Positions 1 through 64,000 of a DNA stretch of 64,000 bases are shown here, in pieces. Position 1 is the stretch's first letter. The number at the start of each line of letters is the position of its first letter. The notes beneath the pieces are model-generated. The model saw only the letters and a list, made by a program, of their open reading frames with translations, was not told the DNA's origin and did not search any database. The DNA is taken from positions 26,017 through 90,016 of the forward strand of contig VGID01000005.1 of NCBI GenBank assembly GCA_016868035.1, given 5' to 3'. Source of the DNA: Betaproteobacteria bacterium. Its GTDB lineage: Bacteria; Pseudomonadota; Gammaproteobacteria; Burkholderiales; SG8-41. The position numbers and the translations under genes are program-made.

Positions 1-1
1 G

Positions 2-1255
2 GGAATCCGGGTCCGGCGCGCGAGCAACGTCGGCAACAAGATCTTCGTGGACGGCAACAGCGCGACAGCGCTCGGCGCGATCTACGGCGGCGCGACGGTG
101 TGCGCGTGGTATCCGATCACGCCGTCCTCCTCTCTCGCCGAAGCGTTCATCGGGCAGTGCCAGAAACACCGCGTGGACCCCGCCACCGGCAAGCACCGCT
201 ACGCCATCATCCAGGGCGAGGACGAGCTCGCTTCGGTCGGGATCGCGATCGGTGCCGGGTGGAACGGGGCGCGCGCCTTCACGTGCACTTCGGGGCCCGG
301 GATTTCATTGATGGCGGAATTCATCGGGCTCGCCTATTTCGCCGAGATTCCCGTCGTGATCGTCGACGTGCAGCGCGGCGGGCCGGCGACCGGCATGCCC
401 ACGCGCACCCAGCAGTCCGACGTGCTCGCGTGCGCGTACGCGTCGCACGGCGACACCAAGCACGTGTTGCTCTTCCCCGAGGACCCCGGCGAGTGCTTCG
501 AGTTCGCGGCATACGCCTTCGACCTCGCCGACCGGCTGCAGACGCCGGTGTTCGTGATGAGCGATCTCGATATCGGCATGAACACGCGCCTGACCAATCC
601 GCTGCAGTGGGACGACACCCGCCTCTACGACCGCGGCAAGGTGATGGGCTATGCGGAGCTGGAAGCCGGCAAGGACTTCGGCCGCTATCTCGACGTGGAC
701 GGCGACGGCATTCCGTACCGCACCTACCCCGGCACGCATCCGGCCCGCGGCGCGTACTTCACGCGCGGCACGACCAAGGACCGCTACGCGCGCTACAGCG
801 AGGCGGGGCCCGATTACGTGGACAACATGCAGCGGCTGCTGCGCAAGCTCGAGACCGCGAAGAACCTGGTGCCCAAGCCCGTGCTCTACCCGGCGGACAA
901 GCCGGCGCGTTTCGGCGCCATCTTCTATGGCTCGACCAGCCCCGCCATGCAGGAAGCGCTCGACGTGCTCGGGAGCCGCGGGATCCACATCAACGCGCTG
1001 CGCGTGCGCGGTTTCCCCTTTCAGGAGGAAATCGCGGATTTTGTGGCCGCCCATCCGTGGGTGTTCGTGGTCGAGCAGAACCGCGACGCGCAGCTGAAGA
1101 CCCTTCTCGTGAACGAGGCCCGGGTCAACGCGAGCCGGCTGATCCCGGTGCTGCACTACGACGGCACCCCGATTACCGCGCGCTTCATCACCGACCAGAT
1201 CGCGCAGCACGCGGGGGCCCGCACCGTGGTGCCGCTCAAGAAGGTGGGCGCGTAG
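2..1255 (+). CDS. korA: 2-oxoacid (2-oxoglutarate):ferredoxin oxidoreductase alpha subunit; 5' end outside window
   Basis: Frame is open from base 2. Motifs DGNSATALGAIYGGATVCAWYPITPSSSLAE and GPGISLMAEFIGLAYFAEIPVVIVDVQRGGPATGMPT are typical of 2-oxoacid:ferredoxin oxidoreductase alpha subunits. The beta subunit gene follows 28 nt downstream. Confidence 0.85.
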   Translation, partial: GIRVRRASNVGNKIFVDGNSATALGAIYGGATVCAWYPITPSSSLAEAFIGQCQKHRVDPATGKHRYAIIQGEDELASVGIAIGAGWNGARAFTCTSGPGISLMAEFIGLAYFAEIPVVIVDVQRGGPATGMPTRTQQSDVLACAYASHGDTKHVLLFPEDPGECFEFAAYAFDLADRLQTPVFVMSDLDIGMNTRLTNPLQWDDTRLYDRGKVMGYAELEAGKDFGRYLDVDGDGIPYRTYPGTHPARGAYFTRGTTKDRYARYSEAGPDYVDNMQRLLRKLETAKNLVPKPVLYPADKPARFGAIFYGSTSPAMQEALDVLGSRGIHINALRVRGFPFQEEIADFVAAHPWVFVVEQNRDAQLKTLLVNEARVNASRLIPVLHYDGTPITARFITDQIAQHAGARTVVPLKKVGA

Positions 1256-1282
1256 TTCAGGATTGAGGACCGAGGTAACCGC

Positions 1283-2338
1283 ATGACGTATATCGCCAAA
1301 CCCAAACTGCACCATCCGGCCCTGGTGAAGAACAAGGTCGGCTATACGCGCCGCGATTACGAGGGCAACATCTCGACGCTGTGCGCCGGCTGCGGCCACG
1401 ATTCGATCAGCGCCGCGATCATCCAGGCGTGCTGGGAGCTCGACATCGAGCCGCACAAGGTCGCCAAGCTCTCGGGCATCGGCTGCTCCTCGAAGACTCC
1501 GACCTATTTCCTCGGCAAGTCACACGGCTTCAACAGCGTGCACGGGCGCATGCCTTCGGTGCTCACGGGCGCGAACCTCGCGAACCGCGACCTCATCTAC
1601 ATGGGGGTGTCCGGAGACGGCGATTCCGCCTCGATCGGGCTCGGGCAGTTCGCCCACTGCATGCGGCGCGGAGTCAACATGGTCTACATCGTCGAGAACA
1701 ACGGCGTCTACGGGCTCACCAAGGGGCAGTTCTCGGCCACCGTGGACAAGGGCTCCAAGTCGAAGCGCGGCGTGGTCAACACCGACGAGCCGATCGACAT
1801 GATCGGGCTCGCGCTGCTGCTTGGCGCGACCTTCGTCGCGCGCAGCTTCTCTGGGGACAAGGCGCAGCTCGTGCCGCTGGTGAAGGCGGCGATCCAGCAC
1901 AAGGGCGCGGCATTCATCGACGTCATCTCACCGTGCGTTGCGTTCAACAATCACCCGGGCTCGACCAAGAGCTACGACTATCTGCGCGAGCACAACGAGG
2001 CGGTGAACCGACTCGACTTTATCGAAGCTCGCGAGGAAATCACGGCGGAGTACGAACCGGGATCGGTCGTGGAGGTGACGCAGCACGACGGCTCGATCGT
2101 GCGCCTGCGAAAGCTCGCGGCGGATTACGACCCCACGGATCGCATCAAGGTGATGACCTACCTGCAGGAACGCGCGGCCGCTGGCGAAGTGGTGACCGGT
2201 CTGCTCTACCTCGACCCCAAGGCCGACGACCTGCACGGGTATCTCGAAACTGCGGATACACCGCTCAACCGTCTGGGCGAGCGCGAGCTTTGCCCGGGGA
2301 GCGTGACGCTCGAGCGCATCAACGCTTCGCTGCGCTAG
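1283..2338 (+). CDS. korB: 2-oxoacid (2-oxoglutarate):ferredoxin oxidoreductase beta subunit (TPP-binding)
   Basis: 351-aa ORF with CAGCGHDSISAAIIQA and GVSGDGDSASIGLGQFAH (GDG TPP motif); adjacent to korA. Confidence 0.85.
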   Translation: MTYIAKPKLHHPALVKNKVGYTRRDYEGNISTLCAGCGHDSISAAIIQACWELDIEPHKVAKLSGIGCSSKTPTYFLGKSHGFNSVHGRMPSVLTGANLANRDLIYMGVSGDGDSASIGLGQFAHCMRRGVNMVYIVENNGVYGLTKGQFSATVDKGSKSKRGVVNTDEPIDMIGLALLLGATFVARSFSGDKAQLVPLVKAAIQHKGAAFIDVISPCVAFNNHPGSTKSYDYLREHNEAVNRLDFIEAREEITAEYEPGSVVEVTQHDGSIVRLRKLAADYDPTDRIKVMTYLQERAAAGEVVTGLLYLDPKADDLHGYLETADTPLNRLGERELCPGSVTLERINASLR

Positions 2339-2352
2339 CGCTGCGCGTCCAG

Positions 2353-2847
2353 CCGCGGCCTCTGATCGAATAGTCGCGATACGGAGAGATCACGCTGTCG
2401 GCTGCCTGCGCGCCTACCCGCTCCAGCCCGCGGCAGTCCGAGTCCGGCGCGCCCTACTTGGGTCGCATCCCCGCGCAAGCGCGAGGCCCCTGCTCCGCCC
2501 TCCGGCACCGCGGCCTCTGATCTATCATCGCGAGACTTCCACGCGGCCGTGTCGGCCGCCTGCGCGCCTGCGGGGTCGCATCCCCGCGCAAGCGCGAGGC
2601 CCCTGCTCCGCCCTCCGGCACCGCGGCCTCTGATCTATCATCGCGAGACTTCCACGCGGCCGTGTCGGCCGCCTGCGCGCCTGCGGGGTCGCATCCCCGC
2701 GCAAGCGCGAGGCCCCTGCTCCGCCCTCCGGCACCGCGGCCTCTGATCTATCATCGCGAGACTTCCACGCGGCCGTGTCGGCCGCCTGCGCGCCTGCGGG
2801 GTCGCATCCCCGCGCAAGCGCGAGGCCCCTGCTCCGCCCTCCGGCAC
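2353..2847. repeat. 113-bp tandem repeat: three identical full units (2461-2573, 2574-2686, 2687-2799), a 48-bp partial unit (2800-2847) and a degenerate leading copy (about 2353-2460)
   Basis: Units read directly. ORF-track entries 2525..2734 and 2638..2847 give identical 69-aa translations offset by exactly 113 nt. Each unit carries GC hairpins (GCGGGG-tcgcat-CCCCGC; CGCGC-aa-GCGCG). Confidence 0.9.
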
Positions 2848-2848
2848 G

Positions 2849-3193
2849 CTACCTCAACTTGATCGCGAGGCCGTAGCAGTAATACCCCCTGGAGAACCAG
2901 GCGCCCTCGTCGTTGAGGCAGTGCACATTGACGATGGCGTCCGCGCCCGCACGTGCGGCCTCTGCGCCAAGGGCGGCGATCGCAGCCCCCGCGTCCGGCT
3001 GCCCCGGTATCCAGAACGCCGAGCGCCACGTGTCCGCCCACACGCGGCGGACCACCGTGTAGCGGTCCAGCGTCAGCTCTCCTGTGTCGAACACCCGGAT
3101 TGGCGCAGCCGGCTGCGCCGCAGCCGCAGCGCCCGCGAACCACATGACCGCGATGAGAGCTGCGGCTCGTGCCGGGCCCGTAACGTATCTCAC
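2849..3193 (-). CDS. small exported protein of unknown function
   Basis: 114-aa ORF with an N-terminal signal-like segment (AAALIAVMWFAGAAAAAQP); no recognisable catalytic motif. Confidence 0.45.
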   Translation of the reverse strand: MRYVTGPARAAALIAVMWFAGAAAAAQPAAPIRVFDTGELTLDRYTVVRRVWADTWRSAFWIPGQPDAGAAIAALGAEAARAGADAIVNVHCLNDEGAWFSRGYYCYGLAIKLR

Positions 3194-3358
3194 GGCATCC
3201 CCTCCATTCGCCCCGCTAGCTTAACGCGCGGACACCGGGATGGTAACAAAGCCCGGTGGTGGTGGCGTCCGGCCCGCCCGCGCGATGAGCGGTGCGGAGA
3301 CATACGGCTCGATCGCGCGGTGATAAACCGGCGCTGCCTCACGCAGCGTCCGGATTGA

Positions 3359-4816
<1,458 letters not shown>

Positions 4817-4850
4817 AACGGTCCTCCTTCAGGTTTAACCTTCCGGACAA

Positions 4851-4867
4851 AGCAAGATACATTCCCA
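4851..4867 (-). promoter_or_regulatory. candidate sigma-54 (-24/-12) promoter for amt
   Basis: Minus strand reads TGGGAATGTATCTTGCT. This gives GG-N10-GC with a conserved TTGC at -12, about 35 nt upstream of ATG 4816. It is only a partial match to TGGCACG-N4-TTGCW. Confidence 0.35.
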
Positions 4868-4917
4868 ATGATGATGTCCTTGATTTCACGCATTTTCTGA
4901 CCAAAACGGCCCGCAGC

Positions 4918-4936
4918 ATGCACAGAAGTTGTGCAT
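4918..4936. promoter_or_regulatory. NtrC-type enhancer site (TGCAC-N7-GTGCA palindrome)
   Basis: ATGCACAgaagtTGTGCAT is a perfect inverted repeat matching the half-site spacing of the NtrC consensus TGCACCAnnnTGGTGCA. Confidence 0.45.
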
Positions 4937-4949
4937 TTCCAGAAAATCG

Positions 4950-4966
4950 AGCACTGATATAGTGCG
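4950..4966. promoter_or_regulatory. second, weaker NtrC-type site (GCAC-N7-GTGC)
   Basis: aGCACtgatataGTGCg; its centre lies 31 bp (about 3 helical turns) from the first site. Confidence 0.35.
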
Positions 4967-5091
4967 GACTCGCAGCCACCCCCCTGCGCACTCCAAAGAA
5001 CTAGACCCAAATTCAAATACGCGACGTAAGCCATTGAAAGATTTGTATCTCTCGTTTATAGTCGCGCAACGCACATTCACCACACAAAAGA

Positions 5092-6912
5092 ATGTCCACC
5101 GTCCGCACCGCCATCCGCATCACCGACCGCCGGCTTGATTTCGCGCAGGTGCTGGCCGACCTCGTCGAGGACGAACTGGTGGCGAAAGAGGTAGCCGATC
5201 AGCTCTGCCGGGACCGGCGCCTGTCGCGAAGCGAGACGCACCCCCTGGTCGTCATCGCCGACCAGAAGTGGAAGGACCCGCGCACTCCGGGCAAGCTGCT
5301 CAACCTCGAGACGCTCACCAAGTGGCTGGCAGAAAGGGTGAAGCTGCCCTACCTGCACATCGACCCGTTCAAGATCGATTTCGCAGCGGTCACCAAGGTG
5401 ATGTCGAGCGCCTACGCGGAGCGCTTCCGGATCCTGCCCGTCGGCGTCACGGCGAACGAGGCGACGATCGCCACCTGCGAGCCCTACGTGCGCGAATGGG
5501 AGGAGTCCCTCAAGCAGGTGCTGCGTCTCGACATCCGGCGCGTGATCGCGAACCCCCTCGACATCCAGGGCTACATCGTCGAGTTCTACAACCTCGCGCG
5601 CTCGGTCAAGGGCGCGACCGAGCAGGAGAAGGGCGCCTACAGCCAGATCGCCAATTTCGAGCAACTGGTGCAGCTCGGGCGCAGCGGCAAGCTCGACGCC
5701 AACGACCAGCACATCGTCCATATCTGCGACTGGTTGTTCAATTACGCATTCGAGCAGCGCGCAAGCGACATCCACCTCGAACCGAGGCGCGACGCGGGCA
5801 ACGTGCGCTTCCGCATCGACGGCGTGCTGCACCAGGTGTACCAGATCCCGACCCCGGTGATGGCCGCGATGACAAGCCGTATCAAGGTGCTGGGCCGCAT
5901 GGACGTGGTGGAGAAGCGCCGCCCGCAGGACGGGCGGCTGAAGACCGTAACGCCGCACAACGACGAGGTGGAGCTGCGGTTGTCCACGATGCCCACCGCG
6001 TTCGGCGAGAAGCTCGTCATGCGCGTCTTCAACCCCGACAACATGGTCAAGGACTACCGCGATCTCGGCTTCTCGGAGGACGACGAGCAGAAGTGGAACC
6101 ACATGGTGAACCAGCCCCACGGCATCATCCTGGTGACGGGGCCGACGGGCTCGGGCAAGACGACCACCCTCTATTCCACCCTCAAGCAGCTCGCTCTGCC
6201 GGACGTGAACGTATGCACCGTGGAGGATCCGATCGAGATGGTCGAGCCCTCCTTCAACCAGATGCAGGTGCAGGCATCGATCGGGGTGGATTTCGCGAGC
6301 GGCATACGCACCCTGCTGCGCCAGGATCCGGACATCATCATGGTGGGCGAGATCCGCGACCTGGAGACCGCCGAAATGGCCATCCGCGCGGCGCTGACCG
6401 GGCACCGGGTGCTGTCCACGCTGCACACCAACGACGCGCCCTCCGCGATCACGCGGCTGCTCGACATCGGCGTGCCGTACTATCTGCTGCAGTCCACCAT
6501 CCTGGGCGTCATGGCGCAGCGGCTGCTGCGCACCCTGTGCCGGCACTGCAAGACGCACCATAGCCTCGAGGAATCAGCCTGGGAGCACCTCACTACGCCG
6601 TGGAGAGCGCCCAAGCCCAAGGAAACCACCTGTGTCGCCAAGGGCTGCCTCGAGTGCCGCATGACGGGCTACATGGGCCGCATTGGCATCTACGAGACGA
6701 TGGTGCTGACGCCCGAGCTCAAGAAGGCAATCAGCGCGGAGACCGATCTCGCGGCGCTACAGGACAGGGCCTACAAGGAAGGCATGAAGCCGCTGCGCAT
6801 CAACGGCGCGATGAAGGTCGCGGCGGGGCTCACGACCATAGACGAGGTGATGAAGGTCGTTCCGCCGCCGCAGGGCGACCGGCGGCACCTGCCGCGCCGT
6901 ATCCATGAATAG
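5092..6912 (+). CDS. GspE/PilB-family secretion ATPase (type II secretion / type IV pilus-like) with N-terminal T2SSE_N-like region
   Basis: 606 aa with Walker A GPTGSGKTTTLYS, MVGEIRDLETA, and tetracysteine CRHC...CLEC followed by GYMGRIGIYE. Confidence 0.85.
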   Translation: MSTVRTAIRITDRRLDFAQVLADLVEDELVAKEVADQLCRDRRLSRSETHPLVVIADQKWKDPRTPGKLLNLETLTKWLAERVKLPYLHIDPFKIDFAAVTKVMSSAYAERFRILPVGVTANEATIATCEPYVREWEESLKQVLRLDIRRVIANPLDIQGYIVEFYNLARSVKGATEQEKGAYSQIANFEQLVQLGRSGKLDANDQHIVHICDWLFNYAFEQRASDIHLEPRRDAGNVRFRIDGVLHQVYQIPTPVMAAMTSRIKVLGRMDVVEKRRPQDGRLKTVTPHNDEVELRLSTMPTAFGEKLVMRVFNPDNMVKDYRDLGFSEDDEQKWNHMVNQPHGIILVTGPTGSGKTTTLYSTLKQLALPDVNVCTVEDPIEMVEPSFNQMQVQASIGVDFASGIRTLLRQDPDIIMVGEIRDLETAEMAIRAALTGHRVLSTLHTNDAPSAITRLLDIGVPYYLLQSTILGVMAQRLLRTLCRHCKTHHSLEESAWEHLTTPWRAPKPKETTCVAKGCLECRMTGYMGRIGIYETMVLTPELKKAISAETDLAALQDRAYKEGMKPLRINGAMKVAAGLTTIDEVMKVVPPPQGDRRHLPRRIHE

Positions 6913-7044
6913 GGATTAGAACCGATTTCATATATAGGCTCCAGTGAGCGGCAAGAGCGACGACGACCGCGCTCTTCGAACGTTCAGCATTTCCCATCCT
7001 GAAGAGAGCAAGAAACGGGTTGGCGGCGCGCGGCGCGAGCGTTT

Positions 7045-7962
7045 ATGCTGCCTGCCATGCTCACGGAAACCCTGCCCGGCACCGGAACGGCGCCCGGCTC
7101 GCGCGATTACGAACGCATCGCCCGGGCGATCGAGTTCCTGCGGCGTCACGCGCTCGAACAGCCCGATCTCGCCGCGGTGGCCCGCCGCGTGCATCTTTCC
7201 GAATTCCACCTGCAGCGCCTGTTCACCCGCTGGGCGGGCGTGAGCCCGAAGCGCTTTCTGCAGTTCCTTACCGTCGAGCACGCGAAGGCGCGGCTCGCCG
7301 CGGGCAGGAGCGTGCTCGGCCTCGCCGTGGATGTCGGGCTGTCCGGGCCCGGACGGCTGCACGATCTCTTCGTGGGGCTCGAGGCAATGACGCCGGGAGA
7401 ACTGCGCGCCGGCGGGCGCGGCGTGCAATTGCGGATCGGCGCCTGTAATACGCCGTTTGGGCGCTGCGCGATCGCCCTCACCGCTCGCGGCATCTGCGCG
7501 ATGCGTTTTGCAGACGAGGCGACGGACGGCGGCTTCGCGCGCTGGTTGCGTGCACGCTGGCCGCAGGCCGAGATGCGCGCGGAACCGGACGCAATCGCCG
7601 CGCTCGGAGATCGCATCTTCGGTCCGTTGGCTGCCGGCGCGCACGCGCCCCTGACGGTATTGGTGAAGGGCACGAATTTCCAGATACAGGTGTGGCGCGC
7701 GCTGCTCGAGGTGCCACGCGGACTCGTCACGACCTATCGCGATCTTGCCGCGCGCGCCGGGCGCCCCGGCGCTGCGCGCGCCGTCGGCTCCGCGGTCGCC
7801 GCGAATCCCGTCGCCTATCTCATCCCCTGTCATCGCGTGATCCGCGCGACCGGCATGCTGGGAGGCTACCGCTGGGGCGAGACCCGCAAGGCGGCGATCC
7901 TGGCTTGGGAGGCTGCGCACGCCATTGAATCCGTGCGGCAAACGGTAAACGGGGAACGGTGA
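7045..7962 (+). CDS. AraC-HTH-fused methylated-DNA--protein-cysteine methyltransferase (Ada-like, lacking the N-terminal zinc domain)
   Basis: HLSEFHLQRLFTRWAGVSPKRFLQFL (AraC HTH) plus the PCHRVIRATGMLGGYRWG alkyl-acceptor motif. The last 7 codons and the TGA stop are supplied by a heptamer array. Confidence 0.85.
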   Translation: MLPAMLTETLPGTGTAPGSRDYERIARAIEFLRRHALEQPDLAAVARRVHLSEFHLQRLFTRWAGVSPKRFLQFLTVEHAKARLAAGRSVLGLAVDVGLSGPGRLHDLFVGLEAMTPGELRAGGRGVQLRIGACNTPFGRCAIALTARGICAMRFADEATDGGFARWLRARWPQAEMRAEPDAIAALGDRIFGPLAAGAHAPLTVLVKGTNFQIQVWRALLEVPRGLVTTYRDLAARAGRPGAARAVGSAVAANPVAYLIPCHRVIRATGMLGGYRWGETRKAAILAWEAAHAIESVRQTVNGER

Positions 7963-7975
7963 ACGGTGAACGGTA
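7941..7975. repeat. heptamer array AACGGTG x5 (GTGAACG family)
   Basis: aacggta aacgggg aacggtg aacggtg aacggta; contains the ada-like stop codon (7960-7962). Confidence 0.9.
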
Positions 7976-8033
7976 GAATGCGAAAGTTCTGACCGCGCGA
8001 CCATGCGAAGAGGAGCCTCCGGCATTCTCCTTC

Positions 8034-8065
8034 AACCGTTTACCGATCACCGCTCACCGTTCACC
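8034..8065. repeat. inverted partner array CACCGTT x4.5
   Basis: aaccgtt taccgat caccgct caccgtt cacc, ending 1 nt before ATG 8066. An inner inverted pair agaatgc (7974-7980) / gcattct (8022-8028) extends the potential hairpin. Confidence 0.85.
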
Positions 8066-8494
8066 ATGAAAGACACGCTCAAGCCCGGCCTGACCCATCA
8101 GTTCAAGTTCAAAATACCGCGGACCAAAACCGTTCCGCACCTCTATCCCGAGTCCGAGATGTTCCAGCAGATGCCGGACGTGCTGGCGACCGGTTACCTG
8201 GTCGGGCTGATGGAGTGGGCGTGCATCGAGGCGTTGAAGCCCCATCTCGACTGGCCGCGCGAGCAGTCGCTCGGCACGCACGTCAACTTCTCGCACCTCG
8301 CTGCGACGCCCCCGGGGCTCACGGTCACGGTCGAGGTGCGGCTCGACAAGATGCAGGGGCGAAAGCTCGGCTTCTACCTCACGGCGCATGATGGCGTGGA
8401 CAAGATCGCAGAGGGCACGCACGAGCGCGTCGTCATCGACGCCGCGAGGTTCAACGCGAAGATCGGCGAGAAATCCCGCACCGCCGCGGGCTGA
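8066..8494 (+). CDS. hotdog-fold thioesterase (fluoroacetyl-CoA thioesterase-like)
   Basis: 142 aa from MKDTLKPGLTHQFKFKI; GYLVGLMEWACIEAL and the overall pattern fit the thioesterase superfamily. The upstream part of ORF 8003 is a translated repeat. Confidence 0.65.
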   Translation: MKDTLKPGLTHQFKFKIPRTKTVPHLYPESEMFQQMPDVLATGYLVGLMEWACIEALKPHLDWPREQSLGTHVNFSHLAATPPGLTVTVEVRLDKMQGRKLGFYLTAHDGVDKIAEGTHERVVIDAARFNAKIGEKSRTAAG

Positions 8495-8566
8495 GCGCTT
8501 CCGGGCCGAAGAATCAGCGGCTAGTCCGATCTTGAGTTCTGGATCGAGCGCGACGCCGGTGTCACC

Positions 8567-9160
8567 TCAGTCGAATTTTGCAGGCGATGAGAACGGCCGG
8601 GCGGCGTCCACCACGAACATCACGAGCTGATCCAAGTCGGTGGCGCCGGCACTGAACACTTCCATCGGCGTGTCGGCGGCATGTCCATTCATGGATCGAC
8701 CGGCGTCCGCATAGCTCACACCGTGCGGAGTCTTCTGGCCCAACCGCCCGGCCAGCACGTAAAAGGCTTCCGAGCCCGGATGAGTGTGCACCGGGGTCTT
8801 GGCCCCCCCCGGACCGCCGGCGCGGTTGATTCGCAGCAGGTACTCGGACGCGCTGATCGGCGGCACCGGCCCGACCTCCGCAACCTTGCTTCCACCGGGG
8901 GTCGAGCCGCCTTTCGGCCCAAGCGTGAAGAGCCACACCCTCCCCGCCGCTTCCGCGGCGAGCGAGGTCGGGCCCGCGGCGGCCTCGGCCTGCGCGAGCG
9001 TGGGGAAGTTCTCGAGCCGCCAGTACAGGACTCCGGACGGCAGCTGCTTCACCTTCTTCTCGGCCACCGGCTTGATGTCGAATTTCTGCGCCGCCGCCGG
9101 TTGCGACAAGCCGAGCGCGAGGGCGGTCATGGACAGGGCAATAGCTGTCTGCAGTTTCAT
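8567..9160 (-). CDS. exported cupin-domain protein
   Basis: Signal peptide MKLQTAIALSMTALALGLSQPAAAQ; cupin motif HTHPGSEAFYVLAGRL. Confidence 0.6.
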   Translation of the reverse strand: MKLQTAIALSMTALALGLSQPAAAQKFDIKPVAEKKVKQLPSGVLYWRLENFPTLAQAEAAAGPTSLAAEAAGRVWLFTLGPKGGSTPGGSKVAEVGPVPPISASEYLLRINRAGGPGGAKTPVHTHPGSEAFYVLAGRLGQKTPHGVSYADAGRSMNGHAADTPMEVFSAGATDLDQLVMFVVDAARPFSSPAKFD

Positions 9161-9210
9161 GGTTGTCTCCTTCACTTCGTTAGAGGCCCCGATGCGGTTC
9201 AGGGCACGAG

Positions 9211-9987
9211 TCACTGTCGCGAAGGGGCAGGCTCGAATCCCTTCGCCCTGATTACCGCAACGGCGTCCGGCGTAGTGAGATAGTTGATCAGGGCCTTTGC
9301 TGCATCCGGTTGCCTGGCTGCCGAACCGACCCCCATTGTGAATACGATGTAGGTCTGCAGCTCGGGCGGGAACGGACCGACCAGCTCGACGCCGCCGGCG
9401 GATACAAGCACGGTGCTGGGCGCAAATCCGAGCTCGGCCTCGCCGGCAGCGACAGCCTGGGGAACATGCTCGATGTTCTTCTGCGGCTTGGTCTTGGCCT
9501 TCATCTCCTCGACGATGCCGAGGCGGTCGAAAACCTTCGCAAGATGGACGCCCACGGCGCCCTCCGGCGGAAAGGTGACCGACTTGGCGCCCAGCAGCGC
9601 GCCTTTGAACGCGTCGACCGAGCTGATGTCGGGCTTCGGAGATCCCGCGCGCGCAGCCACGGCCATGCCGACGCGGGCGATTTCAGTGCGCGTACCGGCG
9701 GCGATCTTGCCCTGCTTGGCCGCCCCATCCAGCAGTGCCGCAGGGACGATGACGAGGTCAAACTCCTCACCGCCCTCGATCTGCTGCTTGATCGTCCCGA
9801 GTATCCCGTATTGAATTACGAGCTTGTGTCCGGTCGTGCGCTCGAACTGGGGACCGAGCTCTCGTAGCGCGGGTGCAAAAGCGCCGCCCGCAATGACCTT
9901 CACTTCAGCGGCCTCTACTGCGATTCCTTGCGTCAACGAAAGCACGATTCCGGTTATTGCTGGTGCGACGAATGAACGTAGCTTCAT
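9211..9987 (-). CDS. periplasmic substrate-binding protein, ModA/PBP2-like
   Basis: Signal peptide, then VKVIAGGAFAPALRELGPQFERTTGHKLVIQYG, typical of molybdate/tungstate-type binding proteins. No permease or ATPase gene is adjacent. Confidence 0.6.
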   Translation of the reverse strand: MKLRSFVAPAITGIVLSLTQGIAVEAAEVKVIAGGAFAPALRELGPQFERTTGHKLVIQYGILGTIKQQIEGGEEFDLVIVPAALLDGAAKQGKIAAGTRTEIARVGMAVAARAGSPKPDISSVDAFKGALLGAKSVTFPPEGAVGVHLAKVFDRLGIVEEMKAKTKPQKNIEHVPQAVAAGEAELGFAPSTVLVSAGGVELVGPFPPELQTYIVFTMGVGSAARQPDAAKALINYLTTPDAVAVIRAKGFEPAPSRQ

Positions 9988-10203
9988 GACATCCTCCTTT
10001 CAGTAGGGCAGCTTTCGGGGCTAACCGGTTTTCATGTGCGGTCAGCCTGTTGCAACGTCGTCATCGACCCCGCAAGACTGCGCGCAACCGAGGGCCGCGG
10101 TAACGAGAAAAGCCGGAGGAAACGCCGAAAAAACCCCGAAATTTGAAGGCGCCGGGCGGGAGCGCTATGATTCGCTACCGGCAAGGCACGAAGGGGATGC
10201 GCC

Positions 10204-10647
10204 ATGAATGAGCCGACCCGCCGAAAAGCGGCACGACTGCTTTTGCTCGTCGCCGCCTCGTTTGCCACCGCGATCACTTCCGCTGCGGAAACCCCGCTTG
10301 CGATCAGGGGCTACGACCCGGTCGCCTATTTCACCTTAGGCGCCCCGGTGCGGGGGTTGCCGCAGTTCGAGTACGAATGGGACGAGCAGCGCTACCGCTT
10401 CTCGCGCCCGGAACATCGTGAGCTCTTCAGGGCCAACCCCGCACGCTATGCGCCGCAGTTCGCGAATTTCTGCACAATGGCGCTCACCCGGGGTGAGGTG
10501 TACGAGGCCAATCCGGAGTACTGGCTGATCAGCGAAGGAAAGCTCTATATGTTCCGCAAGGCCATCGGGCCGGAGCTGTTCCGGAAGAACCTCGCAGGGA
10601 ACATTGCCCAGGCCGAGCGGAACCGGCCGGTCCTTCAGAAGCGTTAG
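10204..10647 (+). CDS. exported YHS-domain family protein (Cys form)
   Basis: Signal peptide, then GYDPVAYFTLGAPVRG...YRFSRPEHRELFRANPARYAPQFANFCTMAL...GKLYMF. Confidence 0.55.
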   Translation: MNEPTRRKAARLLLLVAASFATAITSAAETPLAIRGYDPVAYFTLGAPVRGLPQFEYEWDEQRYRFSRPEHRELFRANPARYAPQFANFCTMALTRGEVYEANPEYWLISEGKLYMFRKAIGPELFRKNLAGNIAQAERNRPVLQKR

Positions 10648-10650
10648 CGG

Positions 10651-12459
10651 TCAATCGGGGCGGCTGCGGGGCGCCTCTTCCAGGGGCCAGAGACCGGCCT
10701 TGCGCAGTCCCTCGCGCAGGTTTTCGAGATCGCCTGCGTTCAGGAACTTGGTCCCGAACTCCCGGGGATCGAAGGTGGGATCGCTGCGGCGTATTTCCGC
10801 CGCCTCGCGCGCCGCGTCCGCCGCGCGGCCGTCCTGCGCATACGCGGCCGCCAGCACGACGCGGCTGAAGCTCGCGCCGGCGGTATCGCGCAGGTTGAGC
10901 TCGGCCTGCTCGATCGCGGCGCTGTAGCGTCGCTTCAGGTAGTAGGCGAGGCCGAGCGCAAAGCGGTCGATCGCGCCGAGATCGGGATCGATGCGCTGCG
11001 CCCGCTCCAGGGCCTCGACCGCCGCATCCGTCCTCCCCAGCCACATCAGTATGTTCCCGCGCGCGGCGAGGCTGCCGGCGTCGTTCGGATTGATCGCGAT
11101 GGCGCGCTCGATCTCCACCTCCGCCTCCTTGTAACGCTGGTGAAAGATATGGATGCGGCTGAGGATCACCCGGGCGCGCACCTCATCTTGATCGAGGCCG
11201 AGAGCCCTGAGCGCCAGCTCCTCGGCGCGGTTCATGAACGCGGTCGGCGACTCGGCCCATCCCATCGAGGTAGCGATGTAAAAAGTCTCCGCGAGGGCCG
11301 CGTAGGCTGCGGCGTAACTCGGATCGAGTTCGATCGCGCGCCTGAGGAGCCCTCGCGCCGCAGCGATGTCGGCGCGCGCTGGGCGCTGCAACGCAGGACG
11401 GGCGCGCAGCACGTAGTCGTAGGCTTCGAGATTTGTGGTCGGCTTGGCGAGCACCCGGCGCTGCTCGATCTGAGTCACCCGGATCGCAAGGGCGCTGACG
11501 ATCTCGGCAGTGATCCGGTCCTGGAGCGCGAACACGTCTGCCAGCGCTTCGTCGAAGCGCGCTGACCACAGCACCCGCCCCTGCCGCGTATCGGCAAGCT
11601 GCGCGCTTACCCGGACGCGTTCGCCGATTCGGCGCACGCTGCCCTCGACCAGATAGCCGACGGAAAGACCACGGCCGATTTCCCTCGGGCTCACCGGCTT
11701 GTTCTTGTAGGGGAGAACACCATTCCACGAAATCACCATCAGCGCGGAGAAGCGGCCGAGCGCGTTGATGAGGTCCTGCGTCAAACCGTCCGCAAAATAC
11801 TCGTGGCCGGGCTCGTCGCTGTGATCGACGAAGGCGAGCACGGCGATCGCGGGTTTCGCCCCGGGCTCGAGGCTCCGGGTCGCGGATCGGTCGCCGATGC
11901 CGATCCACAGAGCTACTGTGGCAAGCAGAATGCCAAGAGCGAGCGAGCCGATCAGTCCGATGCGCCGGCCGCTTGCCGTTGCAATGGACCCGAGCGGTGT
12001 GCGAGCGCCGGCGACGGGCTCAGGTGTAGCCACAGCTACAGTGGGAACCAGCCCAGCCTCGACCGGAGACTGGCCCGCCGTCGCGGCAGCCAACACGGGG
12101 GATTCGAATCGATACCCGCGGCGTGGAATCGTCGTGATGAGGCGCGACCCGTCGTCTCCAAGCGCCCGCCGCAGCTCGCCGATACTCTGCACCAAGGCAT
12201 CGTCCGTGACGACGAGATTCGGCCAGACCGCGGCAAAGAGCTCTTCCTTCGAGACCAGCCGTCCGGAATGCTCGACGAGGCAGCGCAGGACCGCGAACGT
12301 CTTAGGTCGCAGCGGAATTTCGTTCGCGTCGAGAAGGAGGGAGCCGCGTTCCAGATCGAGCACGTAGCGGTCGAATTGCAACCGCATTGCCCGCGTCTGG
12401 GTCAAAGGGTCTGCATCGCGATCGGTCATCGTCCCGACCTCGCTACAAATATCGGTCAA
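10651..12459 (-). CDS. membrane-anchored winged-helix (OmpR/CadC-type) transcriptional regulator with TPR repeats
   Basis: N-terminal trans_reg_C pattern (LRPKTFAVLRCLVEHSGRLVSKEELFAAVWP...VTDDALVQSIGELRRALGDD), one TM segment, and C-terminal TPR-like repeats. Confidence 0.75.
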   Translation of the reverse strand: MTDICSEVGTMTDRDADPLTQTRAMRLQFDRYVLDLERGSLLLDANEIPLRPKTFAVLRCLVEHSGRLVSKEELFAAVWPNLVVTDDALVQSIGELRRALGDDGSRLITTIPRRGYRFESPVLAAATAGQSPVEAGLVPTVAVATPEPVAGARTPLGSIATASGRRIGLIGSLALGILLATVALWIGIGDRSATRSLEPGAKPAIAVLAFVDHSDEPGHEYFADGLTQDLINALGRFSALMVISWNGVLPYKNKPVSPREIGRGLSVGYLVEGSVRRIGERVRVSAQLADTRQGRVLWSARFDEALADVFALQDRITAEIVSALAIRVTQIEQRRVLAKPTTNLEAYDYVLRARPALQRPARADIAAARGLLRRAIELDPSYAAAYAALAETFYIATSMGWAESPTAFMNRAEELALRALGLDQDEVRARVILSRIHIFHQRYKEAEVEIERAIAINPNDAGSLAARGNILMWLGRTDAAVEALERAQRIDPDLGAIDRFALGLAYYLKRRYSAAIEQAELNLRDTAGASFSRVVLAAAYAQDGRAADAAREAAEIRRSDPTFDPREFGTKFLNAGDLENLREGLRKAGLWPLEEAPRSRPD

Positions 12460-12570
12460 TCCGGACCGACGGCTGCCGCAATTTTACCGACTATCCGGAA
12501 AAAAGCGAGACATTCTGCTGAACTGACTTCCGACATCCGCGCAACCTTGGGCGCAGCGGCCTGCGTCCCA

Positions 12571-13752
12571 TTAATGAGACTTCGACAAAAGTCTCATTCC
12601 GCGGTCGAGCCCTTCGAGCGTCAACGGAAACATGCGATCGCCCATGATCCGGCGCGTGATCCCGATGGACTCGTGGTAGTCCCATACCGGCTCGGGCTGA
12701 GGATTCAGCCAGATCGCGCTGGAATAGACCGTGAGCAGCCGCTGCAGCCACACCGCGCCCGCCTCCTCGTTGGTGTGCTCGACGCTCCCGCCCGGATAGG
12801 CGATCTCGTACGGGCTCATGGTGGCGTCGCCCACCAGGATCACCTTGTAATCGTGCGGGTACGTGTGAAGGACCTGCCACGTTGCCATCCTTTCCGTCGC
12901 GCGCCGGCGATTGTCGCGCCATACCCGCTCGTAGAGGAAGTTGTGGAAGTAGAAGTACTCGAGGTGCTTGAACTCGGAGCGGGCGGCGGAGAAGAGCTGC
13001 TCGCAGATGCGGATGTGGTCGTCCATCGATCCGCCGACATCGAGGAACAGCAGCACCTTCACCGCGTTGTGCCGCTCCGGCACCATCTTGAGATCCAGCC
13101 ACCCGGCGTTCCTGGCGGTGGAGCGGATGGTATCGTCGAGGTCGAGCTCTTCCGGCGCGCCGGTGCGCGCGAACCGGCGCAGCCTTTTTAGCGCCACCTT
13201 GATGTTGCGCGTGCCGAGCTCCACCGTATCGTCGAAATTGCGGTACTGGCGCTCGTCCCACACCTTGACCGCCCGCCGGTGCCGCGACTCGGGCTGGCCG
13301 ATGCGGATGCCTTCGGGGTTGTAGCCCCATGCGCCGTAGGGACTCGTGCCCGCGGTGCCGATCATCTTGCCCCCGCCCTGGTGCCGGCCCTTCTGTTCCG
13401 CGAGGCGCTTCTTGAGCGTCTCCATCAGCCTGTCCCAGCCCCCGAGCGACCCGATGAGTTTCTTCTCCTCCTCGGTCAGGACCTTCTCGGCGAGCCTTTT
13501 CAACCATTCCTCAGGAATTACGACCGTGATTCCTTCGACCTCCACGATGCCCTTGAAGTAGGCGGCGAACGCCCGGTCGTAGCGGTCGAAGTACTTCTCG
13601 TCCTTCACCAGGCACGTGCGCGCGAGGTAGTAGAACTCCTCCATGCTGCCGAACGCGACGCGCTTGGCCAGTGCCTCGATCAATGTCAGGAATTCCTTGA
13701 TCGAGACCGGGACGCCGCCTTCCTTCAGCTTGAGGAAGAACTCGATCAGCAT
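12571..13752 (-). CDS. VWA domain protein, CoxE-like partner of MoxR ATPase
   Basis: 394 aa from MLIEFFLKLKEGGVPVSIKEFLTLIEAL; C-terminal VWA pattern (VLLFLDVGGSMD). The start ATG overlaps the stop of the upstream gene (TAATG). Confidence 0.8.
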   Translation of the reverse strand: MLIEFFLKLKEGGVPVSIKEFLTLIEALAKRVAFGSMEEFYYLARTCLVKDEKYFDRYDRAFAAYFKGIVEVEGITVVIPEEWLKRLAEKVLTEEEKKLIGSLGGWDRLMETLKKRLAEQKGRHQGGGKMIGTAGTSPYGAWGYNPEGIRIGQPESRHRRAVKVWDERQYRNFDDTVELGTRNIKVALKRLRRFARTGAPEELDLDDTIRSTARNAGWLDLKMVPERHNAVKVLLFLDVGGSMDDHIRICEQLFSAARSEFKHLEYFYFHNFLYERVWRDNRRRATERMATWQVLHTYPHDYKVILVGDATMSPYEIAYPGGSVEHTNEEAGAVWLQRLLTVYSSAIWLNPQPEPVWDYHESIGITRRIMGDRMFPLTLEGLDRGMRLLSKSH

Positions 13753-14318
13753 TAGATTCGGTGAACGGTGAATGGTGAACGGTGAATGGAACTTCGCCTG
13801 TTGCCGGTTCCACCGGGCATCAATGCTCGCCGCCACGAACGCAGCTTTGTCCGGAACGCCATCGTGTTCGCGGGACTGGACGATGGCAGTACGAACGTCG
13901 CGTAGCCCTGCTCCGAGAACCAGGGTTCCAGCGTCGCGGCAGTCTTCCCGTTGAAGCAAACACGCCGCAATTCCGTCGCGACGCGTGTTACGCGCCGAAA
14001 GCGGTTTTGCGTCGCGTTGCGGATTGCACTATCGAGGCTACCCTCGCGCTCGCAGGTTCCGATCACATCCCACAATCCGATGCGCCGCGCGAGCAGCGCT
14101 TCGAGCCTCGCTTCGTACGGCATTTCGTGCAGCGGCGCGTCGATGACGCGCCCGACGAGGCGCCAGAACTGGTTTTGCGCGTGACCGTAGTACTGGGCCT
14201 TCGCAAGCGACGCTTCACTCGGAAAGCTGCCCAGGATGAGCGTCCGGACTCTCCGGTCGATCACCGGCGGGAAACCGCGCAGCGCGGCACTGCGGATGGC
14301 GCTCCGCCTACCGCCCAC
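13752..14318 (-). CDS. DNA-deoxyinosine (hypoxanthine) glycosylase, UDG family 6-like
   Basis: ILGSFPSEASLAKAQYYGHAQNQFWRL, GLWDVIGTCEREGSLDSAI and LPSSSPAN. The C-terminal approx 12 aa (IHRSPFTVHRI) are encoded by a heptamer array. Confidence 0.75.
   Translation of the reverse strand: MGGRRSAIRSAALRGFPPVIDRRVRTLILGSFPSEASLAKAQYYGHAQNQFWRLVGRVIDAPLHEMPYEARLEALLARRIGLWDVIGTCEREGSLDSAIRNATQNRFRRVTRVATELRRVCFNGKTAATLEPWFSEQGYATFVLPSSSPANTMAFRTKLRSWRRALMPGGTGNRRSSIHRSPFTVHRI
13759..13790. repeat. heptamer array CGGTGAA x4.5 (GTGAACG family)
   Basis: cggtgaa cggtgaa tggtgaa cggtgaa tgg; lies inside the 3' end of the glycosylase CDS. Confidence 0.9.
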
Positions 14319-14327
14319 GGCTACCCC

Positions 14328-15173
14328 TCACGTCTTGCGCCTCGACATGAAGACGAGGCGCTCGAACAGATGCACGTCCTGCTCGTTCTTGATGAGCGCC
14401 CCGTGCAGCGGCGGGATGATCTTGTGTGTGTCCTGGCTGTGCAGCGCCTCCGGCGGAATGTCCTCGGCCATGAGCAGCTTCAGCCAGTCGAGCAGCTCCG
14501 AGGTGGAGGGCTTCTTCTTGAGCCCCGGCACTTCCCGGATCTCGAAGAACGCTTCCAGCGCCTCCCGGAGCAGCTGCTTCTTGATGCCGGGATAGTGCAC
14601 GCGCACGATACGCTCCATCGTCTCGTTGTCGGGAAAGCGGATGTAGTGGAAGAAACAGCGCCGCAGGAACGCGTCGGGGAGCTCTTTCTCGTTGTTGCTC
14701 GTGATGACGACGAGCGGCCGGTGCCTTGCGCGCACGAGCTCCTGCGTCTCGTACACGTAGAACTCCATTCGGTCGAGCTCGCGCAGGAGGTCGTTCGGAA
14801 ACTCGATGTCGGCCTTGTCGACCTCGTCGATCAGCAGTACCGCCGGGACGTCGGCCACGAACGCGCTCCAGAGCATGCCGGGAACGATGTAGTTGCGGAT
14901 GTCGTGCACGCGCGGGTCCCCGAGCTGGGAGTCGCGCAGCCGGGAGACTGCGTCGTACTCGTAGAGCCCGTGCTGCGCCTTGGTCGTGGACTTGATGTGC
15001 CATTCGAAGATCGGGCGGTTGAGCGCTTTCGCGGTCTCGATCGCGAGCATCGTCTTTCCCGTCCCGGGCTCGCCTTTCACGAGCAACGGGCGCTCCAGCA
15101 CGATCGCGGCGTTGACCGCCATCATCAGGTCATCGGTCGCGACGTAGGTGTCGGTGCCTTCGAATCGGTTCAT
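14328..15173 (-). CDS. MoxR-family AAA+ ATPase (CoxD-like)
   Basis: Walker A LLVKGEPGTGKT, Walker B LLIDEVDKA, and the typical MoxR length of 281 aa. Confidence 0.9.
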   Translation of the reverse strand: MNRFEGTDTYVATDDLMMAVNAAIVLERPLLVKGEPGTGKTMLAIETAKALNRPIFEWHIKSTTKAQHGLYEYDAVSRLRDSQLGDPRVHDIRNYIVPGMLWSAFVADVPAVLLIDEVDKADIEFPNDLLRELDRMEFYVYETQELVRARHRPLVVITSNNEKELPDAFLRRCFFHYIRFPDNETMERIVRVHYPGIKKQLLREALEAFFEIREVPGLKKKPSTSELLDWLKLLMAEDIPPEALHSQDTHKIIPPLHGALIKNEQDVHLFERLVFMSRRKT

Positions 15174-15182
15174 TGAAACAAT

Positions 15183-15245
15183 CCGTGAACGGTGATCGGT
15201 AAGCGGTAAGCGGTAAGCGGTAAGCGGTAAGCGGTAAGCGGCAGA
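15183..15245. repeat. heptamer array CGGTAAG x9 (6 perfect units)
   Basis: ccgtgaa cggtgat then cggtaag x6 then cggcaga; begins 10 nt upstream of the MoxR start codon. Confidence 0.95.
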
Positions 15246-15364
15246 CTTCGGTTCAGTTATTGCGTGCAGTGCCCGGCTCGTGGCTCACCCGGCCTGGGCG
15301 AGTCTCGCATCGGCTCCTGCGAGCGTCAAGGAACTGCGACCGGAACCGGCCGCGATCGCCCGGC

Positions 15365-15958
15365 TTACGGTGCGGCGGCAAGGTCCTGCTTGCGGTCGAC
15401 ATCGAAGAGAACGCCGGGATCGTCGCATTCGATCAGCGTGAGCGCGTCGCGATGACGCTCCAGGACCTCGCGCGCACCGTGATCGCCGTCGAGCGCGAGC
15501 AGCTCCTGGCGCAGCGCCGCGCTAAACCCGACCGGGTGGCCGCGCTCCCCCTTGTACGTAGGCGCGGCCACGAGCGCGCCCGCCTCGAGCGCGGACACCA
15601 CGCGCCGGATCGTGTCGGGACGGATGCGTGGCATATCCGCGAGCGCGACCACCCATCCATCGGCTCCGGTTGCGTACGCGACGCCGTGCGCGAGGCTCGC
15701 GCCCATGCCGCGCGAGGCCGCCGGGCATGCCGTCACGAGGCAGCCTTCCTCCTCCAGCGTGGTGCCGACCGGATCGGCCAGCCGCACCACCGCCATCACG
15801 TCCGGAAGCACGGCGAGCAGATTGCGCGCCGCATGCGCGGCGATTGCCGCGCCGTCCTCGAGCGGATGCAGCAGCTTGTGCCCACCGAAGCGCGATCCGG
15901 TGCCGGCTGCCAGCAGGATCGCGGCAATGCGAGGTTTCGGCTCGGCCATTTCGCGCAT
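15365..15958 (-). CDS. MobA/MocA-like nucleotidyltransferase (molybdenum cofactor cytidylyl/guanylyl-transferase family)
   Basis: AAILLAAGTGSRFGGHKLL NTP-transferase motif. The start is ambiguous (15958 or 15949). Confidence 0.65.
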   Translation of the reverse strand: MREMAEPKPRIAAILLAAGTGSRFGGHKLLHPLEDGAAIAAHAARNLLAVLPDVMAVVRLADPVGTTLEEEGCLVTACPAASRGMGASLAHGVAYATGADGWVVALADMPRIRPDTIRRVVSALEAGALVAAPTYKGERGHPVGFSAALRQELLALDGDHGAREVLERHRDALTLIECDDPGVLFDVDRKQDLAAAP

Positions 15959-16040
15959 TATAATTGTCCGTCCGCTCATTCGAACGGATGTCGATGACAC
16001 CGTTCAATTCGCTTTCTGTTCAGCATACACGAGAAACGAA

Positions 16041-16823
16041 ATGCCGAAGTTCGCCGCCAACCTGACGATGCTCTGGAACGAGCTGGAATTCATGGATCGC
16101 TTCGCGGTCGCCCACAAGTGGGGTTTTACCGGGGTCGAGTACCTGTTTCCCTACGACTACCAGAAGGAACATCTCGCCGAACAGCTGCAAAAGCACAAGC
16201 TCGCGCAGGTGCTGCACAACCTGCCCGCCGGCAACTGGGCGAAGGGCGAGCGCGGGATCGCCTGCCACCCGGCCCGCGCCAGGGAGTTCCAGGACGGAGT
16301 CGGCACCGCGATCGAATACGCGACCGCGCTCGGCTGCAAGCAGCTGAACTGTCTCGCCGGCATCCGCCCGCCTCATCTGGACCCGTCGGACGCGCGGGAG
16401 ACGTTCATCAGGAACCTGCAGTTCGCCGCGCCACGGCTCAAGGATGCCGGAATCCGGCTGCTGATCGAGCCGATCAACACGCGCGACTTCCCCGGCTTCT
16501 TCCTGGCCTCACCGAAGCAGGCGCTCGACATCATCAAGGCGGCCGGCTCCGACAATCTCTACCTGCAATACGACGTCTACCACGCCCAGATCATGGAAGG
16601 CGACCTTGCCGCGACCATCGAGAACAACCTCCGGCTGATTTCGCATATACAGATCGCGGACAACCCCGGGCGGCACGAGCCCGGAACCGGCGAGATCAAT
16701 TACGCGTTCCTGTTCGAGCACCTGGACCGCGTCGGCTACACGGGCTGGGTCGGGTGCGAGTACAAGCCGCTCACCAATACCACGGACGGGATCCACTGGA
16801 TCAAGCCGTTTCTGAAGGCTTGA
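16041..16823 (+). CDS. hyi: hydroxypyruvate isomerase
   Basis: MPKFAANLTMLWNELEFMDRFAVAHKWGFTGVEYLFPYDY...LHNLPAGNWAKGERGIAC closely follows the Hyi pattern. The upstream part of ORF 15552 is antisense shadow. Confidence 0.85.
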   Translation: MPKFAANLTMLWNELEFMDRFAVAHKWGFTGVEYLFPYDYQKEHLAEQLQKHKLAQVLHNLPAGNWAKGERGIACHPARAREFQDGVGTAIEYATALGCKQLNCLAGIRPPHLDPSDARETFIRNLQFAAPRLKDAGIRLLIEPINTRDFPGFFLASPKQALDIIKAAGSDNLYLQYDVYHAQIMEGDLAATIENNLRLISHIQIADNPGRHEPGTGEINYAFLFEHLDRVGYTGWVGCEYKPLTNTTDGIHWIKPFLKA

Positions 16824-16944
16824 GACGCCGTATCCGACGGACAACGGCCTCGCTTGACTTGCGCAAGGCCGCCGTCACACAATTCACTGTCTGTTCCCGT
16901 CCGGCCGCCCAACAGCGGCAGCGTCGTCCACCACAGGAGGAGTC

Positions 16945-17892
16945 ATGAAACGCATCTTGTTTGTCGCCATGTTCGCGGCCGTGTCGGCGGCCACACTGTC
17001 GGGCACACCCGCTTCTGCGCAAGAACTCAGGATGATGACCGGACCGCAAGGCGGTTCATGGTACCCGCTGGGAGGCGCGATTCAGGGCATACTCGAGAAG
17101 AACATCCCGGGGGTCAGGATGCAGGTCGCGCCCGGGGCCGGGATATCCAACGTGCTGGGCGTGCAGACCGGAAAGGCGGAACTCGGCTTCGGCAACGCCA
17201 GCTCCACTTTCGACGGAGTGAATGGCCGCGATCCCTTCAAGCAGAAGACCGACAATGTGTGCCATGTCGCCACGCTCTATTTCCAGTACTTCCATGCGGT
17301 CGCGCTTGCCGACTCGGGAGTGAGAAACCTCGGTGAAGCCAAGGGCAAGGCGCTTACCACCCAGCAGAAAGGCAACACCGGCGAGCAGATGACGCGCGAT
17401 GCGTTGTCAGTGTACGGGCTCGATTACGGCAAGATGTCAAAAGTGAACTTCGGCTCCTACACCGACTCGGTGTCCCAGCTGAAGGACGGGCACGCCCAGA
17501 TCTTCACGCTGGTCACGACGGTGCCGGCCTCTGCGGTCATGGACCTCGCGTCGGCCCGCGACATCCGCGTGATCGATTTCCCCGACGACAAGTTCAAGGC
17601 GATTCAGCAGATGAACCGGGGCTACGACAAGCGCATCATCAAGGCGGGAAGCTATCCGAAGCAGGACAGGGACGTGCAGACGATCGGCACCTGGACTCAC
17701 CTGATCGCGAGCTGCAAATTGCCCGAGGCTCTGGTCTATAACATCACCAAGGCGCTCGCGAGCAACGTCGAAAACCTCGGCCACGTCGTCGCCGCGGTGA
17801 AGGGCCTTTCGGTGAAAGACATGGCGACTGATCTCGGCATACCGTTGCATCCGGGCGCCAGGAAATTCTATCAGGACTCGAAGGCGCTATAG
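16945..17892 (+). CDS. TAXI-family TRAP transporter solute-binding protein
   Basis: Signal peptide, then LRMMTGPQGGSWYPLGGAIQGIL, typical of TAXI receptors. Confidence 0.85.
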   Translation: MKRILFVAMFAAVSAATLSGTPASAQELRMMTGPQGGSWYPLGGAIQGILEKNIPGVRMQVAPGAGISNVLGVQTGKAELGFGNASSTFDGVNGRDPFKQKTDNVCHVATLYFQYFHAVALADSGVRNLGEAKGKALTTQQKGNTGEQMTRDALSVYGLDYGKMSKVNFGSYTDSVSQLKDGHAQIFTLVTTVPASAVMDLASARDIRVIDFPDDKFKAIQQMNRGYDKRIIKAGSYPKQDRDVQTIGTWTHLIASCKLPEALVYNITKALASNVENLGHVVAAVKGLSVKDMATDLGIPLHPGARKFYQDSKAL

Positions 17893-17906
17893 CGCCTGAT
17901 CTGAAA

Positions 17907-17940
17907 ACAGCGGCGCGAACCTTCGCGCCGCTGTTTTTTT
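17907..17940 (+). terminator. intrinsic terminator/attenuator between the TAXI binding-protein and permease genes
   Basis: CAGCGGCGCG-aacctt-CGCGCCGCTG stem followed by seven T residues. Confidence 0.75.
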
Positions 17941-17962
17941 GTCCGACCGCAGAGCAGAGCCG

Positions 17963-19825
17963 ATGACCGTCGCGCGCGTGCTGAAGGGCACGATCGCGCT
18001 GATCGCGGTCGGCATGTCACTGTACCATCTCACGGTCGCCTTCATCGGCGCACCTCAACAGCTATTCTTTCGCAGCACCCACCTGCTGTTCGCGTTGGCG
18101 CTGGTGTTCCTGCTCTTTCCGGGCTTCGTCCGGCGCGAAGGCGCACGGGCTTCCTGGCTCGATCTTCTTTTCATCGCTGCTTCCGCCGTCACCATCGTCT
18201 ACGTCTGGGTGAACCACGAGCACCTCATCTCGCGCTTCGTGTTCGTAGAGGACCCGACCCAGACCGAGCTCGTGCTCGGTTTCATTTTCACCGCGGTCGT
18301 GCTCGAGGCGACGCGGCGCGTGATCGGCTGGCCGTTGCCGGTGACCGCGGTCATTTTTCTCGTCTACGCCCTGTTCTATTCCAGGACCCGCCCCGAGCAG
18401 CTGATCGAGATCATGTATCTCACGACTGAAGGCATCTTTGGCCCGACGCTGGGCGTGTCCGCTGCCTACGTGATTCTCTTCGTGCTTTTCGGCGCTTTCA
18501 TGGAGCGCACCGGGGTGGGCAGGCTGTTCATGGATTTCGCGCTCTCCCTCACCGGTCACACCGCTGGCGGGCCCGGCAAGGTCGCGGTAGTGAGCTCAAG
18601 CCTTTTCGGCACCGTTTCCGGGAGCGCCGTTGCGAACGTGCTGGTGGACGGCCCGATCACGATTCCGTTGATGAAGCGCAGCGGCTTTCGCCCGCACATC
18701 GCGGCCGCGGTCGAATCGGTCGCATCCACCGGCGGGCAGATCATGCCCCCGATCATGGGCGCGGCGGCGTTCGTGATGGCGGAATTCCTCGCCGTGAGCT
18801 ATTTCCAGGTCGCGTTATGGGCTTTCATTCCCGCGTTGCTCTACTACCTCGCGGTATTCGCGGCCGTGCATTTCGAGGCGAAGCGCATCGGGCTGCTCGG
18901 CCTGCCGCGCTCGGAGATACCCCGCTTCAAGGACGTCATGCTCGAGCGCGGGCATCTTTTCACGCCAATTCTCGTGATTCTGTTCGGACTGATTGCGGGT
19001 TACAGCGCGCCGCTGTGCGCGCTCGCCGGAACGCTTTCCTGCGTGCCCGTCGCGCTGCTGCGCAAGGGGACGCGCAAAGGCATCACGTGGCGGACGGTGT
19101 GGGACGCGCTCGAGGACGGCGCGAAGAATTCCATCGCGGTGGCGCTCGCCTGCGCGTGCGCCGGAATCATCATCGGCGTGATCACGATCACCGGCGCGGC
19201 CATCAACTTCACCAGCGTGGTGGTGGGGCTGGCGAAGGAAATGCTGCCCCTCGCGCTTATTCTCACCATGCTCGCAGGCATCATCCTCGGCATGGGGATG
19301 CCGACGACGCCCGCCTACATCGTCATGGTGGCGTTGCTGGTGCCGGCGGTCATCAAGCTCGGCGCGATCCCGCCGGCGGCGCACATGTTCGCATTCTATT
19401 TCGCCATCCTGTCCGCGATCACACCGCCGGTCGCGCTCGCAGTCTATGCCGCGGCGGGGCTTGCCAAAGCCAACTTATGGCAGGCGGGCTGGGCGGCGAT
19501 GCGCGTAGGCGCTGCGGGTTTCATCGTGCCATTCATGTTCATATTCGAGAACTCCCTGCTGATGATCGGCAACTGGCAGACGATACTGCTATCGACGGCC
19601 ACCGCAAGCGTTGGAGTCGTCGTTCTCGCCGCCGGGCTGTTCGGCTACCTGCTGCGCGAAGCGCGCATTTGGGAGCGCATCTTCCTGGGAACTTCCGCGT
19701 TATTGCTGATCAAGCCCGGACTCGTCACCGACCTGATCGGGGCCGCGCTGGTCGCCGCCGTAGTCGCAAGCCAGCTCGTGTTTCGAGGCGAAAAGCCGGT
19801 CGCGCGCGAGCGGCTCGCCAGATAA
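17963..19825 (+). CDS. TRAP transporter fused permease (TAXI-type DctQM fusion)
   Basis: About 620 aa, highly hydrophobic multi-TM protein immediately after the TAXI receptor. ATG 17963 is preferred over TTG 17939. Confidence 0.85.
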   Translation: MTVARVLKGTIALIAVGMSLYHLTVAFIGAPQQLFFRSTHLLFALALVFLLFPGFVRREGARASWLDLLFIAASAVTIVYVWVNHEHLISRFVFVEDPTQTELVLGFIFTAVVLEATRRVIGWPLPVTAVIFLVYALFYSRTRPEQLIEIMYLTTEGIFGPTLGVSAAYVILFVLFGAFMERTGVGRLFMDFALSLTGHTAGGPGKVAVVSSSLFGTVSGSAVANVLVDGPITIPLMKRSGFRPHIAAAVESVASTGGQIMPPIMGAAAFVMAEFLAVSYFQVALWAFIPALLYYLAVFAAVHFEAKRIGLLGLPRSEIPRFKDVMLERGHLFTPILVILFGLIAGYSAPLCALAGTLSCVPVALLRKGTRKGITWRTVWDALEDGAKNSIAVALACACAGIIIGVITITGAAINFTSVVVGLAKEMLPLALILTMLAGIILGMGMPTTPAYIVMVALLVPAVIKLGAIPPAAHMFAFYFAILSAITPPVALAVYAAAGLAKANLWQAGWAAMRVGAAGFIVPFMFIFENSLLMIGNWQTILLSTATASVGVVVLAAGLFGYLLREARIWERIFLGTSALLLIKPGLVTDLIGAALVAAVVASQLVFRGEKPVARERLAR

Positions 19826-19903
19826 CCTCTCGTCTCTACCCGCGCGCGTTCGCGGCGCGGCCGCGCTGTGGCAAAATTCGTTCTCCAGATCAAGGAGGGA
19901 ACA

Positions 19904-20788
19904 ATGAGCAACATCGGCTTCATCGGCCTCGGCATCATGGGCAAGCCCATGGCGGCCAATCTCATCAAGGGCGGGCATACGCTGTTTCTCCATTCGCGCA
20001 GCGGCGTGCCTCAGGAGCTCACCGCCGCGGGCGGCAAGTCCTGCGCCAGCGCGAAGGAAGTGGCGCATAAGTCGGAAATCATCGTCACCATGGTCCCCGA
20101 CACGCCGGACGTGGAGAAGGTGCTCTTCGGCGCGGGCGGCGTGGCCGAGGGCCTTTCCAAGGGCAAGATCGTGGTCGACATGAGCTCGATCTCGCCGATC
20201 GAGACCAAGACGTTCGCGAAAAGGATCAACGCGCTCGGCTGCGAGTACATCGACGCCCCGGTCTCCGGCGGCGAAGTCGGCGCCAAGAACGCGGCGCTCA
20301 CGATCATGGTGGGCGGCTCCGAGGCGACGTTCAACAAGGTCAAGCCCGTCTTCGAGCTCATGGGCAAGAACATCACGCGGGTCGGTGGCAACGGAGACGG
20401 GCAGACCTGCAAGGTCGCGAACCAGATCATCGTTGCCCTGAACATCGAGGCAGTGGGAGAAGCGCTGCTCTTCGCCTCCAAGGCCGGCGCCGATCCCGCC
20501 AAGGTGCGCCAGGCGCTGATGGGCGGCTTCGCCGCCTCGCGCATCCTGGAAGTGCACGGCGAGCGCATGATCAAGCGCACGTTCGATCCCGGATTCAGGA
20601 TCGAATTACATCAAAAGGATCTAAGCCTTGCCTTGGCCGGGGCCAGAGCGATGGGGCTGAGTCTACCGAATACCGCTACGGCGCAGGAATTGTTCAACGC
20701 GTGCGCCGCGAACGGCGGCGCGAAGTGGGATCATTCGGCGCTCGTGCGCGCGCTCGAGAAGATGGCGAACCACGAGGTTGCGAAGTAA
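19904..20788 (+). CDS. garR: 2-hydroxy-3-oxopropionate (tartronate semialdehyde) reductase
   Basis: MSNIGFIGLGIMGKPMAANL Rossmann motif and GDGQTCKVANQIIVA; SD GGAGGG upstream of ATG 19904. Confidence 0.85.
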   Translation: MSNIGFIGLGIMGKPMAANLIKGGHTLFLHSRSGVPQELTAAGGKSCASAKEVAHKSEIIVTMVPDTPDVEKVLFGAGGVAEGLSKGKIVVDMSSISPIETKTFAKRINALGCEYIDAPVSGGEVGAKNAALTIMVGGSEATFNKVKPVFELMGKNITRVGGNGDGQTCKVANQIIVALNIEAVGEALLFASKAGADPAKVRQALMGGFAASRILEVHGERMIKRTFDPGFRIELHQKDLSLALAGARAMGLSLPNTATAQELFNACAANGGAKWDHSALVRALEKMANHEVAK

Positions 20789-20797
20789 TACGCAACC

Positions 20798-21346
20798 TTA
20801 GCGCTCGATGCGCGAGATCTTGGTGCCCTGGAAGGTCAGGTTGTACATCAGCCCCTTGTTCGAGAAAATGAAGCCGATGATGGGCTCCTTGACCGTGTCG
20901 GTCGAGATCTCGCCCCCGGCGCCGAGCGTGGCGAGCGCCACGCTGCCATCCACTCCCGCCTGCCAGCCCTGGCGCCTGCGGAAGTCCGCGAGCACCTTCT
21001 CGTTCATGAAAAGGATGATCTGCGAGCGCATCTGCGCGCCCAACTGGAAGCCGATCGAAGCCGCCGCGAGATTGTAGTAGGCCGCGGTGCGGCCCCTCAC
21101 CAGCAGGGCGCCCTCGCCGTACTCGCCGCCGATGCCGATACCGGCCTTGTAGACCTTGGGAAAGATCAGCATGCCGGCGGCTTTCTGCGAAAGGTCCCTG
21201 CCCGCGCCGGTGTGCCTGTAGAAATTCTGGAGCGCTTCACGCACTTCCGCGTCGATTTCCTGCTTCGACGCGGCGCCCGCGCCCGCCTGCACCCCCAGCC
21301 ACAGAGCAACACCCGTGACGAAAATCATCCAGCCCCTGACGCTCAT
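20798..21346 (-). CDS. SYLF (Ysc84/DUF500) lipid-binding domain protein, exported
   Basis: Signal-like N-terminus, then GIGIGGEYGEGALLVRG...SIGFQLGAQ glycine-rich repeats typical of SYLF domains. Confidence 0.65.
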   Translation of the reverse strand: MSVRGWMIFVTGVALWLGVQAGAGAASKQEIDAEVREALQNFYRHTGAGRDLSQKAAGMLIFPKVYKAGIGIGGEYGEGALLVRGRTAAYYNLAAASIGFQLGAQMRSQIILFMNEKVLADFRRRQGWQAGVDGSVALATLGAGGEISTDTVKEPIIGFIFSNKGLMYNLTFQGTKISRIER

Positions 21347-21471
21347 GTTCGCCGCCTCCAATTCAAAATTGGTGCCGTCACGCTCCGGCGGACTCCATGC
21401 TGCCAACCTACCGTTTCGAGCCACGCGCCGTCAAGGACGCTCGTCACCCCCGCGTTTGCTAGAATCGTCGT

Positions 21472-22962
21472 ATGAGGGTGGTTGCTGAGAAGCTCCTCGT
21501 CGATCTCGCGCGCCAGCGCCAGGTTGTGTCCGCGCTTCGCGCCTTTCTGCCTGAATCGGCGGTGCTTTTCGACGAGGAGGACGTGAAGCCCTACGAATGC
21601 GACGGGCTCTCCGCGTACCGCCAGGTGCCGATGGTCGTGGCCTTGCCGGATACCGAAGAGCAGGTGTGCCGCGTTCTCAGCACCTGCAACGAAATGCGGG
21701 TGCCGGTCGTCGCGCGCGGCGCGGGCACCGGGCTATCGGGCGGCGCCCTTCCGCTCGGCAACGGGGTGCTGCTCTCTCTCGCGAAGTTCATGCGCATCCT
21801 CGAGGTCGAACCCCGCTCGCGGACCGCGCGCGTCCAGCCCGGCGTGCGCAACCTCGCGATCTCGGAGGCCGCCTCGCCGCACGGCTACTACTATGCGCCC
21901 GACCCCTCGAGCCAGATCGCGTGCACCATCGGCGGCAATGTCGCCGAGAATTCCGGGGGCGTGCACTGCCTGAAGTACGGACTCACGGTGCACAATATCC
22001 TGAAGCTGCGGGTGGCGACGATCGAGGGCGAGATTGTAGAGGTCGGAAGCGAAGCGCTCGATTCGGCCGGATACGACCTGCTCGCGCTCATGACCGGCTC
22101 CGAGGGGATGCTCGGGGTCGTCACCGAAGTCACGGTGAGGCTCCTGCCCAAGCCAGTCTGTGCGCAGGTCGTGATGGCGGCGTTCGACGATACGGAGAAA
22201 GCGGGCCACGCGGTGGCCAGCGTGATCGCGGCGGGAATCATTCCCGCGGGACTTGAGATGATGGACCAGGCGGCGACACGCGCAGTCGAGGAGTTCGTGC
22301 ACGCCGGCTATCGCACCGACGCCGCGGCGATCCTGTTGTGCGAGTCGGACGGCACCGAGGAGGAGGTCGCCGAGGAGATCGAGCGCGTCCAGAAGATCAT
22401 GGAAGAAAGCGGCGCGGTCCAGACCCAGGTCTCGCGCGACGAAGCGGAGCGGCTGCGCTTCTGGGCCGGGCGCAAGGCCGCGTTCCCCGCGGTCGGGCGC
22501 ATCTCTCCCGATTATTACTGCATGGACGGCACCATCCCGAGGAAACGGCTGGGCGAGGTGTTGCGCAAGATCGCCCGAATGGAGCAGAAGTACGGCCTGC
22601 GCTGCGCCAACGTGTTCCACGCGGGGGACGGCAACCTGCACCCGCTGATACTCTACGACGCCAACGTCGCGGACGAGCTGCAGCGAACCGAGGAGTTCGG
22701 CGCCGAGATCCTCGAGCTCTGCGTCGCAGTCGGCGGCACCATCACCGGCGAGCACGGCGTGGGCGTCGAGAAGATCAACCAGATGTGCGTGCAGTTCCGT
22801 GGAGCCGAGCTCGAGGCGTTCCACGGCGTCAAGCGCGCCTTCGACGAGCACGGGCTGCTCAATCCGGGCAAGGCGGTGCCCACGCTCTCGCGCTGCGCCG
22901 AGTTCGGGCGCATGCACGTGCACTCGGGCGAGGAAAAGTTTCCCGACCTGCCCCGCTTCTGA
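21472..22962 (+). CDS. glcD: glycolate oxidase FAD-linked subunit
   Basis: 496 aa with FAD-binding PCMH pattern (VVARGAGTGLSGGALP) and C-terminal GEHGVG; followed by glcE and glcF. Confidence 0.9.
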   Translation: MRVVAEKLLVDLARQRQVVSALRAFLPESAVLFDEEDVKPYECDGLSAYRQVPMVVALPDTEEQVCRVLSTCNEMRVPVVARGAGTGLSGGALPLGNGVLLSLAKFMRILEVEPRSRTARVQPGVRNLAISEAASPHGYYYAPDPSSQIACTIGGNVAENSGGVHCLKYGLTVHNILKLRVATIEGEIVEVGSEALDSAGYDLLALMTGSEGMLGVVTEVTVRLLPKPVCAQVVMAAFDDTEKAGHAVASVIAAGIIPAGLEMMDQAATRAVEEFVHAGYRTDAAAILLCESDGTEEEVAEEIERVQKIMEESGAVQTQVSRDEAERLRFWAGRKAAFPAVGRISPDYYCMDGTIPRKRLGEVLRKIARMEQKYGLRCANVFHAGDGNLHPLILYDANVADELQRTEEFGAEILELCVAVGGTITGEHGVGVEKINQMCVQFRGAELEAFHGVKRAFDEHGLLNPGKAVPTLSRCAEFGRMHVHSGEEKFPDLPRF

Positions 22963-22979
22963 CGGGGCGGTGAAGATCC

Positions 22980-23056
22980 GGTTCAAGGTTCAAGGTTCAA
23001 GGTTCAAGGTTCAAGGTTCAAGGTTCAAGGTTCAAGGTTCAAGGTTCAAGGTTTGA
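22980..23056. repeat. heptamer array GGTTCAA x10 perfect plus 1 degenerate unit
   Basis: Read directly; starts 18 nt after the glcD stop. Confidence 0.95.
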
Positions 23057-23060
23057 CCCG

Positions 23061-23085
23061 GAACTTTGAACTTTAAACTTGGAAC
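23061..23085. repeat. short inverted, degenerate partner (GAACTTT x3.5) of the GGTTCAA array
   Basis: gaacttt gaacttt aaacttg gaac; one mismatch per unit to the reverse complement (GAACCTT). Confidence 0.7.
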
Positions 23086-23110
23086 AGGGCCGCGCTCGTC
23101 ACATTCATCC

Positions 23111-24169
23111 ATGCAGGATGTCATTGAAAATCTGTCGCGGACGATTCGTGAGGCAGCGTCTCGGCGCCGGCCCTTGTGCATCCGCGGCGGAGGGACCAAG
23201 GATTTCTACGGCGGGGAAACGCGCGGCGATGTGCTCGATACCCGCGCCTGCCGCGGCATCGTCTCGTACGAGCCGACCGAGCTCGTGATCACCGCACGCG
23301 CCGGAACTCCGCTCGCGGAGATCGATGCCGCGCTGCGCGCGGAAGGGCAAATGCTGGCGTTTGAACCGCCGCGCTTTGGCGAAGGTGCCACGCTCGGCGG
23401 CTGCATCGCCACCGGGCTTTCCGGTCCGCGCCGGGTCTACGCCGGCGCGGTGCGCGACTTCGTGCTCGGGGTCCGCGTGCTCGACGGGAGCGGCAACGAG
23501 CTCAGGTTCGGCGGACAGGTGATGAAGAACGTCGCGGGCTACGATGTCTCTCGCCTGATGGTGGGCTCGCTCGGCACGCTCGGGGTGCTGCTCGAGGTCT
23601 CGCTCAAGGTATTGCCGCTGCCGGTGGCCGAGATCACGCTGCGCCGCGAGCACAGCCAGACCGAGGCACTCGCGCTCATGGACGAATGGTCGCGCATGCC
23701 GCTGCCCTTTTCCGCGAGCTGCCATGCCGGGAACCAGCTCTGCTTCCGCCTGTCGGGCGCCGAGGCGGGCGTGCGGGCGGCGCGGGAAAAGATGGGCGGA
23801 GAGGAAGTCGCGGACGGCACCGCGTTCTGGGAGAAGGTGCGGGAGCAGCGGCTCGAATTCTTCGGGCAACCGGGCCCGCTGTGGCGCCTGTCGGTGCGGT
23901 CCTCGATGCCGCCGCTCGATCTCCCGGGAACCCAGCTCATCGAATGGAGCGGCGCTCTGCGCTGGTTGAAGTCCGATGCCGGTGCCGCGATGGTACGCGA
24001 TGCCGCGGCGGGCGCGGGCGGCCACGCAACGCTGTTCCGGGCGGAGGACAAGTCCGCAGGGGCATTCCACCCCCTGCCTGCGGCGCTGATGAAACTGCAC
24101 CGGCGGCTCAAGCAGAATTTCGACCCGGCAGGCATTCTCAATCCGGGGCGCATGTATCCCGACCTCTAG
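23111..24169 (+). CDS. glcE: glycolate oxidase FAD-binding subunit
   Basis: MQDVIENLSRTIREAASRRRPLCIRGGGTKDFYG and NVAGYD; positioned between glcD and glcF. Confidence 0.85.
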   Translation: MQDVIENLSRTIREAASRRRPLCIRGGGTKDFYGGETRGDVLDTRACRGIVSYEPTELVITARAGTPLAEIDAALRAEGQMLAFEPPRFGEGATLGGCIATGLSGPRRVYAGAVRDFVLGVRVLDGSGNELRFGGQVMKNVAGYDVSRLMVGSLGTLGVLLEVSLKVLPLPVAEITLRREHSQTEALALMDEWSRMPLPFSASCHAGNQLCFRLSGAEAGVRAAREKMGGEEVADGTAFWEKVREQRLEFFGQPGPLWRLSVRSSMPPLDLPGTQLIEWSGALRWLKSDAGAAMVRDAAAGAGGHATLFRAEDKSAGAFHPLPAALMKLHRRLKQNFDPAGILNPGRMYPDL

Positions 24170-24203
24170 CGAACGGTGAACGGTAAACGGTGAACGGTAA
24201 TCA
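24169..24203. repeat. heptamer array GTGAACG x5
   Basis: gcgaacg gtgaacg gtaaacg gtgaacg gtaatca; begins at the last base of the glcE stop codon. Confidence 0.9.
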
Positions 24204-24237
24204 GAGAGGCGGCATCATGGCTCGACTTTGTGCGTCC

Positions 24238-24265
24238 CGTTCACTGTTCACTGTTCGCTGTTCAC
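24238..24265. repeat. inverted partner array (C/T)GTTCAC x4
   Basis: cgttcac tgttcac tgttcgc tgttcac; ends 11 nt before the glcF ATG. Confidence 0.9.
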
Positions 24266-24276
24266 GCCTTTCATAA

Positions 24277-25515
24277 ATGCAGACGAACCTCGCACCGTTC
24301 ATCAAGGACACACCCGAGGGCCGCGAAGCCGACGCGGTCCTGCGCAACTGCGTGCACTGCGGTTTATGCACCGCGACCTGCCCGACCTACCAGCTGCTGG
24401 GCGACGAGCTCGACGGACCGCGCGGGCGCATCTACCTGATGAAGCAGGTGCTCGAGGGCGCGCGGCCGACCGCGAAGACGCAGCTGCATCTCGACCGCTG
24501 CCTCACCTGCCGCGCGTGCGAGACGACCTGCCCCTCGGGCGTGCACTACAGCCGGCTGCTCGACATCGGGCGCAAGCTCGTGGACGAGCGGGTCGCGCGC
24601 GGCGCCGTTGCAAGCATCGAGCGCCGGATACTGCGTGCAGTGGTCCCGAAACCCGGATTGTTCGGTCCCCTGCTCAGGCTGGGACGGCTTGCGCGCCCGC
24701 TGCTGCCCGCCGCGTTGAGACGCAAGGTGCCGGGGAATGTCGCGCCCGCAAAACCGTGGCCGGAACGCGAGCACCCCCGCAAGATGCTGGTGCTCGAGGG
24801 CTGCGCGCAGCAGAGCCTCTCGCCCGCGACCAATGCCGCCGCCGCGCGGGTGCTCGACCGGATCAGAATCACGCTCGTGCGCGCGCCCGAGGCCGGCTGC
24901 TGCGGCGCAGTGTCGTTCCACCTCACCGCGCAGGAAGAGGCGCTCGATTACATGCGGCGCAACGTGGATGCCTGGTGGCCGCGCCTCGAGCGCGGCGCGG
25001 AGGCGGTCGTGACGACGGCGAGCGGCTGCGGCGTCATGGTCAGGGACTACGGACATGCGCTCGCCCGCGACCCGGCCTACGCCGCGAAGGCAAAGCGGAT
25101 CTCCGATCTCGCGAAGGACATCGGCGAGGTGATCGCCGCCGAAAAGAACAAGCTGCTCACCGCTCACCGCTTACCGCTCACCGCTCACCGCGTAGCGTTC
25201 CACGCGCCCTGCACCCTGCAGCACGGGACGAAGCAGAAAGGCTCGATGGAGGCGCTTCTCGTCGAACTCGGGTTCGAGCTCACGCCGGTGCCCGACGCGC
25301 ACCTGTGCTGCGGCTCGGCAGGCACGTATTCCATACTCCAGCCGGAGCTCTCGCGCCAGCTGCTTGGCAACAAGATCGCCGCGCTGACGAGCGGCAGTCC
25401 GCGGACAATCCTCACCGCGAACATCGGTTGCCAGGCGCACCTGCAGAGCGCGACCGCGCTGCCCGTGCGGCACTGGATCGAAGCGCTCGACGAACGCATC
25501 TCGCAATCGCGCTAG
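24277..25515 (+). CDS. glcF: glycolate oxidase iron-sulfur subunit
   Basis: CVHCGLCTATCPTYQ and CLTCRACETTCPSGV ferredoxin-type clusters, plus C-terminal CCG motifs (HLCCGSAGTY). Confidence 0.9.
   Translation: MQTNLAPFIKDTPEGREADAVLRNCVHCGLCTATCPTYQLLGDELDGPRGRIYLMKQVLEGARPTAKTQLHLDRCLTCRACETTCPSGVHYSRLLDIGRKLVDERVARGAVASIERRILRAVVPKPGLFGPLLRLGRLARPLLPAALRRKVPGNVAPAKPWPEREHPRKMLVLEGCAQQSLSPATNAAAARVLDRIRITLVRAPEAGCCGAVSFHLTAQEEALDYMRRNVDAWWPRLERGAEAVVTTASGCGVMVRDYGHALARDPAYAAKAKRISDLAKDIGEVIAAEKNKLLTAHRLPLTAHRVAFHAPCTLQHGTKQKGSMEALLVELGFELTPVPDAHLCCGSAGTYSILQPELSRQLLGNKIAALTSGSPRTILTANIGCQAHLQSATALPVRHWIEALDERISQSR
25154..25188. repeat. heptamer array GCTCACC x5 inside the glcF coding sequence
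   Basis: gctcacc gctcacc gcttacc gctcacc gctcacc, translated in frame as LTAHRLPLTAHR. It is the reverse complement of the GGTGAGC/GGTAAGC unit seen at 15183-15245. Confidence 0.9.
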
Positions 25516-25703
25516 TCAAGGTTTTCACGAAGTCCACCCGCCATCGCCTGGCGGCAGCATTAAGAAGTTTGCCGGATCAACGTCCGACCAAAGCCTTGGG
25601 GCTTGTACTTTTTCCCGAACCGGCGTACGATCGCGCGCAGCTTGTACTTTTTTGCGTAGCGGCGTACCATCAGCCGCATTTCGTACCGGAGGGTGCAACC
25701 GGC

Positions 25704-26939
25704 ATGCTCAATCTGAAGCCGTCTGCCGCGTCGCGGAAGCTGGAGTTAACCCCGAGTTACGAGAGCCGCCACAAGGAAGCCGTTAAGAGCGCGACGACTC
25801 TCGCCGTGCCGGTGTTCGAGGCGGAGCTATGGACGAGCCGCCAGCGGCAGGCGAACTCGATCCACGAGATCTCCTACCGCGCGTGCTTCAAGCCCCAGCT
25901 GCCGGCGTACTTCATCGAGCGGCTGACCGCCGAAGGCGATGTCGTCTACGACCCTTTCAGCGGCCGCGGCACCACCACCGTGGAGGCCGCCCTGCACGGG
26001 CGCACGGTGATCACCAACGACACGAACCCGCTCTCGGCCATCCTCACGCGCCCGAGGCTCGAGCTGCCCTGCGTCGCGGAAGTGGACAAGCGGCTGCGGT
26101 CGCTGCGATTCGCGGCCAATGCCGCAAGCGGGATCGATCTGTCCATGTTCTTCCACCACAACACGCTCCACGAGATCCTCGGACTGCGGCGGTACCTGAA
26201 CCGCCGCCGCCGCGAGGGCGCGGAAGACAGCGTCGACCGCTGGATTCGCATGGTGGCGACGAGCCGCCTGACGGGCCATTCGCCCGGCTTCTTCTCGGTA
26301 TACACGCTGCCCCCGAACCAGGCGGTCTCGCCGGAAGACCAGATCCGCATCAACGCCAAGCTCGAGCAGCAGCCGCAGTACCGCGACGTCCGCGCGCTGA
26401 TCCTTCGCAAATCCATGCAGCTCCAGGCGGGCCTGACCGCCGCCGACCGCTGGCGCCTGCACGCGGCGGCCGAGCGCGCGCTGTTCCTCGAAAACGACGC
26501 CTCCGCGACGCCGGCGATTTCCACGAACAGCGTGCACCTGACGGTCACTTCGCCCCCGTTTCTCGACGTCGTGCAATACTCGCGCGATAACTGGCTGCGC
26601 TGCTGGTTCAACGGCTTTGACGCGGATACCGTGGGCAGCCGCATCACGATGGCGAAGACGCCCGAGGACTGGGCCATGGCGATGGCGCGGGTGCTGGCCG
26701 AGCTCTATCGCGTGACGCGGCCCGGAGGATGGCTCGCATTCGAGGTCGGAGAAGTGCGGCGCGGCACGGTAAGGCTCGAGGAGATCATCGCGCCGCTCGG
26801 TACGGATTCAGGATTCACCTGCGAGGCGATCCTCATCAACGCGCAGCGCTTCACCAAGACCGCCAACATCTGGGGCGTGGCGAACAACCGCCTCGGCACC
26901 AACTCGAACCGGATCGCGCTCTTCCGCAAGCCCCGCTGA
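25704..26939 (+). CDS. orphan DNA (N6-adenine or N4-cytosine) methyltransferase with AdoMet motif preceding the catalytic motif
   Basis: 411 aa from MLNLKPS (SD GGAGGG upstream). DPFSGRGTT lies at aa 83-91 and TSPPF at aa 282-286. The upstream 1.4 kb of ORF 24228..26939 is out-of-frame overlap with glcF. Confidence 0.7.
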   Translation: MLNLKPSAASRKLELTPSYESRHKEAVKSATTLAVPVFEAELWTSRQRQANSIHEISYRACFKPQLPAYFIERLTAEGDVVYDPFSGRGTTTVEAALHGRTVITNDTNPLSAILTRPRLELPCVAEVDKRLRSLRFAANAASGIDLSMFFHHNTLHEILGLRRYLNRRRREGAEDSVDRWIRMVATSRLTGHSPGFFSVYTLPPNQAVSPEDQIRINAKLEQQPQYRDVRALILRKSMQLQAGLTAADRWRLHAAAERALFLENDASATPAISTNSVHLTVTSPPFLDVVQYSRDNWLRCWFNGFDADTVGSRITMAKTPEDWAMAMARVLAELYRVTRPGGWLAFEVGEVRRGTVRLEEIIAPLGTDSGFTCEAILINAQRFTKTANIWGVANNRLGTNSNRIALFRKPR

Positions 26940-27085
26940 GCGGGCCGGGTTCCCCGCGCGGCTCCCGGGCCGTGAACTGCATCACGGCCGCGCGCTCCCG
27001 GCGCCAAACGGTCGTGATGGAAGTCACCGCCTCTCCCCTTTTAAAACAGTAGGATGCAGACGTTTCTTGCTTCGGGGGAAACGAT

Positions 27086-27472
27086 ATGGTCGTGACCACC
27101 ATGCCGCCCAACGGGGATTACGTTCAAGCGTTCGCGTGCGGCCAGCGGATCTTCAGCGAGGGACAGCACGGCGACTGGATGTACGTCGTCGTCGAAGGTG
27201 AAGTCGAACTGCTCGTCAACAATGTGCTGGTCGAACGGTTGGGGCCGGGCGGCGTCCTGGGCGAAATGTCCCTGATCGACGCCGCGCCGCGCAGCGCCAC
27301 CGCCGTGGCGCGCACCCATTGCAAGCTTTGGTCCATCAACCAGAAGCGCTTTTCCTATCTGGTGCAACAGACTCCGGACTTCGCCCTGCAGATGATGCGG
27401 GTGATGGCCGTGCGCCTGCGCCACATGGACCAGCGGGTGTACTCGAAAGCGGCCGCCGCCCGGGCGGCGTGA
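27086..27472 (+). CDS. stand-alone cyclic-nucleotide-binding domain protein (no output domain)
   Basis: 128 aa; FSEGQHGDWMYVVVEGEVEL...GPGGVLGEMSLIDAAPRSATAVA matches the cNMP-binding fold (GE...R[ST]A motif). Confidence 0.75.
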   Translation: MVVTTMPPNGDYVQAFACGQRIFSEGQHGDWMYVVVEGEVELLVNNVLVERLGPGGVLGEMSLIDAAPRSATAVARTHCKLWSINQKRFSYLVQQTPDFALQMMRVMAVRLRHMDQRVYSKAAAARAA

Positions 27473-27515
27473 ACGCTCACGCGGATCCGGTCGCGCCCGC
27501 GGGCGAATCGCGAGC

Positions 27516-27989
27516 TTACGCTTTCTGGTAGGTGCCGACGAGCTCGGACTTCTCCAGCACGTGCCCCTTGATCGCCTGCTCGAGCTCGGCCTTGGCCGGG
27601 ATCTCCATGGCGGGCAGCACGGTATCCAGCGCGTAGAGCTTGTGGAAATAGCGGTGGCGCCCGATCGGCGGGCACGGCCCGCCGTAACCGGCGCGCTTCC
27701 AGTCGTTCAACCCCTGGCACGTGCCCGGCGGCAGCTCCCCCGCCTTGATCGCTTCCTTGAGCCCGGTGGCCGTGGCCGGGATGTTGTAGAGCACCCAGTG
27801 CACCCAGGTCATCTTCGGCGCCCCGGGATCGGGCGCATCGGGGTCGTCCACGATCAGCACGAAGCTCCGGGTTCCGGCCGGCGCCCCGCTCCACACGAGC
27901 GGGACCGAAACGTCCTCGCCCTGGCAGGTGTGGCGCCTCGGGATCTCCCCATTGTGCGCGAACGCAGTTGAAGTGAGCTTGAGCGGCAT
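27516..27989 (-). CDS. YbhB/YbcL-family PEBP (Raf kinase inhibitor-like) protein
   Basis: MPLKLTSTAFAHNGEIPRRHTC...LIVDDPDAP...HWVLYNIP...GYGGPCPPIGRHRYFHKLYALD. Confidence 0.85.
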   Translation of the reverse strand: MPLKLTSTAFAHNGEIPRRHTCQGEDVSVPLVWSGAPAGTRSFVLIVDDPDAPDPGAPKMTWVHWVLYNIPATATGLKEAIKAGELPPGTCQGLNDWKRAGYGGPCPPIGRHRYFHKLYALDTVLPAMEIPAKAELEQAIKGHVLEKSELVGTYQKA

Positions 27990-28126
27990 GCCTGCCGTTT
28001 TTTCGCGCGTTTTAGCGTATGTTAGTATAGCGCGCCCACCGGAAAATTCGAACGCTGCGGGCGGTTTGCCGCGGCGGACAACCCGGCCGCTCTCCACTTC
28101 CCAGCGCAAGGCGAAGGCCGCAAGCG

Positions 28127-28987
28127 GTGCCGATCCATTACGAAAAGCTGCTCAGCTGGAAGATCCCCGTGGTCGAGCAGCGCCTGACGCGCCGCGACAC
28201 CATCCTCTACGCGCTCGGGGTCGGCCTTGGCGCCGATCCGTGCGACGCCGAGCAGCTCAAGTTCGTGTACGAGGAGCGACTCCACGCGCTGCCGACGATG
28301 GCGATCATATTGGGCTACCCGGGACCCTGGCACGCGAACCCGGAACTCGGCATCACGCGCAGCCACGTCGTTCACGGCGAGCAGGGCTTCCGCATCCACC
28401 GGCCGCTGCCGGTGGAAGGCGTGGTCGCCGGGCACACGCGCATTACCGGCGTGGTGGACAAAGGCAAGGACAAGGGCGCGCTCATCATGACCGAATGCAC
28501 GGTGCGCGAGAAGGCGGGCAACGAATTGATCTGCACCCTCGCCTCCACCACCTTCTGCCGCGCCGACGGCGGCTTCGGCGGGCCGGACGGGCCGCTACGA
28601 GAGCCCCATCCGGTTCCCGGGGGGTCGCCCCACCACGTCTGCGATCTGCCGACGCTGCCGCAAGCGGCGCTGATCTACCGGCTGTCGGGAGATTACAATC
28701 CGTTGCACGCCGACCCGGCCTACGCGCGGAAGGCCGGCTTCAAGATGCCGATCGTGCACGGGCGGCTGACCTTCGGCATTGCCGGCCACGCGATCCTGAA
28801 GACATTGTGCGGTTACGATCCCGCGCGACTGGTGTCGATGGAAGGCCGTTTTTCCGCGCCCGTGTACCCGGGAGAGACGCTACGCACCGAAATGTGGCGC
28901 GACGGGAACGTCGTTTCGTTCCACGCTACGGTGCCCTCGCGCGGCGTCACGGTAATCAATAACGGACGAGCCGAATTGAAGCCGTGA
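28127..28987 (+). CDS. MaoC-like (R)-specific enoyl-CoA hydratase, double hotdog (MFE-2 hydratase-like)
   Basis: SGDYNPLHADPAYARKAGFKMPIVHG hydratase-2 motif in the C-terminal half. The stop TGA (28985-28987) lies in the first unit of a heptamer array. Confidence 0.8.
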   Translation: MPIHYEKLLSWKIPVVEQRLTRRDTILYALGVGLGADPCDAEQLKFVYEERLHALPTMAIILGYPGPWHANPELGITRSHVVHGEQGFRIHRPLPVEGVVAGHTRITGVVDKGKDKGALIMTECTVREKAGNELICTLASTTFCRADGGFGGPDGPLREPHPVPGGSPHHVCDLPTLPQAALIYRLSGDYNPLHADPAYARKAGFKMPIVHGRLTFGIAGHAILKTLCGYDPARLVSMEGRFSAPVYPGETLRTEMWRDGNVVSFHATVPSRGVTVINNGRAELKP

Positions 28988-29010
28988 ATCGTGAATGGTG
29001 AATTGTGAAT
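28983..29010. repeat. heptamer array (C/G/T)GTGAAT x4
   Basis: cgtgaat cgtgaat ggtgaat tgtgaat. Confidence 0.9.
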
Positions 29011-29030
29011 CGGAGAACTCGCGCGGTGAC

Positions 29031-29118
29031 CATTTACGATTGACGATTTACGTTTCACGAACAGAAGCGGACACGATTCCCGATTTCCGATTCACGTTTC
29101 ACGAACAGAGGCGGACAC
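29031..29118. repeat. two tandem 44-bp modules, each made of four inverted heptamers (GATTnAC/GTTTCAC) plus GAACAGA(A/G)GCGGACAC
   Basis: Module 1 is 29031-29074 and module 2 is 29075-29118; the second ends 1 nt before the SDR ATG (29120). Confidence 0.85.
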
Positions 29119-29119
29119 A

Positions 29120-30034
29120 ATGGCCGGCATGGTGGAAGGCAAAGTGGTGGTGGTGACCGGCGCGGGGCGCGGGATCGGGCGCGCCATCGCGATGCTCATG
29201 GCAAGCCACGGCGCCAGGGTGGTCGTGAACGACATCGGCGCATCGCTCGGCGGCGAAGGCAGCGACCAGGCGCCCGCGGACGAAGTGGCGGCGGAGATCA
29301 GGAAAGCCGGCGGCGAGGCGATCGCCAATTTCGACAGCGTCGCCGGATTCGCTTCCGCGGGGAAGATCATTCAATGCGCCGCGGATACGTTCGGGCGCAT
29401 CGACTGCGTGGTCAATAATGCGGGCATCCTGCGCGACGTCATTTTCCACAAGATGACCGAGGCCGACTGGGATGCGGTGGTCTCGGTGATGCTGAAGGGC
29501 GCGTTCAACTGCAGCCGGCACGCGGCGGACCACTTCCGCCGCCAGGAGTCCGGCTGCTTCATTCACATGACCTCGACCTCGGGGCTGGTCGGCTCCATGG
29601 GCCAGGCGAACTACAGCGCCGCCAAGCTCGGCATGGTCGCGCTCTCGACCTCGATCGCCCACGATATGGCGCGCTTCAACGTGCGCTCGAACTGCATCGC
29701 ACCGGTCGCCTGGACGCGCATGACCCAGTCCATCCCGGCAAAGGACCCCGCGGCGCAGAAGCGCATCGAGCAACGCAGCCAGGTCACCGCGGAGCACAAC
29801 GCACCGCTCGCGGTGTTTCTTGCGAGCGATGCCGCCAGGGAAGTCAACGCGCAGGTGTTCTCGGTGCGCAAGAACGAGATCTTCCTCATGAGCCAGTCCC
29901 GCCCCTTGCGCAGCGTCCACCGCGGCGAAGGCTGGACGCCGGAGAGCTGCGCAGAGCACATGCTGCCGGCGGTCAAAAGCTGGTTCGTCCCGCTCCAGCG
30001 CACGGCGGACGTATTCTCCTGGGACTCGATCTGA
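29120..30034 (+). CDS. SDR-family oxidoreductase (3-hydroxyacyl-CoA dehydrogenase, MFE-2 dehydrogenase-like)
   Basis: VVVVTGAGRGIGRAIA cofactor motif and the NYSAAK catalytic motif. Confidence 0.85.
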   Translation: MAGMVEGKVVVVTGAGRGIGRAIAMLMASHGARVVVNDIGASLGGEGSDQAPADEVAAEIRKAGGEAIANFDSVAGFASAGKIIQCAADTFGRIDCVVNNAGILRDVIFHKMTEADWDAVVSVMLKGAFNCSRHAADHFRRQESGCFIHMTSTSGLVGSMGQANYSAAKLGMVALSTSIAHDMARFNVRSNCIAPVAWTRMTQSIPAKDPAAQKRIEQRSQVTAEHNAPLAVFLASDAAREVNAQVFSVRKNEIFLMSQSRPLRSVHRGEGWTPESCAEHMLPAVKSWFVPLQRTADVFSWDSI

Positions 30035-30058
30035 ACTTCAGCCGCGGAGATCACAGAG

Positions 30059-30085
30059 GAGGAAAACTCTCCCAAGTGAGCAAAG
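30059..30085. repeat. nonamer array CTCTGTGNN x3
   Basis: ctctgtgta ctctgtgct ctctgtggc; single inverted copies (cacagag) occur at 30052-30058 and (acagag) at 30093-30098. Confidence 0.75.
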
Positions 30086-30200
30086 AGTAAATACAGAGCA
30101 GCATGCATGCTTCCTTAACGAGGTGCGTTTTTCATTCGTGCCTGTCGTTCTTGTCTTTCTCTGTGTACTCTGTGCTCTCTGTGGCCGGGAGTTTTTGCAT

Positions 30201-30311
30201 ATGAACGTATCGCTCCAAAAGGACGGCGCGACCGCGGTTCTCACCCACGACCACACGGAAGGCGTGGCCGCGTTCCGCGAGAAGCGTGCGCCTCGCCTTC
30301 TGGGCAGGTAG
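30201..30311 (+). pseudogene. in-frame internally deleted relic of an enoyl-CoA hydratase (N-terminus fused to the C-terminal 21 aa)
   Basis: MNVSLQKDGATAVLT/HDHTEGVAAFREKRAPRLLGR. The intact paralog at 33968 reads MSIKVTKNDGVATVLI...RLTHDHQEGVAAFREKRPPKFLGR. Confidence 0.6.
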
Positions 30312-30320
30312 GCGCAGCCC

Positions 30321-31583
30321 GTGCCGGCATTCCCGCAGCAGAGCGAAGGCTCGTGGCTCGCCCAGCTATGCCTGAGCCGCGCCGCCTTCGCTCTGATCTT
30401 CACCACCTACGCCGCGGCGATCCCGCTGCTCATGGTGGACTGGAACATGAGCGCAAGCGAGGCCGGCCTCATCCAGTCCGCGTGGCATGTCGGCTACCTC
30501 GTGTCCCTCTTTTCCATCGGGTTCCTGGCCGACCGCTATGGAGCAAAGCGCGTGTTCCTCTCCTCGAGCGTGGCCGCGGCCGCCTCCGCGCTGGTGTTTG
30601 CCGTTTTCGCGGACGATTTCCTCTCTGGCATGATCCTCTACGGGCTGACAGGTCTCTTTTCCGGGGGCTCCTACACGCCCGGGTTGACGCTCATCTCGGA
30701 GCGCTTCGTCTCGCAGCGCCGCGGACGCGCCATGGGCTTTTATATCGCCGCCGCATCCTTCGGCTACGCGCTCTCGCTGTTTCTCACCGGGATGCTCACG
30801 CCGGTCGTCGGCTGGCGTGGGGCATTCGTGGTGACTGCCTGCGGGCCCGCCCTCGGTCTCGCGATGGCATGGTACGCGCTGCGGCAGACGCCGAATGTGG
30901 TGCATCCCCCGGCCCCGGAGCACGCCGCCCAGGGATCGCTGCCGGCGGTGGTCGGCAACCGGCCCGCGATGCTGCTCATCTGGGCTTACGTATTCCATTC
31001 GTGGGAGCTGCTCGGAATGAAGGCGTGGCTTCCCGCGTACTTCGCGGCTTCCTCGCGCGAGACGGGATTCGGCGCGATCGAGGCCGCGAGCCTCGGCGCG
31101 ATGCTGGCCGCGCTCGCCTACGTCGCGAGCATGGCGGGCAGCGTGGCGGGCGGTGTGCTCTCCGACCGCATCGGGCGCACGCTGACCATACTGCTCATGT
31201 CATGCGCGAGCCTGTTCTGCTCGTTCACGTTCGGCTGGATGTACGGGTTGCCCGTCCTGCTGCTGGTGCTCATCGCATTGTTCTATAGCTTTACCGCGAT
31301 TGGCGATTCCTCGGTTTATTCCACCGCCATCACCGAGCTCGTCGCACCGCGCCACATTGGCGCGGCCTATTCGGTGCGCTCGGTGCTCGGCTTCGGTGCC
31401 GGCGCAATGAGTCCCTGGATTTTCGGTCTGGTGCTCGACGCGACGCGCCCCGGCAACACCGAGCTGCTCGCCTGGGGCCTGGCGTTCTGCTCGCTCGGTG
31501 TGGGCGGCCTGCTCGGCCCGCTCGCGACCTGGAAGCTGCGCGCGAGACCCGAGGCGAGGCGCATGGCCGGGGGCAAGCGTTGA
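30321..31583 (+). CDS. MFS transporter
   Basis: 420 aa, about 12 predicted hydrophobic segments, with an MFS loop motif GFLADRYGAKRV. Confidence 0.8.
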   Translation: MPAFPQQSEGSWLAQLCLSRAAFALIFTTYAAAIPLLMVDWNMSASEAGLIQSAWHVGYLVSLFSIGFLADRYGAKRVFLSSSVAAAASALVFAVFADDFLSGMILYGLTGLFSGGSYTPGLTLISERFVSQRRGRAMGFYIAAASFGYALSLFLTGMLTPVVGWRGAFVVTACGPALGLAMAWYALRQTPNVVHPPAPEHAAQGSLPAVVGNRPAMLLIWAYVFHSWELLGMKAWLPAYFAASSRETGFGAIEAASLGAMLAALAYVASMAGSVAGGVLSDRIGRTLTILLMSCASLFCSFTFGWMYGLPVLLLVLIALFYSFTAIGDSSVYSTAITELVAPRHIGAAYSVRSVLGFGAGAMSPWIFGLVLDATRPGNTELLAWGLAFCSLGVGGLLGPLATWKLRARPEARRMAGGKR

Positions 31584-31669
31584 ACCCGCCCGGACGTGGA
31601 TCACGAAACCCGCGCAGCGAACGCAACGCGGGTAGAATTGCGCGTCTGCTCATCCGCATGCCCCGATCG

Positions 31670-33862
31670 ATGTCCGTCCAGTCCGCTGCGCGGGCGCAGC
31701 CCGAAGCCCGCCCCGATCTCACCCGCTTTCTCAATCCGCGCGGGGTGGCGGTAGTCGGCGTATCCAACGACCCCTCGCGCATCGGCGGGCAGGCACTGAC
31801 ACTGCTCACCGATTTCGGCTATGGCGGGCGCATCTACCCGGTCAATCCGAAGTACAGCGAGATCAAGGGACTCGCGTGCTACTCCGACCTCGCGCAGGTG
31901 CCCCGCCCGTGCGACGTGGCATTGATCGTTCTTTCCGCGAATCACGTGCCCGACGCGATCGAGCAGTGCGGAAAGGCCGGCATTCCCTTCGCGCTCGTGC
32001 TCTCCTCCGGCTTCAGCGAGGTCGGCCCCGAGGGAAGAGCATTGCAGGAGAAACTCGCCGCGGCCGCCCGGCGCGGCGGGGTGCGCGTCGTCGGTCCCAA
32101 CTGCCTCGGGCTCCTCAATCTGAGGGACAACGCCCGCATCGGCTTCGGCGGCACAATGCAGCTCGGCACGCTCAAGCCGGGCCCCATCGCCATGGTCACG
32201 CAATCGGGCGGGTTCGGATTCGGCGTGGTCGCGATCGCCTGCCACTACGGGCTTGGCTTCAATTACGTGATCTCCACCGGCAATGAAGCCGACCTGACCC
32301 TTCTCGACTGGCTGGCCGAGCTCGTCGAGCGCCCGGAGGTCGAGATCGTAACCGCGTTCATGGAGGGCGTGGCCGACGGGCGGCGGCTCGTTGCGATCGG
32401 GGAGCGCGCGCTCCAGCTCGGCAAGCCGATCCTGGTGTGGAAGGTCGGCAACACGGCGGCCGGCGCGAAGGCCGCAGTTTCCCACACCGCCCGCATGACC
32501 GCGGGCTACGAGCTCTTCCGCGCCGCGTTCCGCCGCGGTGGATTCATCGAAATCCGCGACGTGGATGACCTCATCGATATCAGCAAGGCGTTTCTCGCCC
32601 GCAAGCCTGCGCGCGGGCGGCGTGTGTGCGCCGTGTCCATTTCCGGCGGCGCGGGCGTGCTGCTCGCCGACCGCTGTATCGAGGCCGGATTGGAACTGCC
32701 GCGGCTGTCGGAGGCGACGGCGCGCACGCTGCGCGAAATCCTCGTGTCCTTCGCTACGGTCAGCAACCCGCTGGACGTCACGGCGCACGGCTACAACGAC
32801 AATTTCGCCTCCTACAGCCGCGCGCTGCGCGAAGTGCTTGCCGACCCTAACGTAGACCAGGTGGTTGCGCGCGCGCCGCGCGGCAAGGTTGCCTACACCT
32901 GGGCGCAGGGTTTGATCGAGATGCTGCGCGATACAGACAAGCCGCTGCTGCTCAACTGGCCCACTTCCCCGGATGACAACGCCGTGGCCCTGCGCTTCCT
33001 GGAGGAGAACGGCGTCCCGTGCATCCTGGGTCCGGGGCGCACGGTGCGCGCGATGGCCGCGCTCGCCGAATTCTCGGAACAGCGCCGCGCGTGGGAGAGC
33101 CGCGCGAATCGCACGCTCAAGCGTGCAATCGCGAGGCAGGCGCTCGACCTGCGCGGCGCGGGGGCCGCCTTGAGCGAGCACCGCTCGAAGACGCTGCTCG
33201 GCCGCTACGGAATACCGCTCGTGAACGAGGTCCTGCTGCCGGACGACGGAATCGCAAAGCTCAAGACCGCGCCCCTGCCGTTCCCGCTCGCGGTCAAGAT
33301 CGCCTCGCCCGATATCCCGCACAAGACCGAGGCCGGCGTCGTGCGGCTCGGCGTCACGGACCTGAAGTCGCTCAAGCAGGCGGTGCGCGACATCCTCGCG
33401 GCGGCCAACAAGAGCCACCCCGGTGCCCGCATTGAAGGCATACTGGTGCAGGAGATGGCCTCGGGCATGGAAGTCATCGTGGGCGCGGTGAACGACGCTT
33501 ATTTCGGGCCCACCGTGGCATTCGGGCTCGGCGGCATTTACACCGAGCTGCTGAAGGACGTAACCCACCGATTCGCGCCATTCGGGACCGATGAAGCGCG
33601 CGAAATGATCATGGAAATCAGGGGCGCAGGGCTACTCACCGGATTGCGCGGCCGTCCGCCACTCGACACCGCGGCGCTGGCCGATGTCCTCTCCCGCGTC
33701 TCGCTGCTGATCGCGGACCATTCCGACCGCATCGCCGAGATCGATATCAATCCGCTGTTCGTGCGCGAGGCGGGCAAGGGCGTTGCCGCCGCCGACGCAT
33801 TGTTCGTATTGAAAAATTTTCCGGAAAGGCGCCAGGAACATCAAGAGGATCAAGATCTTTAA
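31670..33862 (+). CDS. ADP-forming acyl-CoA synthetase (CoA-binding plus ATP-grasp, acetate--CoA ligase family)
   Basis: FLNPRGVAVVGVSNDPSRIGG CoA-binding N-terminus, succinyl-CoA-synthetase-like middle, and ATP-grasp C-terminus (SKTLLGRYGIPL...LAVKIASPDIPHKTEAGVV). Confidence 0.8.
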   Translation: MSVQSAARAQPEARPDLTRFLNPRGVAVVGVSNDPSRIGGQALTLLTDFGYGGRIYPVNPKYSEIKGLACYSDLAQVPRPCDVALIVLSANHVPDAIEQCGKAGIPFALVLSSGFSEVGPEGRALQEKLAAAARRGGVRVVGPNCLGLLNLRDNARIGFGGTMQLGTLKPGPIAMVTQSGGFGFGVVAIACHYGLGFNYVISTGNEADLTLLDWLAELVERPEVEIVTAFMEGVADGRRLVAIGERALQLGKPILVWKVGNTAAGAKAAVSHTARMTAGYELFRAAFRRGGFIEIRDVDDLIDISKAFLARKPARGRRVCAVSISGGAGVLLADRCIEAGLELPRLSEATARTLREILVSFATVSNPLDVTAHGYNDNFASYSRALREVLADPNVDQVVARAPRGKVAYTWAQGLIEMLRDTDKPLLLNWPTSPDDNAVALRFLEENGVPCILGPGRTVRAMAALAEFSEQRRAWESRANRTLKRAIARQALDLRGAGAALSEHRSKTLLGRYGIPLVNEVLLPDDGIAKLKTAPLPFPLAVKIASPDIPHKTEAGVVRLGVTDLKSLKQAVRDILAAANKSHPGARIEGILVQEMASGMEVIVGAVNDAYFGPTVAFGLGGIYTELLKDVTHRFAPFGTDEAREMIMEIRGAGLLTGLRGRPPLDTAALADVLSRVSLLIADHSDRIAEIDINPLFVREAGKGVAAADALFVLKNFPERRQEHQEDQDL

Positions 33863-33863
33863 C

Positions 33864-33890
33864 CACAAAGGACACTAAGGACACAAAGGA
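33864..33890. repeat. nonamer array CACAAAGGA x3
   Basis: cacaaagga cactaagga cacaaagga, starting 2 nt after the synthetase stop. Confidence 0.85.
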
Positions 33891-33913
33891 AAATCCCAAA
33901 ATGATTGTCGAAG

Positions 33914-33940
33914 ACCTTCGTGCCCTTTGTGTCCCTCGTG
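33914..33940. repeat. inverted nonamer partner (TCCTTTGTG-like x3)
   Basis: accttcgtg ccctttgtg tccctcgtg. Confidence 0.8.
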
Positions 33941-33967
33941 TTTCAGCTTTTTTTTGGAAAGCGCTTC

Positions 33968-34738
33968 ATGAGCATTAAAGTCACCAAGAACGACGGCGTC
34001 GCCACGGTCCTCATTGACCGTGCGGACAAGTTGAACGCGCTCTCCGCGGAGATGTATCACGAGCTCGCCGAGCAGTTCGCGGCACTGGCCGGGGACGACG
34101 AGGTCCGCGCGGTAATCCTCACCGGCGCGGGGCGCGCCTTCTGCGCAGGAGGCGACGTCGGCTCGATGGGCAGCTACGACGTCGTGGCCGGCCGCAAGCG
34201 CTCGCAGGGCCACCAGCGCACGATCATCAACCTCTACAACCTCGAAAAGCCGGTTATCGCGGCGGTGCGCGGTGCCGCCGCCGGCATCGGCGCGAGCCTC
34301 GCGCTCGCGTGCGACCTCGTCATCGCCGCCGAATCGGCCTACTTCCTGATGGCCTTCAAGAAAGTGGGCATCCCGCCTGACGGCGGCTCCGTCTTCTTCC
34401 TCACGCAGCGGCTCGGCATCGCGCGCGCCAAGGAGCTCGTCTATACGGCAAGAAGGCTGCCCGCGCAGGAAGCGCACGACATGGGCCTGGTGATGAAGGT
34501 CGTGCCCGAGGACCGGCTCGAGGCGGAGGCGCAGGCCCTTGCACGGGAGCTGGCGACTTCCGCGACCTACGCGCTCAAGCTGGCGAAGAAAATGTTCCAC
34601 TCGATGTACGTGCCGACACTGGAGCACCTGCTCGAGCTCGAAAACCTCGCGGTCTCCGGCGCACGGCTCACGCACGACCACCAGGAAGGCGTGGCCGCCT
34701 TCCGGGAAAAGCGCCCGCCCAAGTTTCTCGGTCGTTAA
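33968..34738 (+). CDS. enoyl-CoA hydratase/isomerase (crotonase family)
   Basis: MSIKVTKNDGVATVLIDRADKLNAL, FCAGGDV oxyanion-hole motif, and HQEGVAAFREKRPPKF C-terminus. Confidence 0.85.
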   Translation: MSIKVTKNDGVATVLIDRADKLNALSAEMYHELAEQFAALAGDDEVRAVILTGAGRAFCAGGDVGSMGSYDVVAGRKRSQGHQRTIINLYNLEKPVIAAVRGAAAGIGASLALACDLVIAAESAYFLMAFKKVGIPPDGGSVFFLTQRLGIARAKELVYTARRLPAQEAHDMGLVMKVVPEDRLEAEAQALARELATSATYALKLAKKMFHSMYVPTLEHLLELENLAVSGARLTHDHQEGVAAFREKRPPKFLGR

Positions 34739-34767
34739 CCCGGAAACTTTATCGAAAGGGACCGAAT

Positions 34768-35739
34768 ATGAAATATTTCACTAACTTTTCGGCCGCTTTG
34801 ATGGCGGCCGTCTTGATGATCCACGGTGCTTCGTACGCGGCTGAAAAATATCCGCAGCGCCCGATCCGCGTGATCGTGCCCTTCCCGCCGGGCGGCAGCA
34901 ATGACATCGTGTCGCGCATGGTCGGGGCACAGTTGGCCGAGCGTCTCGGAAGGTCGGTAGTGATCGACAATCGCGGCGGCGCCGGCGGCCGCATCGGTTA
35001 CGAGATCGCCGCCACGTCCGCGCCGGATGGTTACACGCTCCTGGTCATCTCCGCTGCCTTCGCTTTCACCCCCGCCTTGCACAAACTCCCCTTCGATCCG
35101 GCCAAGGCGTTCATCCCGGTCACCATGCTCGGGAGGGGAGCGAACTCGCTTGCGATCTTTCCCGGTCTCCCCGTCCACTCGACGAAGGAGCTCGTCGCGC
35201 TTGCGAAGGCGAAGCCCGGCCAGCTGAATTACGGATCCGCGGGTATGGGTTCGTTCGTTCACCTTGGCAGCGAGATGTTCAGGATCATGGCCGGCATCAA
35301 CCTCGTGCACGTGCCGTTCAAGGGAGGCGGGCCGGCAACGCTCGCGGCCGTGGCCGGCCAGACGGAGCTCATCATCGGCACGCTCATCCAGGCGCTGCCG
35401 CACGTGCGTACGGGGCGATTGAGGCTGCTGGGAGTCGGCGGCTCGAAGCGGCTGGCGATCCTGCCCGACGTGCCGACGATCGCGGAGTCCGGCGTGCCGG
35501 GCTACGAGGCATACAACTGGTGGGGCTTCGTCGTCCCGGCCGGAACGTCCGGCGCTATCACCAAGCTCCTGCACAGCGAACTGACCGCAGTCATCGCCTC
35601 GCCGGAAGTGCAGAAGTGGTTCAGCTCGGAAGGCGCCGAGTCCGTCAGCAAGACCTCCGAGGAGTTCAGGCAGTGGATTCTCGCCGAGACCGTCAAGTGG
35701 GGGAAGGTCGTGCAGCAGGCGGGAATCAAGGCCGAGTGA
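34768..35739 (+). CDS. Bug-family (TctC-like) tripartite tricarboxylate transporter substrate-binding protein
   Basis: Signal peptide, then YPQRPIRVIVPFPPGGSNDIVSR; 323 aa. Confidence 0.9.
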   Translation: MKYFTNFSAALMAAVLMIHGASYAAEKYPQRPIRVIVPFPPGGSNDIVSRMVGAQLAERLGRSVVIDNRGGAGGRIGYEIAATSAPDGYTLLVISAAFAFTPALHKLPFDPAKAFIPVTMLGRGANSLAIFPGLPVHSTKELVALAKAKPGQLNYGSAGMGSFVHLGSEMFRIMAGINLVHVPFKGGGPATLAAVAGQTELIIGTLIQALPHVRTGRLRLLGVGGSKRLAILPDVPTIAESGVPGYEAYNWWGFVVPAGTSGAITKLLHSELTAVIASPEVQKWFSSEGAESVSKTSEEFRQWILAETVKWGKVVQQAGIKAE

Positions 35740-35744
35740 GGCAT

Positions 35745-35800
35745 GATTCGTGATGAGTGACGACTGACGACCGACGGCTGGCGAGTGACGGCTGAAGAAT
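35745..35800. repeat. heptamer array GACGNNT x8 (GTGACGA/CTGACGA family)
   Basis: gattcgt gatgagt gacgact gacgacc gacggct ggcgagt gacggct gaagaat; fills the Bug-DUF35 intergenic region up to ATG 35799. Confidence 0.8.
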
Positions 35801-36185
35801 GCAGGATCTGAAGAAGCAGTCGCCGTACGGCGTCTATGTCGAGCACCTCAGGAGGGGCGAGCTCGCGTACCAGGTAGCAACCGACGGGACGCCGGTGTTC
35901 TTCCCGCGCGTGGTCGCGCCCGGCAGCGGCGGCGCGAAACTTGAATGGCGCGTCTCGAAGGGGCTGGGCAGCGTGCACGCCACCACGGTCGTCCACTACA
36001 AGGGCGAGCCGCCCCTCAACGTCGCGCTGATAGACCTCGACGAGGGCTTCCGGATGATGAGCCGGGTCGAGCACGTGGATCCGATGCAGGTGAGCATCGG
36101 CATGCGGGTGAAGCTGAAGGTGCTACCGGGCGACGACAAGCAGCCCCCGTGCCCGGTATTCGTTCCAGCGGAGACGCGGCGATGA
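35799..36185 (+). CDS. DUF35 OB-fold/zinc-ribbon acyl-CoA-associated protein
   Basis: 128 aa with the pattern typical of DUF35 partners of SCP-x-type thiolases. ATGA overlap with the next gene. Confidence 0.75.
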   Translation: MQDLKKQSPYGVYVEHLRRGELAYQVATDGTPVFFPRVVAPGSGGAKLEWRVSKGLGSVHATTVVHYKGEPPLNVALIDLDEGFRMMSRVEHVDPMQVSIGMRVKLKVLPGDDKQPPCPVFVPAETRR

Positions 36186-37336
36186 GCGGGCTGCGCCGAG
36201 CAGCCGTCGCGGTAGTTGGTGCGGCCGAATCCGATCTGGGACAGGTCGCGCCCGACACCAGCCCGACCGACCTCATGGCGCAGGCGACGCAACGCGCGCT
36301 CGAGGACTGCGGGCTCGATCTCTCCGACGTGGACGCGGTGCTGTGCGCACATACGCAGTCGCGGATGTCGGCGCTGCAGCTGTGCGAATACCTGCGCATC
36401 AAGCCCCGCTACTTCGACAGCACGCAGATCGGGGGCTCTTCCTTCATGTCGCACCTCGCACACGCGCAGGCGGCGATCGAGCTCGGCATGTGCGAGGTGG
36501 CGCTGATTGCCTATGGCAGCACGCAGCGCTCGGTCTCGCGCGCGGCCGCCTCGCCGCGCGAAGTCAACCCGTACGAGACGCCCTACCGCCCGTTGCTGCC
36601 GACGAGCGCATATGCGCTGGCGGCCTCGCGCCACATGCATCTGTACGGCACGACGCGCGAGCAGCTCGCCGAGGTTGCCGTGGCGGCGCGCGAATGGGCG
36701 CTGATGAACCCCGTCGCGTGGGAGAAGGAACCGCTCACCATCGAGCAGGTGCTCGCGGCGCGCATGGTGAGCCATCCCCTCACCGTGCGCGACTGCTGCC
36801 TCGTCACTGACGGCGGCGGCGCCATCATCGTCACGTCCGCCGCGCGCGCGAAATCGCTGAAGAAAAAGCCGGTGTACGTTCTGGGCATGGGCGAAGCGAT
36901 CGGCCACGCCTCGATCTCGAACATGCCGGATCTTACCGTCACGGTCGCGGCCGAATCGGGACCGCGGGCGTTTGCGATGGCGGAGCTCAAGCCTGCCGAC
37001 GTGGGCATGCTCTCGCTCTATGACGCGTTCACCATCACACCCGTCCTTTTTCTGGAGGACCTTGGCTTCTGTCCCAAGGGAGAAGGCGGGCGCTTCGTCT
37101 CGAACAGAGCGATCGCGCCGCGAGGCAAACTCGCGGTCAACACGAGCGGCGGCGGATTGTCGTACTGCCACCCGGGCATGTACGGGCTGCTGGTGATCAT
37201 CGAAGCGGTGCGCCAGGTGCGCGGCGAGTGCGGCGCGCGCCAGGTCAAGAACTGCGAAGTCGCCCTCGCGCACGGCAACGGAGGCGTGCTTTCCAGCCAA
37301 TGCACTGTGATATTCGGCTCCGATGCAACGCTTTAA
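36182..37336 (+). CDS. thiolase-like protein (SCP-x / nonspecific lipid-transfer-type thiolase)
   Basis: 384 aa from MSGLRRAAVAVVGAAESDLG; C-terminal NTSGGGLSYCHPGMYG thiolase motif. Confidence 0.8.
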   Translation: MSGLRRAAVAVVGAAESDLGQVAPDTSPTDLMAQATQRALEDCGLDLSDVDAVLCAHTQSRMSALQLCEYLRIKPRYFDSTQIGGSSFMSHLAHAQAAIELGMCEVALIAYGSTQRSVSRAAASPREVNPYETPYRPLLPTSAYALAASRHMHLYGTTREQLAEVAVAAREWALMNPVAWEKEPLTIEQVLAARMVSHPLTVRDCCLVTDGGGAIIVTSAARAKSLKKKPVYVLGMGEAIGHASISNMPDLTVTVAAESGPRAFAMAELKPADVGMLSLYDAFTITPVLFLEDLGFCPKGEGGRFVSNRAIAPRGKLAVNTSGGGLSYCHPGMYGLLVIIEAVRQVRGECGARQVKNCEVALAHGNGGVLSSQCTVIFGSDATL

Positions 37337-37383
37337 CCGTGCGACGCGCGCCTGCACGGTCGCATCCCCACACACACTGCGCG

Positions 37384-37418
37384 GGTTACAAGTTCCGAGT
37401 TCAAGGTTCAAGGTTGAG
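37384..37418. repeat. heptamer array (A/G)GTTCAA-family x5
   Basis: ggttaca agttccg agttcaa ggttcaa ggttgag. Confidence 0.8.
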
Positions 37419-37443
37419 GATACTTGAGCACCCGGGGTGCCGG

Positions 37444-37471
37444 CTTTGAACTCGGAAACTGGAACTTCGAA
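37444..37471. repeat. inverted partner array CTTTGAA-family x4
   Basis: ctttgaa ctcggaa actggaa cttcgaa. Confidence 0.75.
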
Positions 37472-37589
37472 CGGGGCTCCGGGAGGCAAGCCTTGGTGTA
37501 AGGTAGAGGCTGCGAGGCCGACTGAGGGGAGCGCCGGTAGAGGGAATTTCCCGCGGTGCGCGGTGTCTTATCAGCAGCAAGGAGGAATT

Positions 37590-38159
37590 ATGACGCGCAG
37601 GGGTTTATTGCAGGGCATGCTGTTCGCGGGATTGTGGAAAGCGCTGACCGGACGTGTCGCGGCGGCGCAGGCGATTCCGTCCGACATGAAGGGCGTCGAG
37701 GCGCTGCAGAAGGGCTGGAGGAGTTTTCTGGCCGAGGGGCTAAAGATCCCGGCGCCCACCGAGCCGCTCAAGCTCGCGAGCGAGGAATGGCGCAAGCGGC
37801 TCACGCCCATGGAGTACGTGATCCTGCGCCAGGAAGGCACCGAGCGTGCCGGCACGAGCGGTCTCAACCACGAGAAGCGCGCCGGAATCTATGCGTGCGC
37901 CGGTTGCGGACTGCCGCTGTTCACTTCCGCCATGAAATACGACAGCGGCACCGGCTGGCCGAGCTTCTTCACCACGATACCGGGAGTGTTCGGCACCAAG
38001 ACCGACTACAAGCTCTTCCTGCCGCGCACCGAATATCACTGCATCCGCTGCGGCGGCCACCATGGCCACATCTTCGACGACGGGCCGCCGCCCACCGGCA
38101 AGCGCTGGTGCAACAACGGCATTGCGCTGAAGTTCATACCCAGGACCGGCAAGGCGTGA
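37590..38159 (+). CDS. msrB: peptide-methionine (R)-S-oxide reductase with twin-arginine signal peptide
   Basis: MTRRGLLQGMLFAGLWKALTGRVAAAQA (RR motif, AxA site), then a SelR domain with CAGCG...CIRCGGHHGH zinc cysteines and the catalytic RWCNNG. Confidence 0.85.
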   Translation: MTRRGLLQGMLFAGLWKALTGRVAAAQAIPSDMKGVEALQKGWRSFLAEGLKIPAPTEPLKLASEEWRKRLTPMEYVILRQEGTERAGTSGLNHEKRAGIYACAGCGLPLFTSAMKYDSGTGWPSFFTTIPGVFGTKTDYKLFLPRTEYHCIRCGGHHGHIFDDGPPPTGKRWCNNGIALKFIPRTGKA

Positions 38160-38332
38160 CCGATGCCGGCGCGGGTGCGCTAGCCCCGCAGCCAGGTTTC
38201 GCCGCGCGCTCCGGCGTAAGCGTTTCGTCGTGTGCCGCCAGCCGCAGCGCCATTCGGCCACCGGCATATATTCCTTCGAGTGGATAAGACTGTCCATCGG
38301 AAGCCGGCCTCCTCCCCGAGCGTCTCCGCACC

Positions 38333-38713
38333 ATGACTCCGAAGAAACCCGGTCCCGACCACGCACGCCTCGACCGCGTCGTGGCCGACGCGCGGCGCGC
38401 GCGGGAGATCCGCGAGAAAGGCTATCGCGAGCTGGCGCTCAAGATGTATCCGTGGGTCTGCGGGCGCTGCGCGCGGGAGTTCACGCGCGCGAACGTGCAG
38501 CTGCTCGAAGTCCATCACCGCGACCACAACCACGACAACAACCCGCCCGACGGCAGCAACTGGGAGCTGCTGTGCACCTACTGCCACGAAAACGAGCACC
38601 GGCGCTTTCTCGACAGCACCGGACCCGGCGCGGAGGGGGAAAAGCAGTCGCAGGCGACTTTCCGGCCGTTCGAAGCGCTCGACGCGCTCTTGAAGAAGAA
38701 GCGTGATCCGTGA
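38333..38713 (+). CDS. yajD: YajD-family HNH nuclease
   Basis: YPWVCGRCAREF...LEVHHRDHNHDNNPPDGSNWELLCTYCHENEH. The stop TGA (38711-38713) lies in a heptamer array. Confidence 0.8.
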   Translation: MTPKKPGPDHARLDRVVADARRAREIREKGYRELALKMYPWVCGRCAREFTRANVQLLEVHHRDHNHDNNPPDGSNWELLCTYCHENEHRRFLDSTGPGAEGEKQSQATFRPFEALDALLKKKRDP

Positions 38714-38736
38714 ATCGTGAGTCGTGAGTCGTGAGT
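38702..38736. repeat. heptamer array CGTGAGT/CGTGAAT x5
   Basis: cgtgatc cgtgaat cgtgagt cgtgagt cgtgagt. Confidence 0.9.
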
Positions 38737-38752
38737 TGTTGGACGCTTCCCC

Positions 38753-38808
38753 GACTCACTCCTCAATCCTCAATCCTCAATCCTCGATCCTCAATCCTCA
38801 CTCCTCGA
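38753..38808. repeat. heptamer array TCCTCAA x8
   Basis: gactcac tcctcaa x3 tcctcga tcctcaa tcctcac tcctcga; lies between convergent yajD and aminotransferase genes. Confidence 0.9.
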
Positions 38809-38828
38809 CAACACCCACGGGCGCGCGC

Positions 38829-40244
38829 CTATTCGGCCATTGCCGCTGATTTCGCTACGGAAATCCGGGGCAACCGCTCCTCCGCCTTCAGGTCGCGCAG
38901 CGATTGCCGCCAGGCAGCGATTGTCGCATCGACATCCGCCTGCGTGTGAGCGGCGGAGACGATCCCGCCGCGGAATCCCTTGAGATCCACGCCGTGCACC
39001 AGCATGGCGAGCCGCAGCTTCGCGAGCATGCGCTCATCCTTGCCCTTGAGCGAGTCCGGGGTCAGGGTCGATGGGTCGAAGGTCATGGGGCGTAGGTCCT
39101 CGCCCGCCGGGTTCGAATGCAGGTGAAAGAAGGAATGCTCTCCATAAATTGCCCACGGAATGCCTTCTTCGTCGAGGACCTCGTTCATCCTGCGCCGCAG
39201 TGCCGACGCCACGGACGAAGCGCGCGCGCAGGCGTCCGAGCTACGGATGATGTCCAGCGTTGCGATGCCGGCTGCGGCGCTCAGCGGGTGGGCATTGTGC
39301 GTGCCCTGGTGGTTGATACGCTCGCGCTTCGCGGCGGCCGACGCGTCGAAATCGATCCATTCGAGTATGTCCCGGCGGCCGCCGACGACGCCGCCCGGCA
39401 TGCCACCGGCGACGACCTTGGCCATGGTGGTGAGATCGGGCGTTACTCCGAGCAGAGCCTGCGCGCCGCCCGGATGGACGCGGAAGCCCGTCACAACCTC
39501 GTCGAAGATCAACAACGCGCCGTAGCGCTGCGTGAGCTCGCGCAGCGCCTTGAGCACCGAAGGCGGGGTCGGGATCATGCCCGAGCTGCTGCCGATCGGC
39601 TCGACGATGAGGGCAGCCACGTCCTTGCCGCCTGCGAGAACCCGCTCGACTGCCGCGACGTCGTTCGGCGCCAGCAGCGCCGCGTTCGCGGCGACTTCCG
39701 GCAGCACGCCGGCGCTCGCCGAACCGTCCAGGTGCTCGGTTACGCCGAACGAAACCTGGTCGTGCCAGCCGTGAAAATGCGTCTGGAACCGCACGATGCG
39801 CGGGCGGCCGGTCGTGGCGCGCGCGAGCCGGATCGCGAGCATCGTCGCTTCGGTTCCGGAGGAAGTGAAGCGCACGCACTCCGCAGAAGGCACCATGTCC
39901 TTGATGCGGCGGGCCCACTCGATCTCGAGCTCGTTCGCGGCCGCCAGATGCATCCCCTTGCCGGCCTGTGCTCGAACCGCCTCCAAGACCGCCGGATGCT
40001 GGTGCCCGAGAAGCAACGCGCCGTGGCCGCCGTAGTAGTCGATGTACTCGTTGCCATCCACGTCCCATTTGCGGGAACCCGCACCGCGATCCCCGTATAT
40101 GCCGTAGGGCCAGGTCCGGCGCGAGTCGTGCACAATCCCGCTGGGCAGAAGCTCCAGCGCTTGCTCGTACAGTTTCGCCGCACGGGGCGTGCGGGCGCGG
40201 TAGGCCGCGAGGATTTTCGATTCGGATGCGTTACTCTGTGCCAT
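38829..40244 (-). CDS. class III PLP-dependent aminotransferase (glutamate-1-semialdehyde aminomutase-like)
   Basis: 471 aa from MAQSNASESK; GGHGALLLGHQHP, FTSSGTEATM and LIFDEVVTGFR. Confidence 0.8.
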   Translation of the reverse strand: MAQSNASESKILAAYRARTPRAAKLYEQALELLPSGIVHDSRRTWPYGIYGDRGAGSRKWDVDGNEYIDYYGGHGALLLGHQHPAVLEAVRAQAGKGMHLAAANELEIEWARRIKDMVPSAECVRFTSSGTEATMLAIRLARATTGRPRIVRFQTHFHGWHDQVSFGVTEHLDGSASAGVLPEVAANAALLAPNDVAAVERVLAGGKDVAALIVEPIGSSSGMIPTPPSVLKALRELTQRYGALLIFDEVVTGFRVHPGGAQALLGVTPDLTTMAKVVAGGMPGGVVGGRRDILEWIDFDASAAAKRERINHQGTHNAHPLSAAAGIATLDIIRSSDACARASSVASALRRRMNEVLDEEGIPWAIYGEHSFFHLHSNPAGEDLRPMTFDPSTLTPDSLKGKDERMLAKLRLAMLVHGVDLKGFRGGIVSAAHTQADVDATIAAWRQSLRDLKAEERLPRISVAKSAAMAE

Positions 40245-40322
40245 CGAAGGTTTCCTTTGTCGGATTCGGTCGGCCCGTTGCGCGGCTTGGCGCGGCCAGA
40301 ATACCGCGCCGACCACAGTGTA

Positions 40323-41060
40323 TCAAACCGCGACGAGCGTCACGCCGGACACCAGCAGCAGGACGAGCACGACCTTGCGGAAACCTGCCTCGTCGAGGCG
40401 TCCGTAGGACTTCCACCCGAGCCACGTGCCCACGATCAGGGCCGGCAGGCCGACGACGAACAGTCGGCCGACGTCTGCGGTGAGCGTGCCCGCCCCGCCG
40501 AGCCAGAGGATGGTCATGAGGAACGTCGCGACCGCGGTCGGCTGGAACACGGCGCGTTGCTCGTCCTTCGTCCATCCGCGAAACCCGCACCAGATGGTCG
40601 GCAGGATGCCGCCGAGACCGGTCGCTCCGCCAAGGATTCCGTTGGAGATGCCAACGACGCCGTCGATAATGGAGCGCTCTCCCTTCACGACAGGCAGTAT
40701 GGGGCGTGCGAAGTTGTAGAGACTGAACGCGATGAGCAGCGAACCCACCGCAATGCGAAGATCCGACGGCGACGCCCATTTCAGAACGACGACACCCGCG
40801 GGGATGCCGATGGCGCTGCCGGCGATGAACGGCATGAGCCTGCTCATGTTCAGGTTGTTCCGCAGCTTCCAGACCGCGTAGCCCTGCACGAGGAACGCGT
40901 ACGCGACGATCAAGGCGGTGGTCTGGACCGGCGTCAGGGTATGCAGCCAGATCGCCGCCGCGACCATCCCGAACGCAAAACCGGCGAGGCCGGTGACGTA
41001 GGCCGCGGCAAATGTGCCGGTCAGGAAGATCGAGAGCTCAACGGACATTATCGTTCCCAT
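40323..41060 (-). CDS. TauE/SafE-family sulfite exporter-like membrane protein
   Basis: 245 aa, multi-TM, with duplicated GxxGGxxG-type segments (GILGGATGLGG). Confidence 0.75.
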   Translation of the reverse strand: MGTIMSVELSIFLTGTFAAAYVTGLAGFAFGMVAAAIWLHTLTPVQTTALIVAYAFLVQGYAVWKLRNNLNMSRLMPFIAGSAIGIPAGVVVLKWASPSDLRIAVGSLLIAFSLYNFARPILPVVKGERSIIDGVVGISNGILGGATGLGGILPTIWCGFRGWTKDEQRAVFQPTAVATFLMTILWLGGAGTLTADVGRLFVVGLPALIVGTWLGWKSYGRLDEAGFRKVVLVLLLVSGVTLVAV

Positions 41061-41140
41061 GTCGTACCGTCCTCATGAACTATGAACTCGTATCGAAAAG
41101 ACGCTCAAACCGCCGATGAACGCGGATAACAATCCCGTCA

Positions 41141-41989
41141 TTAGTTGTGCGTCTCCTCGGTCGCGTCCCTGCACCAGCGGTAGAACGCGTCGTAGAGCGG
41201 CATCGCCGCCTCGAGCTGCGCGAGGTCGTCGCGATACATCCGGGAAAATCCGAGCGATGCCGCGAGCAGGCCGGCGCACTGGGAACTGAGATCGAGCCGC
41301 CCGGTGTCCGCTCCCCGGATGATCCGGGCCAGCCGCGAGAGGACGTCGGTATCGAGCCCCAGCTCCTCGAGCATGACGTCGAAGGTGCACTTCTCCCGGC
41401 GATCGCCCCAGAACGCGTTATCCACGTCGAAGGGGGTCGCGCTGAACTTCTTCGCGACGCCCGCCACTTCCGGGGGCGCCACGTACAGGAATACGGCCCC
41501 GGGGTCGACGAATCTCCGGATCAGCCACGGACAGGCAATGCGGACGATCTTGGGCCGTGCCCGCGTGACCCAGACGGTGCGTCCGGCTTCATTGAACGGA
41601 GGCAGTCGTTCGGTGCGCAAGAGCGGTTGGCCGCCCTCGCGCCAGGCCCCGTGCCCACCTTCCAGCGTCTGGGCGCCGATTCCCGCGTGCCGCAGCCAGG
41701 CGGCGGTGCCCTGGCTGAGGCTCGCGCCGTGCTGGCAGCTGACGATCACGGTTTGGCCGGTGTACTCGCTCGCCCAGCGCGCGACGTCGCCGGCGTCGCG
41801 CCGGCGCGCGGTGGGAATCAGGCGGGGATCGGCCCCGAAATCCTCCTCGGTACGCACGTCGACGACGGCGGGTGCGCCGGGAAGACCGATCAGGCGGGAC
41901 AGCTGCGGGACGGTAATCTGCGACGGCGACGGCACGGCATCCACCTCAAGCGGCAGGGCTTGGACGCGATGCTCCGGCTGTCGCCTCAC
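41141..41989 (-). CDS. rhodanese-domain / ChrB C-terminal-domain fusion protein
   Basis: The N-terminal half is rhodanese-like (VVDVRTEEDF...VIVSCQHGASLSQG). The C-terminal half matches the chromate-resistance ChrB_C pattern (WVTRARPKIVRIACPWLIRRFVDP). Confidence 0.6.
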   Translation of the reverse strand: MRRQPEHRVQALPLEVDAVPSPSQITVPQLSRLIGLPGAPAVVDVRTEEDFGADPRLIPTARRRDAGDVARWASEYTGQTVIVSCQHGASLSQGTAAWLRHAGIGAQTLEGGHGAWREGGQPLLRTERLPPFNEAGRTVWVTRARPKIVRIACPWLIRRFVDPGAVFLYVAPPEVAGVAKKFSATPFDVDNAFWGDRREKCTFDVMLEELGLDTDVLSRLARIIRGADTGRLDLSSQCAGLLAASLGFSRMYRDDLAQLEAAMPLYDAFYRWCRDATEETHN

Positions 41990-42143
41990 GGGGTGATCGC
42001 GATCAACCCCGTGCGGAAATTTGACAGGAACCTCAATTCATTGTCAAGGCGGCGCTTTTGATTTGACGTCACATCCAGTAAACCGCCGCGGGCGCACACG
42101 CGAATCCGCGCGTCCCGTCTTGGCGGCGTTCTGAATTTTTAAC

Positions 42144-42199
42144 CCTCAGTCCTCGATCCTCAGTCCTCAATCCTCAGTCCTCAATCCTCGTTCCTCGCC
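42144..42199. repeat. heptamer array CCTCAGT/CCTCAAT x8
   Basis: cctcagt cctcgat cctcagt cctcaat cctcagt cctcaat cctcgtt cctcgcc; contains the stop codon (42167-42169) and last codons of the minus-strand ORF. Confidence 0.9.
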
Positions 42200-43306
42200 A
42201 CTCGCGCCGAGCTTCACCCACAGCGGAATGACCGCGAGCGCCACGCCGATATTGAGCGCGATCCACGTCCCGCGGTGCGGAAGCCGCGCGGGAGGCGTCG
42301 CCTCGACGAGCCAGGTGCCGATGCCGATCAGCAGACCGAACACGGTCACGGCGCACAGCGCGGTCGCGCCCAACCCCCGCGCGCGCTGCACGAGCGGCGC
42401 GCGCGCATCCATTCCTGCTTCCCGCGCGACGGGGCCCCAGAAGCCGGGCGGCCGCACCTTGAGGTAGAACGCGCGCAGCGACGAGGCCTCGGCCGCGGCG
42501 GTCCACAGCGAGGCGCACGCCGCCGCCGCCGTCGAGCCCGCCGCGACGAGGAGCATGCGCAGCGGAGCGTAGTCTTCGGGAATCAGGGCGAGCGCGACGG
42601 GCACCAGAACCGCGGAAGCGCCGATCGCCGCGACCTCGCCCCACGCCGTGATGCGCCACCACACCCAGCGCAGCACCAGCACCACGCCCACTCCCGCCCC
42701 CAGCAGCAGGCTCAGCTCCCACGCGAGCTTGATCGAGTCGAGCCGCGCCATGACGGCGAGCGCAATCGCGAGGATGAGCACGTTCGACAGCCGCGCCACC
42801 CACACCAGAGAGCGCCCGCTCGGCTCCACGCCGCGCCAGCCGCAGAGGTAGCGCTTGTAGATGTCGTTCGCCCAGTACGAGGCCCCCCAGTTGAGGTGAG
42901 TATCCACGGTGGAAGCGAGCGCGGCGATCAATGCGGTCAGCATGATGAGGCTCCTCACGAGGACCTGTGCATAGGTGAACACCAGCGCGGCGCCGCGCCC
43001 GCCGTAGCGCAGCTCGGCGAGTTCCGCGTCCGTGAGCACCCCGGCCCGGCGCCAGCACGCCGCGAGCACGAAGGCAAGCAGCAGGAAAGCGAGCGCGTAG
43101 ATCCACGGCCGCCACAGCGCGAAGATGCCGCCCACGGCAACCAGGCCGGCGACGAGCAGAGGCGTATCGGCGGCGAATTGCGTGGCCGCCATGCTGATGA
43201 CCGCCTGCCAGCCGGTGAGGCTCCGGCCCGCGAGAAAATACTGCTCCGGACCGGCAGACGCCTGGCGCCGGCGCGTTGCTCCCCACCGCGCTATTTTCCG
43301 CGGCAC
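42167..43306 (-). CDS. sodium:solute symporter-family membrane protein, apparently truncated (TM1 and central helices missing); possible relic
   Basis: EQYFLAGRSLTGW and ELRYGGRG (N-terminal SSS landmarks) are followed about 25 aa later by STVDTHLNWGASYWANDIYKRYL. In full-length SSS proteins this is a late-helix landmark normally about 200 aa downstream. Confidence 0.45.
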   Translation of the reverse strand: MPRKIARWGATRRRQASAGPEQYFLAGRSLTGWQAVISMAATQFAADTPLLVAGLVAVGGIFALWRPWIYALAFLLLAFVLAACWRRAGVLTDAELAELRYGGRGAALVFTYAQVLVRSLIMLTALIAALASTVDTHLNWGASYWANDIYKRYLCGWRGVEPSGRSLVWVARLSNVLILAIALAVMARLDSIKLAWELSLLLGAGVGVVLVLRWVWWRITAWGEVAAIGASAVLVPVALALIPEDYAPLRMLLVAAGSTAAAACASLWTAAAEASSLRAFYLKVRPPGFWGPVAREAGMDARAPLVQRARGLGATALCAVTVFGLLIGIGTWLVEATPPARLPHRGTWIALNIGVALAVIPLWVKLGASGEERGLRTED

Positions 43307-43322
43307 GTTCTATAATCGGCAC

Positions 43323-43832
43323 ATGTCGCGCAAACTGGAATTCCGGCTCGCCGTACCGGCCGACGCGTACGAGATCGCCATCATGTCGCGCTACCTGATC
43401 GAGGTCGGGCTGCGCGGCTGGACCTGGCCGCCCGAGCGGGTAACGAAGGCGATCCGCGCCCGCGACACCAACGTACTGGTAGGGGCGGCCGCGGACAATC
43501 TCGTCGCCTTCGGGATCATGGAGTTCGGGGACGCCACGGCGCATCTCAGCCTGCTCGCAGTCAAGCCTTCGCACCAGCGCTGCGGAATCGGCCGCCAGAT
43601 GATGGCGTGGCTCGAGGAAGCCGCGCTCGTGGCCGGCATCACCAGGATCAGCCTGGAGCTGCGCACGAACAATTTCGCCGCGCGCACCTTCTACCGCATG
43701 CTGGGTTACAAGGAGATTTCCTACATCCCCGGCTACTACCGGGGCGTGGAGACCGCGGTGAGGATGTCGCGCGACATTCGCCGCGTTACTCCCGGCCGCG
43801 TCAGCGACCCGCTGCGCGGAAGCAACGCGTGA
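43323..43832 (+). CDS. GNAT-family N-acetyltransferase (RimI-like)
   Basis: LLAVKPSHQRCGIGRQMMAWLEEAA acetyl-CoA-binding motif; 169 aa. Confidence 0.8.
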   Translation: MSRKLEFRLAVPADAYEIAIMSRYLIEVGLRGWTWPPERVTKAIRARDTNVLVGAAADNLVAFGIMEFGDATAHLSLLAVKPSHQRCGIGRQMMAWLEEAALVAGITRISLELRTNNFAARTFYRMLGYKEISYIPGYYRGVETAVRMSRDIRRVTPGRVSDPLRGSNA

Positions 43833-43942
43833 CCGGGGCTGGCGCCAGTGTCCAGCGACGGGCGGCTCCGTGACTGAGTGATCAGGCGATCAAGTGGTTC
43901 AGCCGGCCCTCTATACTTAATCACGCAATCACCGGGTTTCGC

Positions 43943-43977
43943 CTTCAATCCTCAGTCCTCAGTCCTCAATCCTGAAT
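43943..43977. repeat. heptamer array CCTCAGT/CCTCAAT x5
   Basis: cttcaat cctcagt cctcagt cctcaat cctgaat; ends 10 nt before ATG 43987. Confidence 0.9.
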
Positions 43978-43986
43978 AGGTAGCCC

Positions 43987-44664
43987 ATGAGCCCTTCATT
44001 CTGGATCGTTTTCTGGTGGGTGGCGTTCGCCGGGACCCACATGCTGCTTTCTTCGCCGCGCATGCGCCCGGTGCTCATCGCGCGCCTCGGCGAAAAGCCG
44101 TTCCTGGGCGTGTACACGCTGATTTCATTCGCCACCTTCGTACCGCTGGTCTGGGTTTACCTCAGCAACCGGCACGTGGACGGGCTGCTGTGGAGCCTCG
44201 TCGGGCTGCCGGGGATGCCGCAGTTCGCCGCGCTGCTCTCGGTGCTTGGCATCGCGCTCGTGGTCGGCGCGGTCGCACAGCCGAGCCCCGCGCTGGCCGG
44301 GATGACCAAGGCGCGCGGCTCGCGCGGACTTACCCGCATCACCCGCCACCCGCTTTTCATGGGCATCGCGTTGTGGTCGCTGGGCCACCTGCTGATCAAC
44401 GGTTTTGCGACCGACGTGCTGTTCTTCGGCGGCATGGCCGCATTCAGCCTCGTCGGCGCCGCGCATCAGGATGCGCGCAAGCGCATCGCGGAGCGCGAAC
44501 GGCTGGGACAGTTCTACACGGAGACGTCGTTCTGGCCATTCGGCGCGATACTGGCGGGCCGTAACCGGCTCGTCTGGTCGGAGCTGCCCTGGATCTCGCT
44601 CGGATTCGGGATCGTGGCCGCAATCGGTCTCTACGCGCTGCATCCGTGGATGTTTGCCCGGTAG
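43987..44664 (+). CDS. NnrU-family membrane protein
   Basis: 225 aa, multi-TM; TRITRHPLFMGIALWSLGHLL resembles the NnrU/ICMT-like motif. Confidence 0.55.
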   Translation: MSPSFWIVFWWVAFAGTHMLLSSPRMRPVLIARLGEKPFLGVYTLISFATFVPLVWVYLSNRHVDGLLWSLVGLPGMPQFAALLSVLGIALVVGAVAQPSPALAGMTKARGSRGLTRITRHPLFMGIALWSLGHLLINGFATDVLFFGGMAAFSLVGAAHQDARKRIAERERLGQFYTETSFWPFGAILAGRNRLVWSELPWISLGFGIVAAIGLYALHPWMFAR

Positions 44665-44674
44665 CCAAGAACGC

Positions 44675-44709
44675 GTGACGCAGTGACGGCTGACGACTGA
44701 CGAGCACGC
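44675..44709. repeat. heptamer array NNTGACG x5
   Basis: gtgacgc agtgacg gctgacg actgacg agcacgc. Confidence 0.8.
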
Positions 44710-44766
44710 CCTCGTGAATCGCCAAGCAATGCGCGCCTCTCGTCTCTCGCCCTTCGTCTCTCGAAT

Positions 44767-45480
44767 ATGGTGCTGACAGACATCAAGGCGCTGACCTTCG
44801 ACACCTTCGGCACGGTGGTGGACTGGCGCACGAGCATCATCGAGGATTTCCGCGCATTCGGAAAAAGGAAGAGCCTCAAGGTGGACTGGGAAGCCTTCGT
44901 GGACGAATGGAAGGAATGCTACCGTCCCGGCATGGACCAGGTGCGCAGCGGGAAATGGCCGTGGACCACGGTGGACCGGATCTACCGCAAGAAGCTCGAC
45001 GAGATGCTGCCGCGTTACGCCCTCGACGGCCTGAGCGAAGAGGAGAAAACGCGCCTCAACCGCGCCTGGCACCGGCTCGCACCGTGGCCCGACGCGGTCG
45101 CGGGCCTCGCGCGGCTGAAGAAGAAATACATCATCTCGCCGCTTTCCAACGGAGACGTGGCCTGCCTCACCAACATGGCGAAGCACGGGGGCCTGCCGTG
45201 GGACGTCATCCTGTGCGCGGAGATCTTCAAGCACTACAAGCCCGACCCCGAGGTCTATCGAGGAGCGATCCGGCTTCTCGGACTGGAGCCACATCAGGTG
45301 ATGATGGTCGCCGCACACAACTACGACCTCAAGAACGCGCGCTCGCACGGGATGCGCACCGCGTTCGTCGCGCGCCCGAGCGAGTACGGCCCGAACCAGA
45401 AAACGAATCTCCAGGCCGAGGAGGACTGGGACGTCGTTGCCAGGGATTTCGGAGAGCTCGCGAGCGCGCTCGGCGCCTGA
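44767..45480 (+). CDS. haloacid dehalogenase type II (HAD superfamily)
   Basis: ALTFDTFGTVVDW nucleophile motif, LSNGD, and KHYKPDPEVY. Confidence 0.8.
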   Translation: MVLTDIKALTFDTFGTVVDWRTSIIEDFRAFGKRKSLKVDWEAFVDEWKECYRPGMDQVRSGKWPWTTVDRIYRKKLDEMLPRYALDGLSEEEKTRLNRAWHRLAPWPDAVAGLARLKKKYIISPLSNGDVACLTNMAKHGGLPWDVILCAEIFKHYKPDPEVYRGAIRLLGLEPHQVMMVAAHNYDLKNARSHGMRTAFVARPSEYGPNQKTNLQAEEDWDVVARDFGELASALGA

Positions 45481-45514
45481 CGTGCGCCGCGCCCGCAACG
45501 GGAGCACGCCCAGG

Positions 45515-46159
45515 ATGGCCGCGCCGAAATTCTCAACACCCGAAGTGGTGCGGGTATTTCCGACTTTCGTCTGGAAGACGCTGCTGCTCGGGGCGCAGCG
45601 CGATGCGGTCAATGCGGCCATACGCGACACGCTGCACGCGATCCGGCGCGGCCTGCCCGACCCGGGCCCGGGCGAGACCTGGCAGTCGAACCACGGGCTG
45701 CACGAACTCGAAGCGCTGCGCGGCTTCGTCTCCTGCGTCGAAAGCGCAGTCGAGACCGTGCTCGATTTCCTGAAGATCGGCTATGACGAGTACGAGATCA
45801 CCGGATGCTGGGCCACGCTGAGCACGCGCGGGGCCGCGCACCGCATGCACGCGCACCCCAATAATTTCCTGAGCGGCGTCTATTACGTGCAGGTCCACGA
45901 CGGCGCCAACACGATCAACTTTCACGATCCGCGGCCGCAAACCGGAATCATGCGGCCGCCGGTGACCGAGCTCACGCATTACAACACCGACCAGGTCGTG
46001 TTCAAGGTCGAGGATGGAACGCTGCTCGTGTTCCCCGCCTGGCTCCCGCATTCGGTGGACGCGAGCGGCGCCGATCGGCTGCGCATCAGCGTGAGCTTCA
46101 ACATGATGTTCAGCCGCTTCGGGGAAACATTGGGCCGCCCGCTGTGGGGCGAGCGGTAG
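45515..46159 (+). CDS. TIGR02466-like putative 2OG-Fe(II) oxygenase family protein
   Basis: FPTFVW..., MHAHPNNFLSGVYYV, and FPAWLPHSV. Confidence 0.55.
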   Translation: MAAPKFSTPEVVRVFPTFVWKTLLLGAQRDAVNAAIRDTLHAIRRGLPDPGPGETWQSNHGLHELEALRGFVSCVESAVETVLDFLKIGYDEYEITGCWATLSTRGAAHRMHAHPNNFLSGVYYVQVHDGANTINFHDPRPQTGIMRPPVTELTHYNTDQVVFKVEDGTLLVFPAWLPHSVDASGADRLRISVSFNMMFSRFGETLGRPLWGER

Positions 46160-46197
46160 TCCCGGGCGCAGCGGCGCGCATCGCCGGGTAGCGTGCG

Positions 46198-46905
46198 ATG
46201 ACGGAAGCGTTCCGCCCCTTCACCCTGACGCATGCCGCGGTGCTGGTCGCCATCGCCGCAGCGGCCTGGCTGTGGGTCGCGGCCGTGCGCAAGCAGCCCG
46301 AAGTTGCGAGCCCGACGATGCTGGATTACCGGCTCGCCGTTGCGAACCTCGTCGTGTGGATCATGGCGCACACCTGGTGGAACCTGCCGCCGCGGTTCGA
46401 CCCGGCGGTGACGCTCCCGCTGCAGCTGTGCCACCTCACTTCGCTCGTGGCATCGGCCGCGCTGCTCACGCGCGGGCGGTTGTGGCGGGCGCTGCTCTAT
46501 TTCTGGGGGATCGGACTGTCCACCCAGGCGCTGCTCACGCCCACGCTCACCGATCCGCCCACCGTGATCTGGTTCTGGGCATTCTGGGGGTTGCACGGAT
46601 TCGTGCTGGCGGCCGCGGTGCACGATCTCGTGGCGAACCGGTTCCGCCCGACCTGGCGCGACTACGGGGCGGCCTGCGCCGCGAGCGCCGTGTACCTCGC
46701 GGTGGTGTTCCCGCTCAATCTCGCGATCGGCGCCAACTACGGCTTCGTCGGTCAGTCGAAGCCGCAGACGCCGAGCGTGATCGATCTGCTCGGACCCTGG
46801 CCCGGACGCGTCGTCGTGATCGTCGCGCTGGTCGCGGGGCTGATGGCGCTGCTGATGCTGCCGTGGCACTTCGTGCGGCAGCGCCGGGTGGCCGGTAACG
46901 AGTGA
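46198..46905 (+). CDS. TIGR02206/YwaF-like integral membrane protein
   Basis: PLQLCHLTSLVA and GIGLSTQALLTP motifs; multi-TM. Confidence 0.55.
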   Translation: MTEAFRPFTLTHAAVLVAIAAAAWLWVAAVRKQPEVASPTMLDYRLAVANLVVWIMAHTWWNLPPRFDPAVTLPLQLCHLTSLVASAALLTRGRLWRALLYFWGIGLSTQALLTPTLTDPPTVIWFWAFWGLHGFVLAAAVHDLVANRFRPTWRDYGAACAASAVYLAVVFPLNLAIGANYGFVGQSKPQTPSVIDLLGPWPGRVVVIVALVAGLMALLMLPWHFVRQRRVAGNE

Positions 46906-47027
46906 CGGAAAATGGTGGTTCACGGGCAGCGGTAGCGCACTCCTGCCCCGTTGAGCTACGCTATCTCCTGCTGCACGCGATCCTGACCTTCAGCCCGCGA
47001 GATCCGATTTTTTCCCGAGGAGGAACC

Positions 47028-47999
47028 ATGAAGCACTTCCAGTACCTTCTGGCCGGCATCATCGCCTGGGGTTGCGCCGCAGCGGCGCTCGCGCAACAGC
47101 CCTATCCGAACAAGCCCATACGGTTGATCGTCGGATTTGCGCCGGGCGGGAACACGGACACCGTCGGGCGCATCGTCGGGCAGAAGCTCGGCGAGCGCCT
47201 CGGCACCGCGGTGGTGGTGGACAACCGCGGCGGCGCGGGCGGCACGATCGGAACCGAGCTCGCGGCGAATGCCGCCCCGGACGGTTACACCCTGACGATG
47301 GGAACGACGACCACGCACGCCATTGCTGTCGCCGCGTATTCCAAGCTCCGCTACGATCCCGTCAAGGACTTCTCGCCTATCGCTCTGGTCGCGAGCGCGC
47401 CCTATCTCCTCGTCGTCCATCCAAGCCTGCCGCCCCGCAGCCTGAAGGAATTCGTCGCGTACGCGAAGTCCCAGTCCGGCAAGTTGAACTACGGCTCGGC
47501 CGGCCAGGCGACCACCACTCACCTCGTGATGGCGACCTTCACCGGCCGCGCGGGCCTTGATATGACGCACATCCCGTTCAAGGGCAACGGCCCGGCGACG
47601 ACTGCCGTGGTGGCGGGAGAGGTGCAGGTGCTCTTCGGGGCCGTGCCGCCGCTCATCGGGCACGTCGGCGCGGGCCGGGTGCGGGCGCTTGCGATCAGCT
47701 CCGGGAAACGCTCGCCGACGCTGCCCGACGTGCCGACCGTCGCGGAATCCGGCTATCCGGGTTTCGACATGGCGTTGTGGCTGGGTTTCTTCGCGCCGAA
47801 CGGCACGCCGTCCGCGGTGGTGAAGCGCCTCGAATCGTCGCTCGTCGAAATCATCAAATCGCCCGAAACCAAGGACCTGCTGACACGGCAGGGCGTCGAG
47901 CCCTACAGTATGGGTTCGGCCGATCTGGCAAAACTGGTGAAGACGGAGATCACGACCTATCGGTCGGTGTTCAAGTCGGCCGGCATCAAGGTCGAGTGA
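47028..47999 (+). CDS. Bug-family substrate-binding protein
   Basis: Signal peptide, then YPNKPIRLIVGFAPGGNTDTVGR; 323 aa. Confidence 0.9.
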   Translation: MKHFQYLLAGIIAWGCAAAALAQQPYPNKPIRLIVGFAPGGNTDTVGRIVGQKLGERLGTAVVVDNRGGAGGTIGTELAANAAPDGYTLTMGTTTTHAIAVAAYSKLRYDPVKDFSPIALVASAPYLLVVHPSLPPRSLKEFVAYAKSQSGKLNYGSAGQATTTHLVMATFTGRAGLDMTHIPFKGNGPATTAVVAGEVQVLFGAVPPLIGHVGAGRVRALAISSGKRSPTLPDVPTVAESGYPGFDMALWLGFFAPNGTPSAVVKRLESSLVEIIKSPETKDLLTRQGVEPYSMGSADLAKLVKTEITTYRSVFKSAGIKVE

Positions 48000-48018
48000 C
48001 CGTCCAGCTGCGCCTTTG

Positions 48019-48053
48019 CTGGCGACGAGTGACGACTGGCGGGAGACGCGTTA
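48019..48053. repeat. weak heptamer periodicity (CGNNNGA x5)
   Basis: ctggcga cgagtga cgactgg cgggaga cgcgtta; degenerate. Confidence 0.4.
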
Positions 48054-48148
48054 CCGGGAAAACGCATCAGCAATCGTGAATTGCCGATTATGCTCCCGGA
48101 AGGCCGCCCGGCAACGGAACGGTGTTCAGCTTACGGGTGTAACTGAGT

Positions 48149-48961
48149 CTATGCCGCGCGCGCCGTCACCACCAGCGCGCGCCGGTCGGCGCGGAAGGGC
48201 CGGTCGCCGAATGTCCGCGCGAGCGTATTGGTCACCGCCTCGATCACCTCGTCGATCGAAATCCCGCGCTGCTCGATCTCCCGCCCGGCCGGCGTGCCCC
48301 GGATGATTCCCGTCGCATAGTCGCGCGCGGTGGGAGTGCTCGTCTTGATCGTCACGGGCTCGATCCCGGTCCGCTCGAAGCCCGCGTCGGCGAGAAGGCG
48401 CCGGATCAGGTCGCGGTCGTTGAACCCGAACGGGATCTTGAAGAACGCCGGCGGCTCGCCGCCGAGGAACGTGCAGATGGCGGCCTGTGCAACGCGGTTG
48501 CACTCGTTTCCCTCCAGCCCGTCCCACACGTTGAACACGAACCGGCCGCCGGCGGAGAGCACGCGGCGCGTTTCGCGGAAGACCGCGGACTTGTCCGGCA
48601 CGAACATCACGCCGAACCCGCAGGCGACGGCGGCGAAAGACGACGCCTCGAAAGGAAGCGCCGTTGCGTCTGCCTTCTGCCACACGATGGAGTCGTCGGA
48701 CAGCTTCGCGCGCGCGTAATCGAGCATCTCCTGGCTCAGGTCGGTCGCGACGAGGCGCACGGGCGGCGGGAGCTTCGAGCGCAACCGCCTGGTGACGATG
48801 CCCGTGCCGCACGCGGTTTCGAGCACCGCGCCCTGAGGGCGGGCGCCTGCAACGCGGTTCGCCAGGTCATCGGCAAAAGGCTCGAAGTGCGCCGGCCCGA
48901 GGTAGCGGTCGTAGTTCTCGGGAATCGATCCCGTGAAGCTCGCGAGTTGGTTATCGGCCAT
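48149..48961 (-). CDS. class I SAM-dependent methyltransferase
   Basis: VLETACGTGIVTRRL motif I and FRETRRVLSAGGRFVF. Confidence 0.8.
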   Translation of the reverse strand: MADNQLASFTGSIPENYDRYLGPAHFEPFADDLANRVAGARPQGAVLETACGTGIVTRRLRSKLPPPVRLVATDLSQEMLDYARAKLSDDSIVWQKADATALPFEASSFAAVACGFGVMFVPDKSAVFRETRRVLSAGGRFVFNVWDGLEGNECNRVAQAAICTFLGGEPPAFFKIPFGFNDRDLIRRLLADAGFERTGIEPVTIKTSTPTARDYATGIIRGTPAGREIEQRGISIDEVIEAVTNTLARTFGDRPFRADRRALVVTARAA

Positions 48962-49005
48962 GATGTTCTCCCGGAACCATCGATGGGTAGCGGAATATCG
49001 CAGTG

Positions 49006-49263
49006 CTACTTTACCCCCAGCTCCTCGAGCGCGCCGACCACCAAATGCCGCGCCCGGCCCGCGGACACGACGATCCCGATTGCCATCGCCTCCTTGATTT
49101 CGGCGGGAGTGGCGCCGGCCTCCTTCGCACCTGCGAAGGCACGGCGAAGTCAGGTAGGGCAGCCCGCCGCCACGGCGCTCCCCGCCTGGACCAGCCGGCG
49201 GATTTTTTCGTCCAGCACTTCCTCGTATTCGAAGTTCACCTGAAACTTTTTCTGGGCCGCCAT
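49006..49263 (-). CDS. AhpD/carboxymuconolactone-decarboxylase-family redox protein with in-frame TGA (49152-49150) at the second Cys position of CPxC; candidate selenoprotein (or nonsense pseudogene)
   Basis: SD AAGGGGGA precedes ATG 49263. Read through the TGA, the translation is MAAQKKFQVNFEYEEVLDEKIRRLVQAGSAVAAGCPT[TGA]LRRAFAGAKEAGATPAEIKEAMAIGIVVSAGRARHLVVGALEELGVK. The frame stays open for 47 more codons with CMD-like sequence. Confidence 0.5.
49122..49139 (-). other. candidate bacterial SECIS-like hairpin
   Basis: On the minus strand, 10 nt after the TGA: CCTTCGC-AGGT-GCGAAGG, a perfect 7-bp stem with a 4-nt loop containing GU. Confidence 0.45.
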
Positions 49264-49368
49264 GATTCCCCCTTTCGGATTGGTTGATGCTCGTGACGCC
49301 GCGACTGGCGCCGGCCCGGCAAGCCTGCCCGAACCGAACCGCCCGCCGTCACCCCTCCGCACCCCTTG

Positions 49369-49704
49369 CTAGGTAAGCGGCACGAAGTCGTACTCGCCCA
49401 GGCCCTGGAGCACGAGGAATGTCGCCGAGGTCCTTCCGCCGTTGGTGACGAGATGCGGGCGCCGCGGCGGCACCGAATACGTGTCTCCGGGGCCAAGCTC
49501 GACCTCTTCCTTGGGCTCGCGCAGGAAAATTCTGAGCCGCCCGTTCAGCACGTAGAACGTGTCCTGGATGTTGTTGTGGTAGTGCCACGGCACCTTCTGT
49601 GTCGCGGAGATCTGGAGCTCGGTGATGCGAAAGCCCGGCCGCGCGGCGTGCTCCGCCCGTCGCTCGACCTCATACAGCGGCGCACCCGATTTCAACGCTT
49701 CCAT
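49369..49704 (-). CDS. cupin-domain protein
   Basis: VPWHYHNNIQDTFYVLNGRL...PHLVTN; paralog of 54293..54637. Confidence 0.7.
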   Translation of the reverse strand: MEALKSGAPLYEVERRAEHAARPGFRITELQISATQKVPWHYHNNIQDTFYVLNGRLRIFLREPKEEVELGPGDTYSVPPRRPHLVTNGGRTSATFLVLQGLGEYDFVPLT

Positions 49705-49761
49705 GACGTGCTCCGATTCGAAGGCGTTCGACTCCGGCCGTCTCGATCCCCGGCGCGCCGC

Positions 49762-50736
49762 TCATTCGGCGCGAATGTTCGCGAGCTGGACCACCTTGGT
49801 CCACTGCTCGCGCTCGTTCCTGAGGTGCGCCGCGAATTCCCGCGGCGAGCTCGCCACGCCCTCGGTGCCGTCGAGCGCCAGCCGCTTCACGACCTCCAGC
49901 TGTTTCACCGCCGCGGCAATCTCCTGGTACAGGCGCTCGATCACGCCCTGCGGAGTGCCACGCGGGGCAAGCATGCCGTGCCACTGGGTGACGATGTATC
50001 CCGGCACGCCCGACTCGATCATCGTCGGCAGATCGGGCGCGATTTTCGCGCGCGTGGCGCTTGCAATGGCGATCGGCTTCAACTTCCCGACCCGCACCTG
50101 GCTGTACACCGAGCCCATGCTGAGAAAGCTCATGTGTATGCGCCCCGCCAACATGTCGGGAAGCGCGGCGCCGACTCCCTTGTACGGGACGTGGACGAGC
50201 TCGATTCCCGTGGAAATCCGGAACAGCTCCGTCGCCAGATGCGCCAGCGACGCGTTGCCCGTCGAGGAATAGTTGAGCTTGGTGGGCACGGACTTTGCGT
50301 ACGCGATGAGCTCCTTCACCGTCGTCGCGGGAAGCCCTGGATACACGGTGAGGATGTACGGCGCGGCGGCGGCCTGGGTAACCGGGGCAAAGTCCCGGTA
50401 GAGGTCATAGCGGGTCTTGCTGACGATGCCGTACACGACCAGGCTCGCGCTGAGGAACATCACGGTATAGCCGTCCGGGGCCGCCTGCGCCGCGAGCTCC
50501 GCGGCAATGCTCCCGCTCGCTCCTGCCCGGTTGTCCACGACCACGGTCTGTCCCACGGCCTCGCTCATGGGACCCGCGACCTGGCGCGCGACGAAATCGA
50601 GCCCCGCGCCCGAGGCGACGATCAATCTGATCGCCTTGGTCGGGTATGTCGCCGGTTGCGCGCCAGCGTGCGGCGCGAGAAGAACGAGCACCGCGGTTAG
50701 CGCCGCGATGACCCCGGCCGGCGTTCTTTCTTTCAT
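49762..50736 (-). CDS. Bug-family substrate-binding protein
   Basis: Signal peptide, then YPTKAIRLIVASGAG...; about 324 aa from MKERTPAG. Confidence 0.9.
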   Translation of the reverse strand: MKERTPAGVIAALTAVLVLLAPHAGAQPATYPTKAIRLIVASGAGLDFVARQVAGPMSEAVGQTVVVDNRAGASGSIAAELAAQAAPDGYTVMFLSASLVVYGIVSKTRYDLYRDFAPVTQAAAAPYILTVYPGLPATTVKELIAYAKSVPTKLNYSSTGNASLAHLATELFRISTGIELVHVPYKGVGAALPDMLAGRIHMSFLSMGSVYSQVRVGKLKPIAIASATRAKIAPDLPTMIESGVPGYIVTQWHGMLAPRGTPQGVIERLYQEIAAAVKQLEVVKRLALDGTEGVASSPREFAAHLRNEREQWTKVVQLANIRAE

Positions 50737-50853
50737 CACAAACCCTCCCCGATTCCCGTTACGCATCGCCTTGCGGGCGCGCCGCGGGAGTCAGCTCAAT
50801 CCGACTCCTTCCCTTTCATTTTCCGCAACCCGCGTGCCAGCCCGCGCAAAGAC

Positions 50854-51657
50854 TTACTTGCCCAGATGCCGGGCCAGAAATTCCCTGGCCAGGTCCCGGG
50901 ACTTCGCAGTGGCGTTACGATCATAAACGGCATAGTCCCCGTAGGTATTTACCTTGCCGCTCGCCCGGAAGTCGTCCCACGAATGGTACGCGCCCGGAAT
51001 GATGTGGACCTCGATCGAGGAGTGCAATCTGCGGCACGAATCGACATGCTTCTCGTCGCGCTCCCCCGCAACCTGCATCAAAGGTATGGAATCGGGACGC
51101 GGGCTGTATCGCCAGAGATCATGGCAGCGGCCGTACACGCCGATCGCGGCCTTGAAGTTGCTGGCGGCCGGGCGCTTCACTTCCTGGACCAGGTAACTGT
51201 TGATCGTGTTGGCACCGAGCGAGAAACCGATTACCGCGATTCGGTCCTTTTTGATGAACGGCTGCGCAGCAAGATAATCGAGTGCGCCGTAGGCGTCGCG
51301 AGTCATTTCACGGTACGCCTCGGTTTTCCGCCCCGGGCCCGCCGGGTGCAACGCATTGCCGCAAGGTCCGAGGCCGCGCGAGCCGAAGGTGTCCACCGTG
51401 AGCGCCACGTAACCGAGCCCGCTGAAAAATCTCGGCCAGTCCTCGCTCACGTGCGATTGCACGCCGCCGCAGGTGTGAAGAATCACAACAGCAGGAAATG
51501 GACCGACGCCGTCGGGTCTTGCAAGCAGGCCTTCGATCTCGCGGGGCTTGTCGTCGCTCGAAAGAACCGCGTTACGGAATGACACTCCGGTCGCGGCGCA
51601 CGCGGCAAGACTCGCAGCCAACACGGACAACAGCAGGTTTCGGACTATGGATTGCAT
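50854..51657 (-). CDS. exported dienelactone hydrolase-family alpha/beta hydrolase
   Basis: Signal peptide; IAVIGFSLGA nucleophile elbow; HTCGG. Confidence 0.7.
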   Translation of the reverse strand: MQSIVRNLLLSVLAASLAACAATGVSFRNAVLSSDDKPREIEGLLARPDGVGPFPAVVILHTCGGVQSHVSEDWPRFFSGLGYVALTVDTFGSRGLGPCGNALHPAGPGRKTEAYREMTRDAYGALDYLAAQPFIKKDRIAVIGFSLGANTINSYLVQEVKRPAASNFKAAIGVYGRCHDLWRYSPRPDSIPLMQVAGERDEKHVDSCRRLHSSIEVHIIPGAYHSWDDFRASGKVNTYGDYAVYDRNATAKSRDLAREFLARHLGK

Positions 51658-51851
51658 GACGCCTCCCGAATGGTTGGGGACCGACCACGTACTGATCTAC
51701 TCCGATCTTGCCCTGCCTGGCGTTCTTCGCGTCGCGGTTAGTTTCGAACCTCGCGCCGAGCTCGCGCCCAAGCGACACCGTCCCGCACCAGCCGTTCCAG
51801 TTAATGAGGCGTAAACTGCGATTCGATTTCTTCGCGTTTCCTTCCCGCTGC

Positions 51852-52103
51852 CTAATCATCCGACCACCGCCGGCGCGGGCCCGCATAGTCGAAGTCTTCG
51901 GGGACGTCCGTGTCGGCATCGGCTTCCGGCTGGTCGAACTTGTCCATCTCACGGAGCAGCGACTGCAGGCGCGACTCGGCGTCGGGAGTCCGGCCCGCTT
52001 TCCCGGATATTTTCCGGGCGACCGCGGCTGCGCGCTCGTAGTCGCGCTTGGTCCGGATCGGCCTCGCGGGCTCCCTCGCCTGCTCCCGGCTTCGCCTGGT
52101 CAT
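51852..52103 (-). CDS. small hypothetical protein with acidic C-terminus
   Basis: 83 aa from MTRRSREQ. PIRTKRDYERAAAVARKI resembles the N-terminal helix of some antitoxin/HTH-associated proteins, but no HTH is visible. Confidence 0.3.
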   Translation of the reverse strand: MTRRSREQAREPARPIRTKRDYERAAAVARKISGKAGRTPDAESRLQSLLREMDKFDQPEADADTDVPEDFDYAGPRRRWSDD

Positions 52104-52186
52104 GGCCGGGACCGTCCGTGCGGGCCGCACCACGCAATGGATCTTCGCACTTTCAAGAAATCTCTCTTTTCCCGGTGAATATAGTA

Positions 52187-52873
52187 TCAGCGGCGTCTGT
52201 CCCCATCGACTGAATTCGGGCGCGGCGCGCCGCGGTTCTTCGAGCGCGGCGCGGTGTGCTCCACCTCCCATGCAAACGTGCTGTACGCGATCCACAAAAA
52301 CTCGGTGTTGAGCGCCTGCGCGAGCCTTCGTACGCCAGCCATGATGCTGTCCGGATGGTCCCTGACTACCCGTTCCACGTGATCGTCCGCCAAGGCATTG
52401 GCCACCACCCATGTAATGTACAACCCTTCGCTACGCGAATGTCGTTCCGAATCGAACTTGGCCAGGCCCGGATCCGTCAATCCGTAGTCCACAACGCCGT
52501 ACGGGGTTACAACCGTGTGCTTGATCGTCCCCCTGCCGCGATGGCGCCTGTGAAAGCGCGATGTCACATCCATCATGAAATGAACATCGCTGACGCTCGG
52601 CATCGAAAACACCACATCGGTGATCCATCTCTGGTCGATGGATCTCGATCGGCGAGCTGGCGCTACTCGCGGGCAGCGGGGATGAGCCGCGCATTCAAAG
52701 TATCTCAGCGGATGATAGTGAACCAGATGAATCTCGGTGTTAGCGGCGATCAGGTCCTCGAGGTACGCCATGTCCACACGTACATGGGCACTTTCGATTC
52801 CAGCCTTTTCCTCGCGACCGATTTCGTGCCACTGGCAGCGGTCGGTACCGTGCGCGCGCGGCAGAAACCCCAC
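52187..52873 (-). CDS. hypothetical protein (low-GC islet); possibly the downstream part of a frameshifted gene
   Basis: 228-aa ORF containing VHYHP...PSVSDV. It overlaps ORF 52750..53145 by 124 nt in another frame. Confidence 0.3.
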   Translation of the reverse strand: MGFLPRAHGTDRCQWHEIGREEKAGIESAHVRVDMAYLEDLIAANTEIHLVHYHPLRYFECAAHPRCPRVAPARRSRSIDQRWITDVVFSMPSVSDVHFMMDVTSRFHRRHRGRGTIKHTVVTPYGVVDYGLTDPGLAKFDSERHSRSEGLYITWVVANALADDHVERVVRDHPDSIMAGVRRLAQALNTEFLWIAYSTFAWEVEHTAPRSKNRGAPRPNSVDGDRRR

Positions 52874-53145
52874 ATTTCCTCGAAATCAGAGCGTCTCAAA
52901 ATTTGAGATATCTGCCGCACGCCGTCGATCTCGCATACGCCGTTCACGACGTATCGCTCGGTATCGGAGAGGTTTGCACGCAGCTCCGGCGCATACTTCA
53001 CCTGCCGGACGAGTTCCGCTCCCGATCCGGAACCGCTGCGCCCAGGGTTCGCGCCGTCCGCGGTCAGCGTATACCCCGCAAACCCCCACACGGAGAGCAA
53101 GGCAATCAGCGCTGCCGGTCTCGAAACCCGGGAATCTGCGCTCAT
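52750..53145 (-). CDS. hypothetical exported protein; the C-terminal about 40 aa look non-coding, possibly the upstream part of a frameshifted gene
   Basis: Signal-like RPAALIALLSVWGFAG. A G4 run at 52869-52872 lies at the frame junction. Confidence 0.3.
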   Translation of the reverse strand: MSADSRVSRPAALIALLSVWGFAGYTLTADGANPGRSGSGSGAELVRQVKYAPELRANLSDTERYVVNGVCEIDGVRQISQILRRSDFEEMWGFCRARTVPTAASGTKSVARKRLESKVPMYVWTWRTSRT

Positions 53146-53206
53146 CGATCGTATTTCGAGGATTCCTGCCGCATCAAACCGTTGATCACTGGCGCTGCCG
53201 ATTGGT

Positions 53207-54178
53207 TCACTCGAGCTTGAGGCCTGTCTCCTGCGCCACCCTCTTCCACTTCGCCAGGTCTTCGCGGATGAAGCTCGCGAGCTCCTCGCTCGAACTCGGG
53301 CGTAGCTCGACGCCGAGCGCCCGGAAGCGCTCGATCACGGCCGGCATGCTCAAGGCCTTGACCAGCGCCGCGTTGAGGCGCCGCACGATGTCCGGCGGCG
53401 TCGCCGCCGGCGCGAGCACACCGTTTACCGTGCTCGCATCGAAGCCAGGCAATCCGGACTCGGCAAGAGTCGGCAGATCGGGCAGCAACGCGGCCCGGCG
53501 CGCCGTGGTGACGGCGACGGCGCGCAGCCGGTTCGACTTGATGTGCTCGATCGACGAGGAAATCTGGTCAACGCGCGCGTCCACGTGCCCGCCCAGCAGG
53601 TCGACCAGCGCGGGACCCGCTCCCTTGTACGGAACGATCAGCAGCTTCACTCCGGCGGTGATCGCGAACAGTTCCGCGATCAGGTGGCTCGTCGTGCCCT
53701 GGCCGCCGGTCGCCATCCGTATGTCGGCCGGCCGTGCCTTGGCAAGAGCGATGAACTGCTTCGCGGTCCTGGCGGGCACGGTAGGGTGCACCACGATCAC
53801 CAGCGGCAGCTCGCCGACGCGCCCGACCGGCACGAAGTCCTTGAGGATGTCGTAGCGCAGCTTCGCATAGGCCGCCGGCGCGTTGGTCATCACGCTGCTC
53901 GAAGCCATCATCAGCGTGTACCCGTCGGGCGCGGACTTTGCCACCGCTTCGGCGCCGATCTGCCCGCCCGCGCCGGCGCGGTTCTCCACGATCACCTGCT
54001 GGCCCAGGGCCTCGCCCAGCTCCGGGGCGATGCCGCGCGCCGCGATGTCATTGGTGCCGCCCGGCGCGAACGGCACGACGAGACGCACCGGCTTCGACGG
54101 GAACCCCTGTGCGAGCGCGATCGAAGCGAGCAGGCCCAGCCAGATGAAAACCCCCACCTGTCCCAGTGCGCGCATCAT
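53207..54178 (-). CDS. Bug-family substrate-binding protein
   Basis: Signal peptide, then FPSKPVRLVVPFAPGGTNDIAAR. Confidence 0.9.
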   Translation of the reverse strand: MMRALGQVGVFIWLGLLASIALAQGFPSKPVRLVVPFAPGGTNDIAARGIAPELGEALGQQVIVENRAGAGGQIGAEAVAKSAPDGYTLMMASSSVMTNAPAAYAKLRYDILKDFVPVGRVGELPLVIVVHPTVPARTAKQFIALAKARPADIRMATGGQGTTSHLIAELFAITAGVKLLIVPYKGAGPALVDLLGGHVDARVDQISSSIEHIKSNRLRAVAVTTARRAALLPDLPTLAESGLPGFDASTVNGVLAPAATPPDIVRRLNAALVKALSMPAVIERFRALGVELRPSSSEELASFIREDLAKWKRVAQETGLKLE

Positions 54179-54292
54179 GAAAATCCTCCTGCCAACAAGT
54201 TTGTCAGAGCCGATGGCCGGCGCCGCCAATACACGATCAATTCACCGAAATGCTTGTTGTTCTGGCGGGACGCGAACTGACCCGATTTTTCC

Positions 54293-54637
54293 CTATCCTT
54301 CCCATGTCTTGGGGTCCACCGGGTGCCGGTCGTATCTGCCCACGCCCTGGACGAGCACGAAGCGGCACGGGCGGTCGCCGTGGGGCGTGACCTGATGGGG
54401 TCGCTTGGTCCGGACGACATGGCTCTGGCCTACGGCAAGCAAGACGCGCTCGGGCGGGTCGAGCATCTCGATCTGGACCGTGCCTTCGATGCAGTAGGTC
54501 GTGTCGGTGATGGTCGTGTGGTAGTGCCAAGGAATGACCTCGCCCGGCGCGAGCGTGCGCTCCTGCACCAAAACGTCGGGACTCCTGGCAATCCAGTTGA
54601 TCTTGCCGGCACGGACGTAATTGAGTTCGACGGACAT
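54293..54637 (-). CDS. cupin-domain protein
   Basis: IPWHYHTTITDTTYCIEGTV...PHQVTP. The start is ambiguous (54637 to 54664). Confidence 0.65.
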   Translation of the reverse strand: MSVELNYVRAGKINWIARSPDVLVQERTLAPGEVIPWHYHTTITDTTYCIEGTVQIEMLDPPERVLLAVGQSHVVRTKRPHQVTPHGDRPCRFVLVQGVGRYDRHPVDPKTWEG

Positions 54638-54720
54638 AGGCATCTCCATTCCCGGAGTGTGCATTTTGCTCCCAAAAAGGCGCCGCCAAGCGGCCAGCCG
54701 ACATGCTCGCGCACCGTTCC

Positions 54721-54748
54721 TCGTGGGTCGTGATTCGTGATTCGTAGT
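54721..54748. repeat. heptamer array TCGTGAT x4
   Basis: tcgtggg tcgtgat tcgtgat tcgtagt; lies just downstream of the queG stop. Confidence 0.8.
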
Positions 54749-54756
54749 CGATTCGT

Positions 54757-55848
54757 TCATCCTTCCACCTTGACACCGTGGCGCTCAAGCGCCCAGGTGA
54801 CGTGTTCGCGCACCAGTTCCGATGAGTGCGCGGCACGAGCCTTGAGCGCAGCGATCACGGCGTCGGAACTTGGCGCGTTTCCCAAGCCAACCGCCAGGTT
54901 CCTGAGCCACCGCTCGTAGCCGATACGGTGGATGGCGCTGCCGGCAAGCCGCTCGTGGAACTCGTTTTCGCTCCAGCCGAACAGCTCGACGAGCGTCACG
55001 TCGTCCAAGCCGTTCCTTACCGCAAAGTCCGGCTCGCCGCTCGGTGACGCAAACTTGTTCCATGGACAGATCAACTGGCAATCGTCGCACCCGTACACCC
55101 GGTTACCCATCAGCGGGCGCAGCTCCTGCGGGATGCCGCCCCTGTGCTCGATGGTGAGGTAGGAAATGCAGCGCCGCGCATCGAGCCGATAGGGACCGAG
55201 GATGGCCTGCGTCGGGCAGACGTCAATGCACTTCTGGCAAGTCCCGCAATGGTCGTGCTGCGTCTTGTCCACGGGCAGCGGCAGGTCCGTGTAGATCTCG
55301 CCCAGAAAGTAGTAGGAACCCGCCTCGCGGTTCAAGAGCAGCGTGTGCTTGCCGCGCCAGCCCAGCCCCGCCTTGCGCGCGATTTCGACTTCCGTCACCG
55401 GCGCGCTGTCGGTAAACACGCGGTAGCGAAACTCTCCGTACTCCGCTGTAATCCTGTCCGCGAGCTTCTGCATCCGGCTGCGCACGAGCTTGTGGTAGTC
55501 GCGCCCGAGCGCGTAGCGCGAGATGAACGCCCGGCTGCCGTCCTTCATCACCTCGTCGCTATCCCGTGCGTTAGGAGGCGAGTAGTTCATGCGCGCGGCG
55601 ATCACGCGCAGCGTGCCCGGCACCAGATCGGCGGGGCGGGTGCGTTTCACCCCGTGCCGTGCCATATAATCCATCTCGCCGTGGAATCCCCTGCCGAGCC
55701 AGTCGAGCAGCCGCGCTTCGGCCTCGCCGAGCTCGCAATCGGAGATGCCCATCTGCTGGAAACCGAGCTCGGCGCCCCAGCTTTTGATGTCGCGAGCGAG
55801 CCGCGCGAGGTCCAGAGACTCTGAACGTGCGACGGAAGCCTCTTGCAT
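54757..55848 (-). CDS. queG: tRNA epoxyqueuosine(34) reductase
   Basis: LDLARLARDIKSWGAELGFQQMGIS N-terminus, two 4Fe-4S motifs (CGTCQKCIDVCP, CDDCQLICPWN), and HEAT-like C-terminus. Confidence 0.9.
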   Translation of the reverse strand: MQEASVARSESLDLARLARDIKSWGAELGFQQMGISDCELGEAEARLLDWLGRGFHGEMDYMARHGVKRTRPADLVPGTLRVIAARMNYSPPNARDSDEVMKDGSRAFISRYALGRDYHKLVRSRMQKLADRITAEYGEFRYRVFTDSAPVTEVEIARKAGLGWRGKHTLLLNREAGSYYFLGEIYTDLPLPVDKTQHDHCGTCQKCIDVCPTQAILGPYRLDARRCISYLTIEHRGGIPQELRPLMGNRVYGCDDCQLICPWNKFASPSGEPDFAVRNGLDDVTLVELFGWSENEFHERLAGSAIHRIGYERWLRNLAVGLGNAPSSDAVIAALKARAAHSSELVREHVTWALERHGVKVEG

Positions 55849-56334
55849 ACCCCTAATGATAAACGCCCCGCCCGCGTGGCCGCGCTCTTCCTGGCTGGCG
55901 AGGTGGACACGCTCGCGCTCGGCGCCGCGCTCGCCCTGCGCCTGAGACCGGGGATGGTGATCTACCTGTCGGGGGAGCTCGGCGCGGGGAAAACCACGCT
56001 CGCGCGGGGGATCCTCCGCGGACTGGGCTACACCGGCCGGGTGAAGAGCCCCTCGTTTGCGCTGGTTGAAGTTTACAAACTTTCTAGGTTATACTTGTAT
56101 CACTTTGATTTTTATCGGTTCACTCGTGCCACGGAATTAGGGGAATCCGGGTTCAGGGAATATTTCAGCCCCGACTCGGTGTGTCTGGTGGAGTGGCCGG
56201 AAAATGCGGCAGGGGCGCTGCCCGCGGCTGACATCAAAATCGCGATGCGGATCGCCCGCTCAGGGAGAGAAGTGGAGATTCACGCCGAAACGGAGACGGG
56301 CAGGCTTTGTTTGGAGCGCTTCGAGTACGAATAG
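55843..56334 (+). CDS. tsaE: tRNA t6A37 biosynthesis ATPase TsaE; the start may be GTG 55876
   Basis: VIYLSGELGAGKTTLARGILRGLG Walker A, HFDFYR, and VEWPE. Confidence 0.85.
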   Translation: MHTPNDKRPARVAALFLAGEVDTLALGAALALRLRPGMVIYLSGELGAGKTTLARGILRGLGYTGRVKSPSFALVEVYKLSRLYLYHFDFYRFTRATELGESGFREYFSPDSVCLVEWPENAAGALPAADIKIAMRIARSGREVEIHAETETGRLCLERFEYE

Positions 56335-57665
56335 CATCGCCCGGCCGACCGCCGGCGCCGCGTTGCTTCCCGGGCGCATTCTTCCTCATCCTCAACTTCG
56401 GCCTCGCCCTCGAGGCGGGCGCCAACGCCCCTACCCAGATCACGGCGGCGCGGGTGTGGCCTGCGGCCATCTACACGCGAATCACGCTCGAGAGCCACGC
56501 ACCCCTGAGCTACAAGCTGTTCGCCCTGAAAGACCCCGAGCGCGTGGTGCTCGACCTCGAAGGCGTCGAGATCAACGCCACCCTGAACGGACTTGCCGAG
56601 CGCATCGGCGCGAGCGATCCGCACGTGAAGGGGTTGCGCATCGGGCGCTTCCGGCCCGGCGTCGTGCGCCTGGTATTCGACCTCAAGTCGGAAGTGAAGC
56701 CCCAGGCGTTCACGCTCGCACCGATCGGCGAATACAGCCATCGCCTGGTGCTCGACCTCTACCCGCTCGAACCGCCCGATCCCCTGCTCGCGCTGCTCGA
56801 GACGCTCGAGGTGCAGCGCGCGCCGGCACCCGGTGCGCCATCGGGAAAACCGCAGCCTGCGCCGCGCGCGGGCGAACCCGCGGCGCCCGAGACCGCCCGC
56901 CCGGCTCCGCCGGCCCCGCGTCTCCCGGCCCAGCGGCCCGAGCAGCAGCGCTTTTTCATCGTCGCCGTGGACGCGGGGCACGGGGGCGAGGACCCGGGGG
57001 CGAGAGGGCGCGGCGGGACCTATGAAAAGAACGTAACGCTCGCGATCGCGCGCAAGTTGAAGGAGCGCATCGATCAGGAGCCCAACATGCGCGCGGTGCT
57101 GATCCGCGACGGCGACTATTTCATCCCTCTGCACATGCGGGTGGCGAAGGCTCGCCGCGTGCGGGCGGATCTCTTCGTCTCGGTGCACGCCGACGCTTTT
57201 ATCCGTCCGAACGCGCGGGGCTCCTCGGTGTTCGCGCTGTCCGAATCGGGCGCGACCTCGGAGGCGGCGCGCTGGCTCGCCCGGCGCGAAAACAACGCCG
57301 ATCTGGTCGGCGGAGCCAACCTCGATGTGGCCGATCCGTATCTCAAGCAGACGCTGCTCGATCTTTCGCAGACTGCCACGATCAACGACAGCCTCAAGGT
57401 CGGCCGCGCGGTGCTCGCCGAACTCGGCGGCATCAACACGCTGCACAAGCCGAGCGTCGAGCAGGCCGGATTCGCGGTGCTCCGGGCGCCGGACATCCCC
57501 TCCATCCTCGTGGAAACCGCGTTCATCAGCAATCCGGAAGAGGAGCGCAAGCTCAGGAACGAGGCGTACCAGGAGAAGATGGCCGAGGCGATCGTGTCCG
57601 GCATCCGGCGCTATTTCGCCAAGAACCCCCCGCTCGCCCGTGATAGACTGGCGGTGGATCCGTAG
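56307..57665 (+). CDS. amiC: N-acetylmuramoyl-L-alanine amidase with AMIN domain (AmiB/AmiC-type); start uncertain
   Basis: AMIN pattern (ARVWPAAIYTRITLES...VVLDLEGVE), Pro/Ala linker, and amidase_3 domain (VAVDAGHGGEDPGA...SVHADA...VLVETAFISN). Confidence 0.85.
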   Translation: MFGALRVRIASPGRPPAPRCFPGAFFLILNFGLALEAGANAPTQITAARVWPAAIYTRITLESHAPLSYKLFALKDPERVVLDLEGVEINATLNGLAERIGASDPHVKGLRIGRFRPGVVRLVFDLKSEVKPQAFTLAPIGEYSHRLVLDLYPLEPPDPLLALLETLEVQRAPAPGAPSGKPQPAPRAGEPAAPETARPAPPAPRLPAQRPEQQRFFIVAVDAGHGGEDPGARGRGGTYEKNVTLAIARKLKERIDQEPNMRAVLIRDGDYFIPLHMRVAKARRVRADLFVSVHADAFIRPNARGSSVFALSESGATSEAARWLARRENNADLVGGANLDVADPYLKQTLLDLSQTATINDSLKVGRAVLAELGGINTLHKPSVEQAGFAVLRAPDIPSILVETAFISNPEEERKLRNEAYQEKMAEAIVSGIRRYFAKNPPLARDRLAVDP

Positions 57666-57772
57666 AGGTGACGGCGTCCGCGGCGCCGTAAGACGAAAAG
57701 AACCGCGGGATCCTCCACGAGGAGGCCATCCTGAGAGCAAGCATCCTCGCCTGCGCGGCACTCGCTGCCGCC

Positions 57773-58513
57773 GTGCCGGCTTGCGCGATCATCTCGCCCG
57801 AGCCGAAGCTCGAAGCGGTCATGCTCCCCCGCGTCGGAAGCTTCTCGGACAGCCATCCGGGCGAGACGCTGCCGCGCGGCTGGAAGAAATGGAAGCTGTC
57901 CCGGTTCAAGAAAGCGACCGAATACAAGCTCGTGAACGACGGGGGAAAGACCGTCGTCAAGGCGAGCGCGGACGCATCGGCGTCCGGCCTCGTGCACCCG
58001 CTCCAGATCGATTCGAAAATCTACCCCCTGCTCTCCTGGCGCTGGAAAGTGACCCAGTTGATCGCGGCGGCGGACAACACGACCAAGCACGCGGAGGACT
58101 CGCCGGTGCGCGTGTTGGTGAGCTTCGACGGCGACGTTGACGGGCTGCCGCTCGCGGAGCGCGTGTTCTTCGACAACTTCCGGCTGCTCACCGGCCAGCA
58201 GATGCCGTATGCGACGCTGGTGTACATCTGGGAGAACCGCGCGCCCCGGGGCGCGGTGATCCCCAACCTGCACACCTCGCGCGTGAAGATGATCGTCGCC
58301 GAGAGCGGGCACAAAGAAGTGGGGGCCTGGCAGGAAGTCACCCGCAACGTGCGCGAGGACTACCGTCGCGCGTTCGGAGAGGAGCCGGGCACCATCATCG
58401 CGATCGGCATCATGACCGACACCGACAACACCGGGGATCAGGTGCAGGCCTACTACGGCGACATCGCATTCCACCGCATCGCGCCGCCGCGCGCCACCTC
58501 CACGTCCAAGTGA
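57773..58513 (+). CDS. DUF3047-domain protein; the true start is probably upstream at a non-canonical codon
   Basis: YPLLSWRWKV and the conserved beta-rich pattern. See the finding on the signal-peptide-like sequence upstream of GTG 57773. Confidence 0.6.
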   Translation: MPACAIISPEPKLEAVMLPRVGSFSDSHPGETLPRGWKKWKLSRFKKATEYKLVNDGGKTVVKASADASASGLVHPLQIDSKIYPLLSWRWKVTQLIAAADNTTKHAEDSPVRVLVSFDGDVDGLPLAERVFFDNFRLLTGQQMPYATLVYIWENRAPRGAVIPNLHTSRVKMIVAESGHKEVGAWQEVTRNVREDYRRAFGEEPGTIIAIGIMTDTDNTGDQVQAYYGDIAFHRIAPPRATSTSK

Positions 58514-58604
58514 GCCGGGGCCGGACGGCGAGCCGTCGCCTGCGCTCGCTGTGATATCCTTTTCTATCCCCGCATCCATTGAACCAGGCCGACAGGATGT
58601 CCCC

Positions 58605-59576
58605 TTGAAACACGTACTCTGCTCGCTCGCGCTCCTCGCTCACGCCGCGCTCGCCGCCCTGCCCGCGCAGGCTGCCGAGCGCTATCCCAACCGCCCGGTG
58701 CGCTTCATCGTGCCCTACGCTCCGGGCGGCGGCTCGGACACGATCGCGCGCGCGCTGGGCCAGAAGCTGAGCGAGCGCCTCGGCCAGCCCTTCGTGGTGG
58801 ACAACCGCGCCGGAGCCGCCAGCATGATCGGCACCGAGATCGCGGCGAAGGCGCCCGGCGACGGCTACACGCTAATCCTCGCCGACGTGCCGCACGCGAT
58901 CAACGTCGTGACCAACGCCAAGCCGACGTACGACGCGGTGAAAAATTTCTCGCCGATCATGCTGGTCGCGACCACGCCGCAGATCCTCGCCGCGCATCCG
59001 TCGTTCGGCGCCGCCTCGCTGAAGGAGCTGCTCGCAATGCCGAGATCGCAGACCGAGAAGCTCGCCATGGGCACGAGCGGCATGGGCAGCTCGCCGCACA
59101 TGAGCTACGAGCTGCTGCGCCTCAGAACCGGCCTTACGCTCAACCACGTGCCGTACAAAGGGGGCGGGCCGGCCATCGTGGACGCCGTCGCCGGCCAGAT
59201 ACCGCTCGCGCTGATGGGCTCGCCGCCGATCATGCCGCACGCCCGCGCCGGCCGCCTCAAAGGGCTCGGCATCACCTCCGCGAAGCGCCACGCCCTGCTG
59301 CCGGCAGTGCCCACGTTCGTCGAAGCCGGCGTGCCCGATTTCGTAGTGAGCCACTGGTACGGCGTGCTGGCGCCGGCGGGCGTCCCGGCCGCCATCATCA
59401 AGACACTACACGAAGAACTCGCGCGTGCGCTGGAGCAGCCCGACGTGCGCGAGCGCTTCGCCGGCCTCGCGCTTGACATCGCCGCGATCGGCCCGCAGCC
59501 CTTCCGAAAGATCATAGAAGACGACGTGAAGCGCTGGCGCGAAGTGGTGGCCAAAGCCGGCCTCCGGCTCGAGTGA
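58605..59576 (+). CDS. Bug-family substrate-binding protein (TTG start proposed)
   Basis: (M)KHVLCSLALLAHAALAALPAQA signal, then YPNRPVRFIVPYAPGGGSD. The 323-aa length equals its tandem paralog. Confidence 0.85.
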   Translation: MKHVLCSLALLAHAALAALPAQAAERYPNRPVRFIVPYAPGGGSDTIARALGQKLSERLGQPFVVDNRAGAASMIGTEIAAKAPGDGYTLILADVPHAINVVTNAKPTYDAVKNFSPIMLVATTPQILAAHPSFGAASLKELLAMPRSQTEKLAMGTSGMGSSPHMSYELLRLRTGLTLNHVPYKGGGPAIVDAVAGQIPLALMGSPPIMPHARAGRLKGLGITSAKRHALLPAVPTFVEAGVPDFVVSHWYGVLAPAGVPAAIIKTLHEELARALEQPDVRERFAGLALDIAAIGPQPFRKIIEDDVKRWREVVAKAGLRLE

Positions 59577-59636
59577 ATCGCGAACCACGCCGCCGCGCCT
59601 GCCACGCCACGATCAAGCTGCAATCAAGGAGACGAA

Positions 59637-60608
59637 ATGAGACGCCAGTTGTGCCTGCTGACCGCACTGGGCATCGCCTCACTTGCCGCCCTGCCCGTCC
59701 AGGGAGCCGAACGCTTCCCCAACCGCCCGGTGCGCTTCATCGTGCCCTATCCGCCCGGTGGGGGCTCGGACCTCACCGCGCGCGCGATCGGCCAGAAACT
59801 CCACGAATCGCTGGGCCAGACCATCGTCATCGACAACCGACCGGGCGCGACCGGGTTGATCGGCACCGAGCTCGCGGCCAAGGCCCCGGCAGACGGCCAT
59901 ACGATCATCCTCGCGGACGCGCCGCACACCATCAACTCGCTGGTCTATGCGAAGCAACGCTACGACGCGATCAAGGACTTCGCGCCGATCAGCCTGGTGT
60001 CCACCTCGCCGCAGGCGCTGCTCGCGCATCCGACCTTCGCCGGGAACACGCTCAAGGACCTGCTCGCCATGCCGCGGGAGAAGACCGAGAAGCTCGCCAT
60101 GGGCACGAGCGGCATCGCGAGCGGCCCGCACATGGCCTACGAGTGGCTGCGCCTGAAAACCGGGCTCACGTTGAACCATGTCCCCTACAAGGGCGGCGGC
60201 CCTTCGCTGGCCGATGCGTCGGCGGGACAGATCCCGCTGGTGTTCAACGCGGTGCCCGCCGCGATGCCCCACGTCAAGACCGGCCGGCTCAAGTTTCTCG
60301 GCATCACGAGCCCCAAGCGCCACCCGCTGCTGCCCAACGTGCCAACCTTCCAGGAAGCCGGGGTCAAGGATTTCTTCACCTTCCAGTGGTACGGGGTGCT
60401 GGCGCCCGCGGGCACGCCCAAGGACCGCGTTGCGCTGCTCAATCGCGAGGTCAACAAGGCGCTCTCCGCGCCCGACGTCAAAGAGCGTTTCGCTTCGCTC
60501 ACCCTCGACATCGAGCTCGGGCCGCCGGAGGCGTTCCGCAAGCTGCTCGAGTCGGAGGACGCGCGCTGGAAGGGCGTATTGAAGCAGGTGAAGATCCAGC
60601 TCGACTGA
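59637..60608 (+). CDS. Bug-family substrate-binding protein (tandem paralog)
   Basis: Signal peptide, then FPNRPVRFIVPYPPGGGSD; 323 aa. Confidence 0.9.
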   Translation: MRRQLCLLTALGIASLAALPVQGAERFPNRPVRFIVPYPPGGGSDLTARAIGQKLHESLGQTIVIDNRPGATGLIGTELAAKAPADGHTIILADAPHTINSLVYAKQRYDAIKDFAPISLVSTSPQALLAHPTFAGNTLKDLLAMPREKTEKLAMGTSGIASGPHMAYEWLRLKTGLTLNHVPYKGGGPSLADASAGQIPLVFNAVPAAMPHVKTGRLKFLGITSPKRHPLLPNVPTFQEAGVKDFFTFQWYGVLAPAGTPKDRVALLNREVNKALSAPDVKERFASLTLDIELGPPEAFRKLLESEDARWKGVLKQVKIQLD

Positions 60609-60626
60609 GCGAGAGCGCACCAGCAA

Positions 60627-60656
60627 CAAAAAAAGGGCGGTCCGGCCGCCCTTTTT
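60627..60656. terminator. bidirectional intrinsic terminator between convergent Bug and pntB genes
   Basis: An A-run, then GGGCGG-tccgg-CCGCCC, then a T-run. Confidence 0.75.
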
Positions 60657-60698
60657 CTTGCGCGCGGCCGCGCCGCGCGCTCGGCTGAATCCCCCCGC

Positions 60699-62117
60699 TC
60701 AGGCGATCAGCGCCACCAGCACTTCCTCCAGCATCTTCTTGGCGTCGCCGAACAGCATGCGGTTGTTCTCCTTGTAGAAAAGCGGATTGTCCACACCCGC
60801 GTAGCCGGAGGCCATGCTGCGCTTCATCACGATCGAGGTCTTGGCCTTCCAGACTTCCAGCACCGGCATGCCGGCGATCGGACTGGCGGGGTCGTCCTGG
60901 GCCGCCGGGTTCACGATGTCGTTGGCGCCGATGACCATCGCGACATCGGTATCCGGGAAGTCCTCGTTGAGTTCGTCCATTTCGAACACGATGTCGTAAG
61001 GCACTTTCGCCTCGGCCAGCAGCACGTTCATGTGGCCCGGCATGCGGCCGGCGACCGGGTGGATGCCGAAGCGCACGTTGACGCCCTTCTCCCGCAGGTG
61101 CTCGGCGATCTCGCAGACCGTATGCTGCGCCTGGGCCACGGCCATGCCATAGCCCGGCACGATGATCACGCTCTTCGCCTCGCGCAACAATTCTGCCGTC
61201 TCCGGTGCAAGGATCGGCACGACTTCGCCCGCCGGTTGCGCACCGCCGCCAGCCGCCGCGGGCGCGCCGCCCTCGGTACCGAATCCGCCCGCGATCACCG
61301 CGATGAAGCGGCGGTTCATCGCCCGGCACATGATGTAGGAGAGGATGGCGCCGCTCGACCCGACCAGGGCGCCGGTGACGATCAGCAGATCATTATTGAG
61401 CATGAAGCCCGTGGCCGCCGCCGCCCAGCCGGAGTAGCTGTTCAGCATCGACACCACGACCGGCATGTCGGCCCCGCCGATCGCCATCACCATGTGGATG
61501 CCGAACAGCAGCGCGATCACCGACATCACCGCGAGCGGCGTCATGCCCTCGGCGACCGAGTGAGCCTGGATGAAGCTGCCGCCGAACCAGATCACGACCA
61601 GCAGGCCGGCCAAGTTGACCCAGTGGCGCCCCGGAATCAGCACGGGCCTGCCGCCGATCTTGCCGGAGAGCTTGCCGAAGGCGATCACCGAACCGGAGAA
61701 GGTCACGGCACCAATCAGGATGCCGATATAGATCTCCAGTTCGTGGATGGTCTTCTCCGTGCCCTGGAACACCCCCGCCGCCGCCGGATCGATGTAATTG
61801 GCGAAGCCGACCAGCATCGCCGCGAGACCGACCAGGCTGTGCATCAGCGCGACCAGCTCGGGCATCTGCGTCATCTTGACGACGCGCGCGGCATACAGCC
61901 CGATGCTGCCGCCCACCACCATGGCGCCGACGATCCACGCGTAGCCGGCCGCCGTGACTTGCGGGCCGAAGACCGTCGCCAGCACCGCGATGGCCATGCC
62001 GATGATGCCGTACACGTTGCCGCGCCGCGAGGTCTCCGGATGGGAGAGGCCGCCGAGGCTGAGGATGAAAAGGATCGCCGCCCCGATATAGGAGATGCTC
62101 GCCAGAGTTGCGGACAT
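60699..62117 (-). CDS. pntB: NAD(P) transhydrogenase beta subunit
   Basis: 472 aa with N-terminal TM domain and C-terminal NADP(H) domain ([39 protein letters not shown]). Confidence 0.9.
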
Positions 62118-62129
62118 GGATCGTGTGCC

Positions 62130-63725
62130 CTATTTGCGGAACATTTCCAGCATGCGCTGGGTGACGGCGAATCCGCCGAACATGTTGATCGAGGTGAGCG
62201 CGATTCCAACGACCGCCAGCCCCAGTATCCAGGCCTCGGGCCGGTCTGCGCCCGCTGCGGGCGCAAGCGGTGGCGCCACCTGCACCAGCGCGCCAATGGC
62301 GATGATGCTGCTGATCGCATTGGTGACGCTCATCAGCGGCGTGTGCAGCGCGGGCGTGACGTTCCACACCACCATGTAACCGACGAAGCAAGCCAGCACG
62401 AATACGGTGAATTTGGCGAGAAATGCCGGCGGCGCGTAGGCGCCGATGAACCAGAACGCGATCGCGCCCGCGAAAAACAGGACCGCCGCGCTGGCGGCCG
62501 AGGCCGGCGCACCGGCGCCGCCGTGGCCGTGACCCTTCCCAAACGCGGGCGCAGCGGCCGGCGGCTTGGCCGCTGCCGGCGGTGCGGCTGAAATCTTCGG
62601 AGCCGGCGGCGGCCAGGTGATGTTGCCCTCCTTCACCACCGTGGTTCCGCGGATCACCTCGTCGTCCATGTTGACGTGGATGAGCCCATCCTTGTTCTTG
62701 CACAGCTCCTCGGTCACGCGCAACAGGTTGGTCGCGTACAGCGTGCTCGACTGCCTGGACAGGCGGCTGGGCAGGTCGGTGTAGCCGATGATGGTAACGC
62801 CATGCCTGACGACGACCTCGCCAGCAGAGGTCAGCTCGCAGTTGCCGCCCTGCTCGGAGGCGAGATCGACGATTACGCTGCCCGGCTTCATCGACTGCAC
62901 CATCTCGGCGGTGATCAGCTTGGGGGCCGGTTTGCCCGGGATCAACGCGGTGGTGACGATGATGTCGACCTCTTTCGCCTGTCTGGCAAAGGTCTCGCGC
63001 TGGGCCGTCTGGAAGCCCTCGCTCATGACCTTGGCGTAGCCGCCGACGCCCGTGCCCTCTTCCTCGTAATCGACGCTGACGAATTTGCCGCCCATCGATT
63101 TCACCTGGTCAGCCACCTCGGGCCGCGTGTCGTTGGCACGCACGATGGCGCCGAGGCTCGACGCCACCCCGATCGCGGCCAGGCCCGCAACACCGGCGCC
63201 GATCACGAATACCTTCGCCGGCGGCACCTTGCCCGCGGCCGTGATCTGGCCCGTGAAGAAACGTCCGAAGTGGTGCGCCGCCTCGATGACCGCCCGGTAG
63301 CCTGCAATGTTGGCCATCGACGAGAGCGCGTCGAGTTTTTGCGCGCGCGAAATGCGCGGCACGCTGTCCATCGCCAGCACGGTCGCCTTTTTCGCCGCCA
63401 GCTGCTGCAGGAGATCCGGGTTCTGCGCCGGCCAGATGAAGCTGACCAGCGTGCCGCCCTCGCGCATCAAACCGACTTCTTCCGCGCCGGGTCCGCGCAC
63501 CTTGAAGACGATGTCCGAGGCGGCCCACAGCTTGCCCGCATCGTCGATGATCTCGGCGCCCGCGGCGCGATAGGCGTCGTCGCTGAAATTCGCCGCATCA
63601 CCTGCGCCGGACTGCACGGCAACCTTGAAGCCCAGCTTGACGAGCTTTTCGACGACTTCCGGCACGGTAGCGACGCGTCGCTCACCCGCCGCTGTCTCTT
63701 TTGGCACCCCTATGACCTGAGGCAT
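62130..63725 (-). CDS. pntA: NAD(P) transhydrogenase alpha subunit (dI plus membrane dII part)
   Basis: [34 protein letters not shown] Rossmann motif, and C-terminal TM helices. Contains a Pro/Ala/Gly-His-rich linker. Confidence 0.9.
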
Positions 63726-64000
63726 GAATTCCCCTTTGTTATCGCATTGGCGCGCATTTCCGTCGAGGTAGCGGGCTTCCTGGCGCTTGCCTGCCTCGGG
63801 CCCGGCATGGCGTGCGGACGGCACAGCCGGGACGAATTATAAAGGATAAGAAAAGCGGACTTTCGACTTGCATCAACCCCGCCATGTCATACCGGCCAGA
63901 CTGTGACGGCATCGAGCGCGATGCATCGCGATTCCGCGCGCAGGTTGCCGGCCGCGCGCTCTACGCCCCGCGCTTGAGCCCGGAGAGTTCCTCGATCAGC

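Follow-up and report, generated by a model that had tools for sequence, protein, structure and literature searches.

The 64,000-nt stretch of DNA analyzed here (the window) carries arrays of heptanucleotide simple-sequence repeats (SSRs), of the kind known from cyanobacterial STRRs, Xanthomonas GGGAATC repeats and Beggiatoaceae TAACTGA repeats. The window represents a new and very dense case of this known kind of repeat, in an uncultured SG8_41-like Burkholderiales betaproteobacterium. We favor, with a probability of roughly 55%, the reading that the arrays are made by slippage, that their placement is filtered by selection, and that they would act as transcribed hairpins.

Heptanucleotide arrays in the window

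We called period-7, -14 and -21 arrays across the window with TRF (score at least 30); for this genome, the analysis covered the window and adjoining sequence fetched from its 108.5-kb contig. Calls were obtained at 7936, 8042, 13759, 15190, 22980, 23061, 24171, 24239, 25155, 28983 and 29027, at 29074, 35751, 37399, 38698, 38755, 42144, 43945, 44684, 44734 and 54728, and for 9-mers at 30159 and 33864. Nearly every coordinate listed in the initial annotation has a call at that position or a few bases away, and together with an excess of period 7 the calls establish its heptanucleotide arrays as real. No TRF support was found for an array at 48019, which had been called weak, and a 9-mer array placed at 30059 is actually at 30159, the former being just its degenerate inverted partner. 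The window contains about 25 arrays at 16 loci, or about one locus per 3–4 kb, listed here with copy numbers after each unit:

7936..7975, plus strand: (GTGAACG/GTAAACG) x5.7, 5' arm of an inverted pair; codes the last 27 nt and TGA stop of an Ada-like gene (7045-7962)
8034..8066, minus strand: (CGTTCAC/CGCTCAC/CGATCAC, plus-strand reading) x3.4-4.5, 3' arm; reaches the ATG (8066) of a FlK thioesterase gene lacking a Shine-Dalgarno sequence (SD)
13759..13789, plus strand: (GTGAACG/GTGAATG) x4, unpaired; inside the last 31 nt of a minus-strand UDG gene (tail SIHRSPFTVHRI and stop) and 6 nt upstream of the VWA_CoxE start
15183..15241, plus strand: GTGAACG GTGATCG, then a perfect run (GTAAGCG) x6.4; 9 nt upstream of the start of a minus-strand AAA_5 gene
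22980..23053, plus strand: (GGTTCAA) x10.6, perfect; 17 nt past the glcD stop
23061..23085, plus strand: (GAACTTT) x3.6, paired in inverted orientation with the GGTTCAA array; glcE starts 25 nt downstream (23111)
24171..24200, plus strand: (GTGAACG/GTAAACG) x4, 5' arm; begins 1 nt past the glcE stop
24239..24265, minus strand: (TGTTCAC/TGTTCGC, plus-strand reading) x3.9, 3' arm; stops 11 nt short of the ATG of glcF, which lacks an SD
25155..25191, minus strand: (GCTCACC, plus-strand reading) x5.3; in frame within glcF, encoding LTAHRLPLTAHR
28983..29012, plus strand: (GTGAATC/GTGAATG/GTGAATT) x4.3, 5' arm; overlaps the MaoC stop
29027..29104, minus strand: two degenerate inverted arrays (29027-29060, ATTTACG/ATTGACG x4.9; 29074-29104, CGATTCC/CGATTTC x4.4) upstream of adh_short (29120); the region also contains a local duplication of about 44 nt
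30159..30183, plus strand: 9-mer (CTCTGTGCA) x2.8; degenerate inverted CACAGAG partner near 30051-30100
33864..33890, plus strand: 9-mer (CACAAAGGA) x3, 5' arm; begins 1 nt past a stop at 33862
33914..33940, plus strand: inverted 9-mer arm (CCTTCGTGC CCTTTGTGT CCCTCGTG); 27 nt upstream of the ECH_1 start (33968)
35737..35795, plus strand: (NNTGANN) x8 of GTGACGA/CTGACGA type, unpaired; extends from the TctC stop codon to 3 nt short of the next ATG
37384..37471, plus strand: (GTTCAAG) x2.4-5 at 37384-37420, inverted partner (TTTGAAC...) at 37444-37471; downstream of a thiolase gene
38698..38736, plus strand: (GTGATCC GTGAATC GTGAGTC x3); last 16 nt and stop of an HNH gene
38755..38808, minus strand: (CCTCAAT, plus-strand reading; sense-strand reading (ATTGAGG)n) x7.4; 20 nt past the stop of a minus-strand aminotransferase gene, convergent junction
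42144..42197, minus strand: (CCTCAAT/CCTCAGT) x6.6; last 31 nt and stop of a minus-strand SSF-like gene
43945..43977, minus strand: (CCTCAGT/CCTCAAT) x4.7; 9 nt upstream of the NnrU ATG
44675..44763, plus strand: (GTGACGN/CTGACGA) x2.9-4 at 44675-44703 and partly complementary (CTCTCGT) x3.9 at 44734-44763, the latter ending 3 nt short of the ATG of a HAD gene lacking an SD
54721..54748, plus strand: (GTGATTC) x2.6-4; 8 nt downstream of the stop of a minus-strand QueG-like gene

Copy numbers span 2.4–10.6 (median near 4.4), in place of the 4–11 first given. Our own scan of the window found nine strong arrays of period 7 and none of periods 5, 6 or 8–12; period 7 is the sole over-represented short period. 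The pattern (GTGANNN)2GTGA occurs eight times against 0.01 expected from shuffles. The common core that had been claimed for the units is real. A KTGA core is present in about half of the arrays in the window and its relatives compared with ∼5% expected, the expectation being a rough estimate. Many KTGANNN kinds coexist (e.g., GTGAACG, GTGAATC, TTGAACC, TTGAGGA and GTGACGA), and units are homogeneous inside one locus and different between loci. Inverted pairs occur at nine loci and unpaired arrays at seven, and the spacers between array arms have no sequence common to different loci. The statement that no gene in the window explains the arrays stands, with no RAYT, transposase or ribbon-helix-helix (RHH) gene found there. 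The host is a freshwater bacterium.

Arrays occupy gene junctions with a strand polarity

Twenty-one of 25 array midpoints fall in non-coding sequence, which makes up 12% of the window (binomial p ∼4e-16), and arrays are present in 13 of 47 co-directional, one of nine convergent and none of eight divergent junctions. Proximity to a gene end (22 of 25 arrays within 40 nt) is almost guaranteed by junctions just 100–150 nt long. The assignment of the arrays to gene boundaries holds for most of them, although several are not purely intergenic and supply the last 5–31 nt and stop of a gene (Ada-like, UDG, MaoC, HNH, SSF-like). The array described as an in-frame insertion in glcF (25155-25191) is indeed in frame, but it is not a net insertion because the hypervariable linker that holds it has normal length.

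The sense strand has more G than C in 10 of the 14 arrays that follow a stop codon, compared with one of the 11 that precede a start (Fisher p 0.004). The array at 54721..54748 is an exception to this polarity. Arrays of other phyla exhibit a matching trend (p 0.046), and across many phyla only 11% of arrays lie inside ORFs, although ORFs make up 75% of the sequence, and 22% have an inverted partner. These arrays can be regarded, as had been proposed, as a coherent element class at gene junctions.

Copy number varies within the population while positions persist between species

Between the window and independent assemblies of the same population there are 0–1 substitutions per 1–21 kb. Indels in unique alignments are confined to the two longest perfect arrays and always comprise whole 7-nt units. 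The alleles, read from short-read metagenome assemblies and not from reads, number three for (GGTTCAA)n at 22980 (10.6, 11.6 and 12.6 copies) and two for the GTAAGCG run at 15183 ((CGGTAAG)n; 6.4 copies versus 5.4 in L202 and L294). Imperfect arrays are invariant in as many as 10 assemblies; the array at 43945..43977 shows no variation in seven, and three contigs end inside it. Short-read contigs also break at 42144..42197. Whole 7-nt units are gained and lost in the arrays much faster than point mutations accumulate, which bears out the earlier description of the arrays as actively diversifying.

In SG8_41 (L002/L270), whose GlcD is 82% identical, arrays of matching unit type are present at all three glcDEF positions, namely the glcD-glcE junction, the junction downstream of glcE and the glcF linker. 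The ortholog of the 22980 array is (GTTCAAG)13, and orthologous (GGTCACC)n arrays occupy the glcF linker in both L002 and L204. Arrays are thus kept at orthologous junctions across species. They sit in junctions that are only 3–20 nt long in array-free relatives, as with the glcD-glcE spacer of 148 nt in the window versus 3–20 nt in L003 and L004. The unit pair of the 30159..30183 array recurs at a different junction in relative L072, and arrays flank a 165-aa gene in L001 and L002.

Predicted hairpins and Shine-Dalgarno context

The inverted pairs are predicted to fold into hairpins with roughly 17–27 paired bases (counted from dot-bracket strings), with stems that bridge the gap between the stop codon of one gene and the start codon of the next. 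Folding z-scores are -2.4 to -6.2 in seven of nine regions folded, including the glcE-glcF junction with a stem of ∼26 bp (arms within 24171-24265, z = -6.2), while regions 38690-38830 (z -1.6) and 44665-44770 (z +1.5) do not stand out. Seven loci have no hairpin because their arrays are unpaired. The better fold is on the sense strand at five junctions and on the antisense strand at three, and sense-strand G-U pairing is not consistently preferred among the stem mismatches. The inverted arms could therefore equally well have originated at the DNA level or neutrally.

Genes whose start lies within 28 nt of an array have weak SDs (median -2.95 vs -6.55 kcal/mol, p 0.0016), although part of this effect is built in, since the array takes up the SD position. 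Arrays downstream of stops have anti-SD complementarity equal to that of real SDs (median -7.1 vs -2.3, p 0.0009).

A model for the arrays and its alternatives

We propose that replication slippage generates the arrays and that selection then sorts the positions and orientations in which they survive. The arrays are nearly absent from coding sequence; the G-rich strand, which is SD-like and carries stop codons, would be tolerated on the coding strand past stop codons, and the C-rich strand would be tolerated ahead of start codons. Presumably transcribed within operon mRNAs, an inverted pair would fold into a hairpin reaching from a stop codon to the next start codon. Because the downstream genes mostly lack an SD, their translation would depend on melting of the stem by the upstream ribosome (translational coupling) or on a cut by RNase III, as demonstrated in H. 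influenzae for the (ATCTTTC)n hairpin of the hmw 5'-UTR. Slippage in copy number could then tune expression, since it would alter stem length. If the arrays act at all, they probably do so as transcribed hairpins masking SD-less start regions.

We regard as possible, yet rather unlikely, that the arrays are functionless neutral or selfish microsatellites, slippage-prone heptamers that pile up wherever they are tolerated. Their inverted partners would then derive from intrastrand template switching (quasipalindrome correction) and not from selection, and placement and polarity would reflect only purifying selection against disrupted coding sequence, promoters and start sites. Such an origin is consistent with whole units being the only indels in unique alignments, with variation confined to the longest perfect arrays as microsatellites predict, with units that vary from locus to locus around unique spacers, with the seven unpaired loci, and with the lack of sense-strand G-U bias. 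It also agrees with the occurrence of the pattern in many phyla, as judged from the ORF and inverted-partner frequencies above, and with an RNA-seq analysis that found no role for the Xanthomonas repeats (PMC4692102). It is harder to reconcile with a unit type kept at three orthologous positions where GlcD is only 82% identical, which is long for unconstrained hypermutable DNA, with the survival of an in-frame 7-nt array within glcF in several lineages, with the KTGA core present in about half of the arrays against a roughly estimated 5%, and with SD-less downstream genes that require some route to translation initiation.

It appears improbable that the arrays are sites for a heptad-reading protein, on DNA or RNA, within a genome-wide regulatory or structural network. 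A DNA-binding version would be like the RHH omega repressor, which binds 7-bp WATCACW heptads in direct or inverted orientation. A ParB-like omega protein and its parS site have been described in Firmicutes (PMC4498918). An RNA-binding version would be a cold-shock-domain or S1-type protein with one molecule per heptamer, as MacGregor suggested for cold-shock proteins; a Nostoc preprint likewise speculates on a heptamer-binding factor. The strict 7-nt period, the conserved GTGA/TCAC core with three variable positions, and the presence of both direct and inverted arrangements are operator-array-like. However, an RHH or other candidate gene was not found in the window, all eight divergent, promoter-bearing junctions are without arrays, and the TTGAACC, TTGAGGA and 9-mer families have no GTGA core. 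Furthermore, units are uniform within and different between loci, as slippage predicts, and the flanks of the TCAC core are not A/T, unlike omega heptads.

Mobile elements of MITE/REP/BIME type, inserted at gene junctions and ending in inverted repeats built of heptamers, are largely refuted: despite an array-spacer-inverted-array layout at intergenic sites resembling REPIN doublets and MITEs, and the 165-aa gene between arrays in L001 and L002, the arm units are locus-specific, the spacers share nothing across loci, no target-site duplication or conserved termini were seen, neither RAYT nor transposase gene was found in the window, and orthologous arrays differ through slippage and not through presence or absence of a defined element.

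Comparison with known repeat systems

Enterobacterial REP/BIME (REPIN) elements are, like the arrays in the window, intergenic, often within operons, and form hairpins and inverted pairs; REP hairpins are thought to stabilise upstream mRNA. Each REP is a copy of a single conserved imperfect palindrome (20–40 nt) spread by a RAYT transposase, whereas the palindromes in the window are built locally from tandem 7-mers, are locus-specific and change by slippage.

Xanthomonas, with a genome of ∼5 Mb, has 186 arrays per genome, a density that differs from the one locus per 3–4 kb seen here. Its published heptamer arrays (Rehm 2015, PMC4692102) contradict the initial annotation's view that GC-rich proteobacteria have no equivalent, as does Mrazek 2007, which, as relayed in PMC4679880, places four Burkholderia genomes and Xanthomonas campestris among the SSR-richest (units of 5–11 nt) with heptanucleotides as the commonest class. 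Like the window, this GC-rich proteobacterium (GGGAATC), and also Nostoc (GGGGA(C/T)T), has tandem 7-nt units, typically ∼4 per array (PMC4692102). The Xanthomonas arrays are ∼90% intergenic, lie ∼28 nt from ORF ends, mainly between co-directional and rarely between divergent ORFs, and are mostly transcribed (PMC4692102). They match the window in their G-rich strand, which is the coding strand past the end of an ORF and the non-coding strand ahead of one, in frequent convergent inverted pairs, and in positions conserved between species while length and sequence vary (PMC4692102). G-quadruplex formation is stressed in Xanthomonas (PMC4692102) but is impossible for the window units because they have no G3 tracts.

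Cyanobacterial STRRs are likewise 7-bp tandem units, intergenic and also inside operons, with inter-cistron hairpins possible; those between hupS and hupL have been proposed to affect transcript stability or translational coupling (PMC2670836). Their hosts are heterocystous cyanobacteria and not betaproteobacteria, and no tandem copies of the canonical units CCCCAGT, TTGGTCA and CAACAGT occur in the window. The Beggiatoaceae TAACTGA repeats resemble the window arrays as heptamers with a stop codon, directly beside start codons and next to genes of all functions, and canonical SDs are rare beside them (MacGregor 2015, PMC4679880). They differ in having one unit in forward orientation upstream of starts, with inverted copies in 1/170 (PMC4679880), compared with the many units, C-rich strand upstream of starts and frequent inverted pairs found here.

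In H. influenzae hmw1A/hmw2A, transcription and the hairpin are required for copy-number change in the (ATCTTTC)n SSR, and the hairpin is cut by RNase III (PMC12721329). This is one phase-variable virulence locus with at least 11 repeats and proven RNase III cleavage and expression effect (PMC12721329), whereas the window type involves dozens of housekeeping junctions with mostly 3–6 repeats. Common to both are a heptanucleotide SSR that, with a complementary arm, gives a long RNA or predicted hairpin upstream of a gene, and a copy number that varies within populations (PMC12721329).

Heptanucleotide arrays lie at gene junctions

Running TRF on the 64-kb window (65% G+C), we recovered arrays of period 7, 14 or 21 at essentially all coordinates where the initial annotation had placed tandem heptamers, together with 9-mer arrays at 30159 and 33864. 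The existence of the arrays is thereby confirmed at essentially each locus, with two corrections to the list of loci: a locus proposed at 48019 found no support, and at one 9-mer locus the array itself lies at 30159, position 30059 being merely its degenerate inverted partner. All nine strong arrays detected in an autocorrelation scan of the window have period 7, with none at 5, 6 or 8–12, and GTGANNNGTGANNNGTGA matched eight times where dinucleotide shuffles gave an expectation of 0.01. Both excesses far exceed chance expectation and show the feature to be genuine. Arrays hold 2.4–10.6 copies of their unit (median ~4.4), a correction to the 4–11 first given, and by TRF, period scan and shuffles they are long simple sequence repeats (SSRs), i.e. 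head-to-tail units of 1–11 nt that run longer than the genome's chance expectation.

Gene calls and Pfam labels were carried over to window coordinates from the 108.5-kb JGI contig Ga0194121_10000186, which like several further assemblies contains essentially identical sequence, and from other near-identical assemblies. Coding density of the window is 88%. The midpoint of 21 of the 25 arrays is non-coding, a state that makes up 12% of the window (p about 4e-16), and 22 of 25 have a gene end within 40 nt, which is the strong intergenic bias near ORF ends described by Rehm 2015. The proximity to start and stop codons claimed initially is thus real, yet it is nearly automatic since junctions are only 100–150 nt long. 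Co-directional junctions carry an array in 13 of 47 cases, convergent ones in 1 of 9 and divergent ones in 0 of 8, the divergent deficit not being significant (p 0.18). Several arrays extend into gene ends: the Ada-like, UDG, HNH and SSF-like genes each take their C-terminal tail and stop codon from an array, and the MaoC gene its final residue and stop. Inside glcF the array keeps the reading frame, as had been noted, but it lies in a hypervariable linker and makes no net insertion.

Inverted pairs form predicted hairpins between stop and start codons

At nine of the 16 loci an array is followed by a unique spacer and a reverse-complement array. Such frequent convergent pairs are also a trait of the Rehm 2015 repeats.

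Inverted array pairs, with predicted stems (roughly 17–27 bp) or fold result
7936/8034: inverted pair; predicted stem 7944–8065
22980/23061: inverted pair; predicted stem 22963–23098
24171/24239: inverted pair; predicted stem 24171–24265
28983/29027–29104: inverted pair; predicted stem 28975–29121
30059/30159: inverted pair
33864/33914: inverted pair; predicted stem 33870–33943
37384/37444: inverted pair; predicted stem 37384–37471
38698/38755: inverted pair; fold of 38690–38830 no stronger than shuffles (z −1.6)
44675/44734: inverted pair; fold of 44665–44770 no stronger than shuffles (z +1.5)

Long hairpins are predicted at seven of the nine pairs (z −2.4 to −6.2 versus shuffles), with stem pairing counted on dot-bracket strings. 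The 5' arm starts at the stop codon of the preceding gene or within it, and the 3' arm ends 0–27 nt ahead of the downstream start. The six predicted stems listed have the geometry of Haemophilus influenzae hmw, in which a heptamer array and a complementary arm form a long hairpin beside a start codon. When both strands were folded, stem mismatches had no consistent sense-strand G–U preference, five junctions favoring sense and three antisense. We therefore dropped wobble pairs as a mark of the transcribed strand, and this mixed outcome is no demonstration of RNA-level selection. A pattern scan for intrinsic terminators returned 19 sites versus 14.4 expected with no array hairpin among them. 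The array stems have no T tails, and a small stem from that scan (30174–30192) partly coincides with the 9-mer array 30159–30183, at its 3' end.

Two further features lie in array-bearing gaps. The sole Rfam match, outside the arrays, is a chrB-a cis-regulatory RNA (RF03078, 59.6 bits) at 41933–42015 on the minus strand, directly upstream of a ChrB_C/rhodanese gene (41141–41935) in an intergenic gap shared with the CCTCAAT array at 42144. In the MaoC–adh_short spacer, 29044–29073 is duplicated at 29088–29117 (period ~44 nt, 93% identity), which copies a segment with a Shine-Dalgarno (SD)-like AGAGG and start-proximal sequence.

Arrays are polar and adjoin SD-poor starts

The arrays are kept out of most coding sequence and show strand polarity. 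On the sense strand, 10 of 14 arrays downstream of stops are G-rich and carry stop codons, whereas upstream of starts arrays are C-rich and 1 of 11 has more G than C (Fisher p 0.004). This is the polarity of Rehm 2015, with the G-rich strand coding downstream and non-coding upstream of genes. Downstream arrays match genuine SD sequences in complementarity to the 16S 3' tail (median −7.1 kcal/mol; upstream arrays, −2.3; p 0.0009). Where an array lies 28 nt or less from a start, the gene's SD is weak or absent (median −2.95 versus −6.55 kcal/mol; p 0.0016), partly by construction because the array occupies the SD position. The arrays make predicted stop-to-start hairpins beside SD-poor starts. 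The idea that arrays were seeded from stop codons was not retained: a stop codon is the first unit of several arrays, but seeding accounts for only part of the pattern because GTGA is far commoner than CTGA and because arrays before starts have TGA on the antisense strand.

Copy number changes by whole units

We compared the window with independent JGI, ENA and Logan assemblies, representing eight samples or more, that differ from it by 0–1 substitutions over 1–21 kb. Where alignments are unique and full-length, all indels consist of whole units (+7, +14 and −7 nt) and are located at 22980 and 15197. (GGTTCAA)n at 22980 has alleles of 10.6, 11.6 and 12.6 copies, and those of (CGGTAAG)n at 15197 are 6.4 and 5.4, the latter in two separate assemblies; imperfect arrays did not vary in up to ten assemblies. 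The arrays therefore change by whole-unit slippage, the gain and loss characteristic of heptanucleotide long SSRs, and the initial description of them as actively diversifying is borne out at these two loci. This is direct evidence from natural populations that array mutation outpaces the accumulation of point substitutions.

CCTCAAT/CCTCAGT arrays recur at 38755, 42144 and 43945, and five short-read contigs of several samples (L284, L285, L286, L291 and L292) stop inside such arrays at 42160 and 43937–43956. Arrays with common units thus break short-read metagenome contigs, and arrays can also displace predicted C-termini and start sites. A separate repeat at 2460–2847, a perfect 113-bp tandem unit in 3.4 copies at 100% identity, takes up the greater part of a 510-nt gap between two convergent genes, TPP_enzyme_C and a hypothetical gene of 98 aa. 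The JGI contig has the identical repeat and the ENA contig ends within it, so short-read assemblies leave its copy number uncertain.

Arrays in relatives

The closest GlcD matches come from uncultured Betaproteobacteria/Burkholderiales MAGs (84% identity for locus L001 and 82% for SG8_41, locus L002). A metagenome scan with GlcE for closer relatives reached 69% identity or less, with no intermediate divergence. The glcD–glcE spacer measures 148 nt in the window versus 3–20 nt in array-free relatives, showing that arrays enlarge once-tight junctions. SG8_41 has (GTTCAAG)13 and an inverted TTGAAC array at this junction, an inverted pair of GTGAC/GGTCAC units following glcE and, in the glcF linker that carries an array in the window too, (GGTCACC)n. 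Matching arrays at all three glcDEF positions indicate that they predate the split of the window species and SG8_41, and the different glcD–glcE unit of L001, GTGATGG, indicates that unit turnover happens too. At 11496–11520 of L001, (GTGATGG)3.5 supplies stop codons after glcD and apparently the ATG start of glcE as well; array sequence there apparently doubles as translation signals.

A conserved 165-aa gene (MANNFLEQLVAEWY...ELDVVAF...) lies between glcE and glcF in these two loci and a third relative, and is bordered by heptad arrays in L001 and L002. It has no homologue within the window, and its product is possibly a PD-(D/E)XK-type nuclease.

165-aa gene in loci of relatives
L001 12727–13221
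L002 12934–13428
L003 12667–13161

The window carries arrays at a density of ~14 per 100 kb, versus ~1 per 100 kb over 1.9 Mb of other betaproteobacterial loci, where most arrays belong to the nearest relatives. Among the matches listed, arrays of (GTGANNN)5 or longer come from many phyla; in this set 11% lie inside long ORFs, which make up 75% of the sequence, 22% have an inverted partner, and the polarity trend is that of the window (p 0.046).

A paralogous family in the window

A 26-kb stretch contains six paralogous genes with 35–43% mutual identity in shared tblastn matches; Pfam assigns TctC (PF03401) to four of them. 'Bug' expansions of such genes are typical of Burkholderiales.

Paralogous genes
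34768–35739
47028–47999
49762–50736
53207–54178
58605–59576, own gene call, grouped by paralogy only
59637–60608, own gene call, grouped by paralogy only

Possible function and alternative explanations

To our knowledge, no general function has been established for heptanucleotide repeats since cyanobacterial short tandemly repeated repetitive sequences (STRRs) were described in 1990. In the reading we favor, the arrays would be transcribed as part of operon mRNAs, the stems would hide the downstream start region until opened by RNase III or a terminating ribosome, and slippage would tune stem length. A bolder reading, which we consider unlikely (probability roughly 0.15), is that heptad arrays are a cross-phylum class of cis-element, defined by geometry and not by sequence, that couples translation of neighboring genes via a slippage-variable intercistronic stem. 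An SD-like, stop-rich G-strand arm may follow the stop and a C-strand arm may precede an SD-less start; together they would close the spacer between cistrons into a hairpin, which RNase III or a terminating ribosome would have to open. If true, ordinary metabolic operons would possess a rheostat of expression that is heritable, reversible and genome-wide, and the window organism and Xanthomonas would offer systems in which to test the STRR question, now 35 years old.

The variation of perfect arrays and constancy of imperfect ones is classic microsatellite behavior, and the main rival is that the arrays are functionless microsatellites that owe their polarity and pairing to purifying selection and template switching. 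Possibly, instead, a heptad-reading protein binds them. Operators of omega/RHH type consist of two or more contiguous 7-bp heptads (consensus WATCACW) bound by a cognate RHH protein, and the arrays share the 7-nt period and, in about half of cases, a TCAC core; their flanks are not A/T. However, no candidate gene for such a protein is found in the window: it has no RHH gene, and its hypothetical genes include no RHH, RAYT or RNA-binding candidates by Pfam. Arrays also avoid the divergent junctions that bear promoters, albeit non-significantly. Mobile-element and artefact explanations are rejected. A MITE-like element, with conserved terminal inverted repeats, a common core and a target-site duplication, is ruled out since all-against-all BLAST finds nothing shared between the spacers or cores of different loci, and REP/BIME (REPIN) elements are one conserved 20–40-nt palindrome dispersed genome-wide with a RAYT transposase, whereas the window has locus-specific units, unique spacers and no Y1 transposase among its called genes.

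GTGANTC units (28983–29012, 38698–38736 and 54721–54748) contain GANTC, the CcrM-type methylation site, and an N6_N4 DNA methyltransferase gene lies at 25704–26939. This is probably a coincidence because the motif is confined to this sub-family and the other unit families do not have it.

Comparison with known heptamer repeats

The initial annotation was largely right in its description and wrong in its claim of novelty for GC-rich proteobacteria, which is contradicted by the Xanthomonas heptamers (PMC4692102) and by Burkholderia and Xanthomonas SSRs (PMC4679880). PMC4679880 summarizes Mrazek 2007, which gives heptanucleotides as the commonest long SSR and places four Burkholderia genomes and Xanthomonas within the top ten for SSRs with 5–11-nt units. 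Rehm 2015 (PMC4692102) reported that Xanthomonas GGGAATC arrays are about 90% intergenic, a mean of 28 nt from the nearest ORF, mainly between co-directional and seldom between divergent ORFs, with 70–75 convergent inverted pairs, with positions kept between species and length variable; most are transcribed, with no function found.

Placement, polarity, ~4-unit length and inverted pairing are common to the window and Xanthomonas. The units differ: those of Xanthomonas and Nostoc (GGGANTN or GGGGAYT) have G tracts able to form a G-quadruplex, whereas the window has no tandem GGGAATC or GGGGATT and no array with more than one GGG run. Such likeness in arrays with no G-quadruplex potential argues against G-quadruplexes as the general explanation, and the window pattern points instead toward a link with translation signals or hairpins. 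For STRR hairpins in the hupS–hupL spacer, roles in transcript stabilization or translational coupling were proposed (PMC2670836), but the cyanobacterial STRR units CCCCAGT, TTGGTCA and CAACAGT have zero tandem occurrences in the window, whose nearest relatives are Betaproteobacteria/Burkholderiales MAGs. In Beggiatoaceae, TAACTGA direct repeats adjoin start codons where SDs are rare (PMC4679880); the SD-poor context is common to both, but tandem TAACTGA is absent from the window. In hmw, upstream (ATCTTTC)n folds into a hairpin of the 5'-UTR that RNase III cleaves, and copy-number change requires transcription and the hairpin (PMC12721329); this is the one dissected case. Judged by their sequence, the window arrays are not of the GGGAATC, STRR or TAACTGA family and are the same kind of element. 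They are an unusually dense case of an already known heptamer class, and one that is unable to form G-quadruplexes.

Follow-up and report, generated by a model that had tools for sequence, protein, structure and literature searches.

Does the in-frame TGA inside a small AhpD/CMD-like reading frame of this DNA (64,000 nt in total, hereafter the window) terminate a 37-residue protein, or is it a selenocysteine (Sec) codon within a longer one? The first-pass annotation favored the second reading and named a nonsense mutation as the alternative. We examined the gene layout, the protein domain, the homologues at the DNA level, the hairpin behind the UGA and the neighbouring genes. The features are collected in Table 1.

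Table 1. Features of the locus (window coordinates; all on the minus strand)
Feature	Position	Strand	Remarks
Class-I SAM methyltransferase gene, 270 aa	48149..48961	-	Pfam Methyltransf_11/25, UbiE; 44 nt downstream
Predicted selenoprotein gene, complete, 85 codons + stop	49006..49263	-	GSU3128 ("distant AhpD homolog") family; small CMD/AhpD-like product
Candidate bacterial SECIS hairpin, CCUUCGC-AGGU-GCGAAGG	49122..49139	-	Starts 10 nt after UGA
In-frame TGA, codon 38, predicted to be read as Sec	49150..49152	-	Aligned to the second Cys of CxxC
TGC, Cys35, residue 1 of the C-P-T-U redox motif	49159..49161	-	Invariant in all homologues
Shine-Dalgarno-like AGGGGG	49268..49273	-	4 nt 5' of ATG; direct sequence reading
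Cupin_2 gene, 111 aa	49369..49704	-	Pfam; directly upstream
TctC/Bug periplasmic binding protein gene	49762..50766	-	Pfam; upstream; ordinary TGA stop

Gene layout and the CMD domain across the TGA

The frame opens at ATG 49263-49261 and runs for 37 codons (MAAQKKFQVNFEYEEVLDEKIRRLVQAGSAVAAGCPT, with the tail ...AAGCPT) up to the TGA at 49152-49150. In the same frame 47 further codons (LRRAFAGAKEAGATPAEIKEAMAIGIVVSAGRARHLVVGALEELGVK) stay open up to TAG at 49008-49006. With the TGA read as Sec, the predicted product is MAAQKKFQVNFEYEEVLDEKIRRLVQAGSAVAAGCPT-U-LRRAFAGAKEAGATPAEIKEAMAIGIVVSAGRARHLVVGALEELGVK. The start codon, the Shine-Dalgarno sequence, the TGA, the 47 additional codons and the TAG had all been reported in the first-pass annotation, and they were found to be correct when the sequence was re-read. 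The GC3 value in the gene frame is 0.81 both 5' and 3' of the TGA. The N-terminus of the window protein lines up with the homologue starts, and the alignment to homologues is full length through the conserved C-terminus. Among public gene calls every copy of this gene is a 37-aa fragment, the truncation to the first half that had been expected from automated ORF calling. Pfam agrees with the earlier naming of the same-strand neighbours as a cupin, a Bug binding protein and a SAM methyltransferase. A GC3-based scan of the window found no second TGA-interrupted gene that would independently indicate Sec decoding in this organism; its hits were antisense frames or neighbouring genes that happen to share the frame.

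With Cys substituted at the TGA, the Pfam CMD model (PF02627) matched aa 14-75 at 45.4 bits (gathering score 23, E = 8e-12), with the TGA inside the match, while either half of the protein alone was sub-threshold. The CMD/AhpD domain of this gene is one unit across the TGA, and its assignment to the AhpD/CMD family holds. In the alignment of the family profile to PDB entries, C-P-T-[TGA] falls residue for residue on the CxxC of 7y4r, 3bey and 5dik. Cys-type homologues have CPTC where the window has CPT-U. Both comparisons place the TGA at the second redox Cys position, as had been proposed. The residue four after the second Cys position is Ala42, where 7y4r, 3bey and 5dik have His; the departure from the usual His, noted earlier from the pattern alone, is thus seen against solved CMD proteins. 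The His of CxxCxxxH is absent across the whole family, Sec types and Cys types alike. In the AF2 model of P0001, a Cys-type proxy with 69% identity (pLDDT 72), the fold consists of four helices, and the motif opens helix 2. The top matches in a Foldseek search of the PDB with this model were all CMD/AhpD proteins (TM 0.6-0.7).

Homologues with the same TGA and the hairpin behind it

At least 16 divergent homologues in other organisms have, as their DNA shows, TGA at the corresponding codon; among them are L001, L002, L009-L013, L015, L017-L019, L035 and L037-L039. A word-indexed search returned nine full-length Cys-type (CPTC) homologues and two oddities. P0004 is stored as "CPTW", yet the DNA codon is TGA (P0004 belongs to L001, whose TGA one public pipeline rendered as Trp). 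The P0012 call ends after "CPA" at the TGA, and the frame behind it stays open and conserved. All three matches in the GTDB reference genomes carry TGA at that codon; their sources are a Burkholderiales MAG, the Betaproteobacteria SG8_41 genome and a contig that was placed in a Streptomycetaceae bin. A metagenome scan added eight further TGA forms and six TGC forms. When 1.84 billion cluster representatives were searched exhaustively with HMMER, one close full-length Cys cluster came up, along with about 20 clusters (50% identity) of short calls ending at "...GCP[T/A/D/V]". The DNA of four such short-call clusters shows TGA followed by 45-50 conserved codons. These truncated calls indicate that the family is far more widely distributed, and more often Sec-type, than protein databases imply. 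The practical value lies in annotation repair, since copies of the window gene and the approximately 20 further clusters are wrongly cut at the TGA.

The arms and loop of the hairpin are CCUUCGC (49139-49133), AGGU (49132-49129) and GCGAAGG (49128-49122), with 7 of 7 Watson-Crick pairs and a folding energy of -10.4 kcal/mol. The perfect hairpin described in the first-pass annotation ten nt after the TGA is therefore present. The UGA-to-loop spacing is 17 nt, and the G-G-U of the loop lies at +19 to +21 after the UGA. The published bacterial SECIS model (PMC13188914, Fig. 2) is permissive: it allows a loop of 3-9 nt with G in the first two loop positions, an upper stem of 4-16 bp, a UGA-loop distance of 16-37 nt and an MFE of -7.5 kcal/mol or lower. 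The AGGU loop, the 7-bp stem, the 17-nt spacing and the -10.4 kcal/mol energy agree with all four constraints, and the GU-containing loop lies within the bacterial range as had been proposed. The 71-nt fold of the window has a z-score of only -1.39. Among the 1579 TGA triplets of the window (65.6% GC), 5.0% precede a hairpin that complies with the model at -10 kcal/mol or lower, and 11.8% do so at -7.5 kcal/mol or lower. Given the z-score and the 5.0% background, the hairpin alone is not beyond chance, and it is the comparative evidence that carries weight. Rfam yielded no SECIS family, either for the whole window at gathering thresholds or for 49050-49200 at a permissive E-value (noise only).

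In the Sec-type genes a stem on CUUCGC/GCGAAG is found in 16 of 16, with the loop beginning 17 nt after the UGA and reading AGGU, AGGC, GGUC, GGGC, GGCC or GUUC. The stem is preserved under differing peptides (HFAxAK vs AFAGAK). Paired cells of the alignment amount to 93.5-94.5%, compared with 40-66% when the partners are slid. Compensatory changes are C-G to A-U in L035 and, with both substitutions synonymous, C-G to U-A in L031 and L032; the remaining stem changes are wobble-compatible (U-A to U-G and C-G to U-G). This covariation amounts to little: only two changes affect both sides of a pair, each of them probably one event, and the rest is sequence conservation plus wobble. The compensatory pairs emerge only when L031/L032 and the distant members are added, and the 11 closest Sec-type genes alone show zero double-sided changes. 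At four-fold sites of the Sec-type genes, entropy averages 0.36 bits over codons +1 to +10 vs 1.40 elsewhere. The Cys-type genes show no such contrast (0.87 vs 0.71). It was concluded that the hairpin is an RNA element conserved beyond the protein requirement in Sec-type genes. An alternative MFE pairing through the CUUCGC directly after the UGA was rejected as a conserved structure; that arm is CUGCGY in relatives.

Comparison of the hairpin between Sec and Cys homologues had been suggested as a check, and the outcome favors the proposal: all 16 Sec-type genes keep the stem, and of the nine Cys-type genes whose DNA was read, seven no longer have it (3-5 of 7 pairs left). The two Cys-type genes that retain it are L031 and L032. 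In a neighbour-joining tree (85 residues, no support values) L031, L032 and L033 form one subclade of a single Cys clade, which is nested among the Sec-type sequences; of these, the window protein lies nearest. The hairpin-bearing Cys-type genes would fit a Sec-to-Cys replacement followed by SECIS decay.

Like the window hairpin, the E. coli fdhF SECIS (read from NC_000913.3) is a hairpin within the coding sequence, 10-11 nt after the UGA, with a tetraloop that has G-G-U at +19 to +21. The window stem differs from it in sequence; its upper part lacks a bulged U, and an obvious extended lower stem is missing. A clean, compact candidate SECIS of 18 nt is now in hand for the GSU3128-type family.

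We searched the window and the related loci (237 kb) for the Sec machinery. No match to E. coli SelA, SelB, SelD or FdhF was found by tblastn, with a positive control that worked, and ARAGORN found no tRNA, hence no tRNA-Sec, in the window or any related locus. The window is 64 kb of a multi-Mb metagenome-assembled genome, and on that whole genome the lack of Sec genes in these 237 kb is uninformative. It is in line with a rival reading, a read-through of the UGA without Sec, by near-cognate Trp or Cys tRNA or by a suppressor tRNA, with the hairpin as a generic stimulator and no Sec machinery at all. The rendering of the L001 TGA as Trp (P0004) points the same way, as do the Cys-type L031 and L032, whose hairpins indicate that the element is not strictly UGA-bound. 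On the tree, however, these two genes look like recent Sec-to-Cys converts, and Trp would be non-functional at a site that is the catalytic Cys of CxxC. The hairpin also fits the SECIS model of the SelB type, its G-G-U has the register seen in fdhF, and curated resources list the family among the selenoproteins (NF041047, PMC13188914). Finally, TGA ends neighbouring genes normally: two TctC genes of the same cluster have ordinary TGA stops, which indicates that TGA is not reassigned genome-wide. We consider read-through without Sec to be very unlikely.

Selection on the downstream frame and the predicted selenoprotein

Among Sec-type genes pN/pS is 0.22 downstream of the TGA (pS 0.56) and 0.14 upstream, with synonymous sites near saturation (pS 0.56-0.63). 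The codons 3' of the TGA are under purifying selection. Across six independent assemblies (at least five samples) not one base differs in the window gene and its 40-nt leader; in the flanking DNA, these assemblies show up to 24 SNPs relative to the window.

These data bear on the nonsense-mutation alternative, in which a TGC or TGT of a Cys-type AhpD-like gene became TGA and the downstream frame is the remnant of a pseudogene. Close Cys-type homologues are known, and decay does occur in the family, as seen in L024, which has a frameshift directly after the TGA. A remnant is at odds, however, with a TGA common to at least 16 divergent genes with pS of about 0.6 and yet a downstream pN/pS of 0.22, with a frame intact to the conserved C-terminus and a perfect hairpin, and with six assemblies that are identical despite their diverged flanks. 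The conserved TGA, the downstream selection and the six identical copies exclude the pseudogene and artefact explanations, and we give the nonsense mutation almost no probability. Equally improbable is a pair of small proteins (37 aa, plus 43 aa from GTG 49142) or a functional 37-aa form with an untranslated remainder: both pieces do appear in ORF lists and C-terminal halves exist as separate database calls (P0030, P0151), but neither half contains the whole four-helix CMD domain, the Cys-type homologues consist of a single 85-aa chain, and the second half has no conserved SD or start, GTG 49142 (the last spacer codon) being CAA/AAC/AAT-type in relatives.

The locus is thus very probably one intact gene for an 85-residue selenoprotein, a genuine Sec-encoding gene as judged by sequence comparison, and we infer that Sec is actually inserted at UGA-38. 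The original proposal of a UGA decoded as Sec in an 85-aa CxxU redox protein is supported by the domain, the conserved TGA, the selection and the conserved hairpin. The gene also agrees with the Sec/Cys-pair criteria for bacterial selenoprotein genes (PMC13188914), which ask for a TGA opposite Cys in homologues, for further organisms whose homologues have the TGA, and for coding conservation that extends past it.

The second Cys of CxxC in M. tuberculosis AhpD is the attacking nucleophile. By analogy with AhpD, the window protein would most likely be a small thiol/selenol oxidoreductase. In the proposed scheme, SelB would bind the hairpin within the coding sequence, 10 nt downstream, and deliver Sec-tRNA(Sec), which would decode the UGA at codon 38. 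The predicted product is a four-helix CMD/AhpD-like domain with Cys35-Pro-Thr-Sec38 at the start of helix 2. The selenolate of Sec38 may attack an oxidised substrate, e.g., a peroxide, sulfenate or disulfide. With Cys35 as the resolving residue, the adduct would become a selenenylsulfide, to be recycled by a cellular reductant.

Known family and methyltransferase neighbours

The best specific model for the window protein is NCBIfam NF041047, "GSU3128 family (seleno)protein", matched over positions 1-83 of 84 (E = 1.8e-28). The score of 98.5 bits (U scored as C) is below the equivalog cut-off of 110 and lies on a continuum with 151-165 bits for L035 and L037-L039 (the "LKKHFA" members), 122 for L012 and 104-105 for L001 and L011. 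Within a selenoprotein family that is already known, the window protein is a new member at the periphery, and a score just below the naming threshold is partly why the gene stays unannotated. NF041047 is described as a "Distant alkylhydroperoxidase (AhpD) homolog" with CxxU, a high-confidence prediction (PMC13188914); that 2026 review credits the family to Kryukov & Gladyshev (2004). It is found in Geobacter sulfurreducens and G. uraniumreducens, and earlier surveys had it in Geobacter only (PMC1794560). The window protein resembles the GSU3128 family in length (84-85 aa), in the end-to-end HMM match, in C-P-x-U at the same position and in the CUUCGC/GCGAAG hairpin at the same UGA distance as in L035, L037-L039 and L012, which pass the cut-off. 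It differs in having RRLxQAG...LRRAFAGAK where the family has RELIRVG...LKKHFAxAK, and its nearest relatives are found in Burkholderiales/Betaproteobacteria MAGs. For the Burkholderiales-like group, formate dehydrogenase was formerly regarded as the sole use of Sec (PMC1794560). The gene adds a selenoprotein other than formate dehydrogenase for a freshwater, probably Burkholderiales-like organism; this affiliation is suggested by the large number of TctC genes and by the placement of the nearest genomic homologues in Burkholderiales/Betaproteobacteria. Current understanding is not overturned; the family is already known, and the taxonomic and ecological extension is modest.

Other CxxU proteins with a CMD/AhpD domain are AhpD-like 1 (COG2128/TIGR01926), AhpD-like 2/CMD-like (PF02627) and NF041238, which were predicted by a Sec/Cys-pair approach (PMC2398784, PMC13188914). 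They are other subfamilies; TIGR00778 (ahpD_dom) gave the window protein 17.7 bits. M. tuberculosis AhpD and the small CMD structures (1knc/1gu9, 7y4r, 3bey, 5dik, 1vke) share with the window protein the all-alpha CMD fold and a CxxC-type motif at a helix N-terminus. Unlike M. tuberculosis AhpD (~175 aa), the window protein is a single 85-aa domain with Sec for the second Cys and, throughout its family, Ala for His, and there is no AhpC partner gene near the window gene. Without the AhpD proton-relay His in either Sec or Cys members, the family is predicted to work by a mechanism different from that of classical AhpD.

Second and third place among the NCBIfam models went to ArsM_AhpD_UU (NF041537, 48.7 bits) and MduS (NF045649, 47.5 bits), both matched in their C-terminal AhpD domain only and with cut-offs far above these scores (510 bits for ArsM_AhpD_UU and 380 for MduS). 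In MduS and ArsM_AhpD_UU the two domains are one polypeptide, whereas in the window the AhpD-like protein and the methyltransferase are encoded by separate genes. The window order, AhpD then methyltransferase, is the reverse of that in the fusions, and the window methyltransferase matches the generic SAM-binding core only and contains no Sec.

A SAM methyltransferase gene is adjacent to the AhpD-like gene in the window and in at least seven other loci. It lies downstream in the window, L015 and L012, upstream and collinear with the fusions in L002, L010 and L026, and overlaps the AhpD-like gene in the Cys-type L033 and L034; L022 also has one adjacent. Across the SAM-binding core, the adjoining methyltransferases are only about 35% identical to one another. 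No methyltransferase neighbour is present in L001, L009, L011, L035 or L037-L039. The window methyltransferase is probably co-transcribed with the AhpD-like gene and is possibly its functional partner. The fusions and the neighbourhood pattern, which is not universal, suggest that the CxxU protein may serve as a reductant or substrate carrier for the methyltransferase.

A broader proposal, which we regard as tentative and rather doubtful when taken as a whole, is that of a two-gene module, the split counterpart of MduS and ArsM/AhpD, in which a chalcogen or metalloid substrate would be reduced by the selenol/thiol pair, or carried by it or presented to the methyltransferase. Examples of such a substrate would be a thiol or species of As, Se or Te. 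Aerobic freshwater Burkholderiales-like bacteria would have acquired the module as it spread, and L031 and L032 would capture the replacement of Sec by Cys at a stage when the SECIS is decaying. The recurrent pairing with a methyltransferase gene provides a testable handle on the function of the AhpD-like family.

Methyltransferase genes beside the AhpD-like genes

An AhpD-like gene, of either the Sec (TGA) or the Cys (TGC) type, is directly adjoined by a class-I SAM methyltransferase gene in at least eight loci, including the window (Table). The neighboring methyltransferases share only ~35% mutual identity. This adjacency mirrors the curated selenoproteins MduS (NF045649) and ArsM_AhpD_UU (NF041537), in which methyltransferase and AhpD are fused; the AhpD domains of these two families were the second- and third-ranked NCBIfam matches. 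The methyltransferase-AhpD(Sec) arrangement is common to L010, L002 and L026, and the L010 methyltransferase is 80% identical to its counterparts there. L010 is a 4.7 kb contig (CAYYZZ010000228.1) binned as 'uncultured Streptomycetaceae', a label that may be a binning error.

Coordinates of features in the window and in related loci (L numbers)
Feature	Locus	Position	Strand	Remark
Methyltransferase gene	window	48149-48961	-	adjoins AhpD-like gene
Methyltransferase gene	L002	20-859		as above
Methyltransferase gene	L010	1050-1889		as above
Methyltransferase gene	L026	1108-1932		as above
Methyltransferase gene	L015	972-1787		as above
Methyltransferase gene	L012	2248-3072		as above
Methyltransferase gene	L033	701-1312		as above
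Methyltransferase gene	L022	~2119-2457		as above
Cys-type (TGC) homolog	L031	237-494		intact SECIS-like hairpin
Cys-type (TGC) homolog	L032	856-1113		intact SECIS-like hairpin
Second hairpin	L009	~6138-6156		same place in L013, L015, L017-L019, L024
AhpD-like gene, TGA called as Trp	L001	4319-4570		protein P0004
Sec-type copy with indel	L024	326-578		
chrB-a RNA motif (RF03078)	window	41933-42015	-	59.6 bits vs gathering score 43.9
TctC-cupin gene pair	window	49369-50766	-	
TctC-cupin gene pair	window	53207-54589	-	

Hairpins in Cys-type and Sec-type homologs

The two Cys-type homologs L031 and L032 keep the SECIS-like hairpin with 7/7 pairs, one of which went from C-G to U-A through compensatory substitutions that are synonymous. 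In a rough tree they form one subclade with L033 within the Cys clade. They look like a recent Sec-to-Cys replacement that left the SECIS as a 'fossil'.

One Sec-type subclade carries an additional, stronger hairpin of 8 bp (GGAGGUCG-GUG-CGACCUCC), whose loop lies 34 nt downstream of the UGA, also inside the range of the published bacterial SECIS model (16-37 nt; PMC13188914). The first hairpin, the candidate SECIS starting closer to the UGA, is weaker in L009 and L015 (A.C mismatch, -5.0 kcal/mol). Either hairpin may serve as the SECIS in this subclade, both being candidates.

Mis-recorded and disrupted copies

In L001, a JGI gene call placed Trp at the in-frame TGA ('CPTW'); the resulting protein (P0004) is full-length but wrong. 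Such translation is another route by which a selenoprotein is mis-recorded in databases. In the Sec-type copy of L024, an indel within the hairpin shifts the frame directly after the TGA; this copy is either decaying or misassembled.

Other features of the window

Downstream of the chrB-a RNA motif, the sole Rfam match within the window, come a rhodanese/ChrB_C gene and then a gene of the TauE family. The two TctC-cupin pairs represent a duplication within 5 kb, and their cupins are 36% identical to each other. At least four TctC/Bug genes occur in a stretch of ~12 kb inside the window; such clustering is typical of Burkholderiales-like genomes.
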